Both the position numbers and the translations under genes were made by a program. 64,000 nt of DNA, from sequence record NC_135729.1; one strand, written 5' to 3'. Below, piece after piece: positions 1 through 64,000 of the stretch. Positions within the stretch are counted from its first letter, which is position 1; each line of letters opens with the position of its first letter. Origin of the DNA: a phage. A model generated the notes under the pieces. That model was not told the origin of the DNA. It made no database searches and saw only the letters and a list, made by a program, of their open reading frames with translations.

Positions 1-344
1 CCAGCCTCAATAACAAACTGGATAGCTTTGGCCCCTGTGTCCCCCATCTGCTTAAGAATAGCCTCTGCACTTGATCCTCTAGCCATAGCTCTCAACAATT
101 TTTCTGTCAAGGTCTGTAGTTGAGTGCTGTGAAATGCAAAAGCTGTCTCCATGAAATTGCGAACAGGCAGCCCGTTCCAACCGAAGTTGTGAATGGCTGC
201 CAATGTTGCCATATTTAAGCCTGACGGGTGAGGTTCGTCATAAAAGCCGTAGGTTATTGTTTTACTTTCAAGTCTCACAAGTTCTTTGTAGAAGCGATCT
301 AAACGCTTTAGGTTGAACTTTGTTTGACATTTAACCTTTAGCAT
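1..344 (-). CDS. hypothetical virion-module protein, partial (C-terminus lies beyond window edge)
   Basis: Minus-strand ORF running off the window edge; ATG at 344 preceded by GAGGGA; absent from ORF track because truncated. Confidence 0.3.
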   Translation of the reverse strand, partial: MLKVKCQTKFNLKRLDRFYKELVRLESKTITYGFYDEPHPSGLNMATLAAIHNFGWNGLPVRNFMETAFAFHSTQLQTLTEKLLRAMARGSSAEAILKQMGDTGAKAIQFVIEA

Positions 345-397
345 TATATCCCTCACTAATGTATTTTACCACAAAGATACATCAAAAGCAACAATTT

Positions 398-1075
398 TTA
401 AAAACTGCGTTTGCGTCTTGGGTGGCGAGGAGGTTGGTTATTTAGACCACTGATAGGTGTAATCCCCTGGACATCGAACGGTCCGTTGCTGTTTTCATTA
501 AATTTAACCCGAATTCCTTCATCTACACGAACACCACCAATGATAATCATTCTGCTGTAAGCATCTAGCTCAGAATCTACATAGTCTGGGTGTGCCAGCA
601 GCCAATCAAGGAAATCTTTCCATTGGGCGTAGGAAGATCCACCACGAATCTCTATGGTCTCATCACCTATTTTTTCCAGACGGGAAGTTATACTTGCATT
701 ACCGCTGGACACTTCCTGCATCATTAGCCACCGCACAAGCTGCACAAGCACATTGTACTTAAGCAGAGGTAGCTTATCAGGGTCTGCCGGATAATTTAGT
801 TTCAACTTCTCCATGTCAAGGAATGTTTTAATTACCTCATCAGGGAGAGTTTCCTCATCAACATTGCCGAGCAACAACCTCATAATATTAATAAGAGGTT
901 GGTCTGGATCAGGTTCCGGAAGTACAGGATCTTCTTTTGGTGGTTCTTCTGGGGTATCGACTACACCATCATGGTTAGGCGGTGACGGGATAATCTCTTC
1001 ATCTTCATACCATGCCATTTGAAAATACCTCGTAAAAATAAAGCCCCATTCCTGATTTGGAAGGGGCCTTAACAA
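398..1075 (-). CDS. hypothetical structural-module protein
   Basis: 225-aa ORF tightly packed in the minus-strand late operon downstream of capsid gene. Confidence 0.45.
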   Translation of the reverse strand: MLRPLPNQEWGFIFTRYFQMAWYEDEEIIPSPPNHDGVVDTPEEPPKEDPVLPEPDPDQPLINIMRLLLGNVDEETLPDEVIKTFLDMEKLKLNYPADPDKLPLLKYNVLVQLVRWLMMQEVSSGNASITSRLEKIGDETIEIRGGSSYAQWKDFLDWLLAHPDYVDSELDAYSRMIIIGGVRVDEGIRVKFNENSNGPFDVQGITPISGLNNQPPRHPRRKRSF

Positions 1076-1077
1076 AA

Positions 1078-1923
1078 TTATGCCAGTGCAGCCTCAAAAT
1101 CTTTCATCATATTTTGGAAAGTTTTTGCCTTACTTAAGGTAACACCGTGCTCTTTGGCGAAGGTTTGGAGTGCATCTTTTGAACCACTTTTGTCATCTTC
1201 GTTGTTAAGAGCTGCGGCCTGCTGCAGTATGGCATCAATATCACTGCGAGAAGATCTTGATTCTTGTGCCTGTTCAGGATCCTGCTCAGTGCCTCCCGGT
1301 GCAGCCGGATCTGGGGATTCTTCACCGTCACCACCAGGTTCAGTAGGACCTACAGGCGGCTCCGGTTCTGGTTCAGGCGGTGGAGCTATCGTAGAAACCA
1401 GTCCAAGATTTACAACCTGAGAACGTTTCTTAGGCCACTCAATGGTGAAAGTTTGGGTATCTTCTTCATAAACAATGTTGCATTGCTCATCGTTTATGGT
1501 CACTTTTTTAGGCATCCCTACAGGGTCCCATAGATGCCCCTCTGCCACGGAAACTTGGAAAGCAGCATCTACCTCTTTAAACACTGACGGGGTGAGGGTG
1601 ATATTGACATCCCCGCTTTGCAGTGTTAAAGTGCTTTCATCAAGGTTCTCTGTGAAGAACAGAAGAATAACACCCATACGGATAGTTGAAATACCAGTAT
1701 CAATTGGCAGGCCTGTATGTTTTGCAATCTTCTCAAAGAAGTCTACAATCGTTCTACATGGATAGTGAACACTGCCAATAACGAATTCTGTTGGTGGCAG
1801 CAGGGCTGATAAACCAACATTGATTTCTGGGTTATATTGTGCTAAAAATTGATAAAAACTTAACTGATTGTTGAAAACTCTTAATAGCGGATCATACTCA
1901 ACTGGATATACGGCTCTCTTCAC
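1078..1923 (-). CDS. hypothetical structural-module protein with Pro/Glu-rich linker
   Basis: 281-aa ORF; PPPEPEPEPP linker between two domains; 3-nt gap to next gene. Confidence 0.45.
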   Translation of the reverse strand: MKRAVYPVEYDPLLRVFNNQLSFYQFLAQYNPEINVGLSALLPPTEFVIGSVHYPCRTIVDFFEKIAKHTGLPIDTGISTIRMGVILLFFTENLDESTLTLQSGDVNITLTPSVFKEVDAAFQVSVAEGHLWDPVGMPKKVTINDEQCNIVYEEDTQTFTIEWPKKRSQVVNLGLVSTIAPPPEPEPEPPVGPTEPGGDGEESPDPAAPGGTEQDPEQAQESRSSRSDIDAILQQAAALNNEDDKSGSKDALQTFAKEHGVTLSKAKTFQNMMKDFEAALA

Positions 1924-1944
1924 GGGACACTCCTGTTAAACCCT

Positions 1945-1979
1945 AATAAATAAAAAGGGGAGGGGAGAACCCCCTCCCC
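1945..1979 (-). terminator. rho-independent terminator after putative capsid gene
   Basis: Perfect GGGGAGGGG / CCCCTCCCC stem followed on minus strand by TTTTTATTTATT. Confidence 0.6.
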
Positions 1980-2003
1980 ATATGGGATGAATCACCTTAG
2001 TGA

Positions 2004-3011
2004 TTATTCACCTTTCAGAGTTGCTTTAACAACCAGCTCTGGACGGGTGTTAACTGCCAGCATGGAAGTTTCAGATTCAATCTTCTCTTCACGCAGGTAT
2101 GCAGAGTGTTTATACCACATATACAGTTCCTGTGCTGGGGTATTTGCTTCGTTAACATCATCTGCCGGAGCAAAGTGCAGCTGGAACATCTGATCAATAC
2201 CCATCGGCAGAATGCGAGCTTCTTTCTTAGGAATATTGCCAGAGATATCTTCGATAAAGGTGATACCTTTATGTTCGAACACACGATAAACGCTGTCCTG
2301 ACCGCCAGCACCCAGACGACGACGCAGAGGTTCCTGAGCAGAGCCGTAGTAGGTGTATGCCAGTTCTACCAGCGGGTGGTGAGTGATTGCACTGAAGAAC
2401 TCAGGAGAGCACAGAGCCACGATACGGTAGCCAGCAGCGTTGTCACCAGCTTGCAGGGCGATATGCAGACGAGCGTCTTCCAGAACTTCCATCGGGTCCT
2501 GATCTGCTTTCGCTGGATCAATTTCTACAGATTTCTGGGACACACCCCACAGAGTGTAGTAATCATACTGACAGGTGGTGTCACCTGGTGCATAGGATTT
2601 ACCCAGAATAGCCTGGAACAGCGCTTTCTCACGCAGTGCTTCATGAGAAACACGGATACGGCGAACAACGCGGGTTACTACGTCCTGAACAGTTTTCGGA
2701 GCATCAGGGGTGAAGTAACGACGGAAGTTCTGAACATCTGCTGCGGTGATGCCTTTGTCCAGAGGGAAGAACGGGATGTTCAGGTTTTTAACCTGAGCAC
2801 GTTCACTACCAACGTAATTACGCTCACCACCACGACGGCGTGCCGGAATGTCGGTTACAACTTCATCAACACGCTCGATCTGAGCAATCGTTGAGGTGCC
2901 GAGACGGGTTTCGAACAGATCCATACCAGTAATCAGTCGGAATTGGCGCGGAACAAGGTCCAGAGTAGCACCTAAATCAACAATGCCAAATTCATCTTTA
3001 CGAGTAATCAT
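2004..3011 (-). CDS. putative major capsid protein
   Basis: 335 aa; sits after portal-scaffold-small protein in lambda-like order; followed by the strongest terminator in the block; no motif-level proof. Confidence 0.5.
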   Translation of the reverse strand: MITRKDEFGIVDLGATLDLVPRQFRLITGMDLFETRLGTSTIAQIERVDEVVTDIPARRRGGERNYVGSERAQVKNLNIPFFPLDKGITAADVQNFRRYFTPDAPKTVQDVVTRVVRRIRVSHEALREKALFQAILGKSYAPGDTTCQYDYYTLWGVSQKSVEIDPAKADQDPMEVLEDARLHIALQAGDNAAGYRIVALCSPEFFSAITHHPLVELAYTYYGSAQEPLRRRLGAGGQDSVYRVFEHKGITFIEDISGNIPKKEARILPMGIDQMFQLHFAPADDVNEANTPAQELYMWYKHSAYLREEKIESETSMLAVNTRPELVVKATLKGE

Positions 3012-3059
3012 TTATTTCTCCAAAGTAAAACTTAAATATTTTCCCGAACAATTTAGGGC

Positions 3060-3449
3060 TTACTCTTCACCAAGAGTCTGGACCTGAACCTTGTTACCCA
3101 GAGCCTCAAGCTTGTCTAACACAGCCTGTTCTGCTTTAGCACCACCAGTTGCCAGCAATTTATCCTTGGCAAAAGTAACACCACGCACAGCAACAACCAG
3201 TTTATATTTCTTTGTGCCAAGAGGTTCAGCGATATGTACTTTACCAGCAGCGTCCGGAATTAAAGCACGATCCACCAGAACGCCATAGGCGTCTGAACCG
3301 TCCTGATTGGCAATGCTACCATCTTTGGTCACAACCGTGCCAGCATGATGGTGCTCTGTCAGTGTAATTTCCATCTCTTTAAAATTGTAGCCAGCATCGC
3401 TAGAATCAACTTTGCCGAGCACGATATCAGAATATTGAGCGGTAATCAT
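3060..3449 (-). CDS. putative head decoration / capsid accessory protein
   Basis: 129-aa ORF between scaffold and capsid genes; assignment by position only. Confidence 0.3.
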   Translation of the reverse strand: MITAQYSDIVLGKVDSSDAGYNFKEMEITLTEHHHAGTVVTKDGSIANQDGSDAYGVLVDRALIPDAAGKVHIAEPLGTKKYKLVVAVRGVTFAKDKLLATGGAKAEQAVLDKLEALGNKVQVQTLGEE

Positions 3450-3469
3450 TTATTTCCCCCGTTAATGTC

Positions 3470-4447
3470 TTATTTGTTAGATTCTGCACGTGCACGAGCA
3501 AGTGCTTTTGCAACGTTTTCAGCAAGAATTTCTTCTGCGGATTTTGCAATATCATCCACAACAGGTTCGCCATCATTACCATGTTCAGTGGTGGCAAACT
3601 CTTCTTTAGTTTTATGCACCTCTGCTTCCAGCTCTTCAATTTTTGCTTGAGCTTTCTCCAGCATAGCTACGATAGGTTCGTTAGCTTTTTCCAGCATGAA
3701 GTCAACCAGTGTTGCGTGATCTTCTTCACCAACAAAGCTTAAAGCTTGAGCCTTAGTCAGCATTTTAGCTTTTTCAACTTCAACCTGGGCCTTGATGATT
3801 TCTTCAGCTTTACTCTGGGTTGCTTTCAGCTCTTCTACTTGCTTCAGCAGATCCAGATACTCTTTAGTTTTGGTTACGTCCACCGGATTCTCCTCGGTAT
3901 TTGCGGATTTTGCAACATCATCCACCTCGGTAGTTTTATCCACCTCAGCAGGTTCCTGTACCGCCTTGATCAGGTTCCCTTCTTTATCGAAGAGATCAGC
4001 GGTTACTTGTTCAAAAATCTGTTGTGTTTTTAACAGACTGTACTGATCTACCACACTAAGCTGCTTGCCTTCTTTTGCAGCCTTATGAATGGTCACGTTA
4101 TCACAACGCTCTTCCAGCCATGCAATACAAGACTCTGCGTCAGCTTGCGCCCATTCCCAATCAGGATGCTCTTTAGCCCAAGCCTCCTCTTCAATCTCAA
4201 AACCAAGCATGTGTGCAAGTGCTTTAGCATCATCATACCACATATCGAAGAAACGACGCAGGTATTCTTCAAAACTAAGCTCCACAGTAACTTGGCGAAG
4301 TGCCTTAACAATATCGTCTGTTAACTGCTCAGGCTTAAGATCACTCTTCATCAAAAGAGATACAGGTCTGTTGTTAGCGCTATAGCCTTGCGCCTTGTGG
4401 CACAGGGCAATCCCCTTCTCTTTAATAGTAATCGTTTTTTCAGACAT
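3470..4447 (-). CDS. putative scaffolding protein
   Basis: 325 aa, strongly acidic, Glu/Lys/Ala-rich predicted coiled coil, between portal and capsid genes. Confidence 0.5.
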   Translation of the reverse strand: MSEKTITIKEKGIALCHKAQGYSANNRPVSLLMKSDLKPEQLTDDIVKALRQVTVELSFEEYLRRFFDMWYDDAKALAHMLGFEIEEEAWAKEHPDWEWAQADAESCIAWLEERCDNVTIHKAAKEGKQLSVVDQYSLLKTQQIFEQVTADLFDKEGNLIKAVQEPAEVDKTTEVDDVAKSANTEENPVDVTKTKEYLDLLKQVEELKATQSKAEEIIKAQVEVEKAKMLTKAQALSFVGEEDHATLVDFMLEKANEPIVAMLEKAQAKIEELEAEVHKTKEEFATTEHGNDGEPVVDDIAKSAEEILAENVAKALARARAESNK

Positions 4448-4866
4448 TATTCATTGCCCTCTTCTACAACACTGATCCCGAAGTTTACGTTGGTAATTTC
4501 ACCAGTTTCTTCATCAACATTACCTGTTGCCTGAATGCTTAGGCCACCAACAATGCCAGCCTTCTTAGCTTCCCATAGTTCAGGATTATTGTATTTAACT
4601 TTAGCAACCCAAGAGCCAGCCTTGATGACCTGCTCAGTGCCAATTACTACAACATCAAACTCTTCTTGAATCCACGTCTTTTCAATGGTGAAAGCATCTG
4701 TAGAGGTCAAGTGGAAAAGGTTCTCAGAAACTAGGCCTGCGGCGTATGCTGCGTCCCAGTTATCTTTGGCCTTTTTGATGGTGTCTTTACTCATCCACTC
4801 ACCGTGAGCATCTTTAGTGTCAGGTTCGTAGATGATTTCGTAGGAAATCATTTCTTCCTGTGGCAT
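4447..4866 (-). CDS. head morphogenesis protein (possible prohead protease)
   Basis: ORF between portal and scaffold; start moved to internal ATG at 4866 with GGGGA Shine-Dalgarno because the track start overlaps the portal gene. Confidence 0.3.
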   Translation of the reverse strand: MPQEEMISYEIIYEPDTKDAHGEWMSKDTIKKAKDNWDAAYAAGLVSENLFHLTSTDAFTIEKTWIQEEFDVVVIGTEQVIKAGSWVAKVKYNNPELWEAKKAGIVGGLSIQATGNVDEETGEITNVNFGISVVEEGNE

Positions 4867-4933
4867 CTTATTCCCCATGTGGATTATTTTATCACGCCAA
4901 AGGAGGTTTTGCAACCCCCTGTGTTGATAATTT

Positions 4934-6490
4934 TTAATTTTCCATGTTGGATATGGAATTATCTCTGGTTGATGACATCTTAGAAGTGCCGTTGCCAGTG
5001 GATCCTGCAGCCATTCCATCACCAGCCCTACTGATGTCCTGGCCCAAGAGCTTCATCAGCTCTTCCTGATCCATGTCCTCGTCAAATCTTTCATCAAACC
5101 CGCCTACTTCAAGAATCTTATTAATTACTGCAGGAGTTTTTGGCAAGTAACCTACAGCACCGATCCTCTGGACAAACTTGGAGAAGCTCTCCATGTCCAC
5201 CTCTTCAATCAGACCAGGTTTCAGTTTAGGCATATCATCATCTTCAAGGATGATACCATTCAATGCCAGAAGCTGTGGAATAAGATCTTTATTGAAGGCC
5301 TCAGTGATAATATCTATATCACGCTGAACAAAATGACCATGGATAGACTGTTTTGACTCAGACAGAGAGAAGGATCCAACGTTATCGTTACCGAGGTTAA
5401 TAAAGCCAGCACCGAAACGGTCAAGAATCGCCTTCTTACGGGCATCAATCAAATCTTTAGTGGAATACTGCTTACCCATACCGTCAACCCCCTTCAGGGT
5501 CATGGAGTAAAGCTCTTTACCAGACTTATCTCTGTCAGACGGAAGTATAAAGAAACTTTGCTCACCACTATGGGCGTTTGCTGCGTCAAGCATAAGGTCT
5601 GCAACCATTCTCCCTTCCATTGAATTCGGGTCAATGCTGGCCTTGTTCAAAATATTGGAAGGAATTTTCAGCTCAAGCACACCACCAAGGTCTTTGGAAC
5701 AGCCAACAACCTCAAGGTTTTCAATCAGAACTTTCTCACGGAAAGATCTGTAGCAACCTATCATCGGTGACACACCTGCAGGGTTAGATTCTGTTCCTGA
5801 CAGGGTCATGAGCATAAGCTTTTTAGCAGGGATGAAAATTTCAGGCTCATTAAAGCCTTTTGAAGGCATTGCAGCAAGAGGTCCAGCCCAGCGTGCATTC
5901 TGAGTGTTTAGAAATGCATTAGGTGACTGATAAATACCTGTCAGTGTTCTACTATTCTTGTCAAAAACAAACGGCTCTGATCTGGACAAACTAGCCTGAG
6001 GTCGGAATGCAATTTTATCAATAAGAAGCATCCCGGCATATTTACCTTCTCTCTCTCTGCGGTATACTTTCTCAAACAGTGAAAAACCATACTCGTTAAA
6101 GGTAGCTGCGCTTCTTGCAATATCTCGAAGAGTTTGTTGGTTTGCCAAATTACGCAAAGAATACTCTATAAGCTCGGCAGCTTTCTTAGAGTCTTCACTT
6201 TTAACATTATAAAGGATCTTAAAATCATTAAATGCTTTCGTGATGAAAACATATTTTGTATCTAAGGCAGTAGCAACTGTGGAATCACATTTCATAGTCT
6301 CCACTGTAGCAATCAGCTGAGGCCAACGCAATTCCTCAACCATCATAGATTGCGACTCTGCCATAATTTGGGAAAGTGCGCCAGAACCGATCTCACTCAT
6401 ACGAACATTATGAGTTGGTGCGCCTGCGTTCCCAGATTTATTCACAGTTTTGGCTGTGGCGTTGTGTTTCCTGCGGTTCTTTTTGGACAC
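4934..6490 (-). CDS. portal protein
   Basis: 518 aa; size and position immediately downstream of large terminase. Confidence 0.65.
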   Translation of the reverse strand: MSKKNRRKHNATAKTVNKSGNAGAPTHNVRMSEIGSGALSQIMAESQSMMVEELRWPQLIATVETMKCDSTVATALDTKYVFITKAFNDFKILYNVKSEDSKKAAELIEYSLRNLANQQTLRDIARSAATFNEYGFSLFEKVYRREREGKYAGMLLIDKIAFRPQASLSRSEPFVFDKNSRTLTGIYQSPNAFLNTQNARWAGPLAAMPSKGFNEPEIFIPAKKLMLMTLSGTESNPAGVSPMIGCYRSFREKVLIENLEVVGCSKDLGGVLELKIPSNILNKASIDPNSMEGRMVADLMLDAANAHSGEQSFFILPSDRDKSGKELYSMTLKGVDGMGKQYSTKDLIDARKKAILDRFGAGFINLGNDNVGSFSLSESKQSIHGHFVQRDIDIITEAFNKDLIPQLLALNGIILEDDDMPKLKPGLIEEVDMESFSKFVQRIGAVGYLPKTPAVINKILEVGGFDERFDEDMDQEELMKLLGQDISRAGDGMAAGSTGNGTSKMSSTRDNSISNMEN

Positions 6491-6592
6491 AAGCTTTACC
6501 CCTCAAAACAGTATAACAAAATAGCCCTCGTGTTAGAGGGCTAGTATCTCCGATTACTCTATTCTACCACATCTAATTAAGATTGGCAACAC

Positions 6593-8140
6593 TTAGATAA
6601 AACGCTTGAACATAGAAGGTGATGAGATTGATGGAATCACACAAGGAAGTGCTACCTCCTCTTTCTCCAGGAAATTAATCGCAGAAGCTACACAGTCGGC
6701 CCAGTCGTCTTTCCTGTTAAATGTTGATCTTTCCCCGTTGAATTTTTCAAGTTCAGTCAGAAATGCTTCCAGAGTATCAGGATGGAAACTGGATTTTACA
6801 ATCCTAACCATTCCTTGTTGGGCAAGATTGGCAAAAGGTGAGAACCTTGTCAGTTTAGATTTGTTGGAAGGCATTGGGTCTTCTTCAACCCTAAACCCTT
6901 CGGCGAGCAAGGATCTGGAGGATGTTAAGAACTCACTCTTACCTGCCTGACCGGGGTCCACAGAGAATACGATTATACAATCATCACCATCAAACTGCGC
7001 CTGTTTCCTGATGATCACATCTCGTTCACCAGCCTTTTTACAGAACTTGCCTTCCAGACCTGTGGAATACCTCCCGTCATCCACGTTCTCAGGACAATAA
7101 TCACCGGACAGGTAATAAAAGCCGTCGCTATCTTTACTTACCTTAACACTGGCGGTAAAGTCAGGAAATTTATTACCGGAAGTTCTCTCGGTTCCTGCCT
7201 TATCCCATGCCCTGCAAGATACTGATCCAAGGGGTACTCTATCGGCATCACGAAGGAAAGATCTTTGAAAATAGTTTGCACCCTCAGGCTTTGCAAACCA
7301 GTTGCCATGAAGAAGCTGGGCTTTTTCAAGCTCGGGCAGACCTTCAAGAAAAGCAAGGTATTCTGGGTTGTCTCTCAAGCAGACAGGATTATCGAAGATT
7401 GTTGCGCCTATAAACGAGAATGACAACGGTCTTGGCTTGATCTCCACACCCAGTCCGTTAACCGTGGTGTATTTCTCTATCAACTCTTCTTTAGAGTCTC
7501 CCCAGATAAATTCACCGTCGCGTCGGATAAAATATCTTTTCTTACCGCATTTCTCCGGATCTGGATACCCTTCATCGTCCAACCACCATCTAACCAGTTT
7601 GGCAAGCATGTGTTCTGAATCTGGGTTACAGCTGATAACCATTCTTGATGGATACTTTGACTGAGATCGCAGACGAGACATCAGATAGTCTATCTGCTCC
7701 CATTCGAACTGCGTTCCCTCATCGAAGCAAACCATGGTGTACTCAAGCCCTTGATGGTTAAGCTTATCTTGTACATACTCCATGTGGCAGTATTTTACAA
7801 CAGCTCCCTTTTTGCTCCTATCCCACTTGCCAGTGTTCGGATCAAACCGTGGAAAAATGAACTTATGATCCTTCTCTCTGAACTTTGGCTTAATGTTTTC
7901 AGGCAGATCACTATAAATAGCTACTGCTTTAGGCCATAGTCCACCCTCACCTTCCAACTGTGGGGTTGTTCTTCGGAACATAACCACAGAGCTGTGGGGG
8001 TCATCAATAATTTTAAGTGGCATCAACTGCAAGAGGAACGACTTGCCAGACCCTGCGGCACCGCCGATTACCAAAATATCTGCATCGTTTTCTAGGATCA
8101 TCTTCTGCTTTTCAGAACACGGTCCGTAAATCTTAGACAT
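6593..8140 (-). CDS. terminase large subunit
   Basis: Walker A GGAAGSGKS near N-terminus; 515 aa; C-terminal nuclease-sized domain. Confidence 0.8.
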   Translation of the reverse strand: MSKIYGPCSEKQKMILENDADILVIGGAAGSGKSFLLQLMPLKIIDDPHSSVVMFRRTTPQLEGEGGLWPKAVAIYSDLPENIKPKFREKDHKFIFPRFDPNTGKWDRSKKGAVVKYCHMEYVQDKLNHQGLEYTMVCFDEGTQFEWEQIDYLMSRLRSQSKYPSRMVISCNPDSEHMLAKLVRWWLDDEGYPDPEKCGKKRYFIRRDGEFIWGDSKEELIEKYTTVNGLGVEIKPRPLSFSFIGATIFDNPVCLRDNPEYLAFLEGLPELEKAQLLHGNWFAKPEGANYFQRSFLRDADRVPLGSVSCRAWDKAGTERTSGNKFPDFTASVKVSKDSDGFYYLSGDYCPENVDDGRYSTGLEGKFCKKAGERDVIIRKQAQFDGDDCIIVFSVDPGQAGKSEFLTSSRSLLAEGFRVEEDPMPSNKSKLTRFSPFANLAQQGMVRIVKSSFHPDTLEAFLTELEKFNGERSTFNRKDDWADCVASAINFLEKEEVALPCVIPSISSPSMFKRFI

Positions 8141-8427
8141 TAACCTCTCTCCTTTGGAAACAGTGTTCTAATATAGTCTTGCAAAATGATCAATTTAGCT
8201 CTATCATTGCTACAAGACAGATTATTATCCCTCATAATGCCAGAGTTCACTGCATCTGGCGCACCTTTCTTCAAAGGCATAGCTTTAGCAGGTGGTTTCA
8301 TGGCACCTTCTGGGGGTTTAACAATCAACCTTCCTACATCTGGAGGGTCAATCTTGTATTCTTTCTCAACACTGGTTGCACACCCACATAATAACAAGCA
8401 CGCAATAAACAGTGTGGCAACTCTCAT
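8140..8427 (-). CDS. o-spanin (Rz1-like outer-membrane lipoprotein)
   Basis: Signal peptide with lipobox-like LLLCGCAT, Pro-rich mature part, 95 aa; overlaps upstream partner by 4 nt. Confidence 0.6.
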   Translation of the reverse strand: MRVATLFIACLLLCGCATSVEKEYKIDPPDVGRLIVKPPEGAMKPPAKAMPLKKGAPDAVNSGIMRDNNLSCSNDRAKLIILQDYIRTLFPKERG

Positions 8428-8822
8428 CGATCCTCCTGATTGATACTCTCATTATAAATATCTATAAGCTGATCAGGAAGTGTTGACTTCTTACCTTCAG
8501 GTGATTGGAGGTAGATAATCTGCTTTTCTCTACCTGCCCTCTCAGCTATATTTAATTTATCCTGCAAATCAGAAAGAGATTTTTCAAGGTTTTTAACCTC
8601 CTCTGCGTGGCCCATTTTAATTTTGTCGGCCTGCTTTTGTTGCTGATCAAGGATCCGTTCCCACTTTAACTCTGTTGCTGACACACCCTCTTGGTAGGCA
8701 TCATTAAGCTTAGAGTTAAACCAATACACGGCCCCAAGATAAGCTGCACCTATAGCCGCTGCAAAAACTAAACCTTTTATGATCCCTCTATACCTACTCA
8801 GCCATGTTAAACCTGAAATCAT
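8424..8822 (-). CDS. i-spanin (Rz-like)
   Basis: N-terminal transmembrane segment then coiled-coil periplasmic domain; 132 aa; coupled to lipoprotein gene. Confidence 0.6.
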   Translation of the reverse strand: MISGLTWLSRYRGIIKGLVFAAAIGAAYLGAVYWFNSKLNDAYQEGVSATELKWERILDQQQKQADKIKMGHAEEVKNLEKSLSDLQDKLNIAERAGREKQIIYLQSPEGKKSTLPDQLIDIYNESINQEDR

Positions 8823-8841
8823 TTTAAGGCTCCAGAAACGA

Positions 8842-8876
8842 AAAAACCCCGCAGCTATACAGCTAACGGGGCGGGT
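8842..8876 (-). terminator. rho-independent terminator
   Basis: CCCCG...CGGGG stem with inner palindrome, followed on minus strand by TTTTTTCG. Confidence 0.55.
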
Positions 8877-8927
8877 TAAAATTGAGTAACCTAAATAGAT
8901 CGAAACTAACTAAAAGGAGACTAATAC

Positions 8928-9197
8928 TTATCGAGGCACTCGGTGGATGATTCTAACAGTAACTGCATTTTCATTCATCAAGTATGCATCTACATCTCTG
9001 TAAATATAAAACTTCTGCTCACTATCAACAACACAAGCTACCGCCCCTTCAGAGTTGTCTTCAAAAAAGACCACCACTGCATCGCAGCTGAGTTCATGAT
9101 ATGACTCTCGAAGATTTACAGCCAGAGGATTGAAATCGTCACGAAAATCTACGGTATGGGTTGGATTTACACGCTCTACAATTTTAAGTGTATACAT
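8928..9197 (-). CDS. hypothetical protein
   Basis: ORF trimmed to ATG at 9197; the track's longer start would run into tRNA-Pro. Confidence 0.4.
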   Translation of the reverse strand: MYTLKIVERVNPTHTVDFRDDFNPLAVNLRESYHELSCDAVVVFFEDNSEGAVACVVDSEQKFYIYRDVDAYLMNENAVTVRIIHRVPR

Positions 9198-9243
9198 TTT
9201 AAAGGTTCCTTTTGTTTGTATATGTTTAAAGTATAACTGAAAG

Positions 9244-9320
9244 TGGTCTCCACGGAGTGATTCGAACACTCGACCTCCTGATCCCAAATCAGGCGCTCTA
9301 CCAAGCTGAGCTACGCGGAG
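9244..9320 (-). tRNA. tRNA-Pro (anticodon UGG)
   Basis: Cloverleaf read by eye on minus strand; anticodon loop UUUGGGA; T-loop TTCGAAT; C1:G72 pair; CCA encoded. Confidence 0.8.
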
Positions 9321-9331
9321 TATCTACTATT

Positions 9332-9406
9332 TGGTGGCCCTGGGTGGAATTGAACCACCGTCTGGCGATTATGAGTCGCTTGCTTGAACCTTCCAGCTAC
9401 AGGGCC
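9332..9406 (-). tRNA. tRNA-Met (anticodon CAU; could be Ile2/lysidine type)
   Basis: Acceptor GGCCCTG/CAGGGCC; anticodon loop CTCATAA; T-arm GGTGG-TTCAATT-CCACC; CCA encoded. Confidence 0.7.
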
Positions 9407-9407
9407 A

Positions 9408-9483
9408 TGGTGCTGATGGCAGGACTTGAACCCGCAACCTATTGATTACAAATCAATTGCACTACCAATTGTGCTACATCAGC
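9408..9483 (-). tRNA. tRNA-Thr (anticodon UGU)
   Basis: Acceptor GCTGATG/CATCAGC; D-arm GCAC-AATTGGTA-GTGC; anticodon loop TTTGTAA; CCA encoded. Confidence 0.8.
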
Positions 9484-9488
9484 AAAAA

Positions 9489-9587
9489 GGTGCTAGGCGG
9501 TGGAATCGAACCACCTATGTATTCAACGACTACCTCGTCTATTTTCAGGATTAAAAATCCTCGCCCTTGCCAAAGGGCTTACCTAGC
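9489..9587 (-). tRNA. atypical tRNA-like element (99 nt; candidate anticodon UUU)
   Basis: Canonical acceptor, D-arm, anticodon-like hairpin and T-arm (GGTGG-TTCGATT-CCACC), but about 29 nt separate anticodon stem and T-stem; ends in CC not CCA. Confidence 0.35.
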
Positions 9588-9685
9588 TCAATATGTTGAC
9601 CATGTTGCTAGTCGGCGATGACGACTGTAACATTTGATAATCCGGTTCTGCTTCCGGCTTTCGCTTAATTGCAAGGTCAACAATG

Positions 9686-9776
9686 TGGCGGAGAGTAATG
9701 GAATCGAACCATCATCGAGTCATCCTCAACGGGACGGTTTTCAAGACCGCTTGAGCACCATTGCTCCCTACCCTCC
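9686..9776 (-). tRNA. tRNA-Ser (anticodon UGA), type II
   Basis: Acceptor GGAGGGT/ACTCTCC; anticodon loop CTTGAAA; long variable arm; 91 nt; CCA encoded. Confidence 0.7.
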
Positions 9777-9891
9777 TTTATAAATTATACTGATAATGAC
9801 ACTGATTTTCGAGCAGTTAGTGACTAGTATAAACGACGATAAATATCAATGCCATTATCTGTATTATTTATGCATCTAAAAAATATAAATT

Positions 9892-9978
9892 TGGTGGGGA
9901 GTGGTGGAGTCGAACCACCCGAGTCGCAATGACAATAGATTTACAGTCTACACCGCTACCTCTACGGGATAACTCCCC
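9892..9978 (-). tRNA. tRNA-Tyr (anticodon GUA), type II
   Basis: Acceptor GGGGAGT/ACTCCCC; anticodon loop CTGTAAA; T-arm GGTGG-TTCGACT-CCACC; 87 nt; CCA encoded. Confidence 0.75.
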
Positions 9979-9982
9979 AATT

Positions 9983-10057
9983 TGGCACCCCGTACTGGAC
10001 TCGAACCAGTGTCAACGGCTTAGAAGGCCGCTGCTTTATCCACTAAGCTAACAGGGC
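9983..10057 (-). tRNA. tRNA-Arg (anticodon UCU)
   Basis: D-arm GCTT-AGTGGATA-AAGC; anticodon loop CTTCTAA; T-arm ACTGG-TTCGAGT-CCAGT; CCA encoded. Confidence 0.75.
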
Positions 10058-10153
10058 ACTGGGTGGCTTTCTTTTACACCTTAGCCGCCAGAAAAGGTGG
10101 GAGACCATGTTTACAATATTACACTGTTAAGCAAAGTTTGTCAAGAAAATATT

Positions 10154-10492
10154 TTAGCTATTGCTAACAGGCTGTATTTCTGTAGTAAATGGCATAAAAG
10201 GTGCTGGTTTTTCAGCCTCTTCCACTACCACCTCTTCCTCTTCACCAAACATCTCATCATATTCTTCCTGCATTCGGTCTGCCTTATCAAGAACATACTC
10301 TGCAATGCTTTGACGAATATTTTGTTTGGTTTTCGGGTCCAACATCAGCTCTCTTAAAACTTTGTGAGCTTCTGGAACCATCGCTATAAAAGATTCCTTC
10401 ATATCAAGGATGTTCTTCTCTAGCTGAATGGCGTTGGACTCCTCTTTCAGAGGTCTGCCTCTACGGCGACGCTTTTTAGTTGTATCCGCCAT
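10154..10492 (-). CDS. hypothetical protein with basic N-terminus and acidic C-terminus
   Basis: Start set at ATG 10492 with GGAGGAAACATG; KKRRRRGRPLK N-terminus; ATCACGTGAT palindrome sits at the start codon. Confidence 0.45.
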   Translation of the reverse strand: MADTTKKRRRRGRPLKEESNAIQLEKNILDMKESFIAMVPEAHKVLRELMLDPKTKQNIRQSIAEYVLDKADRMQEEYDEMFGEEEEVVVEEAEKPAPFMPFTTEIQPVSNS

Positions 10493-10826
10493 GTTTCCTC
10501 CATTATCACGTGATAGGTGGATTTTATCACAGCAAATACTGATTGTCAAGTTCGCCGCAGGGTGGTGTTCCCTGCGACTTGTCCAGCGTCCTGGACCAGC
10601 AAGTTTTCCAGCTATACCCATTACCGCGCTCAGGCTCGACCTTATTACAGGTTGGCTGGGGTCACATCGTCATGTGCTGGCTGCCCCTACCATTTTAAGT
10701 GTGGTGCACTATCAAGCCCTCTAAGGGGAACTCAGTCTTCTCCGAACCCTGTTTCAAAGCATCCGGAGATAAAGCCATCAAATTCATCTTTAAATTGGAT
10801 ATTCATCATGATACACGAAAACAACC

Positions 10827-11069
10827 TCATTGTAAAGCGCAAATAAATAAAACATACTTAATTTGTTTGTTATCAGGCTCAGGGTAGAAGTAGAAGATCT
10901 TGCTATCACCGATCTGAACACCACCATCCCAACAGCATAGCCCATAACCTGTATTCATACAAGCTAGGTCGTTGGCAAAATCTATTGCATCATCCAGTGC
11001 ACGAAATTCACCTTCATCTTCTAAATAATCCTCATTCATGGAACGAAAAACGAGCTTAACCTTAAACAT
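10827..11069 (-). CDS. hypothetical protein
   Basis: 80-aa ORF in the minus-strand operon. Confidence 0.35.
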   Translation of the reverse strand: MFKVKLVFRSMNEDYLEDEGEFRALDDAIDFANDLACMNTGYGLCCWDGGVQIGDSKIFYFYPEPDNKQIKYVLFICALQ

Positions 11070-11145
11070 AGCATTACCTGTAGACCTCGTAAGTTAAAAT
11101 TGCATCACATCATATTGCAGATCTTATCAGGTAACACTATTTTTG

Positions 11146-11355
11146 TCAACAGATTCCGGCCTTATCCTTCCTGTCTGCGTATTCTTTAATCGCAACCTCA
11201 TCTGCATTAGTGACCAGGTATTCAAAGTAACTCTCAAGCTCCTCGTCAATGTCAGGAGACCAGCTCTTTTTCCTGTCAGTGTGAATTGCAGACTTGTTGA
11301 ACTTATTACAGTTCTTTGCTACCGGGTTGTTCATTAAGCGCTCCTCAGCGTTCAT
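11146..11355 (-). CDS. hypothetical protein
   Basis: 69-aa ORF overlapping the upstream gene end by 11 nt. Confidence 0.35.
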   Translation of the reverse strand: MNAEERLMNNPVAKNCNKFNKSAIHTDRKKSWSPDIDEELESYFEYLVTNADEVAIKEYADRKDKAGIC

Positions 11356-11923
11356 AGTAAATTTTATTTAACATTACCTCATCCTTTGCAGAAAGGATAT
11401 CTAGATATGCATCACCGAATCTACCTGCAACAACCTCTGCATGATACATCACTTCGTTAATATCGTCAAGAGTGATAACTGGATGACCGTATCTCTCTGA
11501 GTATTGTCTCAGAGTGCGATGTAGGGAGTCATCATCATAGGCAGACTTTTTAATATCGCAAACACGACGAATAGCCTTGATGTCGAAAAACCCTGTACGA
11601 TACCAACCAAGAAAAAGGTTTCGTGCAGTGTCAACATCTACATCAATACCATTAAGAACCTTATCTACAAGATAGCTGTCATCCTTTGGACCAGCTTCCT
11701 TAGTGCGAATGTAGTTGCCATCTTTTCCAGGTGACATCTCCTTCTCATCACCAACCTGCATGCCATCATTTGGCGGTGTTAGCCACTTATCCGGATGCTT
11801 ACGATCACGAGCGTTAGAATGATTACGCTGGAAACCAGGCTTCCACTTGAAAGTTTTCTCCATCTGTTCTTCATTCTGATAACGTTTTGCAATCTTTTCA
11901 CGGTCATCTTTGCGTGAACCCAT
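11345..11923 (-). CDS. hypothetical protein
   Basis: 192-aa ORF with GAGGAGG Shine-Dalgarno before ATG. Confidence 0.45.
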   Translation of the reverse strand: MGSRKDDREKIAKRYQNEEQMEKTFKWKPGFQRNHSNARDRKHPDKWLTPPNDGMQVGDEKEMSPGKDGNYIRTKEAGPKDDSYLVDKVLNGIDVDVDTARNLFLGWYRTGFFDIKAIRRVCDIKKSAYDDDSLHRTLRQYSERYGHPVITLDDINEVMYHAEVVAGRFGDAYLDILSAKDEVMLNKIYYER

Positions 11924-12039
11924 AGCTGCCTCCTCTTCAAGTTATAGAAAAACTCACTGTATCACTTTGTAACGAGCTTTTCTATCAAACTGGTGCGATT
12001 GCATTACCTGGTATAGTTCATATAGCTGTGGAGCGATTT

Positions 12040-12290
12040 AGGGGCCTTCTTGTCAGTTTCCACACATAAACTTCATCCAAGCTCGCGCGGGAGACTCTCA
12101 ACCGACTCCTTACGGCGCTGGCAAGCTTTCGTCGGTGGTCCACATCAGTGCTCGGCCTTTGGCCTGCGCTATCGCTTCGCTCCCACACATGTTAACAGAC
12201 CTGCATGTATGCACTTCTGTTATTGTGTGCACCAAGGAGGCCCGGCATCTCGCCCCTCGTAGGCGAGTGCCAATGAAGGGCCGACACTAC
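12040..12290. other. GC-rich structured island (candidate ncRNA or DNA structural element)
   Basis: About 250 bp much more GC-rich than flanks; many local hairpins; distal segments GGGGCCTTCTTG and CAAGGAGGCCC are complementary; track ORF 12050-12262 has no RBS. Confidence 0.3.
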
Positions 12291-12426
12291 CTATAGTAAG
12301 TAATAATTTTAAAACATGGTACTTAGGATCTAGTATATTCTACATAAGTTAAGTATATGTACTTAGTACCATAAGTACTAGATCTTTTATTTTTTATTAT
12401 TTAGTTATTTTAGTTATATTCTTTAT

Positions 12427-12509
12427 GTGTCCGTATCACGGACAGTTAGTGTCCGTATTACGGGCAGATGTGTCCGCGTGACGGACAGTAGTGTCCGTAT
12501 CACGGGCAG
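12427..12509. repeat. four tandem 19-bp iterons with internal dyad (GTGTCCGTATCACGGACAG-like), about 21-bp spacing
   Basis: Units start at 12427, 12449, 12470, 12491; each holds the inverted repeat TGTCCGT..ACGGACA. Confidence 0.7.
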
Positions 12510-12583
12510 TTACTGACCTCTGTTCCAGAGCGAACATAAAACATACGAATCCTTATAGTACAGATATTTAAGTTTTTACTGGT

Positions 12584-12934
12584 CTAACCAGTTGTTGACA
12601 TTCGAATAACCTCTTCTGGTGGCAAAACTTTGGAAAATGTACATCTTTTACCTCTCCCTTGTGTGGATATTTCAACCACTCCTGCACATTCTAAAGTTTT
12701 AACGCACGCTGCTGCTTTTGTTTTCTTTATCCCAACATCTGCTGCAATTTTCCTTGTGCTTGGTGTGAAGCGTGAATTTCCTCCAAGCTTATACCAGTTG
12801 TGCAGGTAGCAGTATACGATCTTGTCATATAAGTCAAGAACAACAGCCTCCCCAGTTGTGTCATTCAAAACTTTTGACATAGACAGTATTTCAAGGGGGA
12901 CTTTAAGATATAGCAGCTTATCCCCATCTTTCAT
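12584..12934 (-). CDS. putative winged-helix DNA-binding protein
   Basis: 116 aa; helix-turn-helix-like segment STRKIAADVGIKKTKAAACVKTLECAGVV; lies next to the iteron array. Confidence 0.4.
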   Translation of the reverse strand: MKDGDKLLYLKVPLEILSMSKVLNDTTGEAVVLDLYDKIVYCYLHNWYKLGGNSRFTPSTRKIAADVGIKKTKAAACVKTLECAGVVEISTQGRGKRCTFSKVLPPEEVIRMSTTG

Positions 12935-12981
12935 ATCTCCTGATTCTCCTTGTGTGGCAATTTTCTTTAAAATAGCAGGGA

Positions 12982-13536
12982 TTACTCCCCGCTGTCAATA
13001 GCAAGACTCATTGCAATACGGTATGCCTCTTCTAATGGTAAGAGTCTCCCCCACACATCCCAACCGACATCAAACTGCCTGCCAAACAACTGCTGTGTGG
13101 TTCCGTGAGCATGACCGAACAGTTGGACTGATCCGTGAGGCTTTCTGTTCCACTTTGCAAACTGGTAATGGCTCATACAGATCAAATTCTTGTTGTGGCG
13201 AAGCTCGTAATAATCTACAACCTCATGACCGAACTCTTTCATAATTCTGACAGTCGTCCTTGTGTCATGGTTACCACGAACAAGAATAATATGTCCGTTC
13301 AACATATTTAGAACATCTGGGAGCAATTTGTTGATATTCTTATCATTAGTGCACGCAATATCTCCCAAGTGAAACACAGTGTCTGCAGGTGACACAACAG
13401 AGTTCCACTCGGCGATGATTCCCGCATTCATACTGTCAAGATTGTGATCATACTGAGATCTGTGTTTTTGACATGAATCAAACTCCATGACCCGCTGGTG
13501 GAGAAAGTGTGTGTCGCTTGTTACAAAGTATTTCAT
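12982..13536 (-). CDS. calcineurin-like metallophosphoesterase
   Basis: Motifs SDTHF, GDIACT, GNHD, HAHG; start set at ATG 13536 with GAGGAA. Confidence 0.6.
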   Translation of the reverse strand: MKYFVTSDTHFLHQRVMEFDSCQKHRSQYDHNLDSMNAGIIAEWNSVVSPADTVFHLGDIACTNDKNINKLLPDVLNMLNGHIILVRGNHDTRTTVRIMKEFGHEVVDYYELRHNKNLICMSHYQFAKWNRKPHGSVQLFGHAHGTTQQLFGRQFDVGWDVWGRLLPLEEAYRIAMSLAIDSGE

Positions 13537-13543
13537 ACATTCC

Positions 13544-13953
13544 TCATTTAAGTTTAATGCAGTTTTTAAGCTGGCGTTCCATACGATCCACAACCTTGTC
13601 TGGAACATCATGAATGCTTTTATTACCGTGGCGGTTTTCAACCACGATCACGGTATAACTATACCCGTGACTGATTGCCATGTCAACATATTCCTGCACA
13701 TGTTTTTCTTTTGTAAACGTATTACTTACCACGATACGGTCGTATCCCGTACGCATCATATCTTCTACGTTATCTTTGCACCATTTTGCTGCGAGTGTTA
13801 CTTTACTTGCATCCCAGTTGTAATTGCCGTCATCGTCATACCAGAACATGTCGTTCTCAAAATGTGGATACAGACCTTCTAAAGATAGCGCATTTGCCAG
13901 TGTTGATTTGCCAGACCCTGGCAGACCACGCACGATATATAGCATTTTAGACA
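13544..13953 (-). CDS. P-loop kinase (polynucleotide 5'-kinase-like)
   Basis: Walker A GLPGSGKST eight residues from N-terminus, as in the T4 Pnk kinase domain; start at ATG 13953 with GGAGG. Confidence 0.5.
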
Positions 13954-13982
13954 TAGCAACCCTCCGTTTTAATTTTAATGAT

Positions 13983-14011
13983 AGTATACCTAACTGTTTT
14001 GTTAATTTCAA
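13983..14011 (-). promoter_or_regulatory. sigma70-like promoter for the kinase/phosphoesterase operon
   Basis: TTGAAA - 17 nt - TATACT on minus strand. Confidence 0.5.
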
Positions 14012-14014
14012 GTG

Positions 14015-14045
14015 TTGACACTAGGTTATTTGTGTGGCATGATAG
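14015..14045 (+). promoter_or_regulatory. sigma70-like promoter heading the plus-strand block
   Basis: GTTGACA - 18 nt - ATGATA; the -35 context is shared by other plus-strand promoters. Confidence 0.45.
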
Positions 14046-14072
14046 ACTGACAAAATGACAAATGAGGAACGT

Positions 14073-14990
14073 ATGATGAAGTATTTTAATGCAGATGACC
14101 TAGTAGACAAAGGTCTTGTAACCAGTCGGTATTATCCAGATCTTGGATTAAAGATCTATAAATATGCCAGAAAAGTATTCTACAACAATCTGTGGCATTT
14201 GTCTCCGCGTTTACTGGAGTGCCGAGGTATTGTTGTTGGCAATGAGGGGAATGTTGTGGCATGGCCTTTCACAAAAGTATTCAACTTAGGAGAAAACTCC
14301 ACCAACCTACCGGACAGTAAACTTGTTACTGCGGTAGAGAAAAAGAACGGATTCCTCGGTGTGGTATCATCTCATAAAGGTGAACTATTGTTCTCAACAA
14401 CCGGGTCTCTTGATTCTCCATATTGTAACCTTGCAAAGGAAACCATCCAAGAGCAATGTGGTAATTTAGATCTTATCAAGAAGGTTATGGGCAATGAAAA
14501 CATGACATTCATGTTTGAAATTTGTCACCCTTCAGATCCGCATATTGTTCAGGAAGATCATGGCGCATATTTGATAGGTTGCAGATATAATGATTCTGGA
14601 ATAATGCTACCAGAAGCAGCTTTAGATGGGATTGCCAAATACCTTGGTGCAAAACGTCCTCACACTGTGCGTGAAATTCCGTTCAGCTATGCAAAAGAAT
14701 TAGCTGCAGAAACAAGAGGTGAAGGGTATATGATTCGTAAGCCTTACTACCCTTATGATCTGCAGCTGAAGATCAAGTCTCCATACTATCTGGCACGGAA
14801 GGCCGTAATGAGGGGTAAAGCTTGGAAGATTTGGGATGATGATATCTTTAAACGTGTTGACGAAGAGTTTTACGGCATGGTAAACTTCATTCGTAGCAAT
14901 TACACAGAGGATGTGTGGAACTGCCTCCTGGAGCAGGAACGCCGTGAGATACTTGATTACTATTTCCACAACGAGAACTATATGCAATGA
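14073..14990 (+). CDS. RNA ligase (Rnl1/Trl1-type nucleotidyltransferase)
   Basis: Motif I KKNG (KxNG), motif IV EGYMIRK, motif V LKIKS; start at ATG 14073 with GAGGAA. Confidence 0.55.
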   Translation: MMKYFNADDLVDKGLVTSRYYPDLGLKIYKYARKVFYNNLWHLSPRLLECRGIVVGNEGNVVAWPFTKVFNLGENSTNLPDSKLVTAVEKKNGFLGVVSSHKGELLFSTTGSLDSPYCNLAKETIQEQCGNLDLIKKVMGNENMTFMFEICHPSDPHIVQEDHGAYLIGCRYNDSGIMLPEAALDGIAKYLGAKRPHTVREIPFSYAKELAAETRGEGYMIRKPYYPYDLQLKIKSPYYLARKAVMRGKAWKIWDDDIFKRVDEEFYGMVNFIRSNYTEDVWNCLLEQERREILDYYFHNENYMQ

Positions 14991-15337
14991 AGAAGTTGAT
15001 TGTGTGGCTAGATGACTTAAGAGATCCGTCAAATTACGGGCTCCCAGACGCTGTTTGGCTGAAGAATTCCTCCGAGTTTATGGATTTTATTAACGATAAG
15101 GGAAAGCTCTACAGACGCGTTTCTGAGTGGCATATGGACAACGACCTAGGAGAAGTATTCGAAGGATACGATTGCCTATCCATGTTGGAGGAAAAATTTG
15201 TATTCGGTAAGCCTCCCGTGGTTGACAACGTGAAGATTTTCGTACATACTTCTAATCCATCAGCGGCTCGTAAATTCATGCTTGCAGCTGACTCGTTTAA
15301 AAAGTTTGGAATAGAGATTAAACAAAACATCTACTGA
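14987..15337 (+). CDS. hypothetical flavodoxin-fold (CheY-receiver/TIR-like) protein
   Basis: IVWLDD N-terminus, SEWHMDNDLGE and IFVHTSNP segments resemble receiver-domain landmarks; weak. Confidence 0.3.
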   Translation: MKKLIVWLDDLRDPSNYGLPDAVWLKNSSEFMDFINDKGKLYRRVSEWHMDNDLGEVFEGYDCLSMLEEKFVFGKPPVVDNVKIFVHTSNPSAARKFMLAADSFKKFGIEIKQNIY

Positions 15338-15345
15338 GGGCACTT

Positions 15346-16107
15346 ATGCGACGACTGATTATTATCTCCGGTGCTGGTTTGAGCGCTGAATCTGGTATTC
15401 CCACTTTCCGATCTGGTAGTACTGCAATGTGGGAGAATTTCAGCATAGATGAGGTGTGCAACATCCACACCTTCGCCAAGAACTACTATAAGGTGCATGA
15501 CTTTTACAATGCACGTCGTGTAGCTCTGGGCAGTGTTGATCCTAACCTTGCACATCTCCGGATCGCTGAGTGGTATTCCCGCTGGTCTGGTCGTGTGATC
15601 AACCTGACCACCAATGTAGATGATTTGCTGGAGCGTGCTGGTGTAAAACATGAAGATATTTTACATGTCCACGGGTATTTGCCTGAAATCACCTATGAAG
15701 ATACTGAAGGTAATGATGTAATTAAAAATATAGGGTACACGGAGGTAGATACAGGCAAGTATACCTGGGTTAAGCCCAATGTAGTGTTCTTCGGTGAGGT
15801 TGCTCCTAAGTATACAGACATGTATGACCTGTTGACATCTCTTACCAGCAATGATATGGTGATCCTGGTAGGTTGTTCTAACACAGTTATTAATTTTAAC
15901 TGGGAATTGTTTCCTGCTACTTGTAAAGGCACAAAACTGCTGATTGTAAACAAGTATGATTCGCAGAGTGCAGATGGAAGTGGCATTTCACGTAGCGACC
16001 TTTATCAATATGAGGATCGCGGGATCCCTGTATGGTTTAACGGTGCTGTTGACGCTTTCTCTGATAAAGCATTTATTGAAACTGTAGAAAACTTTATGGA
16101 ACTGTAA
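15346..16107 (+). CDS. Sir2-family NAD-dependent protein (zinc-ribbon-less sirtuin)
   Basis: GAGLSAESGIPTFRS NAD-binding motif, TTNVDDLLERAG, HVHG catalytic His; no Cys tetrad. Confidence 0.7.
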   Translation: MRRLIIISGAGLSAESGIPTFRSGSTAMWENFSIDEVCNIHTFAKNYYKVHDFYNARRVALGSVDPNLAHLRIAEWYSRWSGRVINLTTNVDDLLERAGVKHEDILHVHGYLPEITYEDTEGNDVIKNIGYTEVDTGKYTWVKPNVVFFGEVAPKYTDMYDLLTSLTSNDMVILVGCSNTVINFNWELFPATCKGTKLLIVNKYDSQSADGSGISRSDLYQYEDRGIPVWFNGAVDAFSDKAFIETVENFMEL

Positions 16108-16121
16108 GAGGTGACCTTTTA

Positions 16122-16835
16122 ATGCTAAATACTAAACTGATCGACAACCTGGAAAAACTGTCTCAGCCAGAAAACTACCTTTGGTCTGCCAGTTGGGTGG
16201 AAAATTGGAACCGTGTAGCAGCTAAAGTGAAAAAATCATACACACCATTCGAACTCCAGCTCAGTTTTATTGAAGAAGAGTTTAATGAGGTTCTTGAAGA
16301 GTTGGAGAAAGGTGATGGTGGAGATCACCTGCTAAAAGAGGCCTGTGATCTGCACGTTGTTACAAGTTATGCCGCTTATCTTGTCAACGATAACTACGAA
16401 AAGTGGACAAGTCTGTTTGATAATTCGCGAGATATTAAGTTTAAGATTGGGGAGTTCTATGATACACTGATCGCTGCTAAAAACACACCAAAGCAAAAAG
16501 CGTCTGCTTACCGACTAGCGGAGTTATCAACAGCTTTGCTGTTCCAGCTTAGCGGGGATGTGTGTGGGATGATGCGGAAGGTTCTCAAATCTAATGACAG
16601 TAAGTTTGCGCGGATCAACCATCTACGGCATTCACACGGTGCTAGTGCAGATATGCCTGCTGAACAACTCATAGAGTTGGAGATTAAAGATCTTGAGCGA
16701 CGCTTTGATGGTCGCTACGAAGGTTTTGTTGCTAAGGAAGAGTTCTACAACGGTAATAAAGTTATCATATTCCTTGACAGTAAAGGTAAGATCATGAAGC
16801 CTTCGAGCTTCAAGGATGTAACAGAGTATATTTGA
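16122..16835 (+). CDS. putative MazG-like NTP pyrophosphohydrolase domain protein
   Basis: EEEFNEVLEELEKGDGGDHLLKEACD resembles the EExxE...ExxD metal-binding helices; weak. Confidence 0.3.
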   Translation: MLNTKLIDNLEKLSQPENYLWSASWVENWNRVAAKVKKSYTPFELQLSFIEEEFNEVLEELEKGDGGDHLLKEACDLHVVTSYAAYLVNDNYEKWTSLFDNSRDIKFKIGEFYDTLIAAKNTPKQKASAYRLAELSTALLFQLSGDVCGMMRKVLKSNDSKFARINHLRHSHGASADMPAEQLIELEIKDLERRFDGRYEGFVAKEEFYNGNKVIIFLDSKGKIMKPSSFKDVTEYI

Positions 16836-16841
16836 CAACAT

Positions 16842-16868
16842 AGCCGGGTAATCCCGGCTTTACTTATT
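16842..16868 (+). terminator. putative rho-independent terminator
   Basis: AGCCGGG-taat-CCCGGCT stem followed by TTACTTATT. Confidence 0.4.
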
Positions 16869-16897
16869 ATGGAAAGTATGCAGCGAGGTAGTTAGTT

Positions 16898-17206
16898 ATG
16901 TACAAGCATTCCAGAGATCTTGAAAAAGATGCTGTGTTTGGCGACCAGATGAAGGAGCTGATCAAACTTATAGGTAGAATGGAAGATAAGTTTGACACTA
17001 AAATCTACATCGATAGCAAGATCTTCAACCACAAAATATGGACAAATGTGTGTGTTGGGCTACATGGTGATAAAGATATTGTAAATTTGGTTGTAATAAA
17101 GTTCATAGTGTGGCAGAATAAGACTATACGTTATTCCGATCCACACTTACTTGTTTATCCTATAAAAGACCTACTACAGAAGGAGGACTGCAATGCCGTT
17201 ATTTAA
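16898..17206 (+). CDS. hypothetical protein
   Basis: 102-aa ORF. Confidence 0.35.
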   Translation: MYKHSRDLEKDAVFGDQMKELIKLIGRMEDKFDTKIYIDSKIFNHKIWTNVCVGLHGDKDIVNLVVIKFIVWQNKTIRYSDPHLLVYPIKDLLQKEDCNAVI

Positions 17207-17462
17207 TCTTGCTAAACCTGTAGAAGCCCACCAGTTTGACGGAAGCTCTTCATCAGTATCTGATCTGCAACGGTGGATTGATACAGGTGTGTTTACATCG
17301 TCACCTGTTCGGACCAGAGATCTTCGTCGCATGTGTGAGCTTGTCGAGCCTTTTGGTAACCTTGTCTTGTACCAGGGAGATTGGCTAGTTGACTTTATGG
17401 GAGACTGGTTGGTAATGAGTAAAGAAGAGATGTTTAAAATTTTTAAGGAAGAGGCCGAGTAA
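17193..17462 (+). CDS. hypothetical protein
   Basis: 89-aa ORF; stop overlaps the ligase start. Confidence 0.35.
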   Translation: MPLFNLAKPVEAHQFDGSSSSVSDLQRWIDTGVFTSSPVRTRDLRRMCELVEPFGNLVLYQGDWLVDFMGDWLVMSKEEMFKIFKEEAE

Positions 17463-18745
17463 TGCATCAAATCAAAACAACACTGTACGCACTGAACAAA
17501 GATGGCAGCTACCAACAGTGGAAAGTATTCACTGATGGCGAAAAGGTTATCGTAGAGTTTGGCAAGCTTGACGGTAAATTGCAGTACAAAGAGACGGTAT
17601 GCACACCTAAGAACGTAGGTCGTGCCAATGAGACTACAGCTGAGCAACAGGCCGAGCTTGAGGCTATCAGCAAGTGGGAAAAACAAGTCCGTCTGGGGTA
17701 TGTTGAAAACATGGAAGATTGCGAGCAGGGTGTTGATCTTTTACCCATGCTGGTGCATGACTACCTGAAGCGTGGCAAGGCACTTAAACTACCTTGCTGG
17801 ATCTTGCGTAAGTTAGATGGCCTTCGTCTGCTTGTTGTTTTCCAAAATGGTGAGCCTAAATTTATTTCCCGTGGTAATAAGTCCTACCCTATTCAAGGAA
17901 AGCTTTTAGAGCAACTTCGTTCTTTCCATTCTACCACTGGGATTAAACAACTTGATGGGGAACTATACATTCATGGTCTTCCTTTGCAGAAAATAGTGTC
18001 TCTTGCTAAACGGTGGCGCACACAGGAAGAGATTCAGGCCGAGATCGATAAAGACTATGAGGCAGATAAAAAACGCCGTCATGCCGCAATTAAGTCCGGC
18101 TTATCAACATATAAAAACTTCAACAAGGTAGATATTCCTGTCGATGTTGAGCCTGTTCGTGATGATTTGCGTTACGGTGGGTACTGTAGCTACGATCTGG
18201 AGTATCACATTTTTGATATTCCTAGCGACAAGGTGTGGTGGGATCCCGAAACAGAGTCTGGACGCTGCAAGGATCTTATGGATGCAGAGGATACCGTTAC
18301 CACTCTGATGCTTGACCATATCAAGGTTGTTGACGCAGAGCTTGCGTACACAGTTGATCATTGCGAAGAATCTGTTGGTATATTCATGTCCGAAGGATAT
18401 GAAGGTACCATTATGCGTAACTTCTGTGGTAAATATGAGTACGGTCAGAGAACATCTGAAGCATTGAAATGGAAAAAGTTCAACGACGCAGAGGTGAAAG
18501 TTATTGACGTTGAGAAAGATAAGAATGATGAAGGTGTTCTTATCTGTGTTGACAAGGAAGGTATTGTTGTTAAAATGAAGATGAAAGGTACGCACGAGGA
18601 GCGTAGCTATGACAGAATGCAGGAAATGATCGGCAAGTTTGTCACCTTCAAATATCAAGCAAGGACAGAAGACAACAACTACCAATTCCCTGTCGGTATC
18701 TGCGTCCGAAATGTTAACCCAGACACTTGGGAGGTGCTGGAATAA
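17462..18745 (+). CDS. ATP-dependent DNA ligase
   Basis: Motif I KLDGLR, motif IV EGTIMR, motif V KWKK; 427 aa. Confidence 0.7.
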   Translation: MHQIKTTLYALNKDGSYQQWKVFTDGEKVIVEFGKLDGKLQYKETVCTPKNVGRANETTAEQQAELEAISKWEKQVRLGYVENMEDCEQGVDLLPMLVHDYLKRGKALKLPCWILRKLDGLRLLVVFQNGEPKFISRGNKSYPIQGKLLEQLRSFHSTTGIKQLDGELYIHGLPLQKIVSLAKRWRTQEEIQAEIDKDYEADKKRRHAAIKSGLSTYKNFNKVDIPVDVEPVRDDLRYGGYCSYDLEYHIFDIPSDKVWWDPETESGRCKDLMDAEDTVTTLMLDHIKVVDAELAYTVDHCEESVGIFMSEGYEGTIMRNFCGKYEYGQRTSEALKWKKFNDAEVKVIDVEKDKNDEGVLICVDKEGIVVKMKMKGTHEERSYDRMQEMIGKFVTFKYQARTEDNNYQFPVGICVRNVNPDTWEVLE

Positions 18746-18887
18746 TTTAGGTATGTTTAGTAGCCAATTGAATAAGTGTTTTCAATTTGCACCTACATAT
18801 GCCCTGATGTATGAACTGTGCAACCTAGCCACACCACACAGTGGTGCTGATCGGGGCTCGTTATGAGTGAACTGGAGAGTATGAAAA

Positions 18888-19358
18888 ATGAAACTTGATA
18901 AAAATGTTCAACGAAAGGCTTTCTTGGATATGATCGCATATTCGGAAGGCACAGATAATGGTAGACAACCTACCAAGGATCGGGGATACGATGTCATAGT
19001 CGGAGGCAAGCTGTTCAGCGATTACAGCAAGCATCCCGGTGTTTACGTTAAGCTAAATGCTAAACTTACCTCCTCCGCTGCTGGGCGTTACCAGGTTTTG
19101 GAGAAGTTTGCTAAACACTACATGGAACAGTTAGGATTGCCAGATTTTGGCCCTGCCAGTCAGGACAAGATTGCGTTGCAACTGATCCGTGAGTGCAAGG
19201 CTCTCGCCGACATTGACGAAGGGCGTATCCACGAGGCTATCCATAAATGCCGTTCCCGCTGGGCTTCGTTGCCTGGTGCTGGATATGGTCAGCATGAACA
19301 GAAGATTGAGAAGTTGATCGAGGTGTTTAAAAAGGCAGGCGGTGTTGTCCTTGATTGA
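18888..19358 (+). CDS. endolysin, lambda R-like lytic transglycosylase
   Basis: Near-colinear recalled match to lambda R: QRKAFLDM..SEGTDNGRQ..GYDVIVGG..AGRYQ..WASLPGAGYGQ. Confidence 0.8.
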   Translation: MKLDKNVQRKAFLDMIAYSEGTDNGRQPTKDRGYDVIVGGKLFSDYSKHPGVYVKLNAKLTSSAAGRYQVLEKFAKHYMEQLGLPDFGPASQDKIALQLIRECKALADIDEGRIHEAIHKCRSRWASLPGAGYGQHEQKIEKLIEVFKKAGGVVLD

Positions 19359-19362
19359 TCAT

Positions 19363-19390
19363 TGACATAACCACACGGACGTGGTATTGT
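19363..19390 (+). promoter_or_regulatory. sigma70-like promoter
   Basis: TTGACA - 16 nt - TATTGT. Confidence 0.45.
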
Positions 19391-19421
19391 TACCTCATAA
19401 AATGTTTAGGAGGGTTTAACC

Positions 19422-19628
19422 ATGAAAGACTTTCTGTTGGCAATTTTGTTCATGGCAGCATGTCTGGCCTGTGGTGTCGTGTTTGCAGGTGAAACAGCGT
19501 ATCTTGTCGATGTATATCGGGACAATGGTAAACGTATTTGCCTTTATGAGACAAGTCAAGGTGAGCTCTACGAGCTTGTGAAACAAGGCGAGGCTGGATC
19601 TTGTCCTCGCACCCATTTCTTTGAGTGA
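19422..19628 (+). CDS. small secreted protein
   Basis: Signal peptide with VFA-G cleavage-like site; 68 aa; directly downstream of endolysin. Confidence 0.4.
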   Translation: MKDFLLAILFMAACLACGVVFAGETAYLVDVYRDNGKRICLYETSQGELYELVKQGEAGSCPRTHFFE

Positions 19629-19637
19629 GGAGAATAC

Positions 19638-20102
19638 GTGGAAGACGGACGTTTAATGAAGTCTGAACGCAGGCTTATTGTGCAACTGATCCCAGAAACA
19701 GCTTGGTATAATAACCTCCGAAACGCTGTGAAGAAGAGTGAGTGGGATAAGATCCGCAAGAAGTGCTATAGAGAAGCCAACTACACCTGTGAGGTGTGCG
19801 GCGGTAAAGGCAGCAAACACCCAGTGGAGTGTCATGAACTTTACACTTTCGAAGAGGGAGTGATCCGGCTTGTCGGACTGATAGCGTTGTGCCCAGATTG
19901 TCACACATCAGTGCACCCTGGGTTAGCAAATATCCGTGGAAAGTATGCTCAGGCAGTTAGTCAGTTAGCTAAGGTGAATAAGATCACCAAGGGTATGGCA
20001 GAGGCCTATTACCGAGACTGCTTTGCAGAGTGGCGTGAGCTTAGTAAAGTTCCAGAATGGAAGACTGACTTTTCGTGGATAGAGGGTTACCTTGATGGCT
20101 AA
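19638..20102 (+). CDS. HNH endonuclease
   Basis: CEVCGG...ECHELY...CPDCH arrangement (CxxC...H...CxxCH). Confidence 0.5.
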   Translation: MEDGRLMKSERRLIVQLIPETAWYNNLRNAVKKSEWDKIRKKCYREANYTCEVCGGKGSKHPVECHELYTFEEGVIRLVGLIALCPDCHTSVHPGLANIRGKYAQAVSQLAKVNKITKGMAEAYYRDCFAEWRELSKVPEWKTDFSWIEGYLDG

Positions 20103-20385
20103 GAAACCTGTAAAAGAGAAATTCGATAAGACAGCTTTTGTATTCGATACACCTCTGGACGATATCATCAGAGGTATGCAAGCCTTGTATCGGAAGGCTG
20201 AATCTGAGCAGTTGTCTGAATCAGAACTTTACTGGCTTGGTTGGTGGGAGTTAAACCTGCCTAAAGCTGAAAGTTCTTGTCTGAGAACTGTTAAAACGTG
20301 CGCCCAAGAAAACGCTGCACTTGGAATCTACCACAAAAGGAAAAGATCAACAAAAAGCTCTCCAAGAAAGACTAAAAAGTCTTGA
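20092..20385 (+). CDS. hypothetical protein with basic C-terminus
   Basis: 97-aa ORF; C-terminal HKRKRSTKSSPRKTKKS. Confidence 0.35.
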   Translation: MMAKKPVKEKFDKTAFVFDTPLDDIIRGMQALYRKAESEQLSESELYWLGWWELNLPKAESSCLRTVKTCAQENAALGIYHKRKRSTKSSPRKTKKS

Positions 20386-20411
20386 CAAAAGTGTTATTAA
20401 TCTGATATTAT
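20383..20411 (+). promoter_or_regulatory. sigma70-like promoter
   Basis: TTGACA - 17 nt - TATTAT. Confidence 0.5.
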
Positions 20412-20444
20412 CGGTCAGATATCTATAAACTAGGAGAACTAGAT

Positions 20445-20753
20445 ATGCTTAAAATTTTTATTATTGAAGATAAAGATATTGTCCAGTTGTATGCAAACGA
20501 GAATCATAAAGGTATGATTCTGAAGAAGGCAAGCAACCTTCATGAAAACACAATTCAACCTGGCGATGTAATTAAGATCTGTGGTTATATGATACCAGAC
20601 TCCTTGATGAAAATAACCCACCACTGGGGGTCTAATCCGTTCCTTTTTGAAAAGTATTGGGATGTTGAGTCACTTATTGCAGAGAGTGATGATGCATTCC
20701 ATTACAGCATCCAACCATCTTGCAGAATAACTAACAGGAGGGTCTTTGAGTAG
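20445..20753 (+). CDS. hypothetical protein
   Basis: 102-aa ORF with AGGAGA Shine-Dalgarno. Confidence 0.4.
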   Translation: MLKIFIIEDKDIVQLYANENHKGMILKKASNLHENTIQPGDVIKICGYMIPDSLMKITHHWGSNPFLFEKYWDVESLIAESDDAFHYSIQPSCRITNRRVFE

Positions 20754-21885
20754 AGAATATCCACTTATTGAGTCCATAGATTGTCTGGCTGATCTTCTTG
20801 AACCTGACGCTATAGTTTATTATGACTTCGATCAGGTTGCATATCAAGCTGCAGCAAGTTGTGAAAAAAGGACAATTGAGGTAACACACAAAGCCTCCGG
20901 ACGTAAGAAGATGTTTAAAACACGAACAGAGTTCTGGGGGCGGCAGAAGAACACCGTTGGTGGTTGGTTAAAAGCTGAGAATACCAACCGTGAAGCTGCA
21001 TGTAAAAAGGCTGGCAAGGAGTTTATTCCGTGGACACGAGAAGATTTCGATGTCTTGGATATCCAAACCCCAGATCCTGTAGAGAACTGCTTGCACACAA
21101 TTAAGTGTAAAGCTAATGCAGTCCTTAATTATCTCGGTATTCCGGAAGATCGGTGCGTTGGGGTGCTGGGAGGCACAGGTAACTTCAGACTAGATCTCCC
21201 AATGCCGGAAAGATATAAAGCCAACCGTAACAATACTCTTCGACCACTGCTGCTTGGAGATGCAAGACAGTATCTCCAAAAGCAGTATAATGCTCAAGTG
21301 ATCAACGGTATCGAGGCTGACGACTGGTTAGCTATCCAGCAATTTGAAGGTTGGAACCACTACCAAAAAACAGGTAAGTTCAACAAGTTTATTATCTCTA
21401 TTGATAAGGACCAAAGAACACTACCGGGGCTTGTGTTCGATCCCATGCGAAACGATAAGGGAGATTTTGTAAGGGAAACCCCTATGCTGATCGATAACGG
21501 TATGGGGAACATCTTCATGAAGCCTAATGGAGAGGTTGGTGGTTACGGAATGCTGTTCTTCGGATACCAAATGCTGTGTGGTGACTCTGCCGACAATATT
21601 AAGCCGTATCAAGGACTTATCGGTAAGGGTAAGTTCGGGGATGCCTCAGCATTCTACCTACTGTCTCAGTGCAGCACTCCAAAGGAGATGTGGGTGGCTA
21701 TTATTGATCAGTACAAGAAGTGGTTCCCGAAAGGTGTTGTTAAGTATACTGACTTCAACGGTATTGATCGTAGAATTTCCGTAGGTCAGTGGATGAGTAT
21801 AATTTTTGACTGTTTGTATATGAAGCGAACATTCAATGATCAAACAAAACTTGTTAACGTTCTTAGAAATGTTGGAGCAATTTGA
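20746..21885 (+). CDS. 5'-3' exonuclease / flap endonuclease (T4 RNase H-like)
   Basis: N-terminal YYDFDQVAY, GIEADDWLAI and GDSADNIKPYQGLIGKGKFG resembling the helix-3-turn-helix region of FEN nucleases. Confidence 0.55.
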   Translation: MSREYPLIESIDCLADLLEPDAIVYYDFDQVAYQAAASCEKRTIEVTHKASGRKKMFKTRTEFWGRQKNTVGGWLKAENTNREAACKKAGKEFIPWTREDFDVLDIQTPDPVENCLHTIKCKANAVLNYLGIPEDRCVGVLGGTGNFRLDLPMPERYKANRNNTLRPLLLGDARQYLQKQYNAQVINGIEADDWLAIQQFEGWNHYQKTGKFNKFIISIDKDQRTLPGLVFDPMRNDKGDFVRETPMLIDNGMGNIFMKPNGEVGGYGMLFFGYQMLCGDSADNIKPYQGLIGKGKFGDASAFYLLSQCSTPKEMWVAIIDQYKKWFPKGVVKYTDFNGIDRRISVGQWMSIIFDCLYMKRTFNDQTKLVNVLRNVGAI

Positions 21886-22217
21886 TGACTAAAAATTCTG
21901 TAGATAATGCAATTATGGAAGCTGTTTTTGAGGATGATCATACAACAGGGACCATTAAAACAAAAAATACATTTATTGTTGCCACAGGTATGTGGCGGTT
22001 GTATGAAGATGACACTATTTCATACATCCTGTACACAGATGATTACGCAGATGACCGTGTATGGTCTGCTGTTTTAAAAGAGGATTGTGAGTTGATTGAG
22101 GGCGAGCGGTTATGCATGTTCACCAGTGTGGAAACAGATGTTAAGCTTTGCTCTCTCGTCTTGTTCAAAGATAAGGCTTATGCTCCTGATGAAGGAGAGG
22201 AGGATGAGGAAGCATGA
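21882..22217 (+). CDS. hypothetical acidic protein
   Basis: 111-aa ORF; acidic C-terminus. Confidence 0.4.
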   Translation: MMTKNSVDNAIMEAVFEDDHTTGTIKTKNTFIVATGMWRLYEDDTISYILYTDDYADDRVWSAVLKEDCELIEGERLCMFTSVETDVKLCSLVLFKDKAYAPDEGEEDEEA

Positions 22218-22843
22218 GAGAGCGTCTATTATCCATAGACCAGTCGTTGACACACACAGCTTGCGTTGTATGGGACGATGGAAAGCCTGTTCATAAGGTT
22301 GTGTTACGAACTCAAAGCTCATCTGCAAAAGAGAAGAAACCAGGGACGGTTTCTTTTGCAACAGCTGCTGAGCGTATTGACTGGATCTGCAAACAGGTCA
22401 GATATTATATCCACACGCATCACGTTGACACCGTGGTTATGGAAGGGCTTTCCTTTGGATCACGCGGGGATGCCACACGTGAACTGGCTGGGTTGTTTTA
22501 CGGTCTTGAAATTATGCTTTGGGATGCCTTAGCTGATTGTGAAAATGACGGCCTGTTTAAGGTCCACACAGTGACACCAACAACTGCCAAAAAGTTTGCT
22601 CGTAGTCATCTTCCTGAAGAACTTGCTTTTGAGGAGAAGAAAAAGCTTGACAAAAAGACAGGTAAAGAGCATACTGTGAAGAAACCTGTTACAATGGATA
22701 AAAAGTTGATGGTTAAGGCCTGCGAAGTATCTGAACCTGGGTTCCTAGACGGGATCAATTTGGTACAAGGTAAGGCCGATCTCGCAGATGCTTATTGGAT
22801 AGGCAGGGCTCATCTGGAGGGATTATCGCAAAGCGTAAAATAA
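22214..22843 (+). CDS. RuvC-like Holliday junction resolvase
   Basis: LSIDQS N-terminal Asp, VVMEGL Glu, DLADAYWIG acidic motif in RuvC order. Confidence 0.5.
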   Translation: MRERLLSIDQSLTHTACVVWDDGKPVHKVVLRTQSSSAKEKKPGTVSFATAAERIDWICKQVRYYIHTHHVDTVVMEGLSFGSRGDATRELAGLFYGLEIMLWDALADCENDGLFKVHTVTPTTAKKFARSHLPEELAFEEKKKLDKKTGKEHTVKKPVTMDKKLMVKACEVSEPGFLDGINLVQGKADLADAYWIGRAHLEGLSQSVK

Positions 22844-23400
22844 GAAAGAAAGCTGTCAAAGCCCCAGTTCATAACGGGTGGTTAAAAGATTCTAAGGACA
22901 TAGCCAACTTTCGAAAAGAATTGTCAGAGGAGCAGGATGGTCTTGATCCGATCTTGTGCGAGCCACTTCGTAAGCCTTGTTTAGATCATGATCATCTGAC
23001 TGGTCGTTGCAGGGGTGTTTTGTCTCAATGCACTAATACCTTTGAGGGGTATGTGCTTAAATACTGGATGAAATACTGTAACGAGTATACAGATTGCAGT
23101 TTATCAGAGGCGTTGCGCCGGATGGCTGACTATTTGGAGAAAGACTACAGCGACTTCCCGCTCCACAAAAACTACAGAGATGATATGACAAAGTTCTTGA
23201 GGAGATGCTCTAAAGCTACGATTATTGCACGAGCAGAATCAGATCTCAATCTTGTCATTGATCCGGAGTGCACCAAGCATGAGGCTATTGAGTTCTACAT
23301 GCAAGAGTTTATAAAGAAAACTGAGGAGAGAGATTTCTATGGGGATGAAAAAGGTATTCAATCCTTGCGACTCAGTCCTGATCAGGATGAAATACCGTAA
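22795..23400 (+). CDS. endonuclease VII-like (His-Me finger) resolvase
   Basis: CLDHDHLTGRCRGVLSQCTN matches the T4 endo VII HLDHDH..RGLLC..CN core. Confidence 0.6.
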   Translation: MDRQGSSGGIIAKRKIRKKAVKAPVHNGWLKDSKDIANFRKELSEEQDGLDPILCEPLRKPCLDHDHLTGRCRGVLSQCTNTFEGYVLKYWMKYCNEYTDCSLSEALRRMADYLEKDYSDFPLHKNYRDDMTKFLRRCSKATIIARAESDLNLVIDPECTKHEAIEFYMQEFIKKTEERDFYGDEKGIQSLRLSPDQDEIP

Positions 23401-23560
23401 CTGGAAAGGTGTTGTTGCAGATCGCTGCGTTACTGAGCCTAATTTATGGTTTGGCTCTACAGAGTATCATAAAGAAGAGCAGTGGTTGATGCGTGCCTTC
23501 GATGTAGACAAGGGCGAATATCGTGACTTCGCTTTAAAAGACATTCTTCAGTTTTACTAA
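23339..23560 (+). CDS. hypothetical protein
   Basis: 73-aa ORF; GAGGAGAGAGA precedes ATG; overlaps upstream gene. Confidence 0.35.
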   Translation: MGMKKVFNPCDSVLIRMKYRNWKGVVADRCVTEPNLWFGSTEYHKEEQWLMRAFDVDKGEYRDFALKDILQFY

Positions 23561-23572
23561 GGAATCTTAACG

Positions 23573-24556
23573 ATGATGACAAAGTTAACTCTTGAGCAAA
23601 TTTTAACACTAAAGCAACAAGGATACACTAATAGACAAATTGCTCGTGAATTTTTAGGCCGTGAGTCACGTGAGAGCTGGATCCGACTACAGCTTAAACG
23701 TGCACAAGAGAATATGTCAGAGATTGTAGGAGAAGCAACGGAGCGCTTCCTTGAAGAGCACAAAGGTGCTAAAGTTTGGGTGTATGATACAGAGACATCC
23801 CCAACAAACGGCTGGTTCTTTGGGCACTATAAGACCAACATTCAAACCTGCGGTATTGAAATTATGCCCTACATGCTAACTTTCGCAGGTAAGTGGTTAG
23901 ACAGTCCTAGTGTGGTTGACTGCGCTCTTCCTGATTACAAAATGTGGGATGAGGATATTCACAATGATCTCGAATTGATTCAGGATTTGTGGTATTATCT
24001 GGATAAATGTGATGTCGCAGTAGCCCACAATTCAGGTTTTGACTGTGGGTGGGCCAACCAACGATTTGCATTTCACGGATTGCCTCCAACAAGCCCCTAC
24101 AAAGAGGTTGACACCCTTAAAATGATCAAGAAGGCATTCCGTTTGAATGCAAACACTTTGGAGTATGCATGCAAATACTTCCAACTTGCCCGACAGAAAC
24201 TGATTGACCACACATTTGAAATGTGGATCAAGTGTGTTCACGGTGATCTTGAGGCGTTTAAACAGATGCGGGAGTACAATGTTGGCGATATCCTATCTCT
24301 GGAAGGCCTGTATTTGCTGGCTCGCCCGTTTGCTAAGCAGCACCCCAACATGTCATTGTACTACCAGGATGAGGAGCCAAAAGTTCGTTGCCCACGCTGT
24401 GGTGGAGAACACCTTCACGAGGAAGAAGCTTTGGCGTATACTCAACTGAGTGCATTTAAAACATACCGCTGCGAAGGTTGTGGATCTGTTGTTCGTGACC
24501 GTAACAACATCCGCACCAGAGAAGAAATGAAAAATACCCTGATTCAGATAATCTAA
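23573..24556 (+). CDS. DnaQ-like 3'-5' exonuclease with N-terminal HTH
   Basis: Exo I VYDTETS, Exo II HNSGFD, Exo III YNVGD; C-terminal CPRCGG...CEGCG zinc ribbon. Confidence 0.55.
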   Translation: MMTKLTLEQILTLKQQGYTNRQIAREFLGRESRESWIRLQLKRAQENMSEIVGEATERFLEEHKGAKVWVYDTETSPTNGWFFGHYKTNIQTCGIEIMPYMLTFAGKWLDSPSVVDCALPDYKMWDEDIHNDLELIQDLWYYLDKCDVAVAHNSGFDCGWANQRFAFHGLPPTSPYKEVDTLKMIKKAFRLNANTLEYACKYFQLARQKLIDHTFEMWIKCVHGDLEAFKQMREYNVGDILSLEGLYLLARPFAKQHPNMSLYYQDEEPKVRCPRCGGEHLHEEEALAYTQLSAFKTYRCEGCGSVVRDRNNIRTREEMKNTLIQII

Positions 24557-24564
24557 CAATTATA

Positions 24565-24590
24565 GGGAGGCTTGCGCCTCCCTTTTCCTT
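24565..24590 (+). terminator. rho-independent terminator
   Basis: GGGAGGC-ttgc-GCCTCCC stem followed by TTTTCCTTTT. Confidence 0.6.
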
Positions 24591-25420
24591 TTGGAGGCAC
24601 TTTGAGCAAGAAAGAGTCCAACGACAAATACTACACAAACCCTGAGTATGCAGAATATCTTGTTGGTAAAGTAAAAGATAAGTATGGGAATTGTGCATAC
24701 GTTGAGCCTTCTGCTGGAAGGGGTTCTTTTTCAAAACTATTTTCAGAGATACTGTCGTACGATTTAGTACCAGATCCTGAATTTGAAGGACCAACACCGT
24801 GCATTCAGGCAAACTTCTTGGAGGTGCATCCCAAGGCAGATGTCTTCATAGGTAACCCACCATTTGGCAAGAATTCATCCTTAGCTTGCAAATTCTTTAA
24901 CCATTGTGCATCATTGCTAGAGCTTGGAGGGGCTATAGCCTTCATCTTGCCACGGACATTTGAAAAAATATTTTTTGCAAACAAACTGGACATGTCGATG
25001 CACCTTGTCTACAGCGAAAGGTGCCCTAAGAATTCGTTTTTACTTAATGGCAAACCTTATGACGTGCCATGTGTTTTCCAAATTTGGGAGAAAAAGGCGT
25101 GCAATAGGGATCCTGTAGAGATTGGAGAGAATAAGTTATTTTCTTTTAGCACACCAGATGACTACGACTTCTGTGTAAGACGTGTTGGGTATAATGCTGG
25201 AAAAGTATTGGGGGATGATGACCCAAAATCTGAAGAATCAACATATTTCATAAAATCTTTAGTTAACGGTGTTGACAGAGTGTTTGCTGAATGCTATTCT
25301 TCTTTTCAAGAAGAAGCAGGTAAGACTGCTGGAATGAAGAGTATAGGTAAGAAAGAACTACAATACATTTTGGAGACCAGGTATGATCAAAAGCATAGAC
25401 TTGACCAAAGAACTTACTGA
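24572..25420 (+). CDS. orphan N6-adenine DNA methyltransferase
   Basis: Motif I VEPSAGRGSF then motif IV GNPPFG; true start probably TTG at 24602 after GGAGG, since the track start lies inside the terminator hairpin. Confidence 0.6.
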   Translation: MRLPFPFGGTLSKKESNDKYYTNPEYAEYLVGKVKDKYGNCAYVEPSAGRGSFSKLFSEILSYDLVPDPEFEGPTPCIQANFLEVHPKADVFIGNPPFGKNSSLACKFFNHCASLLELGGAIAFILPRTFEKIFFANKLDMSMHLVYSERCPKNSFLLNGKPYDVPCVFQIWEKKACNRDPVEIGENKLFSFSTPDDYDFCVRRVGYNAGKVLGDDDPKSEESTYFIKSLVNGVDRVFAECYSSFQEEAGKTAGMKSIGKKELQYILETRYDQKHRLDQRTY

Positions 25421-25841
25421 TGCAAAAGCTTTTGGTGAGACAGCGGTACAAAGAGGACAGGCGATGGGACTGGCACTACCTTTCGTCTTAAAAGAGCACT
25501 TTACAGATTTTCAACTTATCAAAGGTGATAAGGGAATGCTTATCCTGGAGCATAAGTTGAGTAAGAAACGCTATAAAGTCGTTTTTAATTCTAAAGCTCC
25601 AACAAAACTGGGATTCAGAACTTACAATCTTAACCCATCCTACACTAAGGGTGTTGGAAGGGTAGAACAACAGCATTTCAGTGCCAGAGCTTCTTTAGCC
25701 CCTTTGATGCTAAATTTCTCAGGGGTGGCTTTAGGATACCTTGATAAGAAAAGGGTTCTTCATGTTCGTTTCACAGACTTTGTAACGCTTTTAGCTAACA
25801 ACGAGGTTGATGAGAAGGGACGTGTAAAAACAAACTTCTAA
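25383..25841 (+). CDS. hypothetical protein
   Basis: 152-aa ORF. Confidence 0.4.
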   Translation: MIKSIDLTKELTDAKAFGETAVQRGQAMGLALPFVLKEHFTDFQLIKGDKGMLILEHKLSKKRYKVVFNSKAPTKLGFRTYNLNPSYTKGVGRVEQQHFSARASLAPLMLNFSGVALGYLDKKRVLHVRFTDFVTLLANNEVDEKGRVKTNF

Positions 25842-25856
25842 TAACGCATAGTATGA

Positions 25857-26060
25857 TTGGAGACCGAAATGACACTAGAGTTAACAATTCCAGACAGCTT
25901 TTCAGAAAACTTTATCCCAGAAATGATGAGTAAGATGCGATCATTGCTTGATCAGATTGAGGAGGCTGTTTGGGAAGACGATGCTGTAGTGGCTAACGAG
26001 CTGGTAGATAAGTGTAAAAGTATTATTGATGCAGTTGAAGAATACCACGGAGGTTTTTAA
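25857..26060 (+). CDS. hypothetical acidic protein
   Basis: 67-aa ORF with GGAGA Shine-Dalgarno. Confidence 0.4.
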   Translation: METEMTLELTIPDSFSENFIPEMMSKMRSLLDQIEEAVWEDDAVVANELVDKCKSIIDAVEEYHGGF

Positions 26061-26674
26061 TGGATATTATTGTTCTTAACGCCCCACCCAGCAGTGGTAA
26101 GGATCACATTGCAGATCTCTTGTTGGAAGCTATTCCTAACTCACACCACCGTGAGGTTAAGGAAATGCTCTTCAGTGTGGCAATTAAGGCAGCTGGTGTA
26201 ACTCCTCAACTCTGGAATGCACTTTATGACCGCCACTACAAAGAAGAGCCTTGCCCTTTCTTAATGATAGACGGCAAGCATGTTTCTCCGCGAGAATGGA
26301 TGATCCATTGTAGTGAAAATCTGATTAAACCTATCTTTGGTGAAGATGCTTTCGGTAAAGCCGCAGTCGCATCTTTGAAGAAAGATTTCCCTGAAGGTAA
26401 AGGGGTTATTGTTTACTCCGATGGGGGATTCAAAGAGGAGCTGGCATGCCTTAGCGAGTACGCATACAGCACAGGTGGAGATCTGTTGTTGTTCCGTATT
26501 CACCGTGTAGGATATGACTGGGGAAATGATTCCAGAACCTATCTAAGTCTGGAAAAGAACGGAATAAAAGGGGTTGAGTTTGATGTTGTAAACCCTGAAG
26601 GTGCACCTTGGGAGTGTGCATCGGAGATTGTGTGCAAGTATATTGATGCTAAAGAGGCCCAAGAAGAATGTTAA
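26060..26674 (+). CDS. putative deoxynucleoside monophosphate kinase
   Basis: N-terminal LNAPPSSGKDHIADLL P-loop-like motif resembling T4 gp1. Confidence 0.4.
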   Translation: MDIIVLNAPPSSGKDHIADLLLEAIPNSHHREVKEMLFSVAIKAAGVTPQLWNALYDRHYKEEPCPFLMIDGKHVSPREWMIHCSENLIKPIFGEDAFGKAAVASLKKDFPEGKGVIVYSDGGFKEELACLSEYAYSTGGDLLLFRIHRVGYDWGNDSRTYLSLEKNGIKGVEFDVVNPEGAPWECASEIVCKYIDAKEAQEEC

Positions 26675-27261
26675 TCGGAATTGATGTAGATCTGACACTG
26701 GTAGATTCAGGAACAGCATGGTGGGAGTGGTTGGAGCGTTTGTATGGTCCAGCCAGTAAGACAGTAGCTAAACCTTCTAATGGGCTAATGTATTACGATC
26801 TGTCAAAGTATTGGCCTGATCGTCCCAAAGAAAACATCATAGGACCTTTTGATTTCTGGAGTGATCCGTTCCTCTACGACTTCCTTAAGCCTGAAGAGGG
26901 GGCTATTGAGGTTATGAAAGATTTGGTGGCTCGTGGTCACAAGCTTGCATTTATCTCGGTATGCAAGAAAGGTCACCTTGCATCTAAATCAAGGTTCTTA
27001 AAGCGTTGGACCAGTGATTTTATGGATCTGGACGATCACACCCAGGGCCACGGCTTCTACGCCACACATTTCAAAGGTAATGTGGCTGTAGATGTTATAA
27101 TTGACGACAGGCATGAATACCTGAACCAATTCGCTTCACGACCTGAAGTTATTAAAATCCTAAAAGACACACCTTATGAGCAATTCGAGGAGTTAAAGGT
27201 CAGTGTTGACTATACCACTAATAGCTGGTATAAAATAGGAAAGTTTTTAGAAGGTATTTGA
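26668..27261 (+). CDS. HAD-superfamily 5'(3')-deoxyribonucleotidase-like phosphatase
   Basis: GIDVDLTLVDS (DxDxT motif I) and IIDDR motif. Confidence 0.5.
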   Translation: MLIGIDVDLTLVDSGTAWWEWLERLYGPASKTVAKPSNGLMYYDLSKYWPDRPKENIIGPFDFWSDPFLYDFLKPEEGAIEVMKDLVARGHKLAFISVCKKGHLASKSRFLKRWTSDFMDLDDHTQGHGFYATHFKGNVAVDVIIDDRHEYLNQFASRPEVIKILKDTPYEQFEELKVSVDYTTNSWYKIGKFLEGI

Positions 27262-27262
27262 A

Positions 27263-27463
27263 ATGGGCAGATGTTCTAAAGGTGGCGATCCTGTAGTCAG
27301 ATACGGTGACTGGCTGGAGGTATATGATCTGGGTGGCAAGCTGGTGTATGCCTCCAGGATCACCCAAGACATGTGCTCCGATATGTTCAACAGATACCTT
27401 GCATTTAAGGCTAACATAAGCCCAGACGAAATTTCCAAAATTAAAACAAGGAGAGCTAAATAA
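27263..27463 (+). CDS. hypothetical protein
   Basis: 66-aa ORF. Confidence 0.35.
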   Translation: MGRCSKGGDPVVRYGDWLEVYDLGGKLVYASRITQDMCSDMFNRYLAFKANISPDEISKIKTRRAK

Positions 27464-28446
27464 TGCTAAAACTGTGCACTGCAAAGATCATTGCTGACAG
27501 CATTTCCGAGAAAGGTAAGCGTATCACCACTTTTGAGCTAGAGTATCCTCGAATTATTCACTCAGAGCTTATGACACATCGAGTGTTCAGCCGAAACGCC
27601 ATGTCTTCCCGTGCAGTGCCTGTCGGCAAGATGCTGCAACAGATTGTGGAGAATCCGGCAATGCCAGTTCGCTTCGGTGTAAATAAGCGAGGGATGGAAG
27701 ATGGTGGAGAACACGATCAAAAGATCCGTGTAGAGTACACTGACATGGAGTTAACTCCTGAAGAATTTTGGAAAGAAGCTGCAAAAAACGCCGCTTGGCA
27801 TGCAGAGAAGTTCGCCCTTGCTGGTTACCATAAGCAAGTATGTAACCGCTTAGTGGAGCCTTTTCAACGCATGAAAACAGTTGTAACAAGCACCGAGTGG
27901 AATAATTTTTTCCACCTCCGTTGCTGGCACGATGCGGATCCTACGATTCAGATGTTGGCTAATTGCATGTGGGAAGCTCTTGTGAATAGCACCCCTGAGA
28001 TCCTTAAACCGGGTCAATGGCACACCCCATATGTAGAGCACGTTTATTTGGACGGAGAGTTTAACTACGCTGTACGTGACACAGAAGGAAAGCTCTGCAT
28101 CCTCGATACTAAAGAAGCTCTGTCTATCAGTGCTAGTTGCTGTGCACAAGTATCTTATCGAAATATTGACAGCACGTTTGAAAAGGCAGACAGTGTGGCT
28201 AAAAAATTGATTGGTGGGGATCGTATTCATGCAAGCCCTTACGAGCACCAGGCAACACCTATGGATCACGATAACGCAATGGAACGTTTAAACTACTACC
28301 TGTCTTCATGTGAAATCACACAAGACATCAGTACTTGGCAGGAAGGTGTAACCCATCAAGATCGTGATGGTAAATTCTGGTCTGCCAACTTTTGTGGGTG
28401 GATTCAGCACAGACAACTGCTTAATAACCACTTCGTGAAAGGTTAA
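27463..28446 (+). CDS. thyX: flavin-dependent thymidylate synthase
   Basis: ThyX signature HRVFSRNAMSSRA (RHRx7SxR-type); 327 aa. Confidence 0.8.
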   Translation: MLKLCTAKIIADSISEKGKRITTFELEYPRIIHSELMTHRVFSRNAMSSRAVPVGKMLQQIVENPAMPVRFGVNKRGMEDGGEHDQKIRVEYTDMELTPEEFWKEAAKNAAWHAEKFALAGYHKQVCNRLVEPFQRMKTVVTSTEWNNFFHLRCWHDADPTIQMLANCMWEALVNSTPEILKPGQWHTPYVEHVYLDGEFNYAVRDTEGKLCILDTKEALSISASCCAQVSYRNIDSTFEKADSVAKKLIGGDRIHASPYEHQATPMDHDNAMERLNYYLSSCEITQDISTWQEGVTHQDRDGKFWSANFCGWIQHRQLLNNHFVKG

Positions 28447-28475
28447 TCCTATCACAGCGATAGGTAATTTTTGTG

Positions 28476-28504
28476 TTGACTAATAGTATTAGATAATCTA
28501 TAAT
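28476..28504 (+). promoter_or_regulatory. sigma70-like promoter followed by 5' stem-loop
   Basis: TTGACT - 17 nt - TATAAT, then hairpin GGCTCACT-ttgt-AGTGAGCC at 28508-28528. Confidence 0.55.
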
Positions 28505-28544
28505 AATGGCTCACTTTGTTAGTGAGCCAGAAATGGAGACAGAT

Positions 28545-29006
28545 ATGAGTAATGTTATGATTCCTAAAAAGACATTTATTTCAGTTACTTTGGATTTCCT
28601 ATCTACTGTTCCCGGGTTTAACGTTCGCACACGAAACGGTCTCCGAGCTGCACTCTTTGCCGTAGGGTTTGATTTAAAAAGTATTGATGTTCTTCGTGGA
28701 AAAAACGTTCGATGCAGAAATAAGCCAACACATTATCGAAAGGCAGATGTATTTGCTGGTGTTATGCGTGCAGACTTTAGATACCCGCAAATGTATAACG
28801 GTGTAGATATTTTAGATGTGGATAAAGCACCCGGTGAGGCAATGCTTGTTCAAGATCTTCCGTATGATATCCCTGTAGAGGATCGTGTTAATGTAAGAAA
28901 GTATACAAAACAATCTGAAAAGGCTGAAGATATTCATATTGTTGATGAACCTTTCAATTTTGAAGATCTGCATCGCCTGGAAAAATTATTCGGTATTGAA
29001 AGCTAA
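28545..29006 (+). CDS. hypothetical protein
   Basis: Start moved to ATG 28545 because the track start lies inside the leader hairpin. Confidence 0.4.
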   Translation: MSNVMIPKKTFISVTLDFLSTVPGFNVRTRNGLRAALFAVGFDLKSIDVLRGKNVRCRNKPTHYRKADVFAGVMRADFRYPQMYNGVDILDVDKAPGEAMLVQDLPYDIPVEDRVNVRKYTKQSEKAEDIHIVDEPFNFEDLHRLEKLFGIES

Positions 29007-29017
29007 GGTGGTGAAGA

Positions 29018-29247
29018 TGAGCCATAACTCCAAGTGGAAGGATCTTGGTTTTGCAAGTCGGGCAGAATATGTTGGTTGGCTTTGGTTCAACGGCCTGACA
29101 AACGATATTAAAATGTATGATGATGTTTATTATGACGAGTATACAGGTAAAATTATAAATATCTCTGTAGAAGAGGATACTTTTATCCAGCAAGATACTG
29201 ATACCTGCCTTGATAAATACGTTAGTGAAGTGGAGGAAGCAAATTGA
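29018..29247 (+). CDS. hypothetical protein
   Basis: ATG 29018 preceded by AAGGTGGTGAAG; stop overlaps nrdA start. Confidence 0.4.
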
Positions 29248-31559
29248 TCACCAAGGTAATTAAAAGCAACGGATGTGAAGTGGCATTCGATCCAGAACGT
29301 TTAAATAAGGCAGCTATTTTCGGTGACGACGGTAACGGCAATTGGTCACACATTGCACTGGATGCATACAAACGACTGTATGATGGATGTACAACCAAAG
29401 AAGTTAACCAAGCTATCATAGACTCCTGTGTTAGCCGTAAAGACGAAGAACATTCCCGTATGGCTGGTCGTGTTCTTATTGGTCAGATTTATAAAGAGGC
29501 TTTTGGAGGGTTTACAAAGATCCCTTCCTTACCATCATTTTACAATACCATGGTTGAGAAATGGTATTGGGAGGATATGGGCTATAGCTTTACCGAGCTA
29601 AACACTTTAGACGCTGTTATTGACCACAGTAAAGATCTCGGTTATGGCTATGCAGTCCTTAAACAGTTTCGCGACAAATACGGGATCAAGGATACTCTTA
29701 AAGACACCTTGTTTGAATCTCCCCAGATGATGTTTATGGGGATAGCAATGGCTGTCATGAAGAATATGCCGAAAGAACGTCGTATCAACGATGTTGTAAA
29801 ATTATACACTTATCTGTCCGACTTAAAGATCAATGCCCCGACACCGTACTTAAACGGGCTGCGCACAGGTAAGACAGGGTATGCATCTTGTTGTGTAATA
29901 AAAGCTGATGATACAGCAAAATCTATTGGTGTGGCACGTGAAGTTGCGTACACAATGACGGTTAACCAAGCAGGTATCGGCTACTATTTATCATCAAGAT
30001 CTGCAGGCGATGGTGTTCGTGGTAACACTATTAAACACATGGGTAAGATTCCATATTATCGAGGTATTGATGCTGGGGTTAAGGAGAACAGACAACAATC
30101 ACGTGGCGGTTCTGCAACAGTATCATTCCTTGCACTAGACCCGCAGATTGATGAGCTAATCCGTTTGAGAAACCCTATGACTGTTGCTTCAAAAAGAATC
30201 AACACCATGGACTACTCTATAGGTATTAATAGGTCGTTTATCAACCGTGTGGCTAAGAATTTAGATTGGATGCTTGTTTCTTATAAGCACGCGCCTCAAC
30301 TGCATGAAGGTATCTTCACCATGCCTATGGAGGAGTTTGATGCAGAGGTTGATCGTATCGCTAAAGATGACAGTATTCCTAAAACATGGATCCGAGCTAG
30401 AGATCTTGCTGTTGAACTGCTCACGCAGCGTATTGAGGTTGGAAGGCTGTTCGTATACTGGACAGACGAGATGAATAGACATACACCTTTTAAAGATGTG
30501 ATCTATTCAAGTAACCTGTGTGCAGAAATAGCCCTCCCGACAAAAGGCTATTCAGATATGCGTAATATCTTCAAGCACGATGTTGATGATGGCGAAGTTG
30601 CATTGTGCTTCCTGTCATCACTTGTAGCTGGAAGGGTTACCCCAGAGGAGTATGAGGATGTTGCATATTACACGGTGCTTATGATTGACAATGTTATGGA
30701 AATCATGACATATCCGTATGAAAATATGGAGAGCACTGTTAAAAAACGCAGATCCATCGGAGTTGGCCTTACCAATGTTGCACATTTTATTGCCAGCCAC
30801 AAGGTTACTTACGGATCTCCTGAAAGTAAACAGCTTGTTCACGATCTTGCAGAACTTCACAGCTACAGCTTGCATAAGGCAAGTTTACGGTTGGCAAAAG
30901 AGCGTGGTGTCTGCGAGTGGATGCATAAAACAAAATATCCAGAAGGTTGGTTACCAATCGACACCTATAACAAAGAGGTCGATAGCGTGGTGAAAGATCC
31001 TTCTCTTAAACAGGATTGGGAAGGGTTACGTAAAGAAATCATTGAAAATGGTGGGCTACGTAATAGCGTTCTTGAAGCATATATGCCTAATGAAAGCTCT
31101 TCGCTGGCAACAAACACCACTAATGGGGTTTATCCTGTCCGTGAGCACATTATCTTTAAAAAATCGCCACAAGGGCAGGTGCTGTTTATCGTTCCTGACT
31201 ATGATGAGTTGAAAGAGTATTACACCTCGGCTTGGGACGTTGATACTAACGACATGATCGATATGTATGCTGTGATTCAAAAATTCACAGGTCAGGCAAT
31301 CAGCGCGGATTTATACATAGACTACACCAAGTTGAAAGATGGTAAAATTTCAATGAAGGAGCAGCTAGGGTACCTTATCCGTGCCACTAAATTCGGGATG
31401 AAGACATGGTATTATTTAAACTCCAGGGTTGGTGCTGGTGACTCCTTGGCAGAGGAACTTCATGCCAAGAAACAGGCTGAAGATGAAACCAGAAAGAACT
31501 ATCCTTTGATTGCAGATAGTTCAGTTGAAGATCCGTATTGCGAAAGCTGTGCACTATAA
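29244..31559 (+). CDS. nrdA: ribonucleoside-diphosphate reductase alpha subunit (class Ia)
   Basis: 771 aa; ATP-cone-like N-terminus VIKSNGCEVAFDPERL; upstream of nrdB; TTG start. Confidence 0.85.
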   Translation: MITKVIKSNGCEVAFDPERLNKAAIFGDDGNGNWSHIALDAYKRLYDGCTTKEVNQAIIDSCVSRKDEEHSRMAGRVLIGQIYKEAFGGFTKIPSLPSFYNTMVEKWYWEDMGYSFTELNTLDAVIDHSKDLGYGYAVLKQFRDKYGIKDTLKDTLFESPQMMFMGIAMAVMKNMPKERRINDVVKLYTYLSDLKINAPTPYLNGLRTGKTGYASCCVIKADDTAKSIGVAREVAYTMTVNQAGIGYYLSSRSAGDGVRGNTIKHMGKIPYYRGIDAGVKENRQQSRGGSATVSFLALDPQIDELIRLRNPMTVASKRINTMDYSIGINRSFINRVAKNLDWMLVSYKHAPQLHEGIFTMPMEEFDAEVDRIAKDDSIPKTWIRARDLAVELLTQRIEVGRLFVYWTDEMNRHTPFKDVIYSSNLCAEIALPTKGYSDMRNIFKHDVDDGEVALCFLSSLVAGRVTPEEYEDVAYYTVLMIDNVMEIMTYPYENMESTVKKRRSIGVGLTNVAHFIASHKVTYGSPESKQLVHDLAELHSYSLHKASLRLAKERGVCEWMHKTKYPEGWLPIDTYNKEVDSVVKDPSLKQDWEGLRKEIIENGGLRNSVLEAYMPNESSSLATNTTNGVYPVREHIIFKKSPQGQVLFIVPDYDELKEYYTSAWDVDTNDMIDMYAVIQKFTGQAISADLYIDYTKLKDGKISMKEQLGYLIRATKFGMKTWYYLNSRVGAGDSLAEELHAKKQAEDETRKNYPLIADSSVEDPYCESCAL

Positions 31560-31565
31560 TTTTAA

Positions 31566-31588
31566 AGGGGCTTCGGCCCCATTTTAGA
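31566..31588 (+). terminator. weak terminator-like hairpin
   Basis: GGGGC-ttcg-GCCCC followed by ATTTTA. Confidence 0.3.
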
Positions 31589-31598
31589 GGTTAGAATA

Positions 31599-32687
31599 AT
31601 GGCTGTATTTAATGCTGAGAACACCGCTCATAAAACTGGTGACTATCCGCTGTTTCTGGGACAGCAAATGGGTATGTACGACTCTATCAACAAAAAATAT
31701 CCACAACTGTTTGAACTATACAAAAAACAAAAAGAACAAGACTGGGCAGAGGATGAAGTGGATTTGTCGCAATCTATTTCAGATTTTGTAACATGCTCAA
31801 AGTCAACTTATGACGTGATGGTGCAGACCTTGATGTGGCAATGGGAGGCTGATAGCGTTGCGGCAAGATCTATCATTTGTCTGTTTTCACCATTTATCAC
31901 CAATAGTGAGCTTTTCACTCTATTGATGAAACAGTCAGAGATTGAAGTTCTTCACGCACTAACTTACTCAGAGATTGTTAGACAATGCCTCCCCAATGCC
32001 CGTGAGATTATAGAAGAGATTCAGGAAAACCAAAACGTTCTGAGCAGATCCGGCGTTATTGTCAAATATATGCAAGAGCTTGAGGTTATTGGTGCAAAAT
32101 ACCGACTGGATCCTTCTAGTGTTGAAGAAGATGTTGTGCGGAAATGCATTCTTAGAGCGCTTTTTGCACTTTTAGCTCTGGAGAGTATTGAGTTTATTGC
32201 AAGTTTTGCATGCACTTTCGCAGTAGCTGAACAGGGTATCTTTGTTCAGGTGGCGCAGCTTGTTCAAAAAATCATGCTTGACGAAATGCTACATTCGAAA
32301 GGTGATTTTGCCATCATTGATATCCTGCTTAATGATCCCGCATGGGAGAAAAGCTTCCTTGAGATAAAAGGGGAGTTAAAAGAGATTCTTGATGAAGTAC
32401 GAACCAAAGAGTACGGTTGGAGTGACTATATTTTCAGCGAAGGAAGAGCGATTATAGGTCTTAACTCACCGTTGCTTAAAGAATGGGTTGACTATAACTG
32501 CTCACCGATTTATGATTACTACGACATCGACAAAGACTTTGTGCCGCCAACAAAGGACCCTCTACCGTTTATGCAGGTGTGGATGAAACCTTCATTGCAA
32601 CAGACGGCTAACCAGGAAATGTCGAACACTGACTACCGAGTCAACACAACTGTTAACGACGCTGAAGAAGAAATTTGGGAGTTTTAA
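31599..32687 (+). CDS. nrdB: ribonucleoside-diphosphate reductase beta subunit
   Basis: 362 aa directly after nrdA; ferritin-like helical protein with conserved Glu/His-containing helices. Confidence 0.8.
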   Translation: MAVFNAENTAHKTGDYPLFLGQQMGMYDSINKKYPQLFELYKKQKEQDWAEDEVDLSQSISDFVTCSKSTYDVMVQTLMWQWEADSVAARSIICLFSPFITNSELFTLLMKQSEIEVLHALTYSEIVRQCLPNAREIIEEIQENQNVLSRSGVIVKYMQELEVIGAKYRLDPSSVEEDVVRKCILRALFALLALESIEFIASFACTFAVAEQGIFVQVAQLVQKIMLDEMLHSKGDFAIIDILLNDPAWEKSFLEIKGELKEILDEVRTKEYGWSDYIFSEGRAIIGLNSPLLKEWVDYNCSPIYDYYDIDKDFVPPTKDPLPFMQVWMKPSLQQTANQEMSNTDYRVNTTVNDAEEEIWEF

Positions 32688-32690
32688 TAC

Positions 32691-32969
32691 ATGAGCTGTG
32701 AAAAATCTTTTTTCTTTATTATTTACGGTAAAGATAACTGCCCACATTGTGTAAGAGCAAAAGAATTTGCAGTCAGTAAAGGTCTGCCTTTTGTATATAA
32801 GACACTTGGAGAGGGATACACAAAAGAAGAGCTTATTGAGAAGTGTAGTCCAATCGTCCCAAGAACGTTACCGCAGATCTTCTTAGAAAGCGATCTTGAT
32901 AGTGTCCATGTAGGTGGTGCCGACGATTTCATCTCTTTTGTTAAGAATGATTTTGGAGAGAAAAAGTGA
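32691..32969 (+). CDS. glutaredoxin/NrdH-like redoxin
   Basis: CPHC active site (YGKDNCPHCVRAK); 92 aa; between nrdB and nrdD. Confidence 0.65.
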   Translation: MSCEKSFFFIIYGKDNCPHCVRAKEFAVSKGLPFVYKTLGEGYTKEELIEKCSPIVPRTLPQIFLESDLDSVHVGGADDFISFVKNDFGEKK

Positions 32970-35089
32970 AAGTTGTAAAACGGGACGGCAGAGAAGAGGT
33001 CTATAACGGAATTAAGGTGATCAAGGCGGCAGAGTCCGCCTTACTTGAGTCTGGACATACTGAAGAAGAAGCTTACCGGATCTCCTGTGCGGTTAATGAA
33101 GTTGTTGCTAACAATCTACCAACCGATCAGTGCACGATCTCTGTAAAAAATATCCATATCCTTGTTGAAGATGCTCTTATGGATATGGGTTTAAAATGTG
33201 CAGCCAGAGAATACATCCAGTATAGGCAGACAAGAGATAATAACAGAGAGGCAGGTGGAAAACTGCTTGCAGATATTAGTGGCTTCTTGGATCGCACTTG
33301 TGATGAATTTACAAAAGAAAACGCAAATAAGCCTACCAATCATGTACACACTCATCGTGACCTGCTTGCAGGCATCCTTAGCAAACACCTTGCATCAACA
33401 CAGATCCTGCCAGACCGTGTCTCAGAAGAGCACAATAAAGGCTTCATCCATGTGCATGATCTTGACTACTTGATCAGTCCGTTAACAAACTGTTGTTTGG
33501 TAAATTATCCAGATATGTTGGAAAACGGATTCAACATTGGCAACGCCCATGTCAGTAAGCCGAAGTCAATAGGGGTTGCAACAACAATCCTTAGCCAAAT
33601 CTCTAGTGCAGTAGCTAGTGCTCAATATGGAGGTCAGACTATGAGCCATATTGATCATTATCTGGCACAGTATGCTGAGGCGACCTATGAGAAGAATCTT
33701 AAATTTTGCCAGGAACACTGGTTGCCAGATGCTGAGACTGTTGCAATGCAAATGACAGATAAAGACGTATTTGACAGCATGCAGACTTTGCTCTATCAAA
33801 TCAATACGTTAACCTCTGTCAACGGGCAAACTCCATTCATCACATTAAGTTTAGGACTGGATACCTCGGTCTTTGGTAGAATGATTACCAAAAACTACTT
33901 GAAAGTCCACAAAATGGGTCTTGGTGAAGAACGTATCACACCTGTGTTCCCTAAAGTGCTGTTCTTCCTAGAAGAGGGTGTCAACATGAGCCCTGGAGAT
34001 CCCAACTATGATTTGAAACGATTAGCTCTGGAATGCTCTGCAGAGCGGATTTATCCTGACTTTGTTTCTGTTCCACTAAATCGTAAAGTGACAGGCTCGA
34101 CAGATGGCAAAGTAACGAGCATGGGTTGCCGGAGTTTTCTTAGCAAATACAATGACTTGGAAACAGGCGAGGAGAAATACCTTGGTAGATTTAACTTAGG
34201 CGTTGTTAGCCTTAACCTGCCAATGATTGCGGCAAAAGCTAAAACGGAAGGTGTTGATTTCTTTGCAGTTCTTGACGAATACCTGGATCTTGCATACGAG
34301 GCTCACCTTGTAAGGGTTAACCGTCTAAAAGGAACAAAGGCAGGGCAGAACCCTATCATGTGGTGTGAAGGCGCTCTTGCTCGCCTGGATCCTGAAGAGA
34401 GTATTGATAAACTCTTCTATGACGGGTACGCTTCCATCAGTATTGGGTATATTGGTGTGTATGAAACCTGTCAGATTTTGGGCAGAGAGGGTGACAAGGC
34501 TTTAGCTCTTGGAATCCTTCAGCACATGAAAGATGCTTGTGAGAGATATAAGAAGGAAAGTGGACTAGCATTTAGCTTGTACGGCACCCCTTCTGAGAGT
34601 TTATGCTATAAAGCTGCAACCTGTCTGGATCGTGAATATCCAGAAGTGTTGAAGCACGAGCATGAATACCTCACCAACAGTTTCCATCAGCCAGTATGGA
34701 TCAATAGTTCACCTTTTGATAAGTGGAAGTATGAAGAAGGTTTTGCTATGATCTCTTCTGGTGGCAACATTGGATATATAGAGACACCTAACCTGAAAAA
34801 CAACCTGGATGCTTTAGAGGCTCTTGTTGACTTCGGGTATAAACACATTATGTATTTTGGTATTAACCAACCTGTGGATAAATGTCTCAAGTGTGGTTTC
34901 TCTGGTGAGTTCAGTGCAACAGCTAAAGGCTTTGTATGCCCAGAGTGTGGAAACCATGAGGAGGGAACGATCAGTGTAATTAGACGTGTGTCTGGATACC
35001 TTTCCAGTCCTAACTCCCGTCCTTACAATAAAGGTAAGCAAGCGGAAGTTATAGAACGGGTTAAGCACTATGGAAGTTGTAGTTGCTGA
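32966..35089 (+). CDS. nrdD: anaerobic ribonucleoside-triphosphate reductase (class III)
   Basis: 707 aa; C-terminal zinc ribbon CLKCGF..CPECG and glycyl-radical motif RRVSGYL. Confidence 0.85.
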   Translation: MKVVKRDGREEVYNGIKVIKAAESALLESGHTEEEAYRISCAVNEVVANNLPTDQCTISVKNIHILVEDALMDMGLKCAAREYIQYRQTRDNNREAGGKLLADISGFLDRTCDEFTKENANKPTNHVHTHRDLLAGILSKHLASTQILPDRVSEEHNKGFIHVHDLDYLISPLTNCCLVNYPDMLENGFNIGNAHVSKPKSIGVATTILSQISSAVASAQYGGQTMSHIDHYLAQYAEATYEKNLKFCQEHWLPDAETVAMQMTDKDVFDSMQTLLYQINTLTSVNGQTPFITLSLGLDTSVFGRMITKNYLKVHKMGLGEERITPVFPKVLFFLEEGVNMSPGDPNYDLKRLALECSAERIYPDFVSVPLNRKVTGSTDGKVTSMGCRSFLSKYNDLETGEEKYLGRFNLGVVSLNLPMIAAKAKTEGVDFFAVLDEYLDLAYEAHLVRVNRLKGTKAGQNPIMWCEGALARLDPEESIDKLFYDGYASISIGYIGVYETCQILGREGDKALALGILQHMKDACERYKKESGLAFSLYGTPSESLCYKAATCLDREYPEVLKHEHEYLTNSFHQPVWINSSPFDKWKYEEGFAMISSGGNIGYIETPNLKNNLDALEALVDFGYKHIMYFGINQPVDKCLKCGFSGEFSATAKGFVCPECGNHEEGTISVIRRVSGYLSSPNSRPYNKGKQAEVIERVKHYGSCSC

Positions 35090-35092
35090 TAC

Positions 35093-36112
35093 TTGACAGA
35101 AGCCACAAGGATGTGGCATACTTGGCTAATCTATGAGAACCAAGAGGGATCAAAGATGCCTAGAGGAAAACAACTTACAACTGAAGAATTTACAAAAAGA
35201 GCTAGAGAAGTACATGGCGATAAATATGACTATTCAAAAACCGTATATAAAACTGCTAAAAGTAAGGTTGTAATTGTATGCCCTGTTCATGGTGAGTTTA
35301 CGCAGATCGCTGGACATCATATCCTTGACGGTAGTGGGTGTCCTAAGTGTGGTAGAGTGCCAGTAGGCAATAAGCTTAGAAACGATTCTAGTGATATTAT
35401 CAAAAAATTTGTAAAAATCCACGGTGACACCTATGATTATTCTAAGGTTGAATATGTTAACTATAAAACTCCTGTAAAAATTGTATGCCCTGAGCACGGA
35501 GTGTTCTTGCAATCCCCATCTAACCATTTGAAAGGCCAAGGGTGCCCTGAGTGTAGTAAACTCATTAGCGCAGCAAAAAGGAATAAAGGCCCTGAATTCA
35601 TAGAAAGAGCCAAAGAAATCCATGGCGATAAATATGACTACTCTTTTGTAGATTATATGACTTGCGAAGATAAGGTAGAGATAATCTGCAACACTTGTGG
35701 AAATCACTTCACCCAGACACCTTCTTGCCACCTGTCTGGTCGTGGATGCCCTAAATGTGCCAAAAACGGTTTCTTATCTCACAACTATGGGAAGCTTTAC
35801 CTCATGGTTGATAACTTAGAAGCGCCAACACTTATGAAGATCGGTGTGAGCGTCAATGTAGAAGCGAGGAAGGGAAGGATATTAAGAGCATCCAAGAAGG
35901 CTGGTGCAGGTATTTATGATCTCCACATAGTAAAAACATGGGGCGGATCGACTGAAAACATGCTGAGTGTAGAAAAATCTGTGCATGAAGCCTTCAATAA
36001 GTATAAAATAAACTTCTCTAAAGTATTTAGTGGAAGCACTGAATTCTTTCACTACAGACCTGAAGTGTTTAGCATAGTGGAAGCAGTATACAAAGAGATC
36101 TGTGGTAAATGA
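35093..36112 (+). CDS. homing-endonuclease-like protein (repeated Zn-ribbon modules)
   Basis: Four repeats of HGDKYDYSK..V.CP.HG.F.Q..H..G.GCP.C; C-terminal EFFHY segment; inserted between nrdD and nrdG; probable start ATG 35156. Confidence 0.45.
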   Translation: MTEATRMWHTWLIYENQEGSKMPRGKQLTTEEFTKRAREVHGDKYDYSKTVYKTAKSKVVIVCPVHGEFTQIAGHHILDGSGCPKCGRVPVGNKLRNDSSDIIKKFVKIHGDTYDYSKVEYVNYKTPVKIVCPEHGVFLQSPSNHLKGQGCPECSKLISAAKRNKGPEFIERAKEIHGDKYDYSFVDYMTCEDKVEIICNTCGNHFTQTPSCHLSGRGCPKCAKNGFLSHNYGKLYLMVDNLEAPTLMKIGVSVNVEARKGRILRASKKAGAGIYDLHIVKTWGGSTENMLSVEKSVHEAFNKYKINFSKVFSGSTEFFHYRPEVFSIVEAVYKEICGK

Positions 36113-36164
36113 TCGTAGAAAGATACACATGTCTTAAATATGCTATTAACTAAGGAGGTGCAGT

Positions 36165-36281
36165 ATGTCATCGGGTATCTATAAAATCTGCAAGTGCGGT
36201 TGTCATTGTAATCTTCGTTGGTGCAAGGCACTGGACGATTTTATTTGGCATTGCCCTAAATGTGATGCGGAGTATCTATGA
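36165..36281 (+). CDS. small zinc-ribbon protein (38 aa)
   Basis: TAAGGAGGTG before ATG; CKCGCHC and CPKC pairs; stop overlaps nrdG ATG; below ORF-track size cutoff. Confidence 0.35.
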   Translation: MSSGIYKICKCGCHCNLRWCKALDDFIWHCPKCDAEYL

Positions 36282-36751
36282 ATATTGCCGGATACACAGA
36301 AATATCTTACACCGAAGGGCCAGGTATTAGAACTGCCTTATGGGTATCTGGGTGCCCACACGCTTGCCCTGGTTGCTTTAATCAGGCATTTTGGTCAAAA
36401 GATAAGGGGAGAGAGTTTACTGAAGAAGACTTGCAAAAAATCTTGTCAGATTTAGATAACCCGTCTGTGTGCGGTATCTCTCTGCTGGGTGGAGAACCCT
36501 TAGCATACTATAATGAGCCAGATATTATTAGCCTGATGGAGAAAATTAAGGAAAAATTTGGTGACAAGAAAACTATTCTTGTATATACTGGGTTCACATT
36601 TGACCATATCTCTAGTGATGTTCTTAAACTGGCTGATATCATCATTGACGGTAAGTATGTAAAAGATTTACCAACCAAGAAACCGTTCCGAGGTAGCGAT
36701 AACCAAAGAATGTTTAAAAAAGTAGCAGGCGGTTGGGTCCAGGTAGACTAG
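36278..36751 (+). CDS. nrdG: anaerobic ribonucleotide reductase activating protein (radical SAM)
   Basis: CPHACPGCFN radical-SAM cysteine motif; 157 aa. Confidence 0.8.
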   Translation: MNIAGYTEISYTEGPGIRTALWVSGCPHACPGCFNQAFWSKDKGREFTEEDLQKILSDLDNPSVCGISLLGGEPLAYYNEPDIISLMEKIKEKFGDKKTILVYTGFTFDHISSDVLKLADIIIDGKYVKDLPTKKPFRGSDNQRMFKKVAGGWVQVD

Positions 36752-36754
36752 TTG

Positions 36755-36784
36755 TTGACAAAGCTTTGTTTAGATAGGTATAAT
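36755..36784 (+). promoter_or_regulatory. sigma70-like promoter
   Basis: GTTGTTGACAAA - 18 nt - TATAAT. Confidence 0.6.
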
Positions 36785-36815
36785 TATCGTAAAATGAAAG
36801 CAGAGGAGGTGCCAA

Positions 36816-36929
36816 ATGGCTAAAAAAGCCTTGAAGAAGGCGTACAAGAAAGAGATTGCGCTTGAGCTTAAGAAAAAACACAAGCGTGAAAAGAAACATC
36901 ATGAGGATGAAGAGGGGGTGCAACAGTGA
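36816..36929 (+). CDS. small Lys-rich protein (37 aa)
   Basis: AGAGGAGG Shine-Dalgarno; MAKKALKKAYKK...; below ORF-track size cutoff. Confidence 0.3.
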   Translation: MAKKALKKAYKKEIALELKKKHKREKKHHEDEEGVQQ

Positions 36930-37276
36930 CACAAGAACGTATCGATTTGGCTAATAAGTTTGTAGATCTCATTTTGCCACGGTTAGTTACTCAACATGCA
37001 GATGCTATTTCTACTAATCTTGATGGCTTACGCCTAATGCTGAATCGCACAGATGACCCTCGTATTCGGGCTGATTTAGAAGCCTCTGCCAACAAACTGG
37101 AAAAGTTCTTGCAAGTAGACACGCAAGAAGCCTTGCACAAGATTATGGTGGAAGGTTTCTCTAAAGAATTTACCATTAAAGAGCTTAAGGAGCTGATCCA
37201 CCAAGAAGAGATGAATATCCGAGTTCAGGCTGTTGCAAGCAGCATGGAAGCGGCTATTGAAAAACTGTTGCAGTAA
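36926..37276 (+). CDS. hypothetical protein
   Basis: 116 aa; GTG start after GAGGGGG. Confidence 0.4.
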   Translation: MTQERIDLANKFVDLILPRLVTQHADAISTNLDGLRLMLNRTDDPRIRADLEASANKLEKFLQVDTQEALHKIMVEGFSKEFTIKELKELIHQEEMNIRVQAVASSMEAAIEKLLQ

Positions 37277-37314
37277 AAGTACTTGGCACATCTCAATCTG
37301 AAAGGAGTCCCAAC

Positions 37315-38103
37315 ATGGGTCGAGCTAAAGAAACAAAACGCATGCGTGATGAAGCTAGAGAGGCTCGCAAATCTGATCGCCTGCGTAAGGCTGCTGAGAA
37401 ATTTGCTGACGAAAGAGAGCACACCGCTCCAGCTCTCCGACCAATGAATAAGAAGCAGCAAAAGTATCTTGATTATCTAGGGTCACGTAAGATTATTATT
37501 GTAAACGGTGTGTTTGGATCCGGTAAGACATTCATGGCATCTGCATATGCAGGTGATCTTCTGCGTAAGAACGAGATTGATAAGATTATTGTTGCACGTC
37601 CTTACGTTCAGACAGGAAAGACTTCAGGATTTAAACCTGGAAATGCAATGCAGAAACTGTGGCCCTATCTTCGAAGCATGATGGACACGATTTGTCGTCG
37701 TGTTGGCAAAGGTGCTTTTGCCGCAATGCTGGGAGACGGTCAGAACAGCCGTATCGAGATTTGTGAAGTTGAAAGCATTCGTGGTCGTAGTTTCGATGAG
37801 CGATGCTTTGTCCTGATTGACGAGGCACAGCAAACTAACCCTGAAGAAATGTTGTCAATTATCACAAGGATCTCTGATCAAGCCACCCTTGTAATTATGG
37901 GTGATAATAGCCAACGTGACATCCCTGGTAAATCTGGCCTTGCATGGGTGACGGATTTCTTTACTCGTCATCCAGATCCTGAGGTTGGAATGATCAGCTT
38001 TGATAGTCCAGACGATGTCGTTCGTTCTGGGTTGGGTCGTCAGATCGCACTCAATCTTATTGAGGATCGTGCAAATCATATTTGGACCCCTGTTTCCGAG
38101 TAA
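37315..38103 (+). CDS. phoH: PhoH-like ATPase
   Basis: Walker A GVFGSGKT, Walker B-like VLIDEAQ; 262 aa. Confidence 0.75.
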   Translation: MGRAKETKRMRDEAREARKSDRLRKAAEKFADEREHTAPALRPMNKKQQKYLDYLGSRKIIIVNGVFGSGKTFMASAYAGDLLRKNEIDKIIVARPYVQTGKTSGFKPGNAMQKLWPYLRSMMDTICRRVGKGAFAAMLGDGQNSRIEICEVESIRGRSFDERCFVLIDEAQQTNPEEMLSIITRISDQATLVIMGDNSQRDIPGKSGLAWVTDFFTRHPDPEVGMISFDSPDDVVRSGLGRQIALNLIEDRANHIWTPVSE

Positions 38104-38147
38104 TACAGAAGGGTGGTTATTCCACCCTTAAATATCTAAAACAGTTG

Positions 38148-38176
38148 TTGACAAATAGGTAAGCTTTAGATATTAT
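38148..38176 (+). promoter_or_regulatory. sigma70-like promoter
   Basis: GTTGTTGACAAA - 17 nt - TATTAT. Confidence 0.6.
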
Positions 38177-38204
38177 TATCGGACAAAACAGAGAGAAGGA
38201 CAGT

Positions 38205-38516
38205 ATGGCTACAATACAAGAGAAACTGAATAAAATATACTGCCTGTTTGTCTATAACGGCGAGACAATTTTGGCAAATAAGGGATCCAAGAATGTGTGG
38301 ACCAAGGACAGCGGTGGTAATATAATTAACTTAGCGTTGCTACGTGAGCGCCGACACAGATTCTTTATCGAGTCTCGAATTATTGAAAGCAGCACTTGCT
38401 ACAGAACAGGCGATAAAGTAATTGTTGACAATGATACGTGGTATGTGGTAGACTGGCAATCATTGAGCTGTGATGCTTCTGACAATCGTAAGTATTCCAT
38501 AGTGATTGCTAAATAA
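38205..38516 (+). CDS. hypothetical protein
   Basis: 103-aa ORF with GAGAGAAGGA Shine-Dalgarno. Confidence 0.4.
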   Translation: MATIQEKLNKIYCLFVYNGETILANKGSKNVWTKDSGGNIINLALLRERRHRFFIESRIIESSTCYRTGDKVIVDNDTWYVVDWQSLSCDASDNRKYSIVIAK

Positions 38517-38576
38517 AGGTAAATGTGAATCAGGTTTAAATAAATAGCTTTCAACTTCCAATATTAAGGATTTCTC

Positions 38577-39626
38577 ATGAATTTAACACCTCGCAGCACC
38601 ATGGTACACGGCATGAAAGAAAAACAGAACGGTTTCGAACCTATGAGTAATAAAATGTTTGGTATGCCGGGTGGTATTATGGAAACATACAGCTACCCAA
38701 CACCTGTTGTTGACCACGTTCTTTATATCGACGATTTGGAAGACTTACAAGATCATATGTCTCGTCTGCAGACGATCCGTATGGCTCAGCCGGAAGAAAG
38801 CATTCGGGTGATCATCAATAGCCCTGGGGGTTGCGTGCACATTGCAATGGCCTATCTGCAGGCATTCCGCGAGTCTCAGGCAAGCGTTGTTGCACATGCT
38901 GAAGGGATGTGCTGCTCTGCTGGAACAATCTTATGGCTTGGTTGTAAAGAACGTACTGTGGCTCCGGACACAGAGTTTATGTTCCACTACTATCAAGGTG
39001 GCACTTATGGTAACGGTGTGAACATGAATACTCAGGTCAGCTACTGGAAAAAACGTTTTGAACGCCTGATCGAAAAATACTACGGTGGGGTGCTAACAGA
39101 AGATGAGATCGCATCCATCACAGCTGGTGGCGAAGTGTGGTTGGACGGAGAAGAGCTGGCAGCACGCACTGGAGCTATTATTCTGGATGAAGGCAACATA
39201 CAACGCATCCAGAACGGACAAAAACCGAAAAAGCTTCTGGCAAAAGGTGATGAAGAAGGCGTGTTAGGTGAAGCAGGTCTTCCGGAGATTCACCAGTGCA
39301 CATCTTTAGATGAGTTAGTTCATGCTGTTGAATCTGCAAAAGCGGGTGGTTCGAAAGGTGATGTTCACACTGTGCTCCTGAATCTGCAGATGGAGAGTGG
39401 CGAGACCGTCAGAATTGCCCTGGGTGAGATTACTTCAGAAGATCTGCAGAGATTCTCTGTCGTTGAACTTCAGGATATTCTGTCTCAATTGAAGACTACT
39501 CTGAACGGCGGTGAAGAGGTTAAGGTGAAAGATAAGACGCGCAAGCGTCTGGTGGACAATATTATTAAAACAGCAAAAGAGCTCAATGAAAAAATCCTGG
39601 GTGCAGGAATTGTCGAAGAAGCTTAA
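38577..39626 (+). CDS. ClpP-like serine protease with C-terminal extension
   Basis: IINSPGG hallmark, Ser-containing GMCCSAGT, His-containing FMFHYYQG; 349 aa. Confidence 0.5.
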   Translation: MNLTPRSTMVHGMKEKQNGFEPMSNKMFGMPGGIMETYSYPTPVVDHVLYIDDLEDLQDHMSRLQTIRMAQPEESIRVIINSPGGCVHIAMAYLQAFRESQASVVAHAEGMCCSAGTILWLGCKERTVAPDTEFMFHYYQGGTYGNGVNMNTQVSYWKKRFERLIEKYYGGVLTEDEIASITAGGEVWLDGEELAARTGAIILDEGNIQRIQNGQKPKKLLAKGDEEGVLGEAGLPEIHQCTSLDELVHAVESAKAGGSKGDVHTVLLNLQMESGETVRIALGEITSEDLQRFSVVELQDILSQLKTTLNGGEEVKVKDKTRKRLVDNIIKTAKELNEKILGAGIVEEA

Positions 39627-39637
39627 ACATTAATTCT

Positions 39638-39662
39638 AAAGCCCTCTTCGGAGGGCTTTTAC
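39638..39662 (+). terminator. rho-independent terminator
   Basis: AAAGCCCTC-ttcg-GAGGGCTTT followed by T. Confidence 0.6.
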
Positions 39663-39677
39663 GATCTGGAGATTTGC

Positions 39678-40211
39678 ATGACTTGTGCTAGAAAACCTGA
39701 TGAACAACGTAACGCCTACGATGAGTATGTGACACCGGAGTGGTGTGCAGAAGGGCTGTATGACCTTATTCCGTTCCCAGAAGACTGGACCTACTTAGAG
39801 CCTTGCAGGAATAGTGCCTCAGGTGTGTTCTACTCCCGTATGCCGTTAGGATCTGCATGGGGAGAAATACAAGAAGGTGTTGACTATCTGAATACAGAAT
39901 ACAACCATGTTGACTGTATTATCACCAACCCACCATACAGCCTGGCTCGTGAGTTTGTAGACAAGGCGTTGAAAGATGCTGACGTAGTTATTATGCTTTT
40001 GCGTCTTAATTTTCTGGAAAGCAAAGCCAGATTTGAATGGTGGCTTGATAATGCACCTACTACTGTGATCACAATATCTAAGCGTCCATCATTTCAATCA
40101 AACGGCAGAACTGACGGGCAAGCATATGCATATTTTGTGTGGGATAAGAAAAACCGTTTAGACTTGCCGCCGTTTATGTGGTTGGCACCCCCAGAGGTAG
40201 ACCTGAAATGA
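39678..40211 (+). CDS. small N6-adenine DNA methyltransferase (phage Dam-like)
   Basis: ITNPPY motif IV; 177 aa. Confidence 0.55.
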   Translation: MTCARKPDEQRNAYDEYVTPEWCAEGLYDLIPFPEDWTYLEPCRNSASGVFYSRMPLGSAWGEIQEGVDYLNTEYNHVDCIITNPPYSLAREFVDKALKDADVVIMLLRLNFLESKARFEWWLDNAPTTVITISKRPSFQSNGRTDGQAYAYFVWDKKNRLDLPPFMWLAPPEVDLK

Positions 40212-40492
40212 AAATGAGTGCTAAGGACAAATTACACCAGCTGGCGCTAAAACGCCCTGTAACGCTCCCTGACGAGCTTAACTCCATTTATGATGCGATT
40301 GTAGGGGAGATACAAAATAAAGCGTTAGCAGGCTTTCTGGGGTGCGGATTTTCGATAAATCTACCCTCGCATTTCTCAGATTACTTCCCGCACATTGTTG
40401 GAGATTTAAGGGCAGGAGGTCTGCAGGTAGATGTTGTTGGCATCTCCCCAGAGAAAAATAATACGGTTGCCTACTTGACAGTAACCTGGTAG
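40208..40492 (+). CDS. hypothetical protein
   Basis: ATGA overlap with upstream gene; start at internal ATG of track ORF. Confidence 0.4.
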   Translation: MKMSAKDKLHQLALKRPVTLPDELNSIYDAIVGEIQNKALAGFLGCGFSINLPSHFSDYFPHIVGDLRAGGLQVDVVGISPEKNNTVAYLTVTW

Positions 40493-40528
40493 TTGTGTAT
40501 TGTTGTTTTCAACAAGAGGGGGTCATTT

Positions 40529-40768
40529 ATGTACAAGTCATTTTCAATCTACTCAAGACAGGCGAAACACTACACAGAGATCCTGATCACTCAGAAAAAA
40601 TCTGTAGAAGGTGAGTGGGAATATCACCATAAAATGTTGCGTCCAGACTGGGTTTTTGATAGACTTATTGCTATGATCCCTCTCGGAGAAGTATACCCTC
40701 TGACAGCCCATCGCGATGCTTGGGATTTAATTGATTACATAGATTCATTTAAGGAGCCTAGATTATGA
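40529..40768 (+). CDS. hypothetical protein
   Basis: ATG after GAGGGGG. Confidence 0.4.
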   Translation: MYKSFSIYSRQAKHYTEILITQKKSVEGEWEYHHKMLRPDWVFDRLIAMIPLGEVYPLTAHRDAWDLIDYIDSFKEPRL

Positions 40769-41163
40769 AGATTGAGATTACTAAAGAAGGTAAGAAAGTG
40801 TCCGGCAACTATGCAACAGTAATTCGGGATTTAATGTTTGAAGCCACCAAGATCGGTACATCTAAAGTTGGTCAAACTGTTAGTGTGAAAAGTAATATCT
40901 CCACAGGAGAGAAGGTATTCATTGTGGTCAAAGGGCAGGATCCCGTGGAAGGAACAGTGGGCCGAGGTGGCTACCTGTGCATTTCTGAAGAGCCGCGTAT
41001 GTTAGTGGCTGACGCTACTATGGGTGGGAAACGTGTGTGCGAGGCGGATGAGGTAATGATTATCCAACCTGTTGATCCAGATGACCCAGCAACTTGGGTG
41101 GTAGGAAATGAAATCTTCTCTTTAGAAGAGTTATCCTTCCCAGCACCGCGCTCTGTTCAGTAA
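40765..41163 (+). CDS. hypothetical protein
   Basis: 132-aa ORF; ATGA overlap. Confidence 0.4.
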   Translation: MKIEITKEGKKVSGNYATVIRDLMFEATKIGTSKVGQTVSVKSNISTGEKVFIVVKGQDPVEGTVGRGGYLCISEEPRMLVADATMGGKRVCEADEVMIIQPVDPDDPATWVVGNEIFSLEELSFPAPRSVQ

Positions 41164-41200
41164 TAATTTATCTTACCAGGGACGGTAGGTAGGAGGTAGC

Positions 41201-41434
41201 ATGAAAGTTAAATTTCTTACAGATTTAGGGTACCCTTCCTTGGTTGACTGTGTTGGTAAAATTGTGGAAGCAAAACGGCTATCTGCAAACGAGAATGTTG
41301 TCCTGGTTAAAGGGAAGGATTTACTAGCTGCAGGTGCAGAGTCTGGCAGGATCTCTCCTGATTATATGTATTACCTATCTTTAAGTAATCTGCCAGAGCG
41401 AGGCGGTAAAGGCCTTGAAGTTGTGGAGGAGTGA
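41201..41434 (+). CDS. small acidic protein, MKVK paralogue family
   Basis: MKVKFL N-terminus, VKGKDLLAAGA, C-terminal LEVVEE; GGAGG Shine-Dalgarno. Confidence 0.45.
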   Translation: MKVKFLTDLGYPSLVDCVGKIVEAKRLSANENVVLVKGKDLLAAGAESGRISPDYMYYLSLSNLPERGGKGLEVVEE

Positions 41435-41964
41435 CAGGTATGCTTCTGATTAACTGGGAAGACCTCTATGGGGACAAAGACCCTGTTGCGTTTGTTGATC
41501 GTAGGTGGAGATACACTGAAGAACAACTGGCGGCAAAAAATTTAACTGCAAAACGCAGAAAGATCATCCAGTGCAAGTACAAATACGCACAGTTTGCTGC
41601 AAAAGTGTCTCCACAAATCGAGAGCTTTGTGCTTAAATTGTATGACGAGTACCTCAAATTCAAATTGGATTTTGTGCAGGTGTACCGTGCACAGGTACGA
41701 CCAGATACCAACATATGTAGATGGAAGGTTGTTTGTGAAGGTAAAGATTTGCCGCTCAGCTTGACAATTGAGTGGCGTTATGGGTATCATGAGTGTGGTC
41801 TGTATGATATTTGGGATGTCATTGTAGATCCTGCTAAGCATCTGAACACAGAGGAGCTGGAATATATCAATAAGGTTATTCTCGATATGTTTTTCAGCTA
41901 CACACATGAAAACTCTGAGAAAGAACGGGATAATTTTCTTGACACCCTCAGCGACCATTTGTAG
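41431..41964 (+). CDS. hypothetical protein
   Basis: 177-aa ORF. Confidence 0.4.
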   Translation: MTGMLLINWEDLYGDKDPVAFVDRRWRYTEEQLAAKNLTAKRRKIIQCKYKYAQFAAKVSPQIESFVLKLYDEYLKFKLDFVQVYRAQVRPDTNICRWKVVCEGKDLPLSLTIEWRYGYHECGLYDIWDVIVDPAKHLNTEELEYINKVILDMFFSYTHENSEKERDNFLDTLSDHL

Positions 41965-41994
41965 TATACAATTTAACCTACAAAGGGAGGACCA

Positions 41995-42222
41995 ATGAGT
42001 ATAAATGTTGTGCTAATAGGTTACCTGGTAATGTCCGTTATAACAGCGGTATTCTTGACAGGTGTATGCATCGTGTCCAGACGAAGGGTGAAGTTTGATG
42101 ATTTTATCACCATCATCACTGCTGCACCTTTTTGGCCTGTTGTTATCTTCATCGTAATAATGTGCCTAGTTGATTACTACAAGAATATCAGGAAGGAGAG
42201 TAGGGATGGAGACCGCACCTAA
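41995..42222 (+). CDS. small membrane protein with two predicted TM helices
   Basis: Two hydrophobic stretches, charged C-terminus; GGAGGA Shine-Dalgarno. Confidence 0.4.
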   Translation: MSINVVLIGYLVMSVITAVFLTGVCIVSRRRVKFDDFITIITAAPFWPVVIFIVIMCLVDYYKNIRKESRDGDRT

Positions 42223-42358
42223 AACTATCTATACTGTTCTTAAAGAGATTGCGTTCTACGCAGATCTTAGCCAGGCACCTTTATGGGAAAAGAGCATGTA
42301 TTTAAAATGGTGCGTTAATTTAGGGAGACCTTCCAGTGTTTCAAGCCATGTTTATTGA
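42206..42358 (+). CDS. hypothetical protein
   Basis: Internal ATG with AGGAAGGAG Shine-Dalgarno. Confidence 0.35.
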   Translation: METAPKTIYTVLKEIAFYADLSQAPLWEKSMYLKWCVNLGRPSSVSSHVY

Positions 42359-42441
42359 GATGCTATCTGGGATATTGTTACTGGTAGCCATCTTAGGTGG
42401 TGCAGTTCTGATGTATAACTATCTTGAAAAAGGAGACAGCA

Positions 42442-42627
42442 ATGGTAAAAAATAAATCTTTAGAGCAGGCTGAAAACCTTCTCCACGAGCTGGTAAAGGA
42501 GTGGAAAGTTGAATACTCAGATTTTAATGCACGAGAGGGTGAAGATTATTGGCCTACGGAGCGCTCAGAGGGCGAATGGTATCAAGATTTTATAGAGTGG
42601 TTATATCAGACGTGCGATGAGGGGTGA
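42442..42627 (+). CDS. hypothetical protein
   Basis: ATG with AAGGAGA Shine-Dalgarno. Confidence 0.4.
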   Translation: MVKNKSLEQAENLLHELVKEWKVEYSDFNAREGEDYWPTERSEGEWYQDFIEWLYQTCDEG

Positions 42628-42629
42628 CG

Positions 42630-43094
42630 ATGTTTGTTAAATATGTAAAAACGTGCCTCAACAGTCTTGGCAGAGAGCATTGGTACACCTTGCTTGAAAA
42701 AGGGGAAATTTTAACAAAATCTGGAAAGATAACTTTGATACCTCTTGATAGTAAAGGTAAAGACCCGTCACGACTTGTTATAGATGATTACGTTACAGGT
42801 GTGACGTTCGAGGTCTCTGTGGATAGGTTAATACGCAGAGCTGGCGGCCCTTATGACCGAAGAGAGTATGTTTTCGATTCCGTTACAGAGATGGGGGAGC
42901 CTCCGTCTTTAATGTTCAGGATGGTAATCAGAGATATGAGGTCATCTATAGATAGGATCGTAAAGGACATTAAGGAACCTTTTAGAGTAAAAGTTAAGAA
43001 GTTTTTCGATTCTAAGATTAACATACTCGCCGTTGCACTAGGTGTAGTTCAACTTCTGTTAATTTTGCACTATTTTGAACTACTATTTAAGTAG
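42630..43094 (+). CDS. hypothetical protein
   Basis: ATG after GAGGGG. Confidence 0.4.
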   Translation: MFVKYVKTCLNSLGREHWYTLLEKGEILTKSGKITLIPLDSKGKDPSRLVIDDYVTGVTFEVSVDRLIRRAGGPYDRREYVFDSVTEMGEPPSLMFRMVIRDMRSSIDRIVKDIKEPFRVKVKKFFDSKINILAVALGVVQLLLILHYFELLFK

Positions 43095-43156
43095 TAGTTG
43101 AGATATGGCACAAAGGATGTGCCATAGTGAAATAAACTAAGAAAGAGGTAGAGAGA

Positions 43157-43504
43157 ATGCCAAAGATTAAAACGTTATTACTGTGGGTAGCTGTTTTAGC
43201 TTTTATAGGGTACTGGACTTGGGAAACTGAATTAAAAGATATCGGATATACCAGTCTTGAGAGCAAGGCGTGCATTGGCATAACCGATGCGTTCAGGCAA
43301 AATGCTATGGATCACGAATGTGTTGATGCAGATATAGATGAGAAACTGTCTAAGGACAAAGATTTTTACCATGGGCATGCTTTACTTGATAGTGGTGACA
43401 CTGTAGAGTTCTGGTCGTGGTTTCGTGAAGATGGAACAATAAAAACAGCAGTAAAGATCTCTAACAAAGAGTTAATGCTGTTGCAGCAAAAGGAGGCTCA
43501 ATGA
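43157..43504 (+). CDS. hypothetical protein with N-terminal signal anchor
   Basis: Hydrophobic N-terminus; leader hairpin ATGGCACA..TGTGCCAT at 43105-43127. Confidence 0.4.
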   Translation: MPKIKTLLLWVAVLAFIGYWTWETELKDIGYTSLESKACIGITDAFRQNAMDHECVDADIDEKLSKDKDFYHGHALLDSGDTVEFWSWFREDGTIKTAVKISNKELMLLQQKEAQ

Positions 43505-43788
43505 TCTGGATATCCTATGCTGATGGCACCATGCTGTATACTGCAGGTACCAGATATGAAGTTCAGGAGAACGATAAAAAATTTATCGTAAAAACATTTG
43601 ACAAGGACGACAACCTTTTGCTAGAATTGACTTACAAAGTTGGAGAGGTATCCAATATCCAGTTGGATTGTGGTCATAAAGATAATCCACTCAAAAAACC
43701 TGGAGTAGGTAAGGCTTCAGAAGAACGTCTGTCTCGTATTGCAGAAAGCGTTTCTCCCCAAAAATCTAAGAAGAGGACTAGAAAATGA
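43501..43788 (+). CDS. hypothetical protein
   Basis: 95-aa ORF; ATGA overlap. Confidence 0.4.
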   Translation: MIWISYADGTMLYTAGTRYEVQENDKKFIVKTFDKDDNLLLELTYKVGEVSNIQLDCGHKDNPLKKPGVGKASEERLSRIAESVSPQKSKKRTRK

Positions 43789-43979
43789 AAAACTTACGTT
43801 TTAACACTTATTACTACAACACATTGAATGATTTGTATTATATTGTTCGAAGTAAAAGTCCTGAAACAGTCCTATTCTGCCGCGAACCTTTCAAAGGGGA
43901 GGAAGTAGAGTCTGAGATGAATGTTAGCCAGATCACCTCTTTGTTGCTCTCAGGCGCAATGGAAGAAGCAATATTCTAA
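43785..43979 (+). CDS. hypothetical protein
   Basis: 64-aa ORF; ATGA overlap. Confidence 0.35.
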   Translation: MKNLRFNTYYYNTLNDLYYIVRSKSPETVLFCREPFKGEEVESEMNVSQITSLLLSGAMEEAIF

Positions 43980-43997
43980 ACCAGGCAGGAGGGTTTT

Positions 43998-44186
43998 ATG
44001 AAGCACTATTGCCTGTCTGGTAGAATGGGTGCAGATTGTGATTGGGTTTTCTTAAAACTTGTCAGCATTCGAGAGTTCATCCCAGAGGAAGAGCAAGAAA
44101 GCGAGCTGATGTCATGGATCAACCATTACGGTAACACTTTTCGGCATGTTAAGGTAGAAGAGTTGCCAAGCGAGGCTGAATTATGA
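43998..44186 (+). CDS. hypothetical protein
   Basis: 62-aa ORF with AGGAGG Shine-Dalgarno. Confidence 0.4.
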   Translation: MKHYCLSGRMGADCDWVFLKLVSIREFIPEEEQESELMSWINHYGNTFRHVKVEELPSEAEL

Positions 44187-44479
44187 AACTTTTTGAGTGG
44201 TTTAAAAAGTTTAAATATAAAGCTGTAGCCATCGTGCCGTGGTCCATTCAGTGGGTTGATGAAGGTGGTCTACCGATACCTGGTGACAAAGATACTGGGT
44301 ACTGGATTATGATGGAGAACGGGTTTGGAAAGCGAAAGTATACGTGCACAAACTCTACTCGATCTGCACTTAATAGAGTGCCTGGTTACAAACTTATGGT
44401 TGTGTGGAAAATGTCAGGCGTGCCTCCAGCCAATGCTCAATTTCTTACTGACAATCCGACCACGGTAGAGGGAGATTGA
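44183..44479 (+). CDS. hypothetical protein
   Basis: 98-aa ORF; ATGA overlap. Confidence 0.4.
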   Translation: MKLFEWFKKFKYKAVAIVPWSIQWVDEGGLPIPGDKDTGYWIMMENGFGKRKYTCTNSTRSALNRVPGYKLMVVWKMSGVPPANAQFLTDNPTTVEGD

Positions 44480-44481
44480 TA

Positions 44482-44763
44482 ATGAAAAAGATTAACAGTA
44501 GTGAAGTAGAGTTTAAACTTGTCGGAAAAGGCACTTACTGGGAAGTTCGTCAAAAGGTATATTTGTTCGGTCTTATTCCCTACTGGTCTAAATTCTACTG
44601 GGGAGCTAACGAGTTGGGAAGATACGCCACCAAATCAATGGCACTTATTGGTATAGCAGAGTACATTGCAGCCCGAGACAGGGTTGGAACCACTTATTAC
44701 TACACTGCTGACGATATTCGTAACAGTGTTTACGTCCCACAACCACCTGATGGAGACCGTTGA
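44482..44763 (+). CDS. hypothetical protein
   Basis: ATG after GGAGA. Confidence 0.4.
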   Translation: MKKINSSEVEFKLVGKGTYWEVRQKVYLFGLIPYWSKFYWGANELGRYATKSMALIGIAEYIAARDRVGTTYYYTADDIRNSVYVPQPPDGDR

Positions 44764-44987
44764 TGAAAGTTAAAGTTTTAGATTCAAGCTTCTATATTGG
44801 TCAGGAGCCTTTAGTAGGAAAAGTGTTTACTGCTGTCCCTAACGAAGATTACCCTGACCTTTTAAAAATAAAAGGAGCAGATCTTATTGCCGCTGGTGCA
44901 TCTCAGGAATGCTTTGACAGTCAGTGGACCTATAACTTTGCCCTAGGTGAGGATGTAGAGGTAGTGGAGGACGATCATGAAGGTTAA
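44763..44987 (+). CDS. small acidic protein, MKVK paralogue family
   Basis: MKVKVLD, KIKGADLIAAGA, C-terminal VEVVEDD. Confidence 0.45.
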   Translation: MKVKVLDSSFYIGQEPLVGKVFTAVPNEDYPDLLKIKGADLIAAGASQECFDSQWTYNFALGEDVEVVEDDHEG

Positions 44988-45231
44988 AATTCTTGATTCT
45001 AACGTCTACTTGGGACAATCCTTCCTGAATGGAAAGGTCGTTCCTGCGGTATACTTTGAAGGGTTGCCGTGGGATGATCCTGTGCGGCAACATCACAGTT
45101 ATGTAGGCCACAACGTGGTGTTTATCTTGGGATCAGACCTGATCACCGCTGGTGCACCTGAATATTATTTCGGGGAAGAGTCCTACTATGCCTTTGGGGT
45201 AGGGTCAGATGCAGATATTGTAGAGCTGTGA
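44977..45231 (+). CDS. small acidic protein, MKVK paralogue family
   Basis: MKVKILD, ILGSDLITAGA, C-terminal DIVEL. Confidence 0.45.
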   Translation: MKVKILDSNVYLGQSFLNGKVVPAVYFEGLPWDDPVRQHHSYVGHNVVFILGSDLITAGAPEYYFGEESYYAFGVGSDADIVEL

Positions 45232-45243
45232 TGGGTAACCGTT

Positions 45244-45642
45244 GTGAAAAATAAACTGTTCAAAGTTACAATGAAAATTCGCGGAGCTTGGAGCGTAAAG
45301 CAAGGGCGTATCCCAGAATTTGAGAAAGACTTCTACGTAGTCTCCACCTCGGAGGAGGCTGCATGCTGGCAGGCTGGCTATGCCTATGCAAGAACCTGGT
45401 ACGAAGGATACCAGACTGGGGGCTATGACGGAGAAATTGTCAGCAAGGGTGTAGAAGAAATTAATGTGTTGACAAGTGAAAAAGTTTTTGTTATAGTGCA
45501 TCCAGATTCCAGAGTGAAGCATTACTGGAATGCCAGAACAAAAACTTGGACACCGTTTGCAGATTCTGCTACTCCACTTTTAAACCAGAAAGCTCTTGAC
45601 TCTGCCCCAAGTTATGGGGTTGTTGAAGAAAAGCTAAACTGA
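45244..45642 (+). CDS. hypothetical protein (paralogue of 47457-47852)
   Basis: HPDSRVKHYWNARTKTWTP segment echoed by HPHSNIAYYWDVLNNEWTP in 47457-47852. Confidence 0.45.
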   Translation: MKNKLFKVTMKIRGAWSVKQGRIPEFEKDFYVVSTSEEAACWQAGYAYARTWYEGYQTGGYDGEIVSKGVEEINVLTSEKVFVIVHPDSRVKHYWNARTKTWTPFADSATPLLNQKALDSAPSYGVVEEKLN

Positions 45643-45659
45643 AACAGTGAGGTGTCACC

Positions 45660-45950
45660 ATGATGGATTTAATTCTAAATATTGATAACGCAGGAGAGTT
45701 TAAAGACGATGGTGTAACAAGCATGGACAAACCCTGCTCTGCTAAGGTTGACTCAAAATGGACCTATAAGTTTGATGGAGAGATCTTCGCAAATGATGAG
45801 AAGGTTGTAGATGCTGCAGCCATTTTGAACGCTCTAGGTTACGACCCTGTGAATTCTTTGATCAAGGATCCTGTTGAGTTTGCGGAGTATGTTCGAAAAA
45901 TGGCAGATCTTGCTGTAGATATTTTAAAAACTATCGACAACAAGCTATAA
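45660..45950 (+). CDS. hypothetical acidic protein
   Basis: 96-aa ORF. Confidence 0.4.
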   Translation: MMDLILNIDNAGEFKDDGVTSMDKPCSAKVDSKWTYKFDGEIFANDEKVVDAAAILNALGYDPVNSLIKDPVEFAEYVRKMADLAVDILKTIDNKL

Positions 45951-45955
45951 AACTG

Positions 45956-45984
45956 TTGACACAATGCTTCAGCTATAGTATTAT
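45956..45984 (+). promoter_or_regulatory. sigma70-like promoter with 5' leader stem-loop
   Basis: TTGACA - 17 nt - TATTAT, then hairpin AAAGAGAGA..TCTCTCTT at 45991-46018. Confidence 0.55.
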
Positions 45985-46036
45985 TGTTTTCAAAGAGAGA
46001 TGGTTGTTACTCTCTCTTCCTTAAAAGGAGCACGTT

Positions 46037-46354
46037 ATGCAAATTGAAATCACTGGCAACGTAGAAATCACTGAAGGTATGGTGTCTTTCATTTCCCACA
46101 AAATGTCTAAGCTGGAGCGTTTGCACCCATCTGCCAACTATGCACGTGTGAGTGTAAAAGTTGAAAATGATCACCAGGAAGTCATGGCGTTCATTTTTGA
46201 CACTTCCGGAAAAGAAGTTATTGCCAAAGCTAAAGGTAGTGACGCTTACGAGGCAACTGACCGTATGGTAGATGTTGCAGCACGTCAGCTGGCTAAATGC
46301 GGTGGAAAGAAAGGTAAGGGGAAAGGCAAAGTAAAGATTGACTTTGGAGAATGA
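46037..46354 (+). CDS. hpf: ribosome hibernation promoting factor homologue (HPF/RaiA family)
   Basis: MQIEITGNVEITEGM...KLERL...VKVEN...AKGSDAYEATDRMVDVAARQL colinear with recalled E. coli HPF; Lys/Gly-rich tail. Confidence 0.6.
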   Translation: MQIEITGNVEITEGMVSFISHKMSKLERLHPSANYARVSVKVENDHQEVMAFIFDTSGKEVIAKAKGSDAYEATDRMVDVAARQLAKCGGKKGKGKGKVKIDFGE

Positions 46355-46491
46355 GGTGCTACAATGGGCGTGATTAAGAAATTAGTCCCAAATGTAGAGA
46401 TTGCATGCTTTGAAATTATGTTTGCAATCGCAGTTGTAGTTAATGTGTTAGGTTACGGCTATTAATATCAAATAATTGAGGAGACCTCTAA

Positions 46492-46761
46492 ATGAAAATT
46501 AAATTATTCAAAACTGAGCTGGCAGACAAAAACTGTGGACTGGTTGAAGGCATGATCGTTGAAGCACAACCAGTGGACTACATGAAGGTAGTTCGTGATG
46601 CACTGGGTGAAGGCTTTGATCTGATGGAGCCAGCTCTGCGAGAAGATGTTATCGAGATGGCTAAAAAGCACACACCTGAAGGCTTGGTGGTGTTTGTTGC
46701 ACCGGGTAACGGAGAAGAGTTGATTGTAACTCCTGATGTGTATGAGATTGTAGAAGAGTAA
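46492..46761 (+). CDS. small acidic protein (MKIK subfamily)
   Basis: MKIKLF, IVEAQP, C-terminal YEIVEE. Confidence 0.45.
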   Translation: MKIKLFKTELADKNCGLVEGMIVEAQPVDYMKVVRDALGEGFDLMEPALREDVIEMAKKHTPEGLVVFVAPGNGEELIVTPDVYEIVEE

Positions 46762-46856
46762 TCCTGCTTGGATTAGCATACTTCTCTCAATAAAAAGAAA
46801 AGTTTGTAATTATTTGTGGGAAAGGAATCCCCATCTCTTGCCAGAGGTGATACTAT

Positions 46857-47120
46857 ATGATTGTTTATTTTAAAACTTCAGGTGGATACCCTGATTCTCA
46901 AAGCTTGATCGGAAAAACGTGCACAGCATACTCACCTTTTGATGAGGAGGTAAGCGATATCCTACGAGATATGTATCGGATTGATCCCCAAGAAGCTTTT
47001 GATCAAAACCTTGTATTTGTCAAGGGCTCAGACATGAAGTCTTTGGGAGCATTCCCTGAAGCAGATGATGATGCTGTTTATTCGTTCATGACTCCTTTTG
47101 AAGCTATGGTTGTTGGGTGA
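46857..47120 (+). CDS. small acidic protein, MKVK paralogue family
   Basis: FVKGSDMKSLGA; 87 aa. Confidence 0.4.
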   Translation: MIVYFKTSGGYPDSQSLIGKTCTAYSPFDEEVSDILRDMYRIDPQEAFDQNLVFVKGSDMKSLGAFPEADDDAVYSFMTPFEAMVVG

Positions 47121-47124
47121 GAAT

Positions 47125-47457
47125 ATGAAAGTACGATTTATTGGTGAAACAATTCCTGTGCATCTCCGGTCGCCTGAAGATTCTGCAGATCTTGCATCTC
47201 AGAAGGCGAGAGGTTATGATAAGAAAGTAATCTCAACCGATGTAGAGCTTGAGGCTACCAGTCTACCTGACCCTGCTGCATTCTTTAATCATTATGGGTA
47301 CTATTTCAGCAATCTGATGAATATAGGGGAGCTTGTGTTTATTAGTGGTGGAGAAATTGTTAGCAAGCTTGGCGGCGATCCGGATGTCTTTCATGAAACC
47401 TGTCCTTTTGCATTTGTGGTTGGTTCAGATGTGGAAGTTATTGAGGAGGTGCGGTAA
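47125..47457 (+). CDS. small acidic protein, MKVK paralogue family
   Basis: MKVRFIGE, C-terminal VGSDVEVIEE; ATG after GGGTGA. Confidence 0.45.
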   Translation: MKVRFIGETIPVHLRSPEDSADLASQKARGYDKKVISTDVELEATSLPDPAAFFNHYGYYFSNLMNIGELVFISGGEIVSKLGGDPDVFHETCPFAFVVGSDVEVIEEVR

Positions 47458-47852
47458 TGGTAAGCCTATACCGTGTTGAGTATAGCTCAGATACTGTGTA
47501 CAACGTAAGAAGTAAAGATCGCAGCGACAGAGTGCAAGAAATGTATGTTCTTGCCGACAGTCCGTTATCTGCAGCGTTCAAGGCAGGGGCTCTTGCATCT
47601 CGTTGGAAATTTGAAGGCGGATCTTTCTATGAAGAAACCCTTGAAGATTCTGTTGTTATTTCTTCTGTAGAGGTTTCAGATGACTACGAAGGGAAAAAGT
47701 TCGTAATGCGGCACCCACACAGCAACATTGCGTACTACTGGGATGTTCTGAACAACGAGTGGACCCCAGATCTTCAGAAGGCTACTGTGCTAACACCGTT
47801 TTTGGCAGATAAGTTCCCACCAGAAGGTAATTTATCCGCATTGTTTCAGTGA
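47457..47852 (+). CDS. hypothetical protein (paralogue of 45244-45642)
   Basis: Shared HPxS..YYW....WTP segment. Confidence 0.45.
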   Translation: MVSLYRVEYSSDTVYNVRSKDRSDRVQEMYVLADSPLSAAFKAGALASRWKFEGGSFYEETLEDSVVISSVEVSDDYEGKKFVMRHPHSNIAYYWDVLNNEWTPDLQKATVLTPFLADKFPPEGNLSALFQ

Positions 47853-47932
47853 TTTTCTTGCACACAGGTATTGACAACGCCAACCCTGTGTGCAATAATA
47901 CACCCATCTTAACAAAACAGGAGATTTTAATA

Positions 47933-48181
47933 ATGAAAATTAAACTTAAGAATATTGATGAGGCCGCTTTAGAAGGTATCGATTTCGATTTCCCATTTAA
48001 AAACGGGGATATCATTGAAGCACAAATTCCTACCCGAGAAATGGTAAATAGTTTTGCAGAAGATGGTGCGGCAACAATGATTATGCTAATTATGGACGGC
48101 ACTCTCTTCATTGGGGAAGAGGACGATCCAATCATGATTCCTGGTCATTTTTATGAATTAGTTGACGAAGAGGTGCTGTAA
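47933..48181 (+). CDS. small acidic protein (MKIK subfamily)
   Basis: MKIKLKNID, IIEAQIP, C-terminal YELVDEE; ATG after ACAGGAGA. Confidence 0.45.
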   Translation: MKIKLKNIDEAALEGIDFDFPFKNGDIIEAQIPTREMVNSFAEDGAATMIMLIMDGTLFIGEEDDPIMIPGHFYELVDEEVL

Positions 48182-48532
48182 ATGAAAGTAGAAATTACCG
48201 GTTTTGATGTGAATGTGGTTCCGGAAGATATTTTAGCTAAACTTCCGGAAGGTTTTGGTAACGGCGTTGTGGTGGATGCTGTTCCTCCTACCAAAGACAT
48301 TCTGCTGCAGTATGGTGTAGCAGAGGAAGATGTCGATAAAGTTCTTACAATGATGGCAATCGATCGTGTTGTCGTTGTTAAGGGTCTCGATAATTTTGAG
48401 AGTGATCCCCTGATTATTCGTGGAGATGACTACAAAATCATCGATAATGAAGGCCAAGAGTTCTATGAACCTTGTGCAGAAGATATTCTTAACTTATTAC
48501 TGGAAGCAGGCACCGAAGAGGAGGACGAATAA
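48182..48532 (+). CDS. small acidic protein
   Basis: 116-aa ORF; acidic C-terminus. Confidence 0.4.
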   Translation: MKVEITGFDVNVVPEDILAKLPEGFGNGVVVDAVPPTKDILLQYGVAEEDVDKVLTMMAIDRVVVVKGLDNFESDPLIIRGDDYKIIDNEGQEFYEPCAEDILNLLLEAGTEEEDE

Positions 48533-48861
48533 TGAAGATTGACCCGTTACTGAAGGCTCGTGCAGAAAAAGCGTACACCATTAAGCTGACCAACCTGGTT
48601 CCTACTTGTCATCCGGATGTAGGTTGGCCCGAAGGTTTGGTGGAGGGAACTGTAACAGCTGCATACCTTCCTAACATCAAATACCTTATGGAAATCTTAG
48701 AGATGGATGAGGAAACTGCAGAACAGTTCCAGTTGGATATGAAACAGAGTGGAACTCTGGTTATTCACGGGTGGTATAATACTAAAGATGCAGAAGACCC
48801 TCTGGTAACTTCTAATCTGGCATATGAAATCTTAGGGCCTTTGAACCTGGAGGAAGACTAA
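48532..48861 (+). CDS. small acidic protein
   Basis: 109-aa ORF; ATGA overlap. Confidence 0.4.
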   Translation: MKIDPLLKARAEKAYTIKLTNLVPTCHPDVGWPEGLVEGTVTAAYLPNIKYLMEILEMDEETAEQFQLDMKQSGTLVIHGWYNTKDAEDPLVTSNLAYEILGPLNLEED

Positions 48862-49148
48862 TGAAAGATCTGGTTAAGATTAAGATTAAAGATACCAATG
48901 GGGAGCTCAGCCATTTTGGAATTAATGATGGTGACGAGCTGATCGCACACCTGCCTACCAAGGAGGTTGTAAGCAAAGCAGTTGCCGGAGAAGAAGCTGC
49001 AATGCAGGCTGCAGGTGTGGATGAAAACTATGTAGCTATGTGCATGTGCCGAGATCAGGTTGTTCTGTATAAAGCGTATCGACCAAACGGAGCCACGGAG
49101 TGGCTTGTATTCCGACCCGAAGGATATGAAATCTTAGAGGCAATATGA
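48861..49148 (+). CDS. small acidic protein (MKIK subfamily-like)
   Basis: C-terminal YEILEAI. Confidence 0.4.
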   Translation: MKDLVKIKIKDTNGELSHFGINDGDELIAHLPTKEVVSKAVAGEEAAMQAAGVDENYVAMCMCRDQVVLYKAYRPNGATEWLVFRPEGYEILEAI

Positions 49149-49237
49149 TAAATATTGCCAAGGTTGCAACGGCACTGTTAATTATTTGCTGGTCAGTAAC
49201 CTTAACACTGTGTCTTGTATTTCAGTGAGGTGCTTGT

Positions 49238-49501
49238 ATGAACATCCTGATGTGGGTTATAGCAGTGGCGTTTGTTGCATGTTTTTGCTGCTGGGTTGCG
49301 GTGAGGATTTCTGTAGCTACCCTTCGGAAGTTGGGGTTCTCAGAATGGGATATTAATATCCTTTCTTTTCGCAATGAGACAATATCAGCCGCCCTGCTTT
49401 GTAAGAAATTCAAGTGGGAACCTTGTGAGGTCATGAACTATCTAAGAACGGGAGATATCCCTGAAAGATTTAAAAAAGTTCTTGACGGTAAGGATAAATG
49501 A
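49238..49501 (+). CDS. small membrane protein
   Basis: N-terminal TM helix MNILMWVIAVAFVACFCCWVAV. Confidence 0.4.
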   Translation: MNILMWVIAVAFVACFCCWVAVRISVATLRKLGFSEWDINILSFRNETISAALLCKKFKWEPCEVMNYLRTGDIPERFKKVLDGKDK

Positions 49502-49529
49502 TAGTATAGTGACTAACAAGAGGTGAGGA

Positions 49530-49670
49530 ATGACCGATTTTACTGAAGCTTTAATGATGGCCTTGTCTGTTTTAGCGCTATCGGTGTGTTTTGGGGCGTT
49601 ATTCACATCTCTGGTTAAAGTTTTACATACAGTATTATTACCCAAGGAGCGCAGTAATGACGAAGATTGA
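49530..49670 (+). CDS. small membrane peptide (46 aa)
   Basis: GAGGTGAGG before ATG; single TM helix; below ORF-track size cutoff. Confidence 0.3.
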   Translation: MTDFTEALMMALSVLALSVCFGALFTSLVKVLHTVLLPKERSNDED

Positions 49671-49908
49671 CTTGAATGCTGGCGACCATGTTGTTGTCAA
49701 ATGCATCGGAGATTATCTTGGATTCACAATCGGCAATACTTACGAGGCGGTAGTGGCGAAGGTTTATCATGATAAAGTCCTCAGTCTTGTATTTGACTGT
49801 GATGATGACGGAGATGACCGTTACGTCTGTGAGGTGCTGGCTCGTGACGATAGTGAAGACCAGAAATTCCTGGTTATTGAACTGAACGGTATTTTTGTAG
49901 AACGTTAA
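49657..49908 (+). CDS. hypothetical acidic protein
   Basis: ATG with AAGGAG Shine-Dalgarno inside the track ORF. Confidence 0.4.
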   Translation: MTKIDLNAGDHVVVKCIGDYLGFTIGNTYEAVVAKVYHDKVLSLVFDCDDDGDDRYVCEVLARDDSEDQKFLVIELNGIFVER

Positions 49909-49936
49909 TTTAAAACAACATAAGGAGACTCTTACT

Positions 49937-50242
49937 ATGGCTAAATCTAAAGTTGAACTGTTCACCTCTCTTCCTTCTGACACTGCAGAGCGTGATCGCC
50001 TTCGCAAAACAATCGAAGAACTGGTGGAACTCCAACTTCAGATTAAAGATCTGAAAGATGCCATTAAGGATATCATTCTCGTTGAGAAGCAGGATCACCT
50101 GTATTCTCCTAAATTCATCAAATCTCTGGTTGCTACCGAGTTTGATATTCGCTATGAGGCTGAAAAGCGTCGAGCTAAAATCGAAGAAGAGGTTGAGCAC
50201 ATGTCCGAGGCAGACATTCTGTTCAAACGCTCTGTAGAATAA
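49937..50242 (+). CDS. hypothetical coiled-coil protein
   Basis: 101-aa ORF with AAGGAGA Shine-Dalgarno; followed by terminator. Confidence 0.45.
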   Translation: MAKSKVELFTSLPSDTAERDRLRKTIEELVELQLQIKDLKDAIKDIILVEKQDHLYSPKFIKSLVATEFDIRYEAEKRRAKIEEEVEHMSEADILFKRSVE

Positions 50243-50248
50243 TGACAA

Positions 50249-50276
50249 AGAGGGGGGGCTTGGGCCCCTCTTTTTA
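50249..50276 (+). terminator. rho-independent terminator
   Basis: AGAGGGGGG-cttg-GGCCCCTCT followed by TTTTT. Confidence 0.6.
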
Positions 50277-50298
50277 CTATCTATGGAGGAGATTTGAG

Positions 50299-50631
50299 AT
50301 GGGTATACCGATCACTGTAAAAGAATTGAATGAACGTGATGCAGGTGGTCTATGGCCTGCACGAAAAATACGCTGCATCCGTATGAAAGAGAACCTTGAG
50401 CATCTTGAGCAACAGAAACGGATTGAGGTTGGCGATATTTTCGAAGTATTTTATTCTGATCGCCGTAACTGGGAAACCATTCAACCTTCCGGTTTTGTTC
50501 TTGCTAAGCTTGACACTGGAGAAGCGATTGTTCCTGGGTTGGATATTGTCTTCGAAATTATACAGGAGTGGGATCCGGACAAGATTAGATACGAAGAGCT
50601 ATTCGGTGAAGGTATTATCAAACCTGTGTGA
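50299..50631 (+). CDS. hypothetical protein
   Basis: ATG after GGAGGAG. Confidence 0.4.
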   Translation: MGIPITVKELNERDAGGLWPARKIRCIRMKENLEHLEQQKRIEVGDIFEVFYSDRRNWETIQPSGFVLAKLDTGEAIVPGLDIVFEIIQEWDPDKIRYEELFGEGIIKPV

Positions 50632-50639
50632 GGTGGATT

Positions 50640-50939
50640 ATGTCTACAAAGGCGGCTAAATACTCCTATATGCCATCAACCTCTGCAGAGGTAGACTTTA
50701 GTTTCGATGTGTTTCCACTGTTTGAGGTGGTTCTGGCATACCCAACAATACTATCTACTCCTGAATCACTTGTGCCTGTTAAGTTGCAGAACGCTATGCA
50801 TTCCATGCACTACAACAACAAATGTAGGCACAGATGGTGTCAGGACGAGGAAAAAGATTTGGATAGTTTGAGAGATTTTGACAGTCACCTTTTGACACCT
50901 TTCAGCTACTCCAACCTTGATAAGCCCTCGTGGGTATAG
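50640..50939 (+). CDS. hypothetical protein
   Basis: ATG after GAGGTGG. Confidence 0.4.
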   Translation: MSTKAAKYSYMPSTSAEVDFSFDVFPLFEVVLAYPTILSTPESLVPVKLQNAMHSMHYNNKCRHRWCQDEEKDLDSLRDFDSHLLTPFSYSNLDKPSWV

Positions 50940-50963
50940 CAAAATATCAAATTTAAGACACCT

Positions 50964-50990
50964 AGGACGCTCTGTGGCGTCCTTTTCTTT
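50964..50990 (+). terminator. rho-independent terminator
   Basis: AGGACGC-tctgtg-GCGTCCT followed by TTTCTTT. Confidence 0.55.
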
Positions 50991-51154
50991 ATCTGGTGCA
51001 CGATTGCATACCTTGGGTAGTTAATCTCATTACAGAGCGTTTAAGAGCTCCCTACAAACAACTCCATATTTCGAGCGTAGCGAGAACGCACGTCCGTTTT
51101 GACCCAAATCACCATACGCTCGGATTTTAACCAAACCCTCGCGGCGTTTCTGTT

Positions 51155-51183
51155 GACACATTGCCGCTCCAGTGATAGTATCC
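51155..51183 (+). promoter_or_regulatory. sigma70-like promoter
   Basis: TTGACA - 17 nt - TAGTAT upstream of small ORFs. Confidence 0.45.
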
Positions 51184-51201
51184 ACACATCGTTTGGAGAA
51201 T

Positions 51202-51303
51202 ATGGAATACACAATGAAAACATTGTCAGAGGTTTTGGTGGTGATCCTGATGATCATTACGTCCATAGTGGCTGTTGCCGGAATACTCACGGGTGGAACA
51301 TGA
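51202..51303 (+). CDS. small membrane peptide (33 aa)
   Basis: GGAGA Shine-Dalgarno; hydrophobic LVVILMIITSIVAVAGIL; below ORF-track size cutoff. Confidence 0.3.
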   Translation: MEYTMKTLSEVLVVILMIITSIVAVAGILTGGT

Positions 51304-51512
51304 TAAACACACATGCATCTGAAGAGACATCCAAAGGAGTGACTATATGTCCCTTGACTGAGCCAGTGCAAGAGGAAAACTTCGATTCTGAAGATTCTCC
51401 ATCTTCGCTCCAGGTAGACCCTGAGGCTGATGACCTAACGTGGGAAGACATCGTAGATATCTGGTTCTCTATTATGCCTGAGCACGAAGAGTTCAGAGGT
51501 GGTAGACTATGA
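51300..51512 (+). CDS. small acidic protein
   Basis: ATG after GGGTGG; 70 aa. Confidence 0.35.
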   Translation: MINTHASEETSKGVTICPLTEPVQEENFDSEDSPSSLQVDPEADDLTWEDIVDIWFSIMPEHEEFRGGRL

Positions 51513-51632
51513 AGCACCGAGCCCACACAGGTTCCTCATGCTAAAGCATGGCCTGAAGAGGCAAACGTGCATAATTCCAGTGCATTGGAACATATAAACC
51601 CTGTTCACATTCTCATTTCCAGAGGAGATTTC

Positions 51633-51848
51633 ATGAAGATAGAAATATTTGGTGGAGCTGACAACACTCGTGGCCTGATTTACCTTGAATTCGATGAATC
51701 ATACCTGCCAGAGGTGTTAAATATAGACTCTGTTGCTGAGGCTTTGGGAGTAAGTCCTAAAGATCTCTACTCTGGTGCTGAGATTGATGGTTGGGAGGAG
51801 ACCATGAACATTGATTTCAGTGAAGTAGGTGATGAACCACTGGACTGA
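51633..51848 (+). CDS. small acidic protein
   Basis: ATG after AGAGGAGA; last plus-strand gene before the non-coding region. Confidence 0.4.
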   Translation: MKIEIFGGADNTRGLIYLEFDESYLPEVLNIDSVAEALGVSPKDLYSGAEIDGWEETMNIDFSEVGDEPLD

Positions 51849-52023
51849 CACACAATTAGCTACCCGGCTAAAGTGCTGGGAGCACCTATAACACATCTTT
51901 CAACTAAATTTCCTACCACCACAATCACTTACCTCCCACACATGACTGTTTGCTTGTTTAGTGAGCAGTCATGCCTTGACATTCTTGCCTATCCTGATAA
52001 AATTAAGTTCTTCTCTTTTCTTT

Positions 52024-52050
52024 TACCGAGTAATTCGGGTTTTCTGTTCT
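52024..52050 (+). terminator. putative terminator closing the plus-strand block
   Basis: CCGAG-taat-TCGGG followed by TTTTCTGTTCTCTT. Confidence 0.35.
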
Positions 52051-53381
52051 CTTCGGTTTGAAGGGGTATAGAGATACACCTGAGTGAACAGGGTGAACAA
52101 CCGAACCATTAGCTATGGCATTAGCATGGCGAAGCGGACGGGTGACGAAAGAGGGGCCGGAGGACACCAGTCACTGCCATATGATATATGGGTGATAACC
52201 TGAAGAGTCTGAATAAGTGTTTAAGTACCAGTCAGAGGAAAAGGTGAATGGTAGCCGAAGGGGGGAGGGGGGTTTCTTGTATCTTTAATTTGTATATTAT
52301 GTATACACTTGTAAACCAATCTAATCTGAATCTGTTTACCACGCAAAGCGGATAGAGACAAATATTGCCTATTAAACTTGAATTATTTATAGAAAATACC
52401 ACAACACCCCTTAAGTCTTTGATTTTACACACAAATCCTACAGATATTCAACCTCCATATTTAACATACTTGTAACATATTCCATACTCTACCTGTCTGA
52501 TCAACTCACCCAACTACATCCTCCATATTTCCCCTGTCTGTACTACCCCTGCCCCGCCTGGAGTCCCGTCATATCTGGCTTTCCAGCAAATATCCCACCC
52601 ACAAATATCATTGCCTGAAGAGGGTTTCCTCCCATAATACATGCCTTACCTGAAGAGCGCTTCATATACCCCGTAAATTTTTTAATTGACACCCTCCCCG
52701 CCGCCGGAGGGGGTTGGCTTTTCCCACACAGACCTGAAGAGCCAGCCAGAAATATCTGAACAGGTCCAGTTATACCACGATTTTGACCTGACCGACAGGA
52801 GTGCTGCCAGGCGGACGAAATGGGAATACTTCTCATTCTTATAACAATTCTCAAATATCGAGGCAGTGAGGCAAATTAATAGGTGAGGCCGTTCACATAG
52901 TGGCACAACATTTGCAATCTATTTTGTGTGGGGAATGAGAATACATATCATTGTGAGAACCATTATCATTACGGGCAATTTAACATAATACCCATTATGC
53001 GCACCACTGGCGATCCATACAGGGATTGATAACATGAGTTACTGTTTACACACATAACAATTATATTTCTTACTATTTGTGTGGGATATAGTTAGCAGCC
53101 GATAGATTAGATATTGACCTGTGGACTTCCAACAGTCTAGACGTCTAAGCGCCCACACAACAAGGCTTATACATACACAACTGAATGTAAACAGGGCCGC
53201 AAAAATGCTACCATACCAGCTTGTAAATTTTTCATACAGCACTTGACAAAGAGGAGAAAAACTTGTCTGACACTTTAGACACCTTTGACACACTGGGCAT
53301 ACTAAACACTGGATATAATAACAATTGTTACTATTGCATGCCTCACTGTTCACGTATAGACTATTTGCTCAAAAATTATAA

Positions 53382-53669
53382 GCCATGCCATTCGTTTGCA
53401 TGATAACGATTAGCAAGTTAATAATCTTTCACTGGCTATGCCAGGTGACCTTTGGTCACCCCTTCGGGTGTTTCTATGACATAATATAAAAGCAGGGCAA
53501 CTATTAGAAGATCTATAGTTGCCTTGCTTGTTATGTCATGATTAACTAAATACAAGGCAACTATGATCTGATTAATAGTTTGCAGGCAAACTATCACGGG
53601 GGTGATGGTTACTGCTTTTATATTATGTCGCGACTCCGTCGCGCCATGCCATTCGTTTGCATAGTTGCC
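53382..53669. repeat. iteron / inverted-repeat array (GGCAACTAT x6, 18-bp inverted repeat, 20-bp direct repeat)
   Basis: GGCAACTAT at 53496, 53556, 53585 (GGCAAACTAT) and inverted at 53515, 53575, 53661; inverted repeat 53478-53495 / 53612-53629; direct repeat GCCATGCCATTCGTTTGCAT at 53382 and 53643. Confidence 0.7.
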
Positions 53670-54278
53670 TTATTGTTACAGGTAAAATAATCACATTATT
53701 AATTATTTCTTATCTTTCTCTTAGTCATCTAATGATTCCAGTCAGTATAGTAATGTACAGTAGACATTAGACGACTAAAGATTTCTCTGTTTATGATAAC
53801 TCATCGTGATAATTTCGGACTGTTTACGAAAAATGTTGACACCTGAGCTGATTTATGTTATGCAGTTTACACGAATAATTATTTTATGCAGGTATTGACT
53901 ATTCCGTTATTCTGTGGTTGGAATAAATACTTTGCAGGCTATAGAATGGCGTGCGTACGTGAATTCTTAGATCTGGCGGCTATAGTTATACTCGATTTTT
54001 CGCGTAGGACACGCTTTCTATGTTGTGTAAGTGTATGACTTATAAAGATTTTTAGTTGTTGACAAGATATTGGAGATGTGCATCAGGTTAAAATTTGTGC
54101 AATAGCGGCATTACGTGCACTTTTGGGAGAGAAAACGGGTAAAAATGGCCCTGCTACCACACAGTGAAAGATTATGCAATAGTTATTTTATATGTATATT
54201 TGTACAGTGTGTGGGATTAATGGCTAGTCAATTATTCCACTTGCCGGGTAGGGCCGTTTATGGTAGGAGAAGAGCAGA

Positions 54279-54305
54279 CAAAAAGAAAGGGGCCTTTAAG
54301 CCCCT
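54279..54305 (-). terminator. rho-independent terminator closing the minus-strand block
   Basis: AGGGGCC-tttaa-GCCCCT stem followed on minus strand by TTTCTTTTT. Confidence 0.55.
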
Positions 54306-54324
54306 TGATAATTCAGTTAAGAAA

Positions 54325-54744
54325 TTATAATGATTCGTATATTTCAAAAATCCGATTTGCCAGGTCGTTACGGTAGCGGAATTTTTCATCACGTTTGATC
54401 ATCAGATCTTTAAAGCCGTATTCTTTAAGCACTTCATTAACTTTATGGCGGCACACCTTCATATTGTCCTGAGCGTCACCAATAAACCTGTTGCTATGGT
54501 GCATGGCTTTAATTTCTTCTTCCAGGACCAGGGCAACTATGCGGACCGGATCAAGCTGATAGGCGGTAACATCAATGCGGCATTGTAAACGGCTTTTTAC
54601 GTCTGCCACCGGATATACTGCAACCTCTTCCCCGTCAACATTGACAATAATTAGTTTACCATCGATTTCGAATCCTTTCGCCGCCGGACCGTGACAAAAA
54701 GCGTTATCAAAGCTATATGCCGGATTATCAGATTTAATGTTCAT
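54325..54744 (-). CDS. hypothetical protein
   Basis: 139-aa ORF; AAGAGG Shine-Dalgarno; own promoter at 54794-54822. Confidence 0.45.
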   Translation of the reverse strand: MNIKSDNPAYSFDNAFCHGPAAKGFEIDGKLIIVNVDGEEVAVYPVADVKSRLQCRIDVTAYQLDPVRIVALVLEEEIKAMHHSNRFIGDAQDNMKVCRHKVNEVLKEYGFKDLMIKRDEKFRYRNDLANRIFEIYESL

Positions 54745-54793
54745 GGTGTTTTTACCTCTTAGTTAATTTTCTTACAACTTCCCTTCAAAAAAG

Positions 54794-54822
54794 AATATAG
54801 CAAAACTGCCGATCCCTGTCAA
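54794..54822 (-). promoter_or_regulatory. sigma70-like promoter overlapped by dyad
   Basis: TTGACA - 17 nt - TATATT on minus strand; -35 lies inside TCCCT..AGGGA inverted repeat. Confidence 0.5.
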
Positions 54823-54888
54823 CAAGGGATAGCATAATTTTTATGTGATCAAGGGGCTTTATTGCCCCTGACCATGTAACTTGTTGTA

Positions 54889-55151
54889 TTATTTGTTGCT
54901 CATCCAGTTTTCCCAAGCTGCCTGATAATCTGCCTCACTACGGCGGATCTCTTCTTGTTCTTCAAGCCGGATCTCTTCTTCCAGGTACCCCAAGATGTCA
55001 GCCTTTTTAGTCTGGCGTAACATCCAATCGTCTTTTTTGCGAGTAAAGATCTTGTACGCTTTCTCGCAAACTTCTTTTTTGCTACCTTTTTGGACTTCAA
55101 GAATTCTGTAAGCCATGTACTGAACTAGTTTGAGCTGGTCAAGACGTTTCA
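54889..55151 (-). CDS. hypothetical protein
   Basis: Start ATG 55151 after AAAGAGGAAAACATC; leader hairpin GGGCC..GGCCC at 55185-55198. Confidence 0.4.
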
Positions 55152-55213
55152 TGATGTTTTCCTCTTTATGTGGTCCTGGTTTAGTGGGCCTTTTGGCCCG
55201 TGTCATTATCTTA

Positions 55214-55486
55214 TTACTTACGGCGGCAGAATTCAAGCGTTTTTAATTGATAATCTTCCTCAGCCTGGAGTACAACCGCCTCGATCATTTCGTTGGCATT
55301 GTTGAAGCCATACCCTTTAGCGAACTCGTCCGCACCACCTTCGTGATCATGTTCTGCGTTCATCGCTTCCACAAAATGGAATTCAAGATTATTGAGGTAA
55401 GGGCTTGATGTTCCGTCCTCTTTTTCGATGAGATCCCATATAGCATTAAAACGTGATTCGACCTCTTGATTAATCCAGCTTGACAT
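55214..55486 (-). CDS. hypothetical acidic protein
   Basis: Start ATG 55486 after AGAGAGGAAAACATC; leader hairpin at 55516-55534. Confidence 0.4.
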   Translation of the reverse strand: MSSWINQEVESRFNAIWDLIEKEDGTSSPYLNNLEFHFVEAMNAEHDHEGGADEFAKGYGFNNANEMIEAVVLQAEEDYQLKTLEFCRRK

Positions 55487-55544
55487 GATGTTTTCCTCTC
55501 TTCTGGTTGTTGTGTGGGGCAAACGTCTTGCCCCTTCAAGATAA

Positions 55545-55573
55545 ATGTTACCCCACCCCATGGCAGATGTCAA
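55545..55573 (-). promoter_or_regulatory. sigma70-like promoter plus 5' stem-loop cassette
   Basis: TTGACA - 17 nt - TAACAT, then GGGGCAAGACGTTTGCCCC hairpin and CA-rich leader. Confidence 0.45.
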
Positions 55574-55655
55574 CGGTTTTTATAGTTCTTATATGACAGG
55601 CAGGCCCGGTGATTGTCTCCCCCCGTCGCCAGGTGCCTGCCGTGGAATAAGTATA

Positions 55656-55686
55656 ACAAAAAACAGGACCATTGCAAGCCCTGTTT
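55656..55686 (-). terminator. rho-independent terminator
   Basis: AACAGG..CCTGTT stem followed on minus strand by TTTTTGTTAT. Confidence 0.5.
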
Positions 55687-55701
55687 TGTAGTTTATAAAT
55701 A

Positions 55702-55893
55702 TTATATTTTTTCGCCTATGTAGTCCGGTCGGTTTTTCTCTGTCATGCGCTTTAGCAATTCTTGCATGTTACTTATGGCTTGTAGTGTATCCTCTTCCAG
55801 GCTTGAATCAACATAATCAGGATCGTCTATGACCTTTCTATGATTATGATAACGCAGTACCGCTAATACCTTTCTAACTTGTTCGATATTCAT
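55702..55893 (-). CDS. hypothetical protein
   Basis: 63-aa ORF. Confidence 0.4.
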   Translation of the reverse strand: MNIEQVRKVLAVLRYHNHRKVIDDPDYVDSSLEEDTLQAISNMQELLKRMTEKNRPDYIGEKI

Positions 55894-55905
55894 TTTTATC
55901 GCTCT

Positions 55906-56040
55906 TTAAAACAAGGTGCCAACCGTTTCCAATAGATCACTGACTATCAGGACAACACTGATCAGCACATACCTAACCATAAGGGGAAAGAGCGCCAGTA
56001 TTGCTACCACAATCCCCAAGGTGATGGTTATCTTTCTCAT
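55906..56040 (-). CDS. small membrane peptide (44 aa)
   Basis: Hydrophobic ORF MRKITITLGIVVAILALFPLMV...; start 3 nt after upstream stop; below ORF-track size cutoff. Confidence 0.3.
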   Translation of the reverse strand: MRKITITLGIVVAILALFPLMVRYVLISVVLIVSDLLETVGTLF

Positions 56041-56042
56041 GG

Positions 56043-56327
56043 TTAACGGTTTACGTAAGCTTTACCGTTTACGGTGATGGGTAGATCTTCCAGATCTGGA
56101 TCTTCCTTAAGGTCGCGAGCAAGCTCACCGCACCGGATACCCTCGAATCCGTAGTACTCTGTCGTGCCGTCCTGGAAAGTTTTAGCGGCAAGGCATAAGC
56201 GATAAGTAACCCCGATTTGATTGACGGCATGAATATCCGTTAGATTAACCTCTTTTGCCAGCTCTTTAGCCATTACAGGCGCATTAAGTCCAACAACCAG
56301 GGCAACCACTGCGATCATCTTTTTCAT
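56043..56327 (-). CDS. secreted protein with signal peptide
   Basis: MKKMIAVVALVVGLNAPVMA then KE; 94 aa; AGAGGA Shine-Dalgarno. Confidence 0.45.
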   Translation of the reverse strand: MKKMIAVVALVVGLNAPVMAKELAKEVNLTDIHAVNQIGVTYRLCLAAKTFQDGTTEYYGFEGIRCGELARDLKEDPDLEDLPITVNGKAYVNR

Positions 56328-56418
56328 TGTGTCTATCCTCTTTCTGCTACGTTTAAGGCGGCGGTAACCGCCTGTTTATGCTTTGTTGGTTAATTTTCGG
56401 GTATCGGTATAAATTAAA

Positions 56419-56634
56419 CTATGCTGTACGCTCAACTATAACAACGGTTTGGGGGATCTCACCTTCCACCACTAATAAGGCCTTTTTCTGCGTGATGGAT
56501 ATCTTTACCCGTTGCAGCGTGGCGGTGAAGTCTTTCATTTCGTCACGTGGTGTTTTAGTGCAATACCAGATCTCAGGCTTGCCGATCTGTAAGTTGCGTA
56601 AAAATTCTGTTTTGCCTGTTTTGTTAGTGATCAT
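56419..56634 (-). CDS. hypothetical protein
   Basis: 71-aa ORF. Confidence 0.35.
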   Translation of the reverse strand: MITNKTGKTEFLRNLQIGKPEIWYCTKTPRDEMKDFTATLQRVKISITQKKALLVVEGEIPQTVVIVERTA

Positions 56635-56643
56635 TTGCCAACC

Positions 56644-56748
56644 TCACCCGATACCGTTGGAAGACAAGATCATATTAGACATGGTTGCAATCAGGCCAAT
56701 ACCCAGGGCAATAACCAGGATCACCGCATCAATTAATTTCTGTTTCAT
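56644..56748 (-). CDS. small membrane peptide (34 aa)
   Basis: MKQKLIDAVILVIALGIGLIATMSNMILSSNGIG; AGAGGAAAACAAG before ATG; leader hairpin 56781-56802. Confidence 0.3.
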   Translation of the reverse strand: MKQKLIDAVILVIALGIGLIATMSNMILSSNGIG

Positions 56749-56838
56749 CTTGTTTTCCTCTTCTTGTTCCAGGTGGCGGACCATTCCACCGCCTTATGTA
56801 TTATGCTTTGTTAGATGGTTGTTCGTTGTCAAGCTATT

Positions 56839-57018
56839 TTAACGATAATCATCGTACGCTTTATTAACCTGGCGAATATAACATTCAAAAGCCAGATCAA
56901 TAGATTTATATTCACGGATATATTCACCATAGGAAACCACATACATTTCTATAGCTTCCTCATATGCGAGGAGAATAGAATCTAAGCCTACGATCTCAGT
57001 CTTTGCAATAATAGCCAT
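56839..57018 (-). CDS. hypothetical acidic protein (59 aa)
   Basis: AAAGAGGAT before ATG; promoter plus hairpin cassette upstream; below ORF-track size cutoff. Confidence 0.35.
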   Translation of the reverse strand: MAIIAKTEIVGLDSILLAYEEAIEMYVVSYGEYIREYKSIDLAFECYIRQVNKAYDDYR

Positions 57019-57070
57019 GATTTTTTATCCTCTTTGTGGTTGGTGGGGCTTGTTGCCCCCTTTGATTTAT

Positions 57071-57099
57071 ATTCTACAGTCTTATAAGGCCATGTCAAC
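57071..57099 (-). promoter_or_regulatory. sigma70-like promoter plus 5' stem-loop cassette
   Basis: TTGACA - 16 nt - TAGAAT, then GGGGGCAACAAGCCCC hairpin at 57045-57060 and CA-rich leader. Confidence 0.55.
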
Positions 57100-57329
57100 T
57101 ATTTTTCAAAAAATTTTTCTGCTGTGATATTCTTCCCGGTAGGGTTCGCTACTTTCAAAATTTTATCATGCACTGGACGCCCAAAAGAGTAAGCGCCGTA
57201 CACAGTAAACCAATAATCGCCGTCAGGCTGTACTATTACCGCCGCATATGGTACGCCTTTTTCGTTATTGCTGACAAAATAGATCACGTTGCCATTAATA
57301 GCCTCGGCGCGTTTAATTTGTTCCATCAT
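57099..57329 (-). CDS. hypothetical protein
   Basis: 76-aa ORF; intercistronic hairpin GGGGGGCC..GGCCCC at 57361-57379. Confidence 0.4.
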   Translation of the reverse strand: MMEQIKRAEAINGNVIYFVSNNEKGVPYAAVIVQPDGDYWFTVYGAYSFGRPVHDKILKVANPTGKNITAEKFFEK

Positions 57330-57385
57330 GATGATTTGCCTCTCTTTATTTTCATAATTGGGGGGCCTTTTCGGCCCCGCCAGGT

Positions 57386-57670
57386 TTATTTATTGATAGC
57401 GTGTAGCGGGAAAGGTACGCCAGGTTGATAGATAACTTTTACAACTTCATCCGGGCAAAAGAAGTTGCAGAACTCACCGCAATAAGCCTCATCCTCTTTT
57501 AATTCTTCATCAACATACTGGAAAAAGTAGTCAACGCTAGGATAATCCTGCCCAGGATTATAGTCAACCATAGTCAGCAACATTTCTTGATCGTTCCGAA
57601 GGATATGCATACCCGCTTTTAAGTATTTTGCTTCCATTTCCACTACATCGCCAACGGTAACAATAGCCAT
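57386..57670 (-). CDS. hypothetical acidic protein
   Basis: 94-aa ORF with GGAG Shine-Dalgarno. Confidence 0.4.
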   Translation of the reverse strand: MAIVTVGDVVEMEAKYLKAGMHILRNDQEMLLTMVDYNPGQDYPSVDYFFQYVDEELKEDEAYCGEFCNFFCPDEVVKVIYQPGVPFPLHAINK

Positions 57671-57727
57671 GGTTTTAACTCCTATCTATCCGGTTAATGA
57701 TTGGGGGCCGCCCCCCTGATGCGTCCT

Positions 57728-57755
57728 ATTATCCATATTGTCAGGAATGATGCAA
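57728..57755 (-). promoter_or_regulatory. sigma70-like promoter plus 5' stem-loop cassette
   Basis: TTGCAT - 16 nt - GATAAT, then GGGGGCGGCCCCC hairpin at 57703-57715. Confidence 0.5.
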
Positions 57756-57870
57756 GTACTTTTTAAAAATTTTTAAGCGCCCCGTATGCCGTTGTAACGC
57801 CAAAATAATAAAGGCCATGCAACCGCATAGCCTTTATGTGATTATATTGCTGCAGGCCCTGCTAGGGGCC

Positions 57871-58221
57871 TTATTTTGCATTCTTGCCTGTATTGCCGCC
57901 ACGGTACCAGCGTCTGCGGTGAAAATGGTAATAATCACCCTCGGCATTAAACATCAGATGATTTTCAATAACCAGCTTACGAAGGTAGGCCGGATCTTGT
58001 TCCATTCTTGCCAGATTCCAGCGGCTGTTACGTAAGCGTATAAATTCCATATTCAGGCCGTTGATTGCAGTATGGATGTCAAAGTAACCACCTTTGAGAC
58101 GTTCACGCATGGCGTTAAGCTCAACACAATATACAGATTTCTCACAAATCAAGGTATTAGCTATGGCGCGGACCTGGGCAAGGGGGTTAAGCTCATTAAG
58201 GTAATATAGTTTTACTTTCAT
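57871..58221 (-). CDS. hypothetical protein
   Basis: 116-aa ORF. Confidence 0.4.
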   Translation of the reverse strand: MKVKLYYLNELNPLAQVRAIANTLICEKSVYCVELNAMRERLKGGYFDIHTAINGLNMEFIRLRNSRWNLARMEQDPAYLRKLVIENHLMFNAEGDYYHFHRRRWYRGGNTGKNAK

Positions 58222-58238
58222 AAAATCACCTGCTGAAA

Positions 58239-58537
58239 TTAGTTTGAGAAAACATCGTTCACAATAGCGATCACAATGCCGCCCACCTTGTCACGGTCAA
58301 CAACGCACAAATCACCATAGATCATGTGGTAGTCTGGATGATCTTTCACAGAATAGTCGATAAGTGTTTTCTTGTCATCCAGCTTACTAACTTCCATTCT
58401 CATAACGATATGAGAATCATCAAAGGCATTATTCCGAAAAGTCATAACCTGACCGCCAGGGCACCCGGTGATTTCCACCTCCACGCCGTCTACGATCTGA
58501 CCATCAAAGAAATAAAGATTATTAGCCTGGATAAACA
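58239..58537 (-). CDS. hypothetical protein
   Basis: Start ATG 58537 with GGAG 8 nt upstream; conserved 60-bp element lies upstream. Confidence 0.4.
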
Positions 58538-58566
58538 TGATCATTACTCCTTTTTGCACTGATTAT

Positions 58567-58626
58567 TTTAACAGGGTTTAAATTTACTTTATTGATGGCC
58601 CTAGAGTCAAGGCCATCTAAAAATAA
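58567..58626. repeat. conserved 60-bp element, copy 1 (hairpin GATGGCC..GGCCATC with U-rich and A-rich arms)
   Basis: Near-identical to 62313-62370; hairpin core 58593-58616. Confidence 0.6.
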
Positions 58627-58629
58627 ATT

Positions 58630-58830
58630 TTACAGGCCTACAATCTCTTTGATTCGTTTAACCGCCGCCTCAGCGCCTTGGGGGTAAAAATTATGGTAAC
58701 CAATCACGCGAGTGATACTAATCGCCGTTTGATGATCTTCATAGTCGCCCTTGAAGATTTCTTGACCGTCAATCAGCACGGCAATTTTTTCTTCTTTTTT
58801 GAAGTTAATAACGCGGATATTGTTGCTCAT
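58630..58830 (-). CDS. hypothetical protein
   Basis: 66-aa ORF with AAAGGAGAAACAAAA leader. Confidence 0.4.
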   Translation of the reverse strand: MSNNIRVINFKKEEKIAVLIDGQEIFKGDYEDHQTAISITRVIGYHNFYPQGAEAAVKRIKEIVGL

Positions 58831-58886
58831 TTTTGTTTCTCCTTTCTGGTTTTTGTGTTGGTGGGGATGTTTCCCCGTTGATTGTT

Positions 58887-58914
58887 ATTATCCATATTCC
58901 GGACCGGATTGCAA
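58887..58914 (-). promoter_or_regulatory. sigma70-like promoter plus 5' stem-loop cassette
   Basis: TTGCAA - 16 nt - GATAAT, then GGGGAAACATCCCC hairpin at 58863-58876 and CA-rich leader. Confidence 0.55.
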
Positions 58915-58970
58915 CACCCGGGAAGAAAAATTTTTGAAAAAGTTAAGCCCCCAGGGATTGGGGGCCGTTA

Positions 58971-59090
58971 TCAGTTACTTACAGCGATAAAGTACATCCC
59001 TACGCCTAACAATATTTCAAGGGCGATGATCTCAAGCCATACCATAACACGGCGCACCTTATCGGTGCGGGGCTTATCCTTGGTTGTCAT
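58971..59090 (-). CDS. small membrane peptide (39 aa)
   Basis: MTTKDKPRTDKVRRVMVWLEIIALEILLGVGMYFIAVSN; terminator-like hairpin downstream at 58928-58952. Confidence 0.3.
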   Translation of the reverse strand: MTTKDKPRTDKVRRVMVWLEIIALEILLGVGMYFIAVSN

Positions 59091-59110
59091 CGTCTCCCCC
59101 TCCCCTCCTG

Positions 59111-59332
59111 TTAGCAGTGACGTGGTTTGCAATGGCCCCCAGGAGTATTATCACCACGCACATTACAAGAAAAATTATCTCTGTCGTTGTTCGATCCATT
59201 GTTATAAAATTCCTTAAGATCAGGCCTGAAAATAAAGCTTTCGTTATTGAATCCATCGCGCCAGGCGGCTGGCTTCAAATCTTCACTAAAGGGATTAATT
59301 AACGTGGCATTATTTAAACGGCTGGTCCACAT
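59111..59332 (-). CDS. hypothetical Asn/Gly-rich protein
   Basis: Start ATG 59332 with GAGAGG Shine-Dalgarno; competes with overlapping frame 59074-59256. Confidence 0.3.
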   Translation of the reverse strand: MWTSRLNNATLINPFSEDLKPAAWRDGFNNESFIFRPDLKEFYNNGSNNDRDNFSCNVRGDNTPGGHCKPRHC

Positions 59333-59681
59333 ATTTTCTATTCCTCTCAAATAGGCGATCCGCCTCAGTCAAACAAATCTCATGGGCGTGATCTCTGGTT
59401 TTAGCTTCATCGAAAACCTGTTGTGCAAGGCTGCAACGTAGGGAGACTGGAAGATCGCTGTAGTAGGCGTTGACAAATGTTTGAGCGTCGTACAGGTCTG
59501 AAAATACTTTACCCTTTCTATTATTCCCCTTGTCAACAATTGCAAGGATAACCAATACAATAGTTGCAACCACTCCCAGGAAAATAGATATAATAAACCA
59601 TAAAAAGGCGGATCTGCCCATCTTGCCAGCGATCCAGGCGTTAAACAAGGCAACTAATATAGCCAAAATAATAAATTCCAT
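59310..59681 (-). CDS. membrane protein with two predicted TM helices
   Basis: Start ATG 59681 with AGAGG; two hydrophobic helices then a soluble C-terminal domain. Confidence 0.4.
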   Translation of the reverse strand: MEFIILAILVALFNAWIAGKMGRSAFLWFIISIFLGVVATIVLVILAIVDKGNNRKGKVFSDLYDAQTFVNAYYSDLPVSLRCSLAQQVFDEAKTRDHAHEICLTEADRLFERNRKYVDQPFK

Positions 59682-59748
59682 TCTATGTACCTCTTTTACA
59701 GTTCTGATTAACAATAAGGCGGCAAATATGCCGCCGCCTGTTACCTGA

Positions 59749-60129
59749 TTAAAAATTATCGCCGTAAATCTTTCCGCTTTCTACCCATACCACCACGCGG
59801 GGCATACTATCCCACACATCTTGTTTTAGATTGAGCGCGTGCAATTCTTCGGTGGTGCTCATACCAGGCACGGGCTGATTGTATACTGCAAAACGACCAC
59901 CTGCATAATCATAGGCCAGAGTTAAATCACACTGAATCATCTTTTTGATCATGGCGTTAAGCATAGCGTTAGCCGCATATTGGTCACGTTTTAAAGGCAA
60001 CTCTTTGATTAGTTTGCGATAGTTTTCGATATGGTCGCACACAGTTTCACGTGGAAGATCTTTCATATCTTCACGGAATGTAACCAGGTTAAACATAACG
60101 GTGTCAATAGCCTTGGTGGTGTTTTTCAT
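59749..60129 (-). CDS. hypothetical protein
   Basis: Start ATG 60129 after AAAGAGGAAAACATC; hairpin 60154-60173. Confidence 0.4.
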   Translation of the reverse strand: MKNTTKAIDTVMFNLVTFREDMKDLPRETVCDHIENYRKLIKELPLKRDQYAANAMLNAMIKKMIQCDLTLAYDYAGGRFAVYNQPVPGMSTTEELHALNLKQDVWDSMPRVVVWVESGKIYGDNF

Positions 60130-60182
60130 GATGTTTTCCTCTTTGTTTTGTGTGGGGCAAGTCATCTCGCCCCTTGAGTTTT

Positions 60183-60210
60183 AATATAGCAGGTTTTTAG
60201 ATTATTGCAA
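60183..60210 (-). promoter_or_regulatory. sigma70-like promoter plus 5' stem-loop cassette
   Basis: TTGCAA - 16 nt - TATATT, then GGGGCGAGATGACTTGCCCC hairpin. Confidence 0.55.
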
Positions 60211-60218
60211 CACTTTAT

Positions 60219-60842
60219 TTATGAAAAACTCATCTCCCCATATTCATCCACATTAAACCGCCAATCATTGGCTTCAATAAGGCCGATCAGGTTTTCGGTA
60301 GTAAACTGTTCAAGATAGGCCTCCTCCAGGTCTACATAAACCTTGCGGGATAGCTCCCGTACCGTCTCGGTGATCAGCTCTTCCAGCTCTTCAACCTTAC
60401 TTTCTTGCTTGGCTGTCAGGTCTAGCCATGTAGTATCGATGTACCCGCTTACAGTGTTTTCGTGACTATAGCGGCTATATGGATCACGCTCAACACTTGC
60501 GGATAGCTCGCCATCGTGCATTGTGCCGAACAAGTGACGAATTGAGCGGAATTTAGTCAGAGACTTGACTTTACGCAAGAATTTTTCTAAATCCACGTTT
60601 TCCGCACTGATTGACGCGCCGTCGCCCTGGCACCAAAAGCCGGACCAATGTACCTTGGTATCTTCAAGGCCATACTCTGGAAAGATATGTTCTTTATAGT
60701 CTTCAATTACACTTTCTGCAAAAAAGTTATCCCCGCTGTGTTCTTCTCTTTCGCGGACCATTTCAATAGCTTTTTCTTTTTGTTCATCGGTCAGCACGTC
60801 GAAAGATAAATTGTAACCTGTGGTAATGTTAACGGTGGTCAT
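60219..60842 (-). CDS. hypothetical acidic protein
   Basis: 207-aa ORF; AATAGGAGAAAATATC leader. Confidence 0.45.
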   Translation of the reverse strand: MTTVNITTGYNLSFDVLTDEQKEKAIEMVREREEHSGDNFFAESVIEDYKEHIFPEYGLEDTKVHWSGFWCQGDGASISAENVDLEKFLRKVKSLTKFRSIRHLFGTMHDGELSASVERDPYSRYSHENTVSGYIDTTWLDLTAKQESKVEELEELITETVRELSRKVYVDLEEAYLEQFTTENLIGLIEANDWRFNVDEYGEMSFS

Positions 60843-60899
60843 GATATTTTCTCCTATTTTCTTTGTTAGTGGCGGGAAGTTTTCCCGCCTGTGTGTTTA

Positions 60900-60927
60900 A
60901 GTATACTTATCGAGATTTACTTGTCAA
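60900..60927 (-). promoter_or_regulatory. sigma70-like promoter plus 5' stem-loop cassette
   Basis: TTGACA - 16 nt - TATACT, then GGCGGGAAAACTTCCCGCC hairpin at 60871-60889. Confidence 0.6.
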
Positions 60928-61177
60928 CACTATTTTTTAAATTATTGTGGCGCAAAATGCTTAAAATCTCTTCAACGTCATCAACACGGCGGCAATTTTT
61001 AAACGCTACCAATTGCCCCATGATTTTAATCACTGGACGGCCTTGCCAGTGCCCTTGGAGAAAGCGCGCCTTAACTTTATCGGTGGAACTATCACGCCAC
61101 CAAACGGCTTTATTATTGCAGTAGTAAAAATTATTCAGTACTACATCTACCTTATCAAAATTTTTCAATTTACGCAT
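60917..61177 (-). CDS. hypothetical protein
   Basis: 86-aa ORF; GGAAGGAG Shine-Dalgarno; its stop abuts the next promoter. Confidence 0.4.
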   Translation of the reverse strand: MRKLKNFDKVDVVLNNFYYCNNKAVWWRDSSTDKVKARFLQGHWQGRPVIKIMGQLVAFKNCRRVDDVEEILSILRHNNLKNSVDK

Positions 61178-61212
61178 GGCGTTTACTCCTTCCTTCTTGC
61201 TTTGATGTGGTC

Positions 61213-61241
61213 AGTATATCCGGACTATTCCAAGGTGTCAA
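61213..61241 (-). promoter_or_regulatory. sigma70-like promoter
   Basis: TTGACA - 17 nt - TATACT. Confidence 0.55.
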
Positions 61242-61385
61242 GCTTTAAATAAAATCACTGTCAATAACATTTTTAACGCCATAAAACGGCCCTAGACGCT
61301 GTTTTCAGGTTAAGAAAGGGGATTGCATAGGTAGGGGCTTTTATGGCGCTTGTGGGGCCAACCGTGGGCGCTATTCGTAGGATAG

Positions 61386-61412
61386 AAATAAAAACCCCGC
61401 ACAATGGCGGGG
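61386..61412 (-). terminator. rho-independent terminator
   Basis: CCCCGC-cattgt-GCGGGG stem followed on minus strand by TTTTTATTTC. Confidence 0.55.
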
Positions 61413-61421
61413 CGTTGGTTG

Positions 61422-61619
61422 CTATTTGTCTTTGTGGCGGTATCGTTCCGCTTGTCGTTCACGTTCCAAAAGCAGGCTGGGTAATTTGCGATCATAGTGA
61501 TTTCGCCAGATCTTCCCAAATCTTTTCGGCTTATTCAGTTTATTGTTACGCTGGCGTCGTTCCGGCAGCTCTTTGGAATCATGAGATCGCTTTACAATCT
61601 TCTCAAAATTAATCTTCAT
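61422..61619 (-). CDS. small highly basic protein
   Basis: Start ATG 61619 with AGGGGGGAATAT upstream, overlapping the upstream stop (ATGAAGATTAA); Lys/Arg-rich. Confidence 0.4.
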   Translation of the reverse strand: MKINFEKIVKRSHDSKELPERRQRNNKLNKPKRFGKIWRNHYDRKLPSLLLERERQAERYRHKDK

Positions 61620-61962
61620 ATATTCCCCCCTTGCTAACTTCAATATTGGCCTGAATAGCCCGGATACGGCGCTTTATAACCTCCTGATCCTTGCAATCAT
61701 ATCCCCAAAAGTCTACGATTTTTGCGCCTCCAGCCTTTAGGCGGTATAGTGTTTCTTGCATCTTGTAAGCTGGGATCGGTCGCGGTGTTACCTGGTCGCC
61801 CTTCTCATTCTTGTACTTGATAATGTAGTCTTCATTGTCGTTGAATACCCAAAATGGGTATTCTGTGAGCGCGTTGCTCTCTTTTTCGTTTTTAGATTGG
61901 ATCTTGTTTACAATTAAAGCCGTAGCAATAGCGCCAATAATAAAACTTGCCCCGCTGATCAT
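61609..61962 (-). CDS. membrane-anchored protein
   Basis: Start ATG 61962 with AAAGGAGAAAGTA; N-terminal TM helix. Confidence 0.4.
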   Translation of the reverse strand: MISGASFIIGAIATALIVNKIQSKNEKESNALTEYPFWVFNDNEDYIIKYKNEKGDQVTPRPIPAYKMQETLYRLKAGGAKIVDFWGYDCKDQEVIKRRIRAIQANIEVSKGGIYED

Positions 61963-62037
61963 GTACTTTCTCCTTTCATTGTGTTGATAAACTGTCTTTA
62001 TAGATGGCCCTGCTACCAGGACCACCGAAAAAACAGC

Positions 62038-62283
62038 TTATTTGACGATACCGACAAAACAGATCCCGCCTTCCCCTATATAGGCAATGTCGGTAATTTT
62101 ATAATTTGTCAAGATCCGCGTGTTCAGATCATTAATAAAATCGGTCATCGCGTTGGTGTAGTTGTCTTCCGTGTCTAAGGCATAATCCCAGGTGTAAACC
62201 TTTTTACGTCCGAAGCCTTTTACCATGATACGGGCGCTTTTGGTGTTGGTAGGGGCATAATATTTGGTGATTAGTGCTGCCAT
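62038..62283 (-). CDS. hypothetical protein
   Basis: 81-aa ORF with GAGGAG Shine-Dalgarno; conserved 60-bp element upstream. Confidence 0.4.
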   Translation of the reverse strand: MAALITKYYAPTNTKSARIMVKGFGRKKVYTWDYALDTEDNYTNAMTDFINDLNTRILTNYKITDIAYIGEGGICFVGIVK

Positions 62284-62312
62284 GGTTTTAACTCCTCTGA
62301 ATTAGTTCAGTG

Positions 62313-62370
62313 TTAACAGTACAAAGTTTACTTTATTGATGGCCCTGAAGTCAAGGCCATCTAAAAATAA
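62313..62370. repeat. conserved 60-bp element, copy 2
   Basis: Hairpin core 62338-62361; near-identical to 58567-58626. Confidence 0.6.
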
Positions 62371-62372
62371 AC

Positions 62373-62777
62373 TTAGTAAGTTTTCAGTACTTTACCGTCC
62401 AACCTGTCAAGCTGGATCTCGATAGCTGCAGAAAACCTATTGTAAACCACATCGCCCATAGAATCCAACCAGTCTATGATATTATACACTTGCTCTTTGT
62501 TCTTGCAGGTCCGGATCCGTTTCATGATGTAAGCCGGATCAATATTGGTACTCTCGTTGGTGTTCCCCTGTACCTGGTTTGCCGTATTAGTTACATCTTT
62601 AATGGCCTTTACCACCACCTGGAATGGCTTTAAGGTACCTTTTGCGTTCATCTCACGCGCTTTTGCGGCGCGGTTGTTATATGTTACACAACGGCGGCAA
62701 ATGTTGATCAAATGCATGTCAATAATTTTTTCATCGTTTGCCAGCTCGTTCATGATGCGGCGTACGTTCTTATTCAT
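62373..62777 (-). CDS. hypothetical protein
   Basis: 134-aa ORF; AAAGGAAAAAGAT leader. Confidence 0.45.
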   Translation of the reverse strand: MNKNVRRIMNELANDEKIIDMHLINICRRCVTYNNRAAKAREMNAKGTLKPFQVVVKAIKDVTNTANQVQGNTNESTNIDPAYIMKRIRTCKNKEQVYNIIDWLDSMGDVVYNRFSAAIEIQLDRLDGKVLKTY

Positions 62778-62825
62778 GATCTTTTTCCTTTGTGCTGGCG
62801 GGAAACATTCCCGCCTTTTGTGTCT

Positions 62826-62853
62826 AGTTTACTTGAATTTTGCAGCGTGTCAA
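62826..62853 (-). promoter_or_regulatory. sigma70-like promoter plus 5' stem-loop cassette
   Basis: TTGACA - 16 nt - TAAACT, then GGCGGGAATGTTTCCCGCC hairpin at 62798-62816. Confidence 0.55.
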
Positions 62854-62864
62854 TAATTTTTTTT

Positions 62865-63263
62865 TTATTCGTGGGCACATGTTACAATGTGCTTTTTATA
62901 GCCTAGGTGGTCAGCAAGTGCTGACAAAAACTCTTCTTCGTAGATCCAGCCGTTGGCAGTGATCCCCATAGCATTTAATGCGCTCTCAAGTGCTGCGTTA
63001 GCTTTATCATAACCGTGACCGCTCGCCTTGCCGCCAGTATAGCCGTACTTATTGTTCTTGTTGTCGTGTATCCAAAAAACGCAGTAGTAAGTGTTCCCGC
63101 TGGCGGCGGCATAATACCGGATCTCAGCTACTTCGTGCAAATTATTGTCATCGTCCAGGCCCACCAGATTATAAGCCTTGTAAAATCCACGATCACGGCG
63201 GCAGTTCTTGACATCAGAAAAAGAAAAGTCTGCATTATCAAAATTAAAGGTAGTGGTTTTCAT
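62865..63263 (-). CDS. hypothetical protein
   Basis: 132-aa ORF with AAGAGGAT Shine-Dalgarno. Confidence 0.45.
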   Translation of the reverse strand: MKTTTFNFDNADFSFSDVKNCRRDRGFYKAYNLVGLDDDNNLHEVAEIRYYAAASGNTYYCVFWIHDNKNNKYGYTGGKASGHGYDKANAALESALNAMGITANGWIYEEEFLSALADHLGYKKHIVTCAHE

Positions 63264-63295
63264 GATTTTATCCTCTTAGTGTCTTTTGTGCTTTT

Positions 63296-63325
63296 AGTGT
63301 ATTTGGTGTCGGACTATATGTCAAT
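63296..63325 (-). promoter_or_regulatory. sigma70-like promoter
   Basis: TTGACA - 17 nt - TACACT, CA-rich leader. Confidence 0.5.
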
Positions 63326-63327
63326 AC

Positions 63328-63525
63328 TTATTTTTTATTAAACCAGTGGTTGATCTGACCTTTTGTCAGGGCGCAACGATTAAGCTGTTGCAGGGTATAG
63401 CTATGACCGCGACGAAATTTATAAAGGCCTTGCCCGTTGTTGATGGTTACATCCACCCGGCAAATCACTTGATTGGTGACCACCTGGCGAGTGTTGCGAC
63501 GTACTTTGATCCCGTATGCGTTCAT
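63328..63525 (-). CDS. small basic protein
   Basis: Start ATG 63525 with AAAGAGGATAAATTT leader. Confidence 0.35.
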   Translation of the reverse strand: MNAYGIKVRRNTRQVVTNQVICRVDVTINNGQGLYKFRRGHSYTLQQLNRCALTKGQINHWFNKK

Positions 63526-63575
63526 AAATTTATCCTCTTTACTGGTTAGTGCGGTGTTGTTCACCTTGTAGGGTA

Positions 63576-63603
63576 ATAATACCATGATTAACCTTGTTGT
63601 CAA
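63576..63603 (-). promoter_or_regulatory. sigma70-like promoter
   Basis: TTGACA - 16 nt - TATTAT. Confidence 0.5.
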
Positions 63604-63611
63604 CGACTATT

Positions 63612-63893
63612 TTAAATTATTTTTATGATAGAATCCACCTGCCGCCGCCCTGCCAGGTTAACCATCATTTTTTCGTACTCTTCTTTATGTTCCAACGCTC
63701 CCGCCATGGCCTTTTCAACCAGGGCGATAGCCTCAGCGTCATTAATAGCTACATTTTCCAGGCTGGCCCCGCCAGGTGGCACAATATACCTATCGAAAGG
63801 ACGGCAGGCACCGGTGACGGGGGAGACAACCACCGGGGATGGGCGCTGCATAAAATGAGAACGGTTATCATTATCATTTAAAAATTTATGCAA
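63612..63893 (-). CDS. hypothetical protein
   Basis: 93-aa ORF; upstream region continues past the window edge. Confidence 0.35.
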   Translation of the reverse strand: MHKFLNDNDNRSHFMQRPSPVVVSPVTGACRPFDRYIVPPGGASLENVAINDAEAIALVEKAMAGALEHKEEYEKMMVNLAGRRQVDSIIKII

Positions 63894-64000
63894 AAAATCC
63901 TTGCTTTCTTTGTCCTGTGTGATACTATAATAACAAGCCGGGGCAACAGGGGCCGGGAGACAATCACCGGGCCTGCCCGTTATTCTGCAAACGAGAATGA

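What the first reader, a model, noticed from the sequence alone, without database searches (positions are those of the whole stretch)
8140..19628. Lysis functions are dispersed and no adjacent holin is evident
The lambda R-like endolysin (18888-19358) has no signal peptide or SAR segment and so needs a holin, but its neighbours are a DNA ligase and a small secreted protein (19422-19628). The spanin pair sits 10 kb away at the end of the late operon beside the terminase gene. Holin candidates are scattered small membrane proteins (41995-42222, 59310-59681, 55906-56040, 56644-56748, 58971-59090). The secreted protein after the endolysin may be a lysis regulator.
Basis: partly seen in the sequence, partly recalled or inferred. 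Interest (0 to 1): 0.45.

Follow-up and report, generated by a model that had tools for sequence, protein, structure and literature searches.

The report
Scattered lysis genes of rV5-type phage
This is a stretch of an rV5-like E. coli phage whose cell-bursting genes (a lambda-type wall-cutting enzyme and a two-part outer-membrane disruptor) lie 10 kb apart with no recognisable membrane hole-former beside them. The same gap has been noted in print for this phage group since 2013, so the finding is correct but not new.

Summary
The window is a Vequintavirus (rV5-like myophage; 98.6% identical to phage PDX). A soluble lambda R-type endolysin (18888-19358) lies between the DNA ligase gene and a small secreted protein. 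An i-/o-spanin pair (8424-8822, 8140-8427) lies 10 kb away and is translationally coupled to the large terminase. No adjacent holin and no homologue of any known holin family was found.

This is already published: the rV5, LL12, Gotham, KPP-1 and CB7 papers all say the holin is unlinked or unidentified.

New details here:
- The secreted protein keeps its place in distant relatives that have no endolysin beside it, so the adjacency is weak evidence for a lysis role.
- gp129 heads a membrane-protein module conserved in position across the subfamily. It also has a sigma-70-like promoter, a hypervariable first helix and a naturally frameshifted allele.
- The gp183-type protein looks like a membrane-anchored soluble domain in an early-gene block.
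- Outside the window lie a signal-bearing SleB-type hydrolase and conserved membrane proteins in the tail-fibre operon.

Which gene is the holin remains unresolved.

The parts
6593..8140 (-). Large terminase subunit. It is intact here (1548 nt, as in Murica) and its start codon overlaps the o-spanin stop (TAATG).
8140..8427 (-). o-spanin: a proline-rich outer-membrane lipoprotein of 95 aa with lipobox LCGC.
   Evidence: rv5 o-spanin family under 'Separated' in PMC6139136
8424..8822 (-). i-spanin: 132 aa with an N-terminal TMD and a periplasmic coiled coil. Its stop overlaps the o-spanin start (ATGA).
   Evidence: (PHROG 4297, 3.8e-48)
8841..8876 (-). Intrinsic-terminator-like hairpin with a T-run, about 20 nt upstream of the i-spanin start. 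The spanin-TerL block therefore follows a terminator.
   Evidence: sequence; terminator annotated at the same place in Murica
9244..10057 (-). Cluster of seven tRNA genes between the spanins and the upstream small ORFs.
17462..18745 (+). ATP-dependent DNA ligase, the upstream neighbour of the endolysin.
18549..18576 (+). Sigma-70-like promoter (TTGACA-16-TAAAAT, extended -10, 11/12 matches) inside the 3' end of the ligase gene, about 310 nt upstream of the endolysin.
   Evidence: consensus match only
18888..19358 (+). Soluble lambda R-type endolysin (lytic transglycosylase fold), 156 aa, with no export signal.
19362..19390 (+). Sigma-70-like promoter (TTGACA-17-TATTGT, extended -10, 10/12 matches) between the endolysin and the secreted-protein gene.
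   Evidence: consensus match only
19422..19628 (+). Small periplasmic protein of 68 aa with a cleavable signal (…VFA|GE). The mature part is about 45 aa with two conserved Cys. Function unknown (PHROG 4641).
19638..20102 (+). HNH homing endonuclease, the downstream neighbour.
41939..41967 (+). Sigma-70-like promoter (TTGACA-17-TAGTAT, 10/12 matches) ending about 28 nt before the gp129-type start codon.
   Evidence: consensus match only
41995..42222 (+). gp129-type protein of 75 aa: two TMDs, the conserved motif KFDDF…AAPFWP and a basic C-terminal tail. It is the 'putative holin' of the rV5 paper and the best in-window holin candidate.
42336..42455 (+). gp131-type membrane peptide of 39 aa with one TMD, in the same overlapping gene string.
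42424..42627 (+). gp132-type small acidic protein. It is conserved in Mydovirus and Seunavirus relatives in the same position.
42624..43094 (+). gp133-type tail-anchored protein (C-terminal TMD). [quoted passage not shown]
59310..59681 (-). gp183-type membrane protein of 123 aa: two N-terminal TMDs and a conserved C-terminal helical domain of about 70 aa. BASEL GenBank records annotate it 'putative holin'.
59717..59739 (-). Terminator-like hairpin in the gap immediately upstream of the gp183-type gene.
55906..56040 (-). Membrane peptide of 44 aa with two hydrophobic helices, in the early-type gene block (corresponds to rV5 ORF170).
56644..56784 (-). Membrane peptide of 35-46 aa with one TMD (corresponds to rV5 ORF173), in the early-type block.
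58971..59132 (-). Membrane peptide of 40-53 aa with one C-terminal TMD (corresponds to rV5 ORF181), in the early-type block.

Best explanation
This is the standard three-step lysis system of Gram-negative tailed phages, laid out with unlinked genes as in T4 and T7.

(1) Endolysin. A soluble lambda R-type transglycosylase (18888-19358) is made from the DNA-metabolism gene string. It accumulates harmlessly in the cytoplasm. The soluble nature is shown; the timing is inferred.

(2) Holin. At a set time an unlinked holin makes large holes in the inner membrane and releases the enzyme. This step is inferred from established holin-endolysin biology. No holin is identifiable by homology.

(3) Spanins. 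The i-/o-spanin pair (8424-8822 and 8140-8427) is translated together with the large terminase at the head of the morphogenesis block. It then disrupts the outer membrane. The gene identity and the coupling are shown; the function follows from family membership.

My best single guess for the holin, at about 0.3, is the gp129-type two-helix protein at 41995-42222. It heads a string of overlapping genes that ends in an abundant late protein (gp133 type). The small secreted protein next to the endolysin is most likely a conserved periplasmic protein of the ligase-exonuclease block that has no demonstrated link to lysis.
For: Identity of the phage and of the annotated lysis genes:
- The window is 98.6% identical to phage PDX and about 97% identical to Murica and LL12 over 12 kb.
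- The Center for Phage Technology (CPT) records annotate the same endolysin, i-spanin and o-spanin, and annotate no holin.

Endolysin and spanins:
- The endolysin is 62% identical to lambda R, the catalytic motif is conserved, and there is no hydrophobic segment.
- The spanin family match and the overlapping stop/start codons were confirmed.

Published statements of the same layout:
[quoted passage not shown] - CB7, rV5 and PVP-SE1: the spanins lie beside the large terminase and there is no classic cassette.
- The T7 record shows the precedent tail fibre, holin, small terminase, spanins, large terminase.

For gp129 as the holin:
- It is 75-78 aa with two TMDs and a Lys/Arg-rich tail.
- The same slot holds a 69-72 aa two-helix protein, followed by the gp132 and gp133 homologues, in Mydovirus, Seunavirus and metagenomic relatives.
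- gp133 is abundant in virion preparations, so this gene string is expressed when late proteins are made.
- The length of the C-terminal tail varies between alleles.
Against: Against the gp129 assignment:
- No candidate matches any holin family in Pfam, NCBIfam or PHROGs, the T7 holin profile or PDB.
- A sigma-70-like promoter with a perfect -35 hexamer lies directly upstream, which suggests early rather than late transcription.
- The loop between the two helices is basic (SRRRVK). Under the positive-inside rule the class II N-in/C-in topology is therefore uncertain (inference).
- The first helix is hypervariable (55-100% identity) within a genus whose neighbouring genes are 87-98% identical. 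That pattern fits an arms-race protein such as a superinfection-exclusion factor better than a holin.
- A T5-to-T6 frameshift that truncates helix 2 occurs in a 137-kb contig and in a second sequencing run. This hints that the gene is dispensable.
- The CPT curators left it as 'hypothetical protein'.

Other limits:
- Other plausible holins exist outside the window.
- No expression-timing data for this genus were found.
- My helix calls come from a simple hydropathy scan, not a trained predictor.
Confidence: 0.45

Rival explanations
1. The holin lies outside this window, in the late tail-fibre operon. In rV5 the candidates are ORF31 (104 aa, one N-terminal TMD and a cytoplasmic coiled coil) and/or ORF29 (88 aa, two weakly hydrophobic helices). 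This would mirror T7, where the holin follows the tail-fibre gene, and T4, where t follows gene 38.
For: - Both genes lie inside the late structural gene string of rV5, between tail-fibre and tail-fibre-assembly genes.
- ORF31 homologues occur in 223 phage records across Vequintavirinae. ORF29 homologues occur in 373 records, including phi92-like phages.
- In PVP-SE1 the two genes flank a third membrane protein with four TMDs, so genes 44-43-42 form a contiguous membrane trio.
- The T7 precedent is shown.
Against: - There is no holin family match, and hhalign against T7 gp17.5 gives a probability below 1%.
- The rV5 authors' TMHMM and Phobius runs called no TMD in gp29.
- The ORF29 core is very strongly conserved, including polar residues (WSNxGM, PQLISK), and its tail is acidic. 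That looks more like a specific binding partner.
- Several records label these genes tail-fibre or structural proteins.
Confidence: 0.2
2. The gp183-type protein (59310-59681) is the holin, as annotated in the BASEL GenBank records.
For: - It is a small membrane protein with two strongly hydrophobic helices.
- Six BASEL records listed annotate it 'putative holin'; the DrSchubert record was inspected.
- It is 93-100% conserved in 118 Vequintavirus records.
Against: - The conserved part is the C-terminal soluble helical domain of about 70 aa. Natural variants replace the two helices with a single unrelated helix, so the membrane segment behaves as an exchangeable anchor.
- It lies in a block with many strong sigma-70-type promoters on the coding strand, 49 sites against 32 +/- 6.7 expected. 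rV5 annotates promoters P164-P231 there.
- A terminator lies immediately upstream.
- It was not found outside the genus.
- There is no family or fold match.
Confidence: 0.07
3. The secreted protein at 19422-19628 is a periplasmic lysis regulator, either an RI-like antiholin or an inhibitor of the muralytic enzyme.
For: - It lies immediately downstream of the endolysin.
- It has a cleavable signal and two conserved Cys, which suggests a folded, disulphide-bonded periplasmic protein.
- It is 95-100% conserved across the genus.
- T4 RI and Spackle are precedents for small periplasmic proteins acting on lysis or lysozyme (established knowledge, not tested here).
Against: - Homologues in ChuuTotoro and SSBI34 keep the same position between the ligase and the exonuclease with no endolysin beside them.
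- It has its own sigma-70-like promoter.
- There is no sequence match to any solved structure, RI and Spackle included, and no family annotation.
- No T-type holin with a periplasmic domain was found for it to bind.
Confidence: 0.1
4. gp129 and the other small membrane proteins are early host-takeover or superinfection-exclusion factors (T4 Imm-like). The true trigger of lysis is either something not recognisable as a holin by sequence or topology, or it involves the exported SleB-type hydrolase encoded next to rIIA.
For: - Sigma-70-like promoters lie upstream of gp129 and across both small-ORF blocks.
- gp129 has a hypervariable first helix and a frameshifted natural allele.
- rV5 ORF2 is a SleB/Hydrolase_2 enzyme (Pfam 2e-19) with an N-terminal signal-like helix. 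It is annotated 'endolysin' in RefSeq Murica and lies beside rIIA.
- In CB7 the SleB-like gene overlaps a two-TMD holin candidate.
Against: - A soluble lambda R-type enzyme has no known route to the wall other than a holin (established knowledge).
- SleB-type hydrolases are also present in T5-like phages.
- No small membrane ORF was found next to SleB in rV5.
Confidence: 0.18

Closest known systems
Escherichia phage rV5 and other Vequintavirus members (Murica, LL12, PDX, FFH2, BASEL Bas phages)
   Same: The window is the same genome type, 96-98.6% identical over the 12-kb region. It has the same endolysin, spanins, neighbours and membrane ORFs. The same unanswered holin question is stated in print.
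   Different: The differences are allelic only. The large terminase is intact here, whereas it is annotated as intron-containing in LL12 and split in Mangalyan. The gp129 allele is 75 aa here against 78 aa in most relatives.
Phage T4 lysis system (e, t, rI, rIII, pseT.3/pseT.2)
   Same: Both have a soluble endolysin encoded among nucleic-acid-metabolism genes, a holin elsewhere and spanins at a third locus. rIIA and rIIB homologues are present in rV5 (the T4 layout is from established knowledge and from the rV5 paper's own comparison).
   Different: No homologue of the T holin (one TMD and a large periplasmic domain) or of RI/RIII was detected. The endolysin is lambda R-type rather than T4 E-type. 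rV5 also lacks the T4 late-transcription proteins gp33, gp45 and gp55.
Phage T7 lysis genes (3.5, 17.5, 18.5/18.7)
   Same: In both, the spanins lie beside the terminase genes and the muralytic enzyme lies in the DNA-metabolism region. T7's holin follows the tail-fibre gene, and rV5 has membrane proteins in its tail-fibre cluster.
   Different: Neither gp129 nor the ORF29 family resembles T7 gp17.5 in sequence. The T7 spanins are embedded one in the other, whereas these are separate genes that overlap only at a stop/start codon.
Phage lambda S-R-Rz/Rz1 cassette
   Same: The endolysin is a 62%-identical homologue of lambda R. The spanin pair is functionally equivalent to Rz/Rz1.
   Different: There is no cassette. 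No S-like holin lies upstream of the R homologue, and the spanins are 10 kb away on the other strand.
Pectobacterium phage CB7 (Certrevirus) lysis genes
   Same: It belongs to the same subfamily. Its spanins lie beside the large terminase, it has no classic cassette, and its holin was proposed only from a two-TMD topology.
   Different: The CB7 candidate overlaps a SleB-like hydrolase gene. In rV5 the SleB-type gene lies beside rIIA with no small membrane ORF next to it.

Membership tests
Lambda R-type endolysin (lytic transglycosylase, lysozyme-like fold) | Sequence homology to lambda R over the full length | tested here: met
   PDB 1am7/3d3d match at E 3e-56 over residues 4-154, 62% identity. 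PHROG 90 'endolysin' at 3e-56. The current Pfam-A scan gave no hit at E<=0.01.
Lambda R-type endolysin (lytic transglycosylase, lysozyme-like fold) | Catalytic glutamate in the N-terminal SEGT motif | tested here: met
   AYSEGTD aligns with AWSEGTD of lambda R.
Lambda R-type endolysin (lytic transglycosylase, lysozyme-like fold) | Soluble cytoplasmic protein with no signal peptide or SAR domain, and therefore holin-dependent | tested here: met
   The highest 19-residue hydropathy score is 0.42, and the score is negative over the N-terminal 40 residues. The alignment to lambda R starts at residue 4, so there is no N-terminal extension.
Lambda R-type endolysin (lytic transglycosylase, lysozyme-like fold) | Peptidoglycan-cleaving activity | not testable with these tools
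   This needs an enzyme assay.
Two-component spanin (Rz/Rz1 type, separated architecture) | i-spanin with an N-terminal TMD (N-in) and a periplasmic coiled-coil domain | tested here: met
   The TMD spans residues 14-35, preceded by Arg/Lys. PHROG 4297 'Rz-like spanin' at 3.8e-48.
Two-component spanin (Rz/Rz1 type, separated architecture) | o-spanin that is a small, proline-rich lipoprotein with a lipobox Cys | tested here: met
   The sequence MRVATLFIACLLLCGC|ATS… is followed by the Pro-rich stretch PPDVG…KPPEGAMKPPAKAMP. It is annotated o-spanin by CPT and listed as the rv5 o-spanin family.
Two-component spanin (Rz/Rz1 type, separated architecture) | The two genes are adjacent and co-expressed | tested here: met
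   There is an ATGA stop/start overlap, and a further TAATG overlap with TerL.
Class II holin (two TMDs, N-in/C-in; e.g. S21 68), considered for 41995-42222 | Small protein with two transmembrane helices and a charged C-terminal tail | tested here: met
   75 aa. The helices span about residues 3-27 and 38-59. The tail is DYYKNIRKESRDGDRT. The rV5 authors obtained the same result with TMHMM and Phobius.
Class II holin (two TMDs, N-in/C-in; e.g. S21 68), considered for 41995-42222 | N-in/C-in topology with a short periplasmic loop | tested here: inconclusive
   The loop SRRRVKFDD is net basic, which the positive-inside rule would place in the cytoplasm. One borderline profile hit (P0059, E 1e-3), found in an unrelated gene context, has an acidic loop and a basic tail. 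No trained topology predictor was available.
Class II holin (two TMDs, N-in/C-in; e.g. S21 68), considered for 41995-42222 | Homology to a described holin family | tested here: not met
   There was no holin hit in Pfam, NCBIfam or PHROGs, in the T7 gp17.5 profile comparison or in PDB. The 1.84-billion-protein profile search found relatives only in the same phage context.
Class II holin (two TMDs, N-in/C-in; e.g. S21 68), considered for 41995-42222 | Linkage to an endolysin or spanin gene | tested here: not met
   It lies 22.6 kb from the endolysin and 33 kb from the spanins. Its neighbours are proteins of unknown function.
Class II holin (two TMDs, N-in/C-in; e.g. S21 68), considered for 41995-42222 | Late expression | tested here: inconclusive
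   A sigma-70-like promoter lies directly upstream. However, the gene is in one overlapping string with gp133, which is abundant in virion preparations. No transcriptome was found.
Class II holin (two TMDs, N-in/C-in; e.g. S21 68), considered for 41995-42222 | Timed, lethal hole formation that releases endolysin | not testable with these tools
   This needs induction and complementation experiments.
T4-type holin/antiholin pair (T with RI), considered for 19422-19628 as an RI-like regulator | Periplasmic antiholin together with a holin that has a large periplasmic domain | tested here: not met
   The protein is periplasmic. No T-like holin family member was detected among the membrane ORFs scanned, and there is no similarity to any solved structure. 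The adjacency to the endolysin is not conserved.

The most novel reading that the evidence does not exclude
The conserved string made of a two-helix membrane protein, a small acidic protein and the abundant tail-anchored gp133-type protein is kept in position across Vequintavirinae genera even where the two-helix protein is no longer recognisably homologous. It could be a previously undescribed holin/lysis-timing module. Alternatively, the subfamily-wide membrane proteins of the tail-fibre operon could be a new holin family. Either case would assign the missing holin for a large group of therapeutic coliphages and their Klebsiella and Salmonella relatives.
Probability: 0.2. Interest if true: 0.5.

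Novelty: already known. Interest (0 to 1): 0.22.

Why it matters
rV5-like phages are widely used in phage-therapy and food-safety cocktails. Their lysis timing determines burst size and endotoxin release, yet the gene that sets that timing is still unassigned. The dispersed layout and the missing holin have been reported repeatedly since 2013. The value here is therefore limited to narrowing the candidates. The published BASEL pick (gp183 type) looks unlikely. The rV5 pick (gp129 type) has mixed evidence. Membrane proteins in the late tail-fibre operon, outside this window, deserve testing. Assigning the holin would be a useful but incremental result.

Tried and rejected
(1) Family scans of the main membrane-protein candidates, inside and outside the window, against Pfam, PHROGs and NCBIfam. 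No holin family was hit, only PHROGs of unknown function.

(2) Homology searches of the 5.8-billion-protein collection with gp183, gp129 and rV5 ORF29. Only relatives in the same phage group were found, with no informative names apart from one 'DUF2644' label that the Pfam scan did not reproduce.

(3) An exhaustive profile search of 1.84 billion representatives with the gp129 alignment. It returned six proteins at E<=0.001. Two of the three remote small-protein hits lie in the same synteny, one lies in an unrelated context at E 1e-3, and one is a spurious repeat protein.

(4) Profile comparison of the gp129 and ORF29 families with the T7 holin gp17.5. The probability was below 1% in both cases.

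(5) Comparison of gp129 with the positional analogue in Seunavirus and Mydovirus. The similarity was not significant.

(6) PDB sequence searches with the secreted protein and with gp129. Nothing was found.

(7) An AlphaFold model of gp183 (pLDDT 73, all helical) followed by Foldseek against PDB. There was no match at E<=0.001.

(8) A single-sequence AlphaFold model of gp133. It was too poor to use (pLDDT 48).

(9) A scan for the rV5 late-type motif TGGTAAAATA. Intergenic copies lie upstream of structural genes, but none lies upstream of the endolysin, gp129 or gp183.

(10) A literature search for a Vequintavirus transcriptome. None was found.

(11) A check of whether gp183 homologues lie in prophage lysis cassettes. 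The 'E. coli' hits are rV5-like phage contigs with the same synteny.

Full report
**What the window is.** A 12-kb query covering the finding matches 753 phage records. The best are Escherichia phage PDX (98.6% identity over 100% of the query) and Mangalyan, Murica and LL12 (about 97%), all members of Vequintavirus, the rV5-like myophages. GC skew splits the window into three blocks: a leftward block at 1-14,000, a rightward block at 14,000-51,000, and a leftward block at 51,000-64,000. These correspond to the transcription units described for rV5.

**Checking the observation: the endolysin.**
- The ORF at 18888-19358 encodes a 156-aa protein that aligns with lambda lysozyme R over residues 4-154 (PDB 1am7/3d3d, E 3e-56; 93 of 151 residues identical), with the catalytic motif conserved.
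- It matches PHROG 90 'endolysin'. The current Pfam-A scan returned nothing at E<=0.01.
- Its most hydrophobic 19-residue stretch scores 0.42 on the Kyte-Doolittle scale, and the N-terminus scores below zero. It therefore has no signal or SAR segment.
- Its neighbours are the DNA ligase (17462-18745), a 68-aa ORF (19422-19628) and an HNH endonuclease.

**Checking the observation: the spanins.**
- The i-spanin (8424-8822) has an N-terminal TMD and matches PHROG 4297 at 3.8e-48.
- The o-spanin (8140-8427) has the lipobox LCGC and is proline-rich.
- Both are annotated as spanins by the Center for Phage Technology (CPT) in Murica, LL12 and Mangalyan. The published spanin census lists them as the rv5 family.
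- Their junctions are ATGA and TAATG, so i-spanin, o-spanin and TerL are translationally coupled.
- In the direction of transcription they head the packaging and morphogenesis block, about 20 nt after a terminator-like hairpin. They are not at its end.

**It is already known.**
- The rV5 paper states that no holin homologue was found. [quoted passage not shown] - The CB7 paper notes that in CB7, rV5 and PVP-SE1 the spanins lie beside the large terminase, outside any cassette.
- BASEL GenBank records annotate the homologue of 59310-59681 as 'putative holin'. They did so by the stated method of screening small proteins for TM helices.

**The secreted protein (19422-19628).** Alignment with its two distant homologues (35-38% identity) shows an N-terminal hydrophobic segment ending in an A-x-A-type site (VFA|G, ASA|S, AHA|G). 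It also shows two invariant cysteines in a mature part of about 45 residues. It is therefore a cleaved, probably disulphide-bonded periplasmic protein, and 'secreted' is right. Within the genus it is 95-100% conserved. In Serratia phage ChuuTotoro and Salmonella phage SSBI34, however, the homologue occupies the same ligase-to-exonuclease block with no endolysin next to it. In this window a sigma-70-like promoter (TTGACA-17-TATTGT, extended -10) lies between the endolysin stop and its start. The lambda R-type gene appears to have landed next to a pre-existing conserved gene, so adjacency is weak evidence for a lysis role. No family or structure match gives a function.

**The gp183-type candidate (59310-59681).** It has two strongly hydrophobic N-terminal helices and a C-terminal domain of about 70 residues. 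Database variants (P0006, P0007) keep the C-terminal domain at 63-67% overall identity but replace the two helices with one unrelated helix. The 'E. coli' contigs that carry these variants are rV5-like phage contigs with the same gene order. The conserved functional part therefore seems to be the soluble domain, with the membrane segment acting as an exchangeable anchor. That is the opposite of what is expected of a holin.

The gene lies in a block where sigma-70-type sites are enriched (49 against 32.1 +/- 6.7 in shuffles). Nine of the eleven sites with at least 10 of 12 matches are on the coding strand. rV5 annotates promoters P164 to P231 in this block. A terminator-like hairpin lies in the 67-nt gap just upstream of the gene. 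An AlphaFold model (pLDDT 73) is all helical and has no significant Foldseek match in PDB. I rate this candidate low. The three smaller membrane peptides (55906-56040, 56644-56784, 58971-59132) share the same early-type context.

**The gp129-type candidate (41995-42222): points in favour.**
- It has the size, two helices and basic tail expected of a class II holin.
[quoted passage not shown] The string is therefore expressed when late proteins are made.
- The module is conserved in position. In a Klebsiella Mydovirus-like phage and a Salmonella Seunavirus, the gp133 homologue (28-34% identity) is preceded by the acidic gp132 homologue (pairwise E 3e-8) and by a 69-70-aa protein with two helices and an RRR tail. 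That protein belongs to the PVP-SE1 gp167 family, found in 69 records.
- The exhaustive profile search found only three remote small relatives. Two of them occupy the same slot in divergent metagenomic relatives.

**The gp129-type candidate: points against.**
- The Seunavirus/Mydovirus two-helix protein is not detectably homologous to gp129.
- A sigma-70-like promoter with a perfect -35 hexamer ends about 28 nt before the start codon. Twelve of the thirteen strongest sites in 38-51 kb are on the coding strand. Early transcription is therefore plausible.
- The loop between the helices is basic, so the topology is uncertain.
- Helix 1 is hypervariable within the genus, at 55-100% identity against 87-98% for gp133.
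- A T5-to-T6 insertion that truncates helix 2 is present in a 137-kb contig and in a second run of the same project. If real, the gene is dispensable.
- No holin family, T7 holin profile or PDB entry matches.

**Outside the window.** I read the rest of the rV5 genome.
- ORF2 is a SleB/Hydrolase_2 cell-wall hydrolase (Pfam 2e-19; PHROG 938 'endolysin') with an N-terminal signal-like helix. It is encoded immediately upstream of rIIA and is annotated 'endolysin' in RefSeq Murica. These phages therefore carry a second, exported muralytic enzyme.
- ORF31 lies in the late tail-fibre operon. It is 104 aa, with one TMD predicted N-out/C-in and a cytoplasmic coiled coil. It is conserved across Vequintavirinae in 223 records.
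- ORF29 lies in the same operon. It is 88 aa, belongs to PHROG 1322 'membrane protein' and has two weakly hydrophobic helices. It is conserved in 373 records, including phi92-like phages.
- In PVP-SE1 these two genes flank a protein with four TMDs, forming a contiguous trio.

This placement recalls T7, where the holin follows the tail-fibre gene and the spanins lie between the terminase genes. It also recalls T4, from established knowledge. These proteins also match no holin family. ORF29 has a strongly conserved polar core and an acidic tail, and some records call these genes structural or tail-fibre proteins.

**Most likely mechanism.** The architecture is secure. A soluble lambda R-type endolysin accumulates in the cytoplasm, an unlinked holin releases it, and a spanin pair co-translated with the terminase completes lysis. 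Steps 1 and 3 rest on family membership shown here. Step 2 is inferred from established holin-endolysin biology.

My estimates for which gene is the holin are:

| Candidate | Probability |
|---|---|
| gp129 type (41995-42222) | about 0.3 |
| ORF29/ORF31 module outside the window | about 0.2 |
| gp183 type (59310-59681) | about 0.07 |
| Other small membrane proteins, or a non-canonical route | the rest |

The rightward DNA-metabolism string that carries the endolysin, and the gp129 string, both carry sigma-70-like promoters. The late structural genes carry the extended -10-like motif TGGTAAAATA, which I found in intergenic positions upstream of several structural genes but not upstream of the endolysin, gp129 or gp183.

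**Verdict.** The novelty class is 'already known'. Interest is low: a specialist would not be surprised, and the open question of which gene is the holin was already stated in the literature with the same candidates. The modest added value is the comparative evidence that demotes the gp183 pick and the 'lysis regulator' idea, together with the pointer to conserved membrane modules that could be tested directly.

**Caveats.** Transmembrane helices were called with a simple Kyte-Doolittle window scan, not a trained predictor. Promoter and terminator sites are consensus matches only. The frameshift allele could be a sequencing or population artefact.

Noticed in passing
window 9489-9587 (-): One member of the seven-gene tRNA cluster is aberrant. 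It is 99 nt long, and ARAGORN reports a four-base anticodon 'atcc' with no assigned amino acid. GenBank records call it tRNA-Lys, 'OTHER' or 'Asp|Gly', and the Rfam tRNA model does not reach its gathering score there. It could be an intron-containing, frameshift-suppressor-like or degenerate tRNA.
   Followed up: partly
window 6593-8140 (-): The large terminase gene is a single intact 1548-nt ORF here, as in Murica. In LL12 it is annotated as intron-containing, in Mangalyan it is split into two CDSs with an insert, and the rV5 paper describes it as divided into three segments, one containing a homing endonuclease.
   Followed up: partly
window about 52100-54300, repeats at 53380-53680: This stretch has almost no ORFs and lies at the switch between the rightward and leftward gene blocks. 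It corresponds to the 2.6-kb gap between rV5 ORF163 and ORF164, which the rV5 map marks as 'non-coding'. It holds a cluster of direct and inverted repeats built on AAGCAGGGCAACTAT / ATAGTTGCCTTGCTT, together with an exact 20-nt direct repeat 261 nt apart. It could be an origin of replication or a regulatory region. Rfam finds nothing there.
   Followed up: partly
window 41995-43094 (+); L013 1832-2986; L014 1826-2992; L015 5528-6654; L018 6001-6946: A gene string made of a two-TMD protein, a small acidic protein and a tail-anchored protein of about 150 aa (gp129 to gp133 in rV5) is conserved in position across Vequintavirinae genera. The two-TMD member has diverged beyond recognition, while gp132 and gp133 remain detectably homologous. 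Its function is unknown.
   Followed up: partly
L007 (rV5 DQ832317) 1980-2480 (-), outside the window: rV5-type genomes carry a second peptidoglycan hydrolase. It is a SleB/Hydrolase_2 enzyme with an N-terminal signal-like helix (MKIKIFAIILSAFLSLPVVAAPK…), and its gene overlaps the start of rIIA. RefSeq Murica calls it 'endolysin'. Homologues are widespread (1265 phage records), including T5-like and PB1-like phages.
   Followed up: partly
L007 20937-21203 (-) and 22348-22662 (-); L009 4001-5070: The tail-fibre operon encodes two conserved membrane proteins, rV5 ORF29 (PHROG 1322) and ORF31 (PHROG 5345). In PVP-SE1 they flank a protein with four TMDs, forming a contiguous trio. ORF29 has an unusually conserved polar core (WSNxGM…EWY…PQLISK…LRWG) shared with phi92-like phages.
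   Followed up: partly
L022 601-780 and L023 313-492 compared with window 41995-42222: A natural allele of the gp129-type gene carries one extra T in a T5 run, which truncates the protein inside its second helix. It is seen in two sequencing runs (SRR30814700 and SRR30814719), one of them giving a 137-kb contig.
   Followed up: yes
window 49238-49501 (+): An 87-aa protein has an N-terminal TMD followed by a basic juxtamembrane stretch and a C-terminal domain of about 60 aa. It belongs to PHROG 13956 of unknown function. It is another membrane-anchored small protein that is not holin-like.
   Followed up: no
window 15346-16835 (+): A Sir2-like NAD-dependent deacetylase gene is followed by a MazG-like NTP pyrophosphohydrolase-domain gene, between the RNA ligase and the DNA ligase. 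This pairing might relate to countering NAD-depleting or nucleotide-based host defences.
   Followed up: no

Follow-up and report, generated by a model that had tools for sequence, protein, structure and literature searches.

A conserved tRNA-shaped RNA with an extra hairpin in the tRNA clusters of rV5-like and other phages

The cleavage of tRNA is a major antiphage strategy, used by PrrC, PARIS, retron-Eco7, Schlafen, OLD and Cas12a3, and phage tRNAs are increasingly reinterpreted as countermeasures to it. The variable region of a tRNA comprises 4–5 nt in class I and about 13–21 nt, 1–2 of them unpaired, in class II. Both tRNA-targeting immunity and the role of phage tRNAs in counteracting it are established for T5 (PMC11464382, PMC11555353, PMC12409363), where tRNA-Lys(UUU), tRNA-Thr and tRNA-Asn variants neutralise PARIS (PMC11464382, PMC12409363) and tRNA-Tyr acts against retron-Eco7 (PMC11555353). 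Outside phages, the odd predicted tRNA of Bacillus cereus, tRNA-Other, is reported to be non-translational and to have a regulatory phenotype (PMC3399842).

Here we describe a tRNA-shaped RNA, designated X, in the tRNA cluster of an rV5-like coliphage (Vequintavirus), the source of the 64,000-nt stretch of DNA that was analysed (the window). In the direction of transcription, the cluster comprises tRNA-Arg(UCU), tRNA-Tyr, tRNA-Ser(UGA), a spacer, X, tRNA-Thr(UGU), tRNA-Met/Ile(CAU) and tRNA-Pro(UGG). The promoter-like site upstream corresponds to P(tRNA) in the rV5 annotation. There is no ATG-start ORF over X, and the ORFs overlapping the tRNA cluster are all of 62 aa or less. The features of the locus are as follows.

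10116–10144, minus strand: sigma-70-type promoter-like site, TTGACA-17-TAATAT, upstream of the cluster (consensus match only)
9244–10057, minus strand: tRNA cluster around X (ARAGORN and the rV5 annotation)
9686–9776, within the cluster: tRNA-Ser, neighbour of X (ARAGORN)
9408–9483, within the cluster: tRNA-Thr, neighbour of X (ARAGORN)
9489–9587, minus strand: gene X, tRNA-shaped RNA of 99 nt, read from 9587 to 9489
9581–9587, minus strand: 5′ strand of the acceptor stem, GCUAGGU, pairing with 9492–9498
9563–9578, minus strand: D-arm, GCCC-UUUGGCAA-GGGC, three of its four stem pairs covarying
9547–9561, minus strand: anticodon-like arm, 4-bp stem AGGA/UCCU and 7-nt loop UUUUUAA (loop at 9551–9557)
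9516–9546, minus strand: variable region of 31 nt, made up of the strand G-AAAAUA, a hairpin and the strand GAAUACAUA
9525–9539, minus strand: extra hairpin GACGA-GGUAG-UCGUU in the variable region
9499–9515, minus strand: T-arm, GGUGG-UUCGAUU-CCACC, with a covarying pair 51:63
9492–9498, minus strand: 3′ strand of the acceptor stem, GCCUAGC
9484–9491, minus strand: A73 discriminator and CC (9489–9491), then a U5 spacer (9484–9488), followed by tRNA-Thr

The original prediction had placed between tRNA-Thr and tRNA-Ser an element with a paired acceptor stem, a D-arm, a UUU stem-loop and a T-arm, and all of these were found at 9489–9587 on the minus strand, flanked by the two tRNAs listed above. 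Its CC end, said to be unlike that of the six neighbours, was also confirmed: X lacks an encoded CCA and reads A73-C-C, whereas CCA is encoded in all six neighbouring tRNAs. The extra hairpin is likewise present, only the distance between the anticodon stem and the T-stem being 31 nt rather than about 29 nt.

Several features of X are those of a canonical tRNA: the 7-bp acceptor stem (including a U7·G66 wobble), the D-arm with G18G19, the T-arm with UUCRAUY and the 19:56 elbow pair are all present and covary. Alternatively, the D-arm can be drawn with six base pairs and a loop of only 4 nt (GCCCUU-UGGC-AAGGGC), which is the form adopted both in the Rfam tRNA-Sec alignment and in the minimum-free-energy fold, itself a cloverleaf with the extra hairpin (z = −3.8). 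A “swapped” tertiary pair A8:U14 was considered and set aside, the 6-bp D-stem (U14:A21, U15:A20) being simpler; the bases concerned are invariant, so that covariation favours neither reading. Where a canonical tRNA has a 5-bp anticodon stem, X has one of 4 bp flanked by G·G, the invariant G residues at 9562 and 9546 bracketing the arm; the UUU of the window loop occupies positions 34–36. [quoted passage not shown]

ARAGORN reported X as “tRNA-???” with a 4-base anticodon “atcc”. This anticodon was rejected because it needs an all-A:U alternative stem UUUU/AAAA that is not kept in homologues. The Rfam tRNA model (RF00005) did not report X in a standard full-window scan; in a permissive scan of 921 nt it gave X 31.0 bits against a gathering threshold of 29, with a 26-nt insertion and one stem position deleted. 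This small-region match had the same boundaries as X, so that the covariance model did not recast the element as a standard tRNA with different boundaries, the outcome named in the original prediction as its refutation, but scored it marginally as delimited here.

The family was defined by a score of at least about 70 bits with the family covariance model R1, by the signature G-[4-bp stem-loop]-G-AAAA..hairpin..AAUAC(A)UA-T-arm, and by location in a phage tRNA cluster. Its members score 70–120 bits vs. at most 27 bits for ordinary tRNAs at the same loci; for the window copy, which carries every signature element, R1 gives 106.1 bits (E-value about 5e-25 to 1e-24). Homologues come from over 190 phage records as well as from metagenomes, and their phage carriers belong to several groups of lytic enterobacterial phages, with representatives in the Vequintavirinae (Vequintavirus, Seunavirus, Mydovirus, Henunavirus), in phi92-like Justusliebigvirus and in one N4-like Salmonella phage (Schitoviridae), always in a tRNA cluster and usually 2–7 nt from the adjacent tRNA. 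The rV5-like carriers include ten or more phages of the BASEL collection, and X is also carried by the PVP-SE1 group and by phi92-like phages. A 19-base signature of X gave no match in the genomes of 185,579 bacterial and archaeal species, and no description of X was found in a full-text literature search or in the rV5 genome paper. GenBank records leave the copies unannotated, overlap them with a short protein-coding call or label them inconsistently (tRNA-OTHER, tRNA-Lys, tRNA-TERM, tRNA-???).

In 30 distinct X sequences, all 629 of 629 stem cells were paired, and 11 of the 21 stem pairs had changed on both sides; when the partner was shifted by 1–3 columns as a control, 32–47% were paired. 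The acceptor pairs 3:70, 4:69 and 6:67 covary, and in one sequence both partners of 1:72 differ; otherwise G1:C72 and C2:G71 are almost invariant. Covariation was also seen for pairs 27:42 and 30:39 (alignment columns) of the anticodon-like stem and for the T-stem pair 51:63 (U:A to C:G). It extends to the tertiary structure: the elbow pair 19:56 (loop G at 9570 and T-loop position 56 at 9508 in the window) switches from G:C to U:A, with D-loop G19 replaced by U together with T-loop C56 by A in 8 distinct sequences. The strands flanking the extra hairpin are near invariant across the family. As for the hairpin, an A:U pair becomes G:C in TH18 and Av-05, loop variants being GGUAG, GGAAG, GCUAG and AGCAG, and other lineages have four further hairpin types at this site. 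In 23 of the 28 genome pairs compared, conservation of the X core equals or exceeds that of the adjacent tRNA-Thr(UGU) (between the window and PVP-SE1, 83% identity for the X core and 64% for tRNA-Thr); for the anticodon loop and hairpin, the identity between the window and the other genera, TH18 excepted, is only 18–33%.

Complementary 4–5-mers in the loop and the hairpin were noticed by eye in Seunavirus (UCCA/UGGA), 4MG (GCCA/UGGC) and L050 (CAUCA/UGAUG). A loop–loop pseudoknot, in which the anticodon-like loop would pair with the extra hairpin, was set aside, such complementarity being absent, again by eye, from the window and from the lineages with the type-B hairpin.

These data bear on the suggestion that X is a tRNA pseudogene in decay that carries an insertion. 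Such a view could appeal to the non-canonical anticodon arm, the missing CCA in the window lineage, the marginal scores of tRNA finders and the inconsistent annotation, but a gene in decay would hardly keep every stem pair intact throughout 30 distinct sequences, show compensatory changes in 11 pairs and covariation in a tertiary one, match or exceed tRNA-Thr in core conservation in most genome pairs and persist in three distinct phage groups. We consider decay exceedingly improbable. The 99-nt element is real; it has not decayed, nor is it a lysine tRNA of the ordinary kind. Of the options put forward in the original prediction, that of a tRNA-derived structured RNA fits best, in the form of a discrete covarying family under strong purifying selection.

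Alternatively, X might work only in cis, as a structural module of the operon transcript: a processing “punctuation” mark, a stabilising element or something like a terminator. Its constant location inside tRNA clusters, 2–7 nt from a neighbour, would suit such a role, and the T-arm/acceptor helix with the U5 was indeed detected in a terminator scan of the window. However, RNase P and 3′ processing sites are already supplied by the flanking tRNAs, and a cis-module would need neither the conserved elbow pair, the invariant junction strands and the invariant AUCAA loop nor transfer as a unit into an N4-like phage, which makes this explanation decidedly improbable.

The anticodon-like loop of X is lineage-specific and mostly non-canonical, its 4-bp stem closing either a loop with A33 or one of 8 nt, and we therefore think that X is no standard decoder. 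The widespread form CAUCAAA (or UAUCAAA, AAUCAAG), with A33, occurs in six lineages; CCAUCCAG is found in Seunavirus and Mydovirus, UUUAUAA in TH18/Av-05, and UUUUUAA in Vequintavirus only. Orthologues of the window copy have either A33 (CAUCAAA) or loops of 8 or 6 nt. The closest relatives of the window copy, the sister clade TH18/Av-05, are 92% identical to it and share its hairpin type, but have UAU with C73 or U73. Other orthologues have UCA or UCC with U73, so a lysine anticodon and discriminator are not conserved. Discriminator A is confined to the UUU lineage, U being present in almost all others, and U73-CCA is encoded in relatives beyond the Vequintavirus/TH18 and Justusliebigvirus clades. 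Moreover, in PHB05, Eryne and L028 a canonical tRNA-Lys(UUU) is present alongside X in its CAUCAAA form. Because of the conservation and covariation, the lineage-specific loop and the separate tRNA-Lys, sequence comparison allows us to conclude that X is a selected, tRNA-derived RNA belonging to one strongly conserved, previously undescribed tRNA-shaped family, and that this family as a whole is not tRNA-Lys.

For the window lineage, a genuine, chargeable and decoding tRNA-Lys(UUU) is nevertheless a serious rival, which on sequence grounds we hold to be possible but doubtful. According to this explanation, modelled on T5 tRNA-Lys against PARIS, the extra arm and the 4-bp anticodon stem would make X insensitive to nucleases attacking host tRNA-Lys, and X would replace the host tRNA during infection. 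Bacterial LysRS recognises A73, U34, U35 and U36 (PMC9976931, Table 1), and the window copy, with U33, UUU, A37, A38 and A73, carries this full set; the “tRNA-Lys with an insertion” of the original prediction lacks support for the family, where UUU is limited to Vequintavirus and others have UAU, UCA or UCC, yet retains a basis in the window itself. For the rV5 record, several close relatives and the window cluster, neither annotation nor detection gives a tRNA-Lys other than X, whereas X-bearing phages with the CAUCAAA loop have one. Relatives also carry functional-looking tRNAs of unusual build, including a tRNA-Lys with a mismatched 27:43 pair (PHB05) and class I tRNAs (Asn, Glu, Cys) in which a long extra arm is combined with a normal anticodon loop; such an arm by itself is therefore compatible with decoding. 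The tRNA-Lys label was in fact given by the BASEL annotators and by tRNAscan-based pipelines.

Against this stand the 92%-identical sister clade, whose UAU with C73/U73 has neither Lys nor Ile identity, the A33 or 8-nt loops of the remaining family, an anticodon helix one layer shorter than the canonical one, and an unencoded CCA with a variable tail (ACC, ACA). Furthermore, nucleotides 30–40 of the window copy, GAUUUUUAAUC vs. GACUUUUAAUC in host tRNA-Lys, include the PARIS AriB cleavage-site motif U36-A-A-U-C, U16 also being present (PMC12409363). Since the AriB recognition sequence UAAUC is thus retained at positions 36–40, any resistance must derive from the body of X alone.

Another explanation, which we regard as improbable, is that X becomes charged but serves off the ribosome or as a recoding tRNA of low efficiency; its ancestral UCA form would read UGA or donate Gly or Cys elsewhere, the Lys-like loop of the window being derived. 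The A-U-C-A-A loop is invariant even between lineages that have diverged widely. Among bacterial identity determinants, those for Cys overlap with U73, C3:G70, C35 and A36, and those for Gly with U73, G1:C72, C2:G71 and C35. The best Rfam match of the Henunavirus X is tRNA-Sec (37.6 bits), with which it shares the 6-bp/4-nt D-arm and the long arm, and some copies were labelled “tRNA-TERM suppressor” by GenBank pipelines. However, the near-universal U33 is replaced by A33, the tRNA-Sec score lies below the gathering threshold of 47, the acceptor/T helix is 7/5 rather than 8/5, and position 73 is not G. In pEp_SNUABM_01, which has a UCA-form X, TGA terminates 18 of 49 long ORFs, so that an efficient opal suppressor is unlikely there; TGA is rare in PHB05 (2 of 44), but not consistently so across phages with UCA forms, and efficient opal suppression was rejected for these forms. 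A “shifty” tRNA for tail-chaperone frameshifting was also discarded: the −1 frameshift site in the putative tail-chaperone gene pair of PHB05, U UUU UUC, is unrelated to the anticodon of X, and no homologue of this frameshift region was found in the window.

The reading we favour, with a probability of about 0.45, is that X is a functional, tRNA-derived, L-shaped RNA, a tRNA mimic that would mature with the cluster and engage a tRNA-recognising host protein. The comparisons establish that the family exists, how it is built, that it is under selection, where it occurs and how its loop varies; expression, processing, protein partner and decoy role are inferred. X would be transcribed together with the phage tRNA operon and excised in the same way as the neighbouring tRNAs, RNase P setting the 5′ end, the 3′ end being trimmed and, in the window lineage, the host CCA-adding enzyme completing it. 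Selection would keep the “top half” and core of the tRNA (acceptor stem, D/T elbow and G26/G44 junction) and also the two conserved single strands around the obligatory extra hairpin. As a mimic, X would be recognised by a tRNA-recognising protein of the enterobacterial host, most likely a tRNA-targeting defence nuclease or modifier that X would titrate or resist; in the window lineage, its arm may imitate host tRNA-Lys(UUU). The resemblance of the window loop to host tRNA-Lys and the context of tRNA-targeting immunity are consistent with mimicry. As to a phage-encoded partner, the “prolyl-tRNA synthetase” and “(p)ppGpp synthase” of pEp_SNUABM_01 gave no tblastn match in the window or in 50 kb of PHB05. 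A full-text literature search found no decoy RNA against a tRNase, and no reports were found of the expression, processing or binding of X in any phage.

Counting against the mimic, the anticodon and the discriminator change together as aminoacylation identity sets would lead one to expect: in Vequintavirus UUU is paired with A73, and in Seunavirus/Mydovirus [U/G]CC occurs with U73, G1:C72 and C2:G71, position 34 varying while C35 and C36 are constant. This co-change favours a charged and possibly decoding X. In addition, the AriB site is intact in the tRNA-Thr of the window phage, so that its lineage shows no obvious adaptation to PARIS. A bolder version of the mimic, which we find rather unlikely, would make X the first phage tRNA mimic with a constant selected core whose loop and extra arm, as exchangeable peripheral modules, are retuned in each lineage so as to bind, block or withstand particular tRNA-targeting immune effectors of the host. 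If it were true, X of the rV5-like coliphages would be a tRNA-Lys look-alike and an RNA-based anti-defence factor, moving horizontally with tRNA clusters between unrelated lytic phages.

X is a conserved, horizontally mobile, tRNA-shaped RNA in phage groups widely used as models and in therapy. Its recognition as one family corrects inconsistent GenBank annotations and adds an RNA family missing from Rfam. It also opens to genetic study the question whether phages use tRNA mimics or structurally “armoured” tRNAs, beyond the point-mutated ones, against tRNA-targeting immunity. If chargeable, X would extend the limits of functional tRNA shape to a variable region of 31–40 nt, a 4-bp anticodon stem and A33.

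Among known RNAs, class II tRNAs, tRNA-Sec and allo-tRNAs (Mukai et al., PMC5389517) share with X the L shape and a cloverleaf enlarged by an additional helical arm, which lies between the anticodon stem and the T stem. tRNA-Sec resembles X also in a D-arm readable as 6 bp with a 4-nt loop and, for many members of the X family, in UCA at positions 34–36; allo-tRNAs share a variable anticodon on a constant body. X differs from class II tRNAs in its 31–40-nt variable region, where the hairpin is flanked on either side by 7–9 conserved unpaired nucleotides, from all three in the 4-bp anticodon stem flanked by G·G and in A33 in most lineages, and in its acceptor/T helix of 7/5 vs. 8/5, 8/4 or 9/3. 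When the isotype criteria were applied (G73 and G2:C71 for Ser; A73 with core or anticodon elements for Leu and Tyr), the Ser, Leu and Tyr rule sets were excluded by U73/A73 together with C2:G71. The latter, near invariant in X, counts among the listed antideterminants for SerRS. U73 is present in most members, and none of the anticodon-like loops has an anticodon for Ser, Leu or Tyr. Membership of tRNA-Sec (RF01852) was likewise rejected: the best X is 37.6 bits vs. a gathering threshold of 47, X has a 7/5 helix, U or A at position 73 and A at position 33, and the window copy has UUU instead of UCA.

T4 rnaC (species 1) and rnaD (species 2) are, like X, small stable RNAs in a phage tRNA cluster, and in rnaC the T-arm is canonical and the closing stem resembles an acceptor. 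Their architecture is different, with no equivalents of the D-arm and anticodon arm, X being far more tRNA-like, and homology was rejected, R1 giving at most 7.3 bits on the T4 locus with filters off. The tRNA-like domains of tmRNA and YrlA also mimic the tRNA acceptor, T-arm and elbow and engage tRNA-binding proteins, whereas X has complete D- and anticodon-like arms and lacks an mRNA-like or Ro-binding module. The Rfam tmRNA model gave no match over X, and the sole YrlA match touching it (9429–9538, 17.4 bits vs. a gathering threshold of 69) spans X and tRNA-Thr. B. cereus tRNA-Other, again a tRNA-like RNA predicted as an odd tRNA, is bacterial and chromosomal and probably unrelated to X in sequence, and an oversized variable region is not reported for it (PMC3399842).

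T5 tRNA-Lys offers a further parallel, as a phage RNA with a tRNA-Lys(UUU) anticodon loop beside tRNA-Thr(UGU). The T5 tRNAs have a canonical shape and escape by the point changes U39A, A41C and U16C, whereas X retains U39 and U16 and differs in its body. By analogy with T5, a role for X in the conflict with tRNA-cleaving immunity is plausible.

The feature is real: X, the 99-nt tRNA-shaped RNA gene, is present at 9489-9587, as described in the original prediction, and lies on the minus strand. The window belongs to an rV5-like coliphage (genus Vequintavirus); over the 921-nt cluster region it shares 98.6-99% identity with its 40 best-matching records, among them rV5, FFH2, Murica and BASEL phages. 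The cluster is transcribed from the minus strand in the order promoter, tRNA-Arg(UCU), Tyr, Ser(UGA), 98-nt spacer, X, Thr(UGU), Met/Ile(CAU) and Pro(UGG).

Elements of the tRNA cluster (window coordinates)
10144-10116, minus strand: sigma-70-like promoter, annotated as P(tRNA) in rV5
9784-9812, minus strand: second promoter-like site TCGAAA-17-TATAAT, a consensus match only, within the 115 AT-rich nt that separate tRNA-Tyr from tRNA-Ser
9588-9685: 98-nt spacer, with a core of ~68 nt at 9603-9670 (minus strand)
9489-9587, minus strand (read from 9587 to 9489): X
9408-9483, minus strand: tRNA-Thr(UGU), with the host-like U36AAUCA41 intact and U16 kept
9332-9406, minus strand: tRNA with a CAU anticodon, called tRNA-Met in rV5 and nomo and tRNA-Ile (ATA) in BASEL genomes

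Given the promoter-like site between Tyr and Ser, the Ser, X, Thr, Met and Pro genes might also be transcribed apart from Arg and Tyr.

The 5′ part of X reads GCUAGGU-AA-GCCC-UUUGGCAA-GGGC-G-AGGA-UUUUUAA-UCCU-G-AAAAUA-GACGA-GGUAG-UCGUU- and continues as -GAAUACAUA-GGUGG-UUCGAUU-CCACC-GCCUAGC-A-CC, with UUUUU separating this end from the first base of tRNA-Thr. The original prediction was right on the acceptor stem, D-arm, T-arm, UUU loop, extra hairpin and the CC end in place of CCA; it also recognized that the anticodon-like stem and the T stem lie far apart, although the distance is 31 nt and not about 29. An equally good reading of the D-arm is a 6-bp stem closed by a loop of 4 nt, the form seen in tRNA-Sec. 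The minimum-free-energy fold is a cloverleaf with the extra hairpin (z = -3.8), and only short ORFs overlap the gene, none with an ATG start. ARAGORN reports ‘tRNA-???’ with an anticodon of four bases; the Rfam tRNA model did not pick up X in a normal scan of the full window, and in a permissive local scan scored it at 31.0 bits (gathering score 29) with unchanged ends.

X has no annotation in the rV5 record, and six tRNAs are given in the paper on that phage; the BASEL genomes name it ‘tRNA-Lys (AAA)’, and further records ‘tRNA-OTHER’, ‘tRNA-TERM’ or ‘tRNA-???(atcc)’. Outside Vequintavirus it is mostly unannotated or overlapped by a short protein-coding call; two ‘hypothetical protein’ CDSs lying wholly on X, SSE121 gp001 (locus L013:185-268) and Eryne CDS0271 (locus L084:1215-1316), are almost certainly spurious. 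About 18 GenBank records MG0656xx (‘Campylobacter phage C15, C2, A12a, D1 ...’) are 98-99% identical to rV5-like coliphages over the tRNA cluster; these ‘Campylobacter jejuni phage’ records bear no annotation and are probably mislabelled or contaminant assemblies.

Homologues were sought by BLAST, exact-pattern scans and the covariance model R1, trained on 16 hand-checked homologues. Members scored 70-120 bits, against at most 27 bits for all ordinary tRNAs of those loci. They occur in Vequintavirus (with the TH18/Av-05 clade), Seunavirus (PVP-SE1, SSE121, 4MG, Cronobacter phages), Mydovirus (Klebsiella phages), Henunavirus (Erwinia phages), phi92-like Justusliebigvirus (PHB05, Eryne), several uncultured phages of 140-150 kb and one N4-like podophage, Salmonella phage UTK0002 (Schitoviridae). 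Since none of 185,579 species genomes of bacteria and archaea matched a 19-base signature, X appears to belong to lytic phages. It has no family of its own in Rfam, and we found no mention of it in the searchable literature. X always lies inside a tRNA cluster, usually 2-7 nt from its neighbour, which is Thr, an Ile-like gene, Leu, Ser(UGA) or Asn depending on the lineage. Mobile elements evidently reshuffle the tRNA clusters of these phages. SSE121 carries a gene for an HNH homing endonuclease (L013:516-1010) directly downstream of X on the tRNA-Leu side, where PVP-SE1 (locus L007) has a gap of ~0.9 kb between X and tRNA-Leu; a covariance-model scan of phi1_175008, a relative of the lineage of locus L064, revealed no X.

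In 30 distinct sequences, all 629 of 629 stem cells are in standard pairing and 11 of the 21 stem pairs have changed on both sides; the covariation score was 0.476 vs. 0.03-0.10 for controls with partners slid by 1-3 columns, and the hand-made 16-sequence alignment gave the same picture. In the acceptor stem, G1:C72 and C2:G71 are nearly invariant, and 3:70, 4:69 and 6:67 covary freely. The elbow tertiary pair 19:56 covaries too (G19:C56 to U19:A56 in 8 distinct sequences), D-loop UUUGGCAA occurring together with T-loop UUCGAUU and D-loop UUUGUCAA with UUAGAUU, thus indicating that the L-shape is under selection. The core is conserved at least as well as the adjacent tRNA-Thr(UGU), whose function is not in doubt, in 23 of 28 genome pairs; for example, the core of the window is 83% identical to that of PVP-SE1 and 77% to that of UTK0002, vs. 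64% in both cases for tRNA-Thr(UGU). The kept pairing, the covariation and the core conservation exclude a decaying pseudogene; among the readings ranked below, a pseudogene comes last, as extremely improbable. The anticodon-like loop and extra hairpin show 18-33% identity between the window and genera other than TH18. Taken together, the results show X to be a discrete RNA gene of tRNA shape, under structural constraint and horizontally mobile. Selection on its core, elbow and acceptor end is as strong as in a working tRNA, and its two peripheral modules are retuned between lineages.

The variable region comprises 31 nt in the Vequintavirus/TH18 clade and 38-40 nt in all others. Two near-invariant single strands, G-AAAA(N)(N) on the 5′ side and (N)AAUAC(A)UA on the 3′ side, enclose a hairpin present in all members, of at least five types with compensatory changes inside each (GACGA/UCGUU to GACGG/CCGUU in the window clade). 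One type, with a 3-5-bp stem and a conserved 13-nt loop GAACUAACAGUAC, is common to Henunavirus, Mydovirus, the N4-like phage and two uncultured lineages; its GAA...AGUA arrangement presumably resembles the loop-E/sarcin-ricin motif. Most lineages encode U73-CCA, the exceptions being the Vequintavirus/TH18 clade (ACC, ACA, CAC, UAC) and Justusliebigvirus (UUC, UUU). Judging from its encoded end, X of the window would need the addition of the terminal A only. E. coli completes CCA-less phage T4 tRNAs, and this step is within its ability.

The best common reading of the anticodon-like arm is a 4-bp stem between two invariant G residues.

Loops of the anticodon-like arm
CAUCAAA, UAUCAAA or AAUCAAG (A33, then U-C-A-A; AUCAA invariant): Justusliebigvirus, Henunavirus, N4-like phage, four uncultured lineages
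CCAUCCAG (8 nt, or 6 nt with a 5-bp stem): Seunavirus, Mydovirus; C35, C36 and A37 fixed, position 33 A/C/U, position 34 U/G
UUUUUAA: Vequintavirus, including the window
UUUAUAA: TH18/Av-05

Since the loops are lineage-specific, and since PHB05, Eryne and contig L028 have a canonical tRNA-Lys(UUU) in addition to X, the family as a whole, judged by sequence, is not tRNA-Lys, and the UUU of the window is best read as a derived, lineage-specific state. There, UUU is accompanied by U33, A37 and a discriminator change from U to A, which together make up the identity set of bacterial LysRS; over nucleotides 30-40, X (GAUUUUUAAUC) and host tRNA-Lys (GACUUUUAAUC) agree at 10 of 11 positions, and this segment contains U36-A-A-U-C, the motif where PARIS AriB, a tRNA-cleaving defence nuclease, cuts tRNA-Lys. 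The joint change of anticodon and discriminator, the main support for any charged tRNA, keeps such readings alive, but the sister clade's UAU with C73/U73, together with A33 and the 8-nt loops, denies them first place: a chargeable, structurally protected tRNA-Lys in the window's lineage comes second, as a less likely but serious rival, and a charged non-ribosomal or weak recoding tRNA is quite improbable. As enterobacteria attack tRNAs in infection and phages answer with their own (PMC10264068, PMC11464382, PMC11555353, PMC12409363, PMC13056530), we tentatively rank first, with a probability of about 0.45, a non-decoding decoy or blocker of a tRNA-attacking effector. X would be co-transcribed and matured with the tRNA cluster and would act by tRNA mimicry on a host tRNA-binding protein. 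A cis-acting processing module is a slightly less probable reading than a non-ribosomal or recoding tRNA.

The extra arm of X should not be over-read, since related phages have class-I isotypes in which a long extra arm goes with an otherwise normal anticodon loop: the 85-nt tRNA-Asn GUU of PHB05 (locus L083:2182-2266) and an 89-nt tRNA-Glu (L028:9300-9388), both with a class-II-like arm and a normal 7-nt anticodon loop, and an 86-nt tRNA-Cys with a class-II-like arm (L028:6275-6360). Such arms on tRNA types that normally have short ones seem to be a recurrent feature of these phage groups, and might hinder nucleases docking on the anticodon-stem/variable-loop face. The 27:43 pair is mismatched in the canonical tRNA-Lys of PHB05. 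Compared with window 9408-9483, the AriB-used UAAU motif is destroyed at L083:2007-2082 and 2357-2431 of PHB05. In Seunavirus and Mydovirus, the gene directly upstream of X is a second tRNA-like gene with non-canonical anticodon loops (loci L007:1119-1194, L008:1118-1194, L010/L014/L015:1051-1125), reported by ARAGORN as ‘???’ with anticodons of 4 or 2 bases and ending in G73-CCA in every copy; its loop is AAGAUUC (A33, U37) in PVP-SE1, where it is annotated as tRNA-Ile(GAU), 8-nt ACAGAUCC in EspYZU12 and 6-nt ACGAUA in Mydovirus.

The spacer core may be another conserved RNA of phage tRNA regions. It is 87% identical to phage lambda 44866-44934 (unannotated, orf-64 to S) and P7 72368-72432, downstream of tRNA-Asn/Thr. 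Its hairpins are CCGG-AAGCAGAA-CCGG and G(U/G)CG-UCAUCGC-CG(A/C)C, the second with a compensatory change from U:A to G:C; the whole spacer is closed in the window by TGTTGACC/GGTCAACA (z = -3.2), and 9588-9685 has no match in Rfam.

Several known identities were tested against X. X does not fit the determinant sets of SerRS, LeuRS and TyrRS, C2:G71 being a listed SerRS antideterminant; tRNA-Sec is rejected by a score under threshold, the 7/5 helix, U73 and A33. An efficient opal suppressor is unlikely because TGA ends 18 of the 49 long ORFs of pEp_SNUABM_01 (18/65 in the window; 2/44 in PHB05, locus L085, 60001-110000). A frameshift helper was rejected, the putative tail-chaperone pair of PHB05 showing U UUU UUC, a -1 slippery site of the classical type, near L085 position 7845. 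No homology with T4 rnaC/rnaD was found. X is similar in outline to class II tRNAs, tRNA-Sec and allo-tRNAs but fails the defining features of each; we rate it as a phage-encoded tRNA-derived RNA that is not categorically new.
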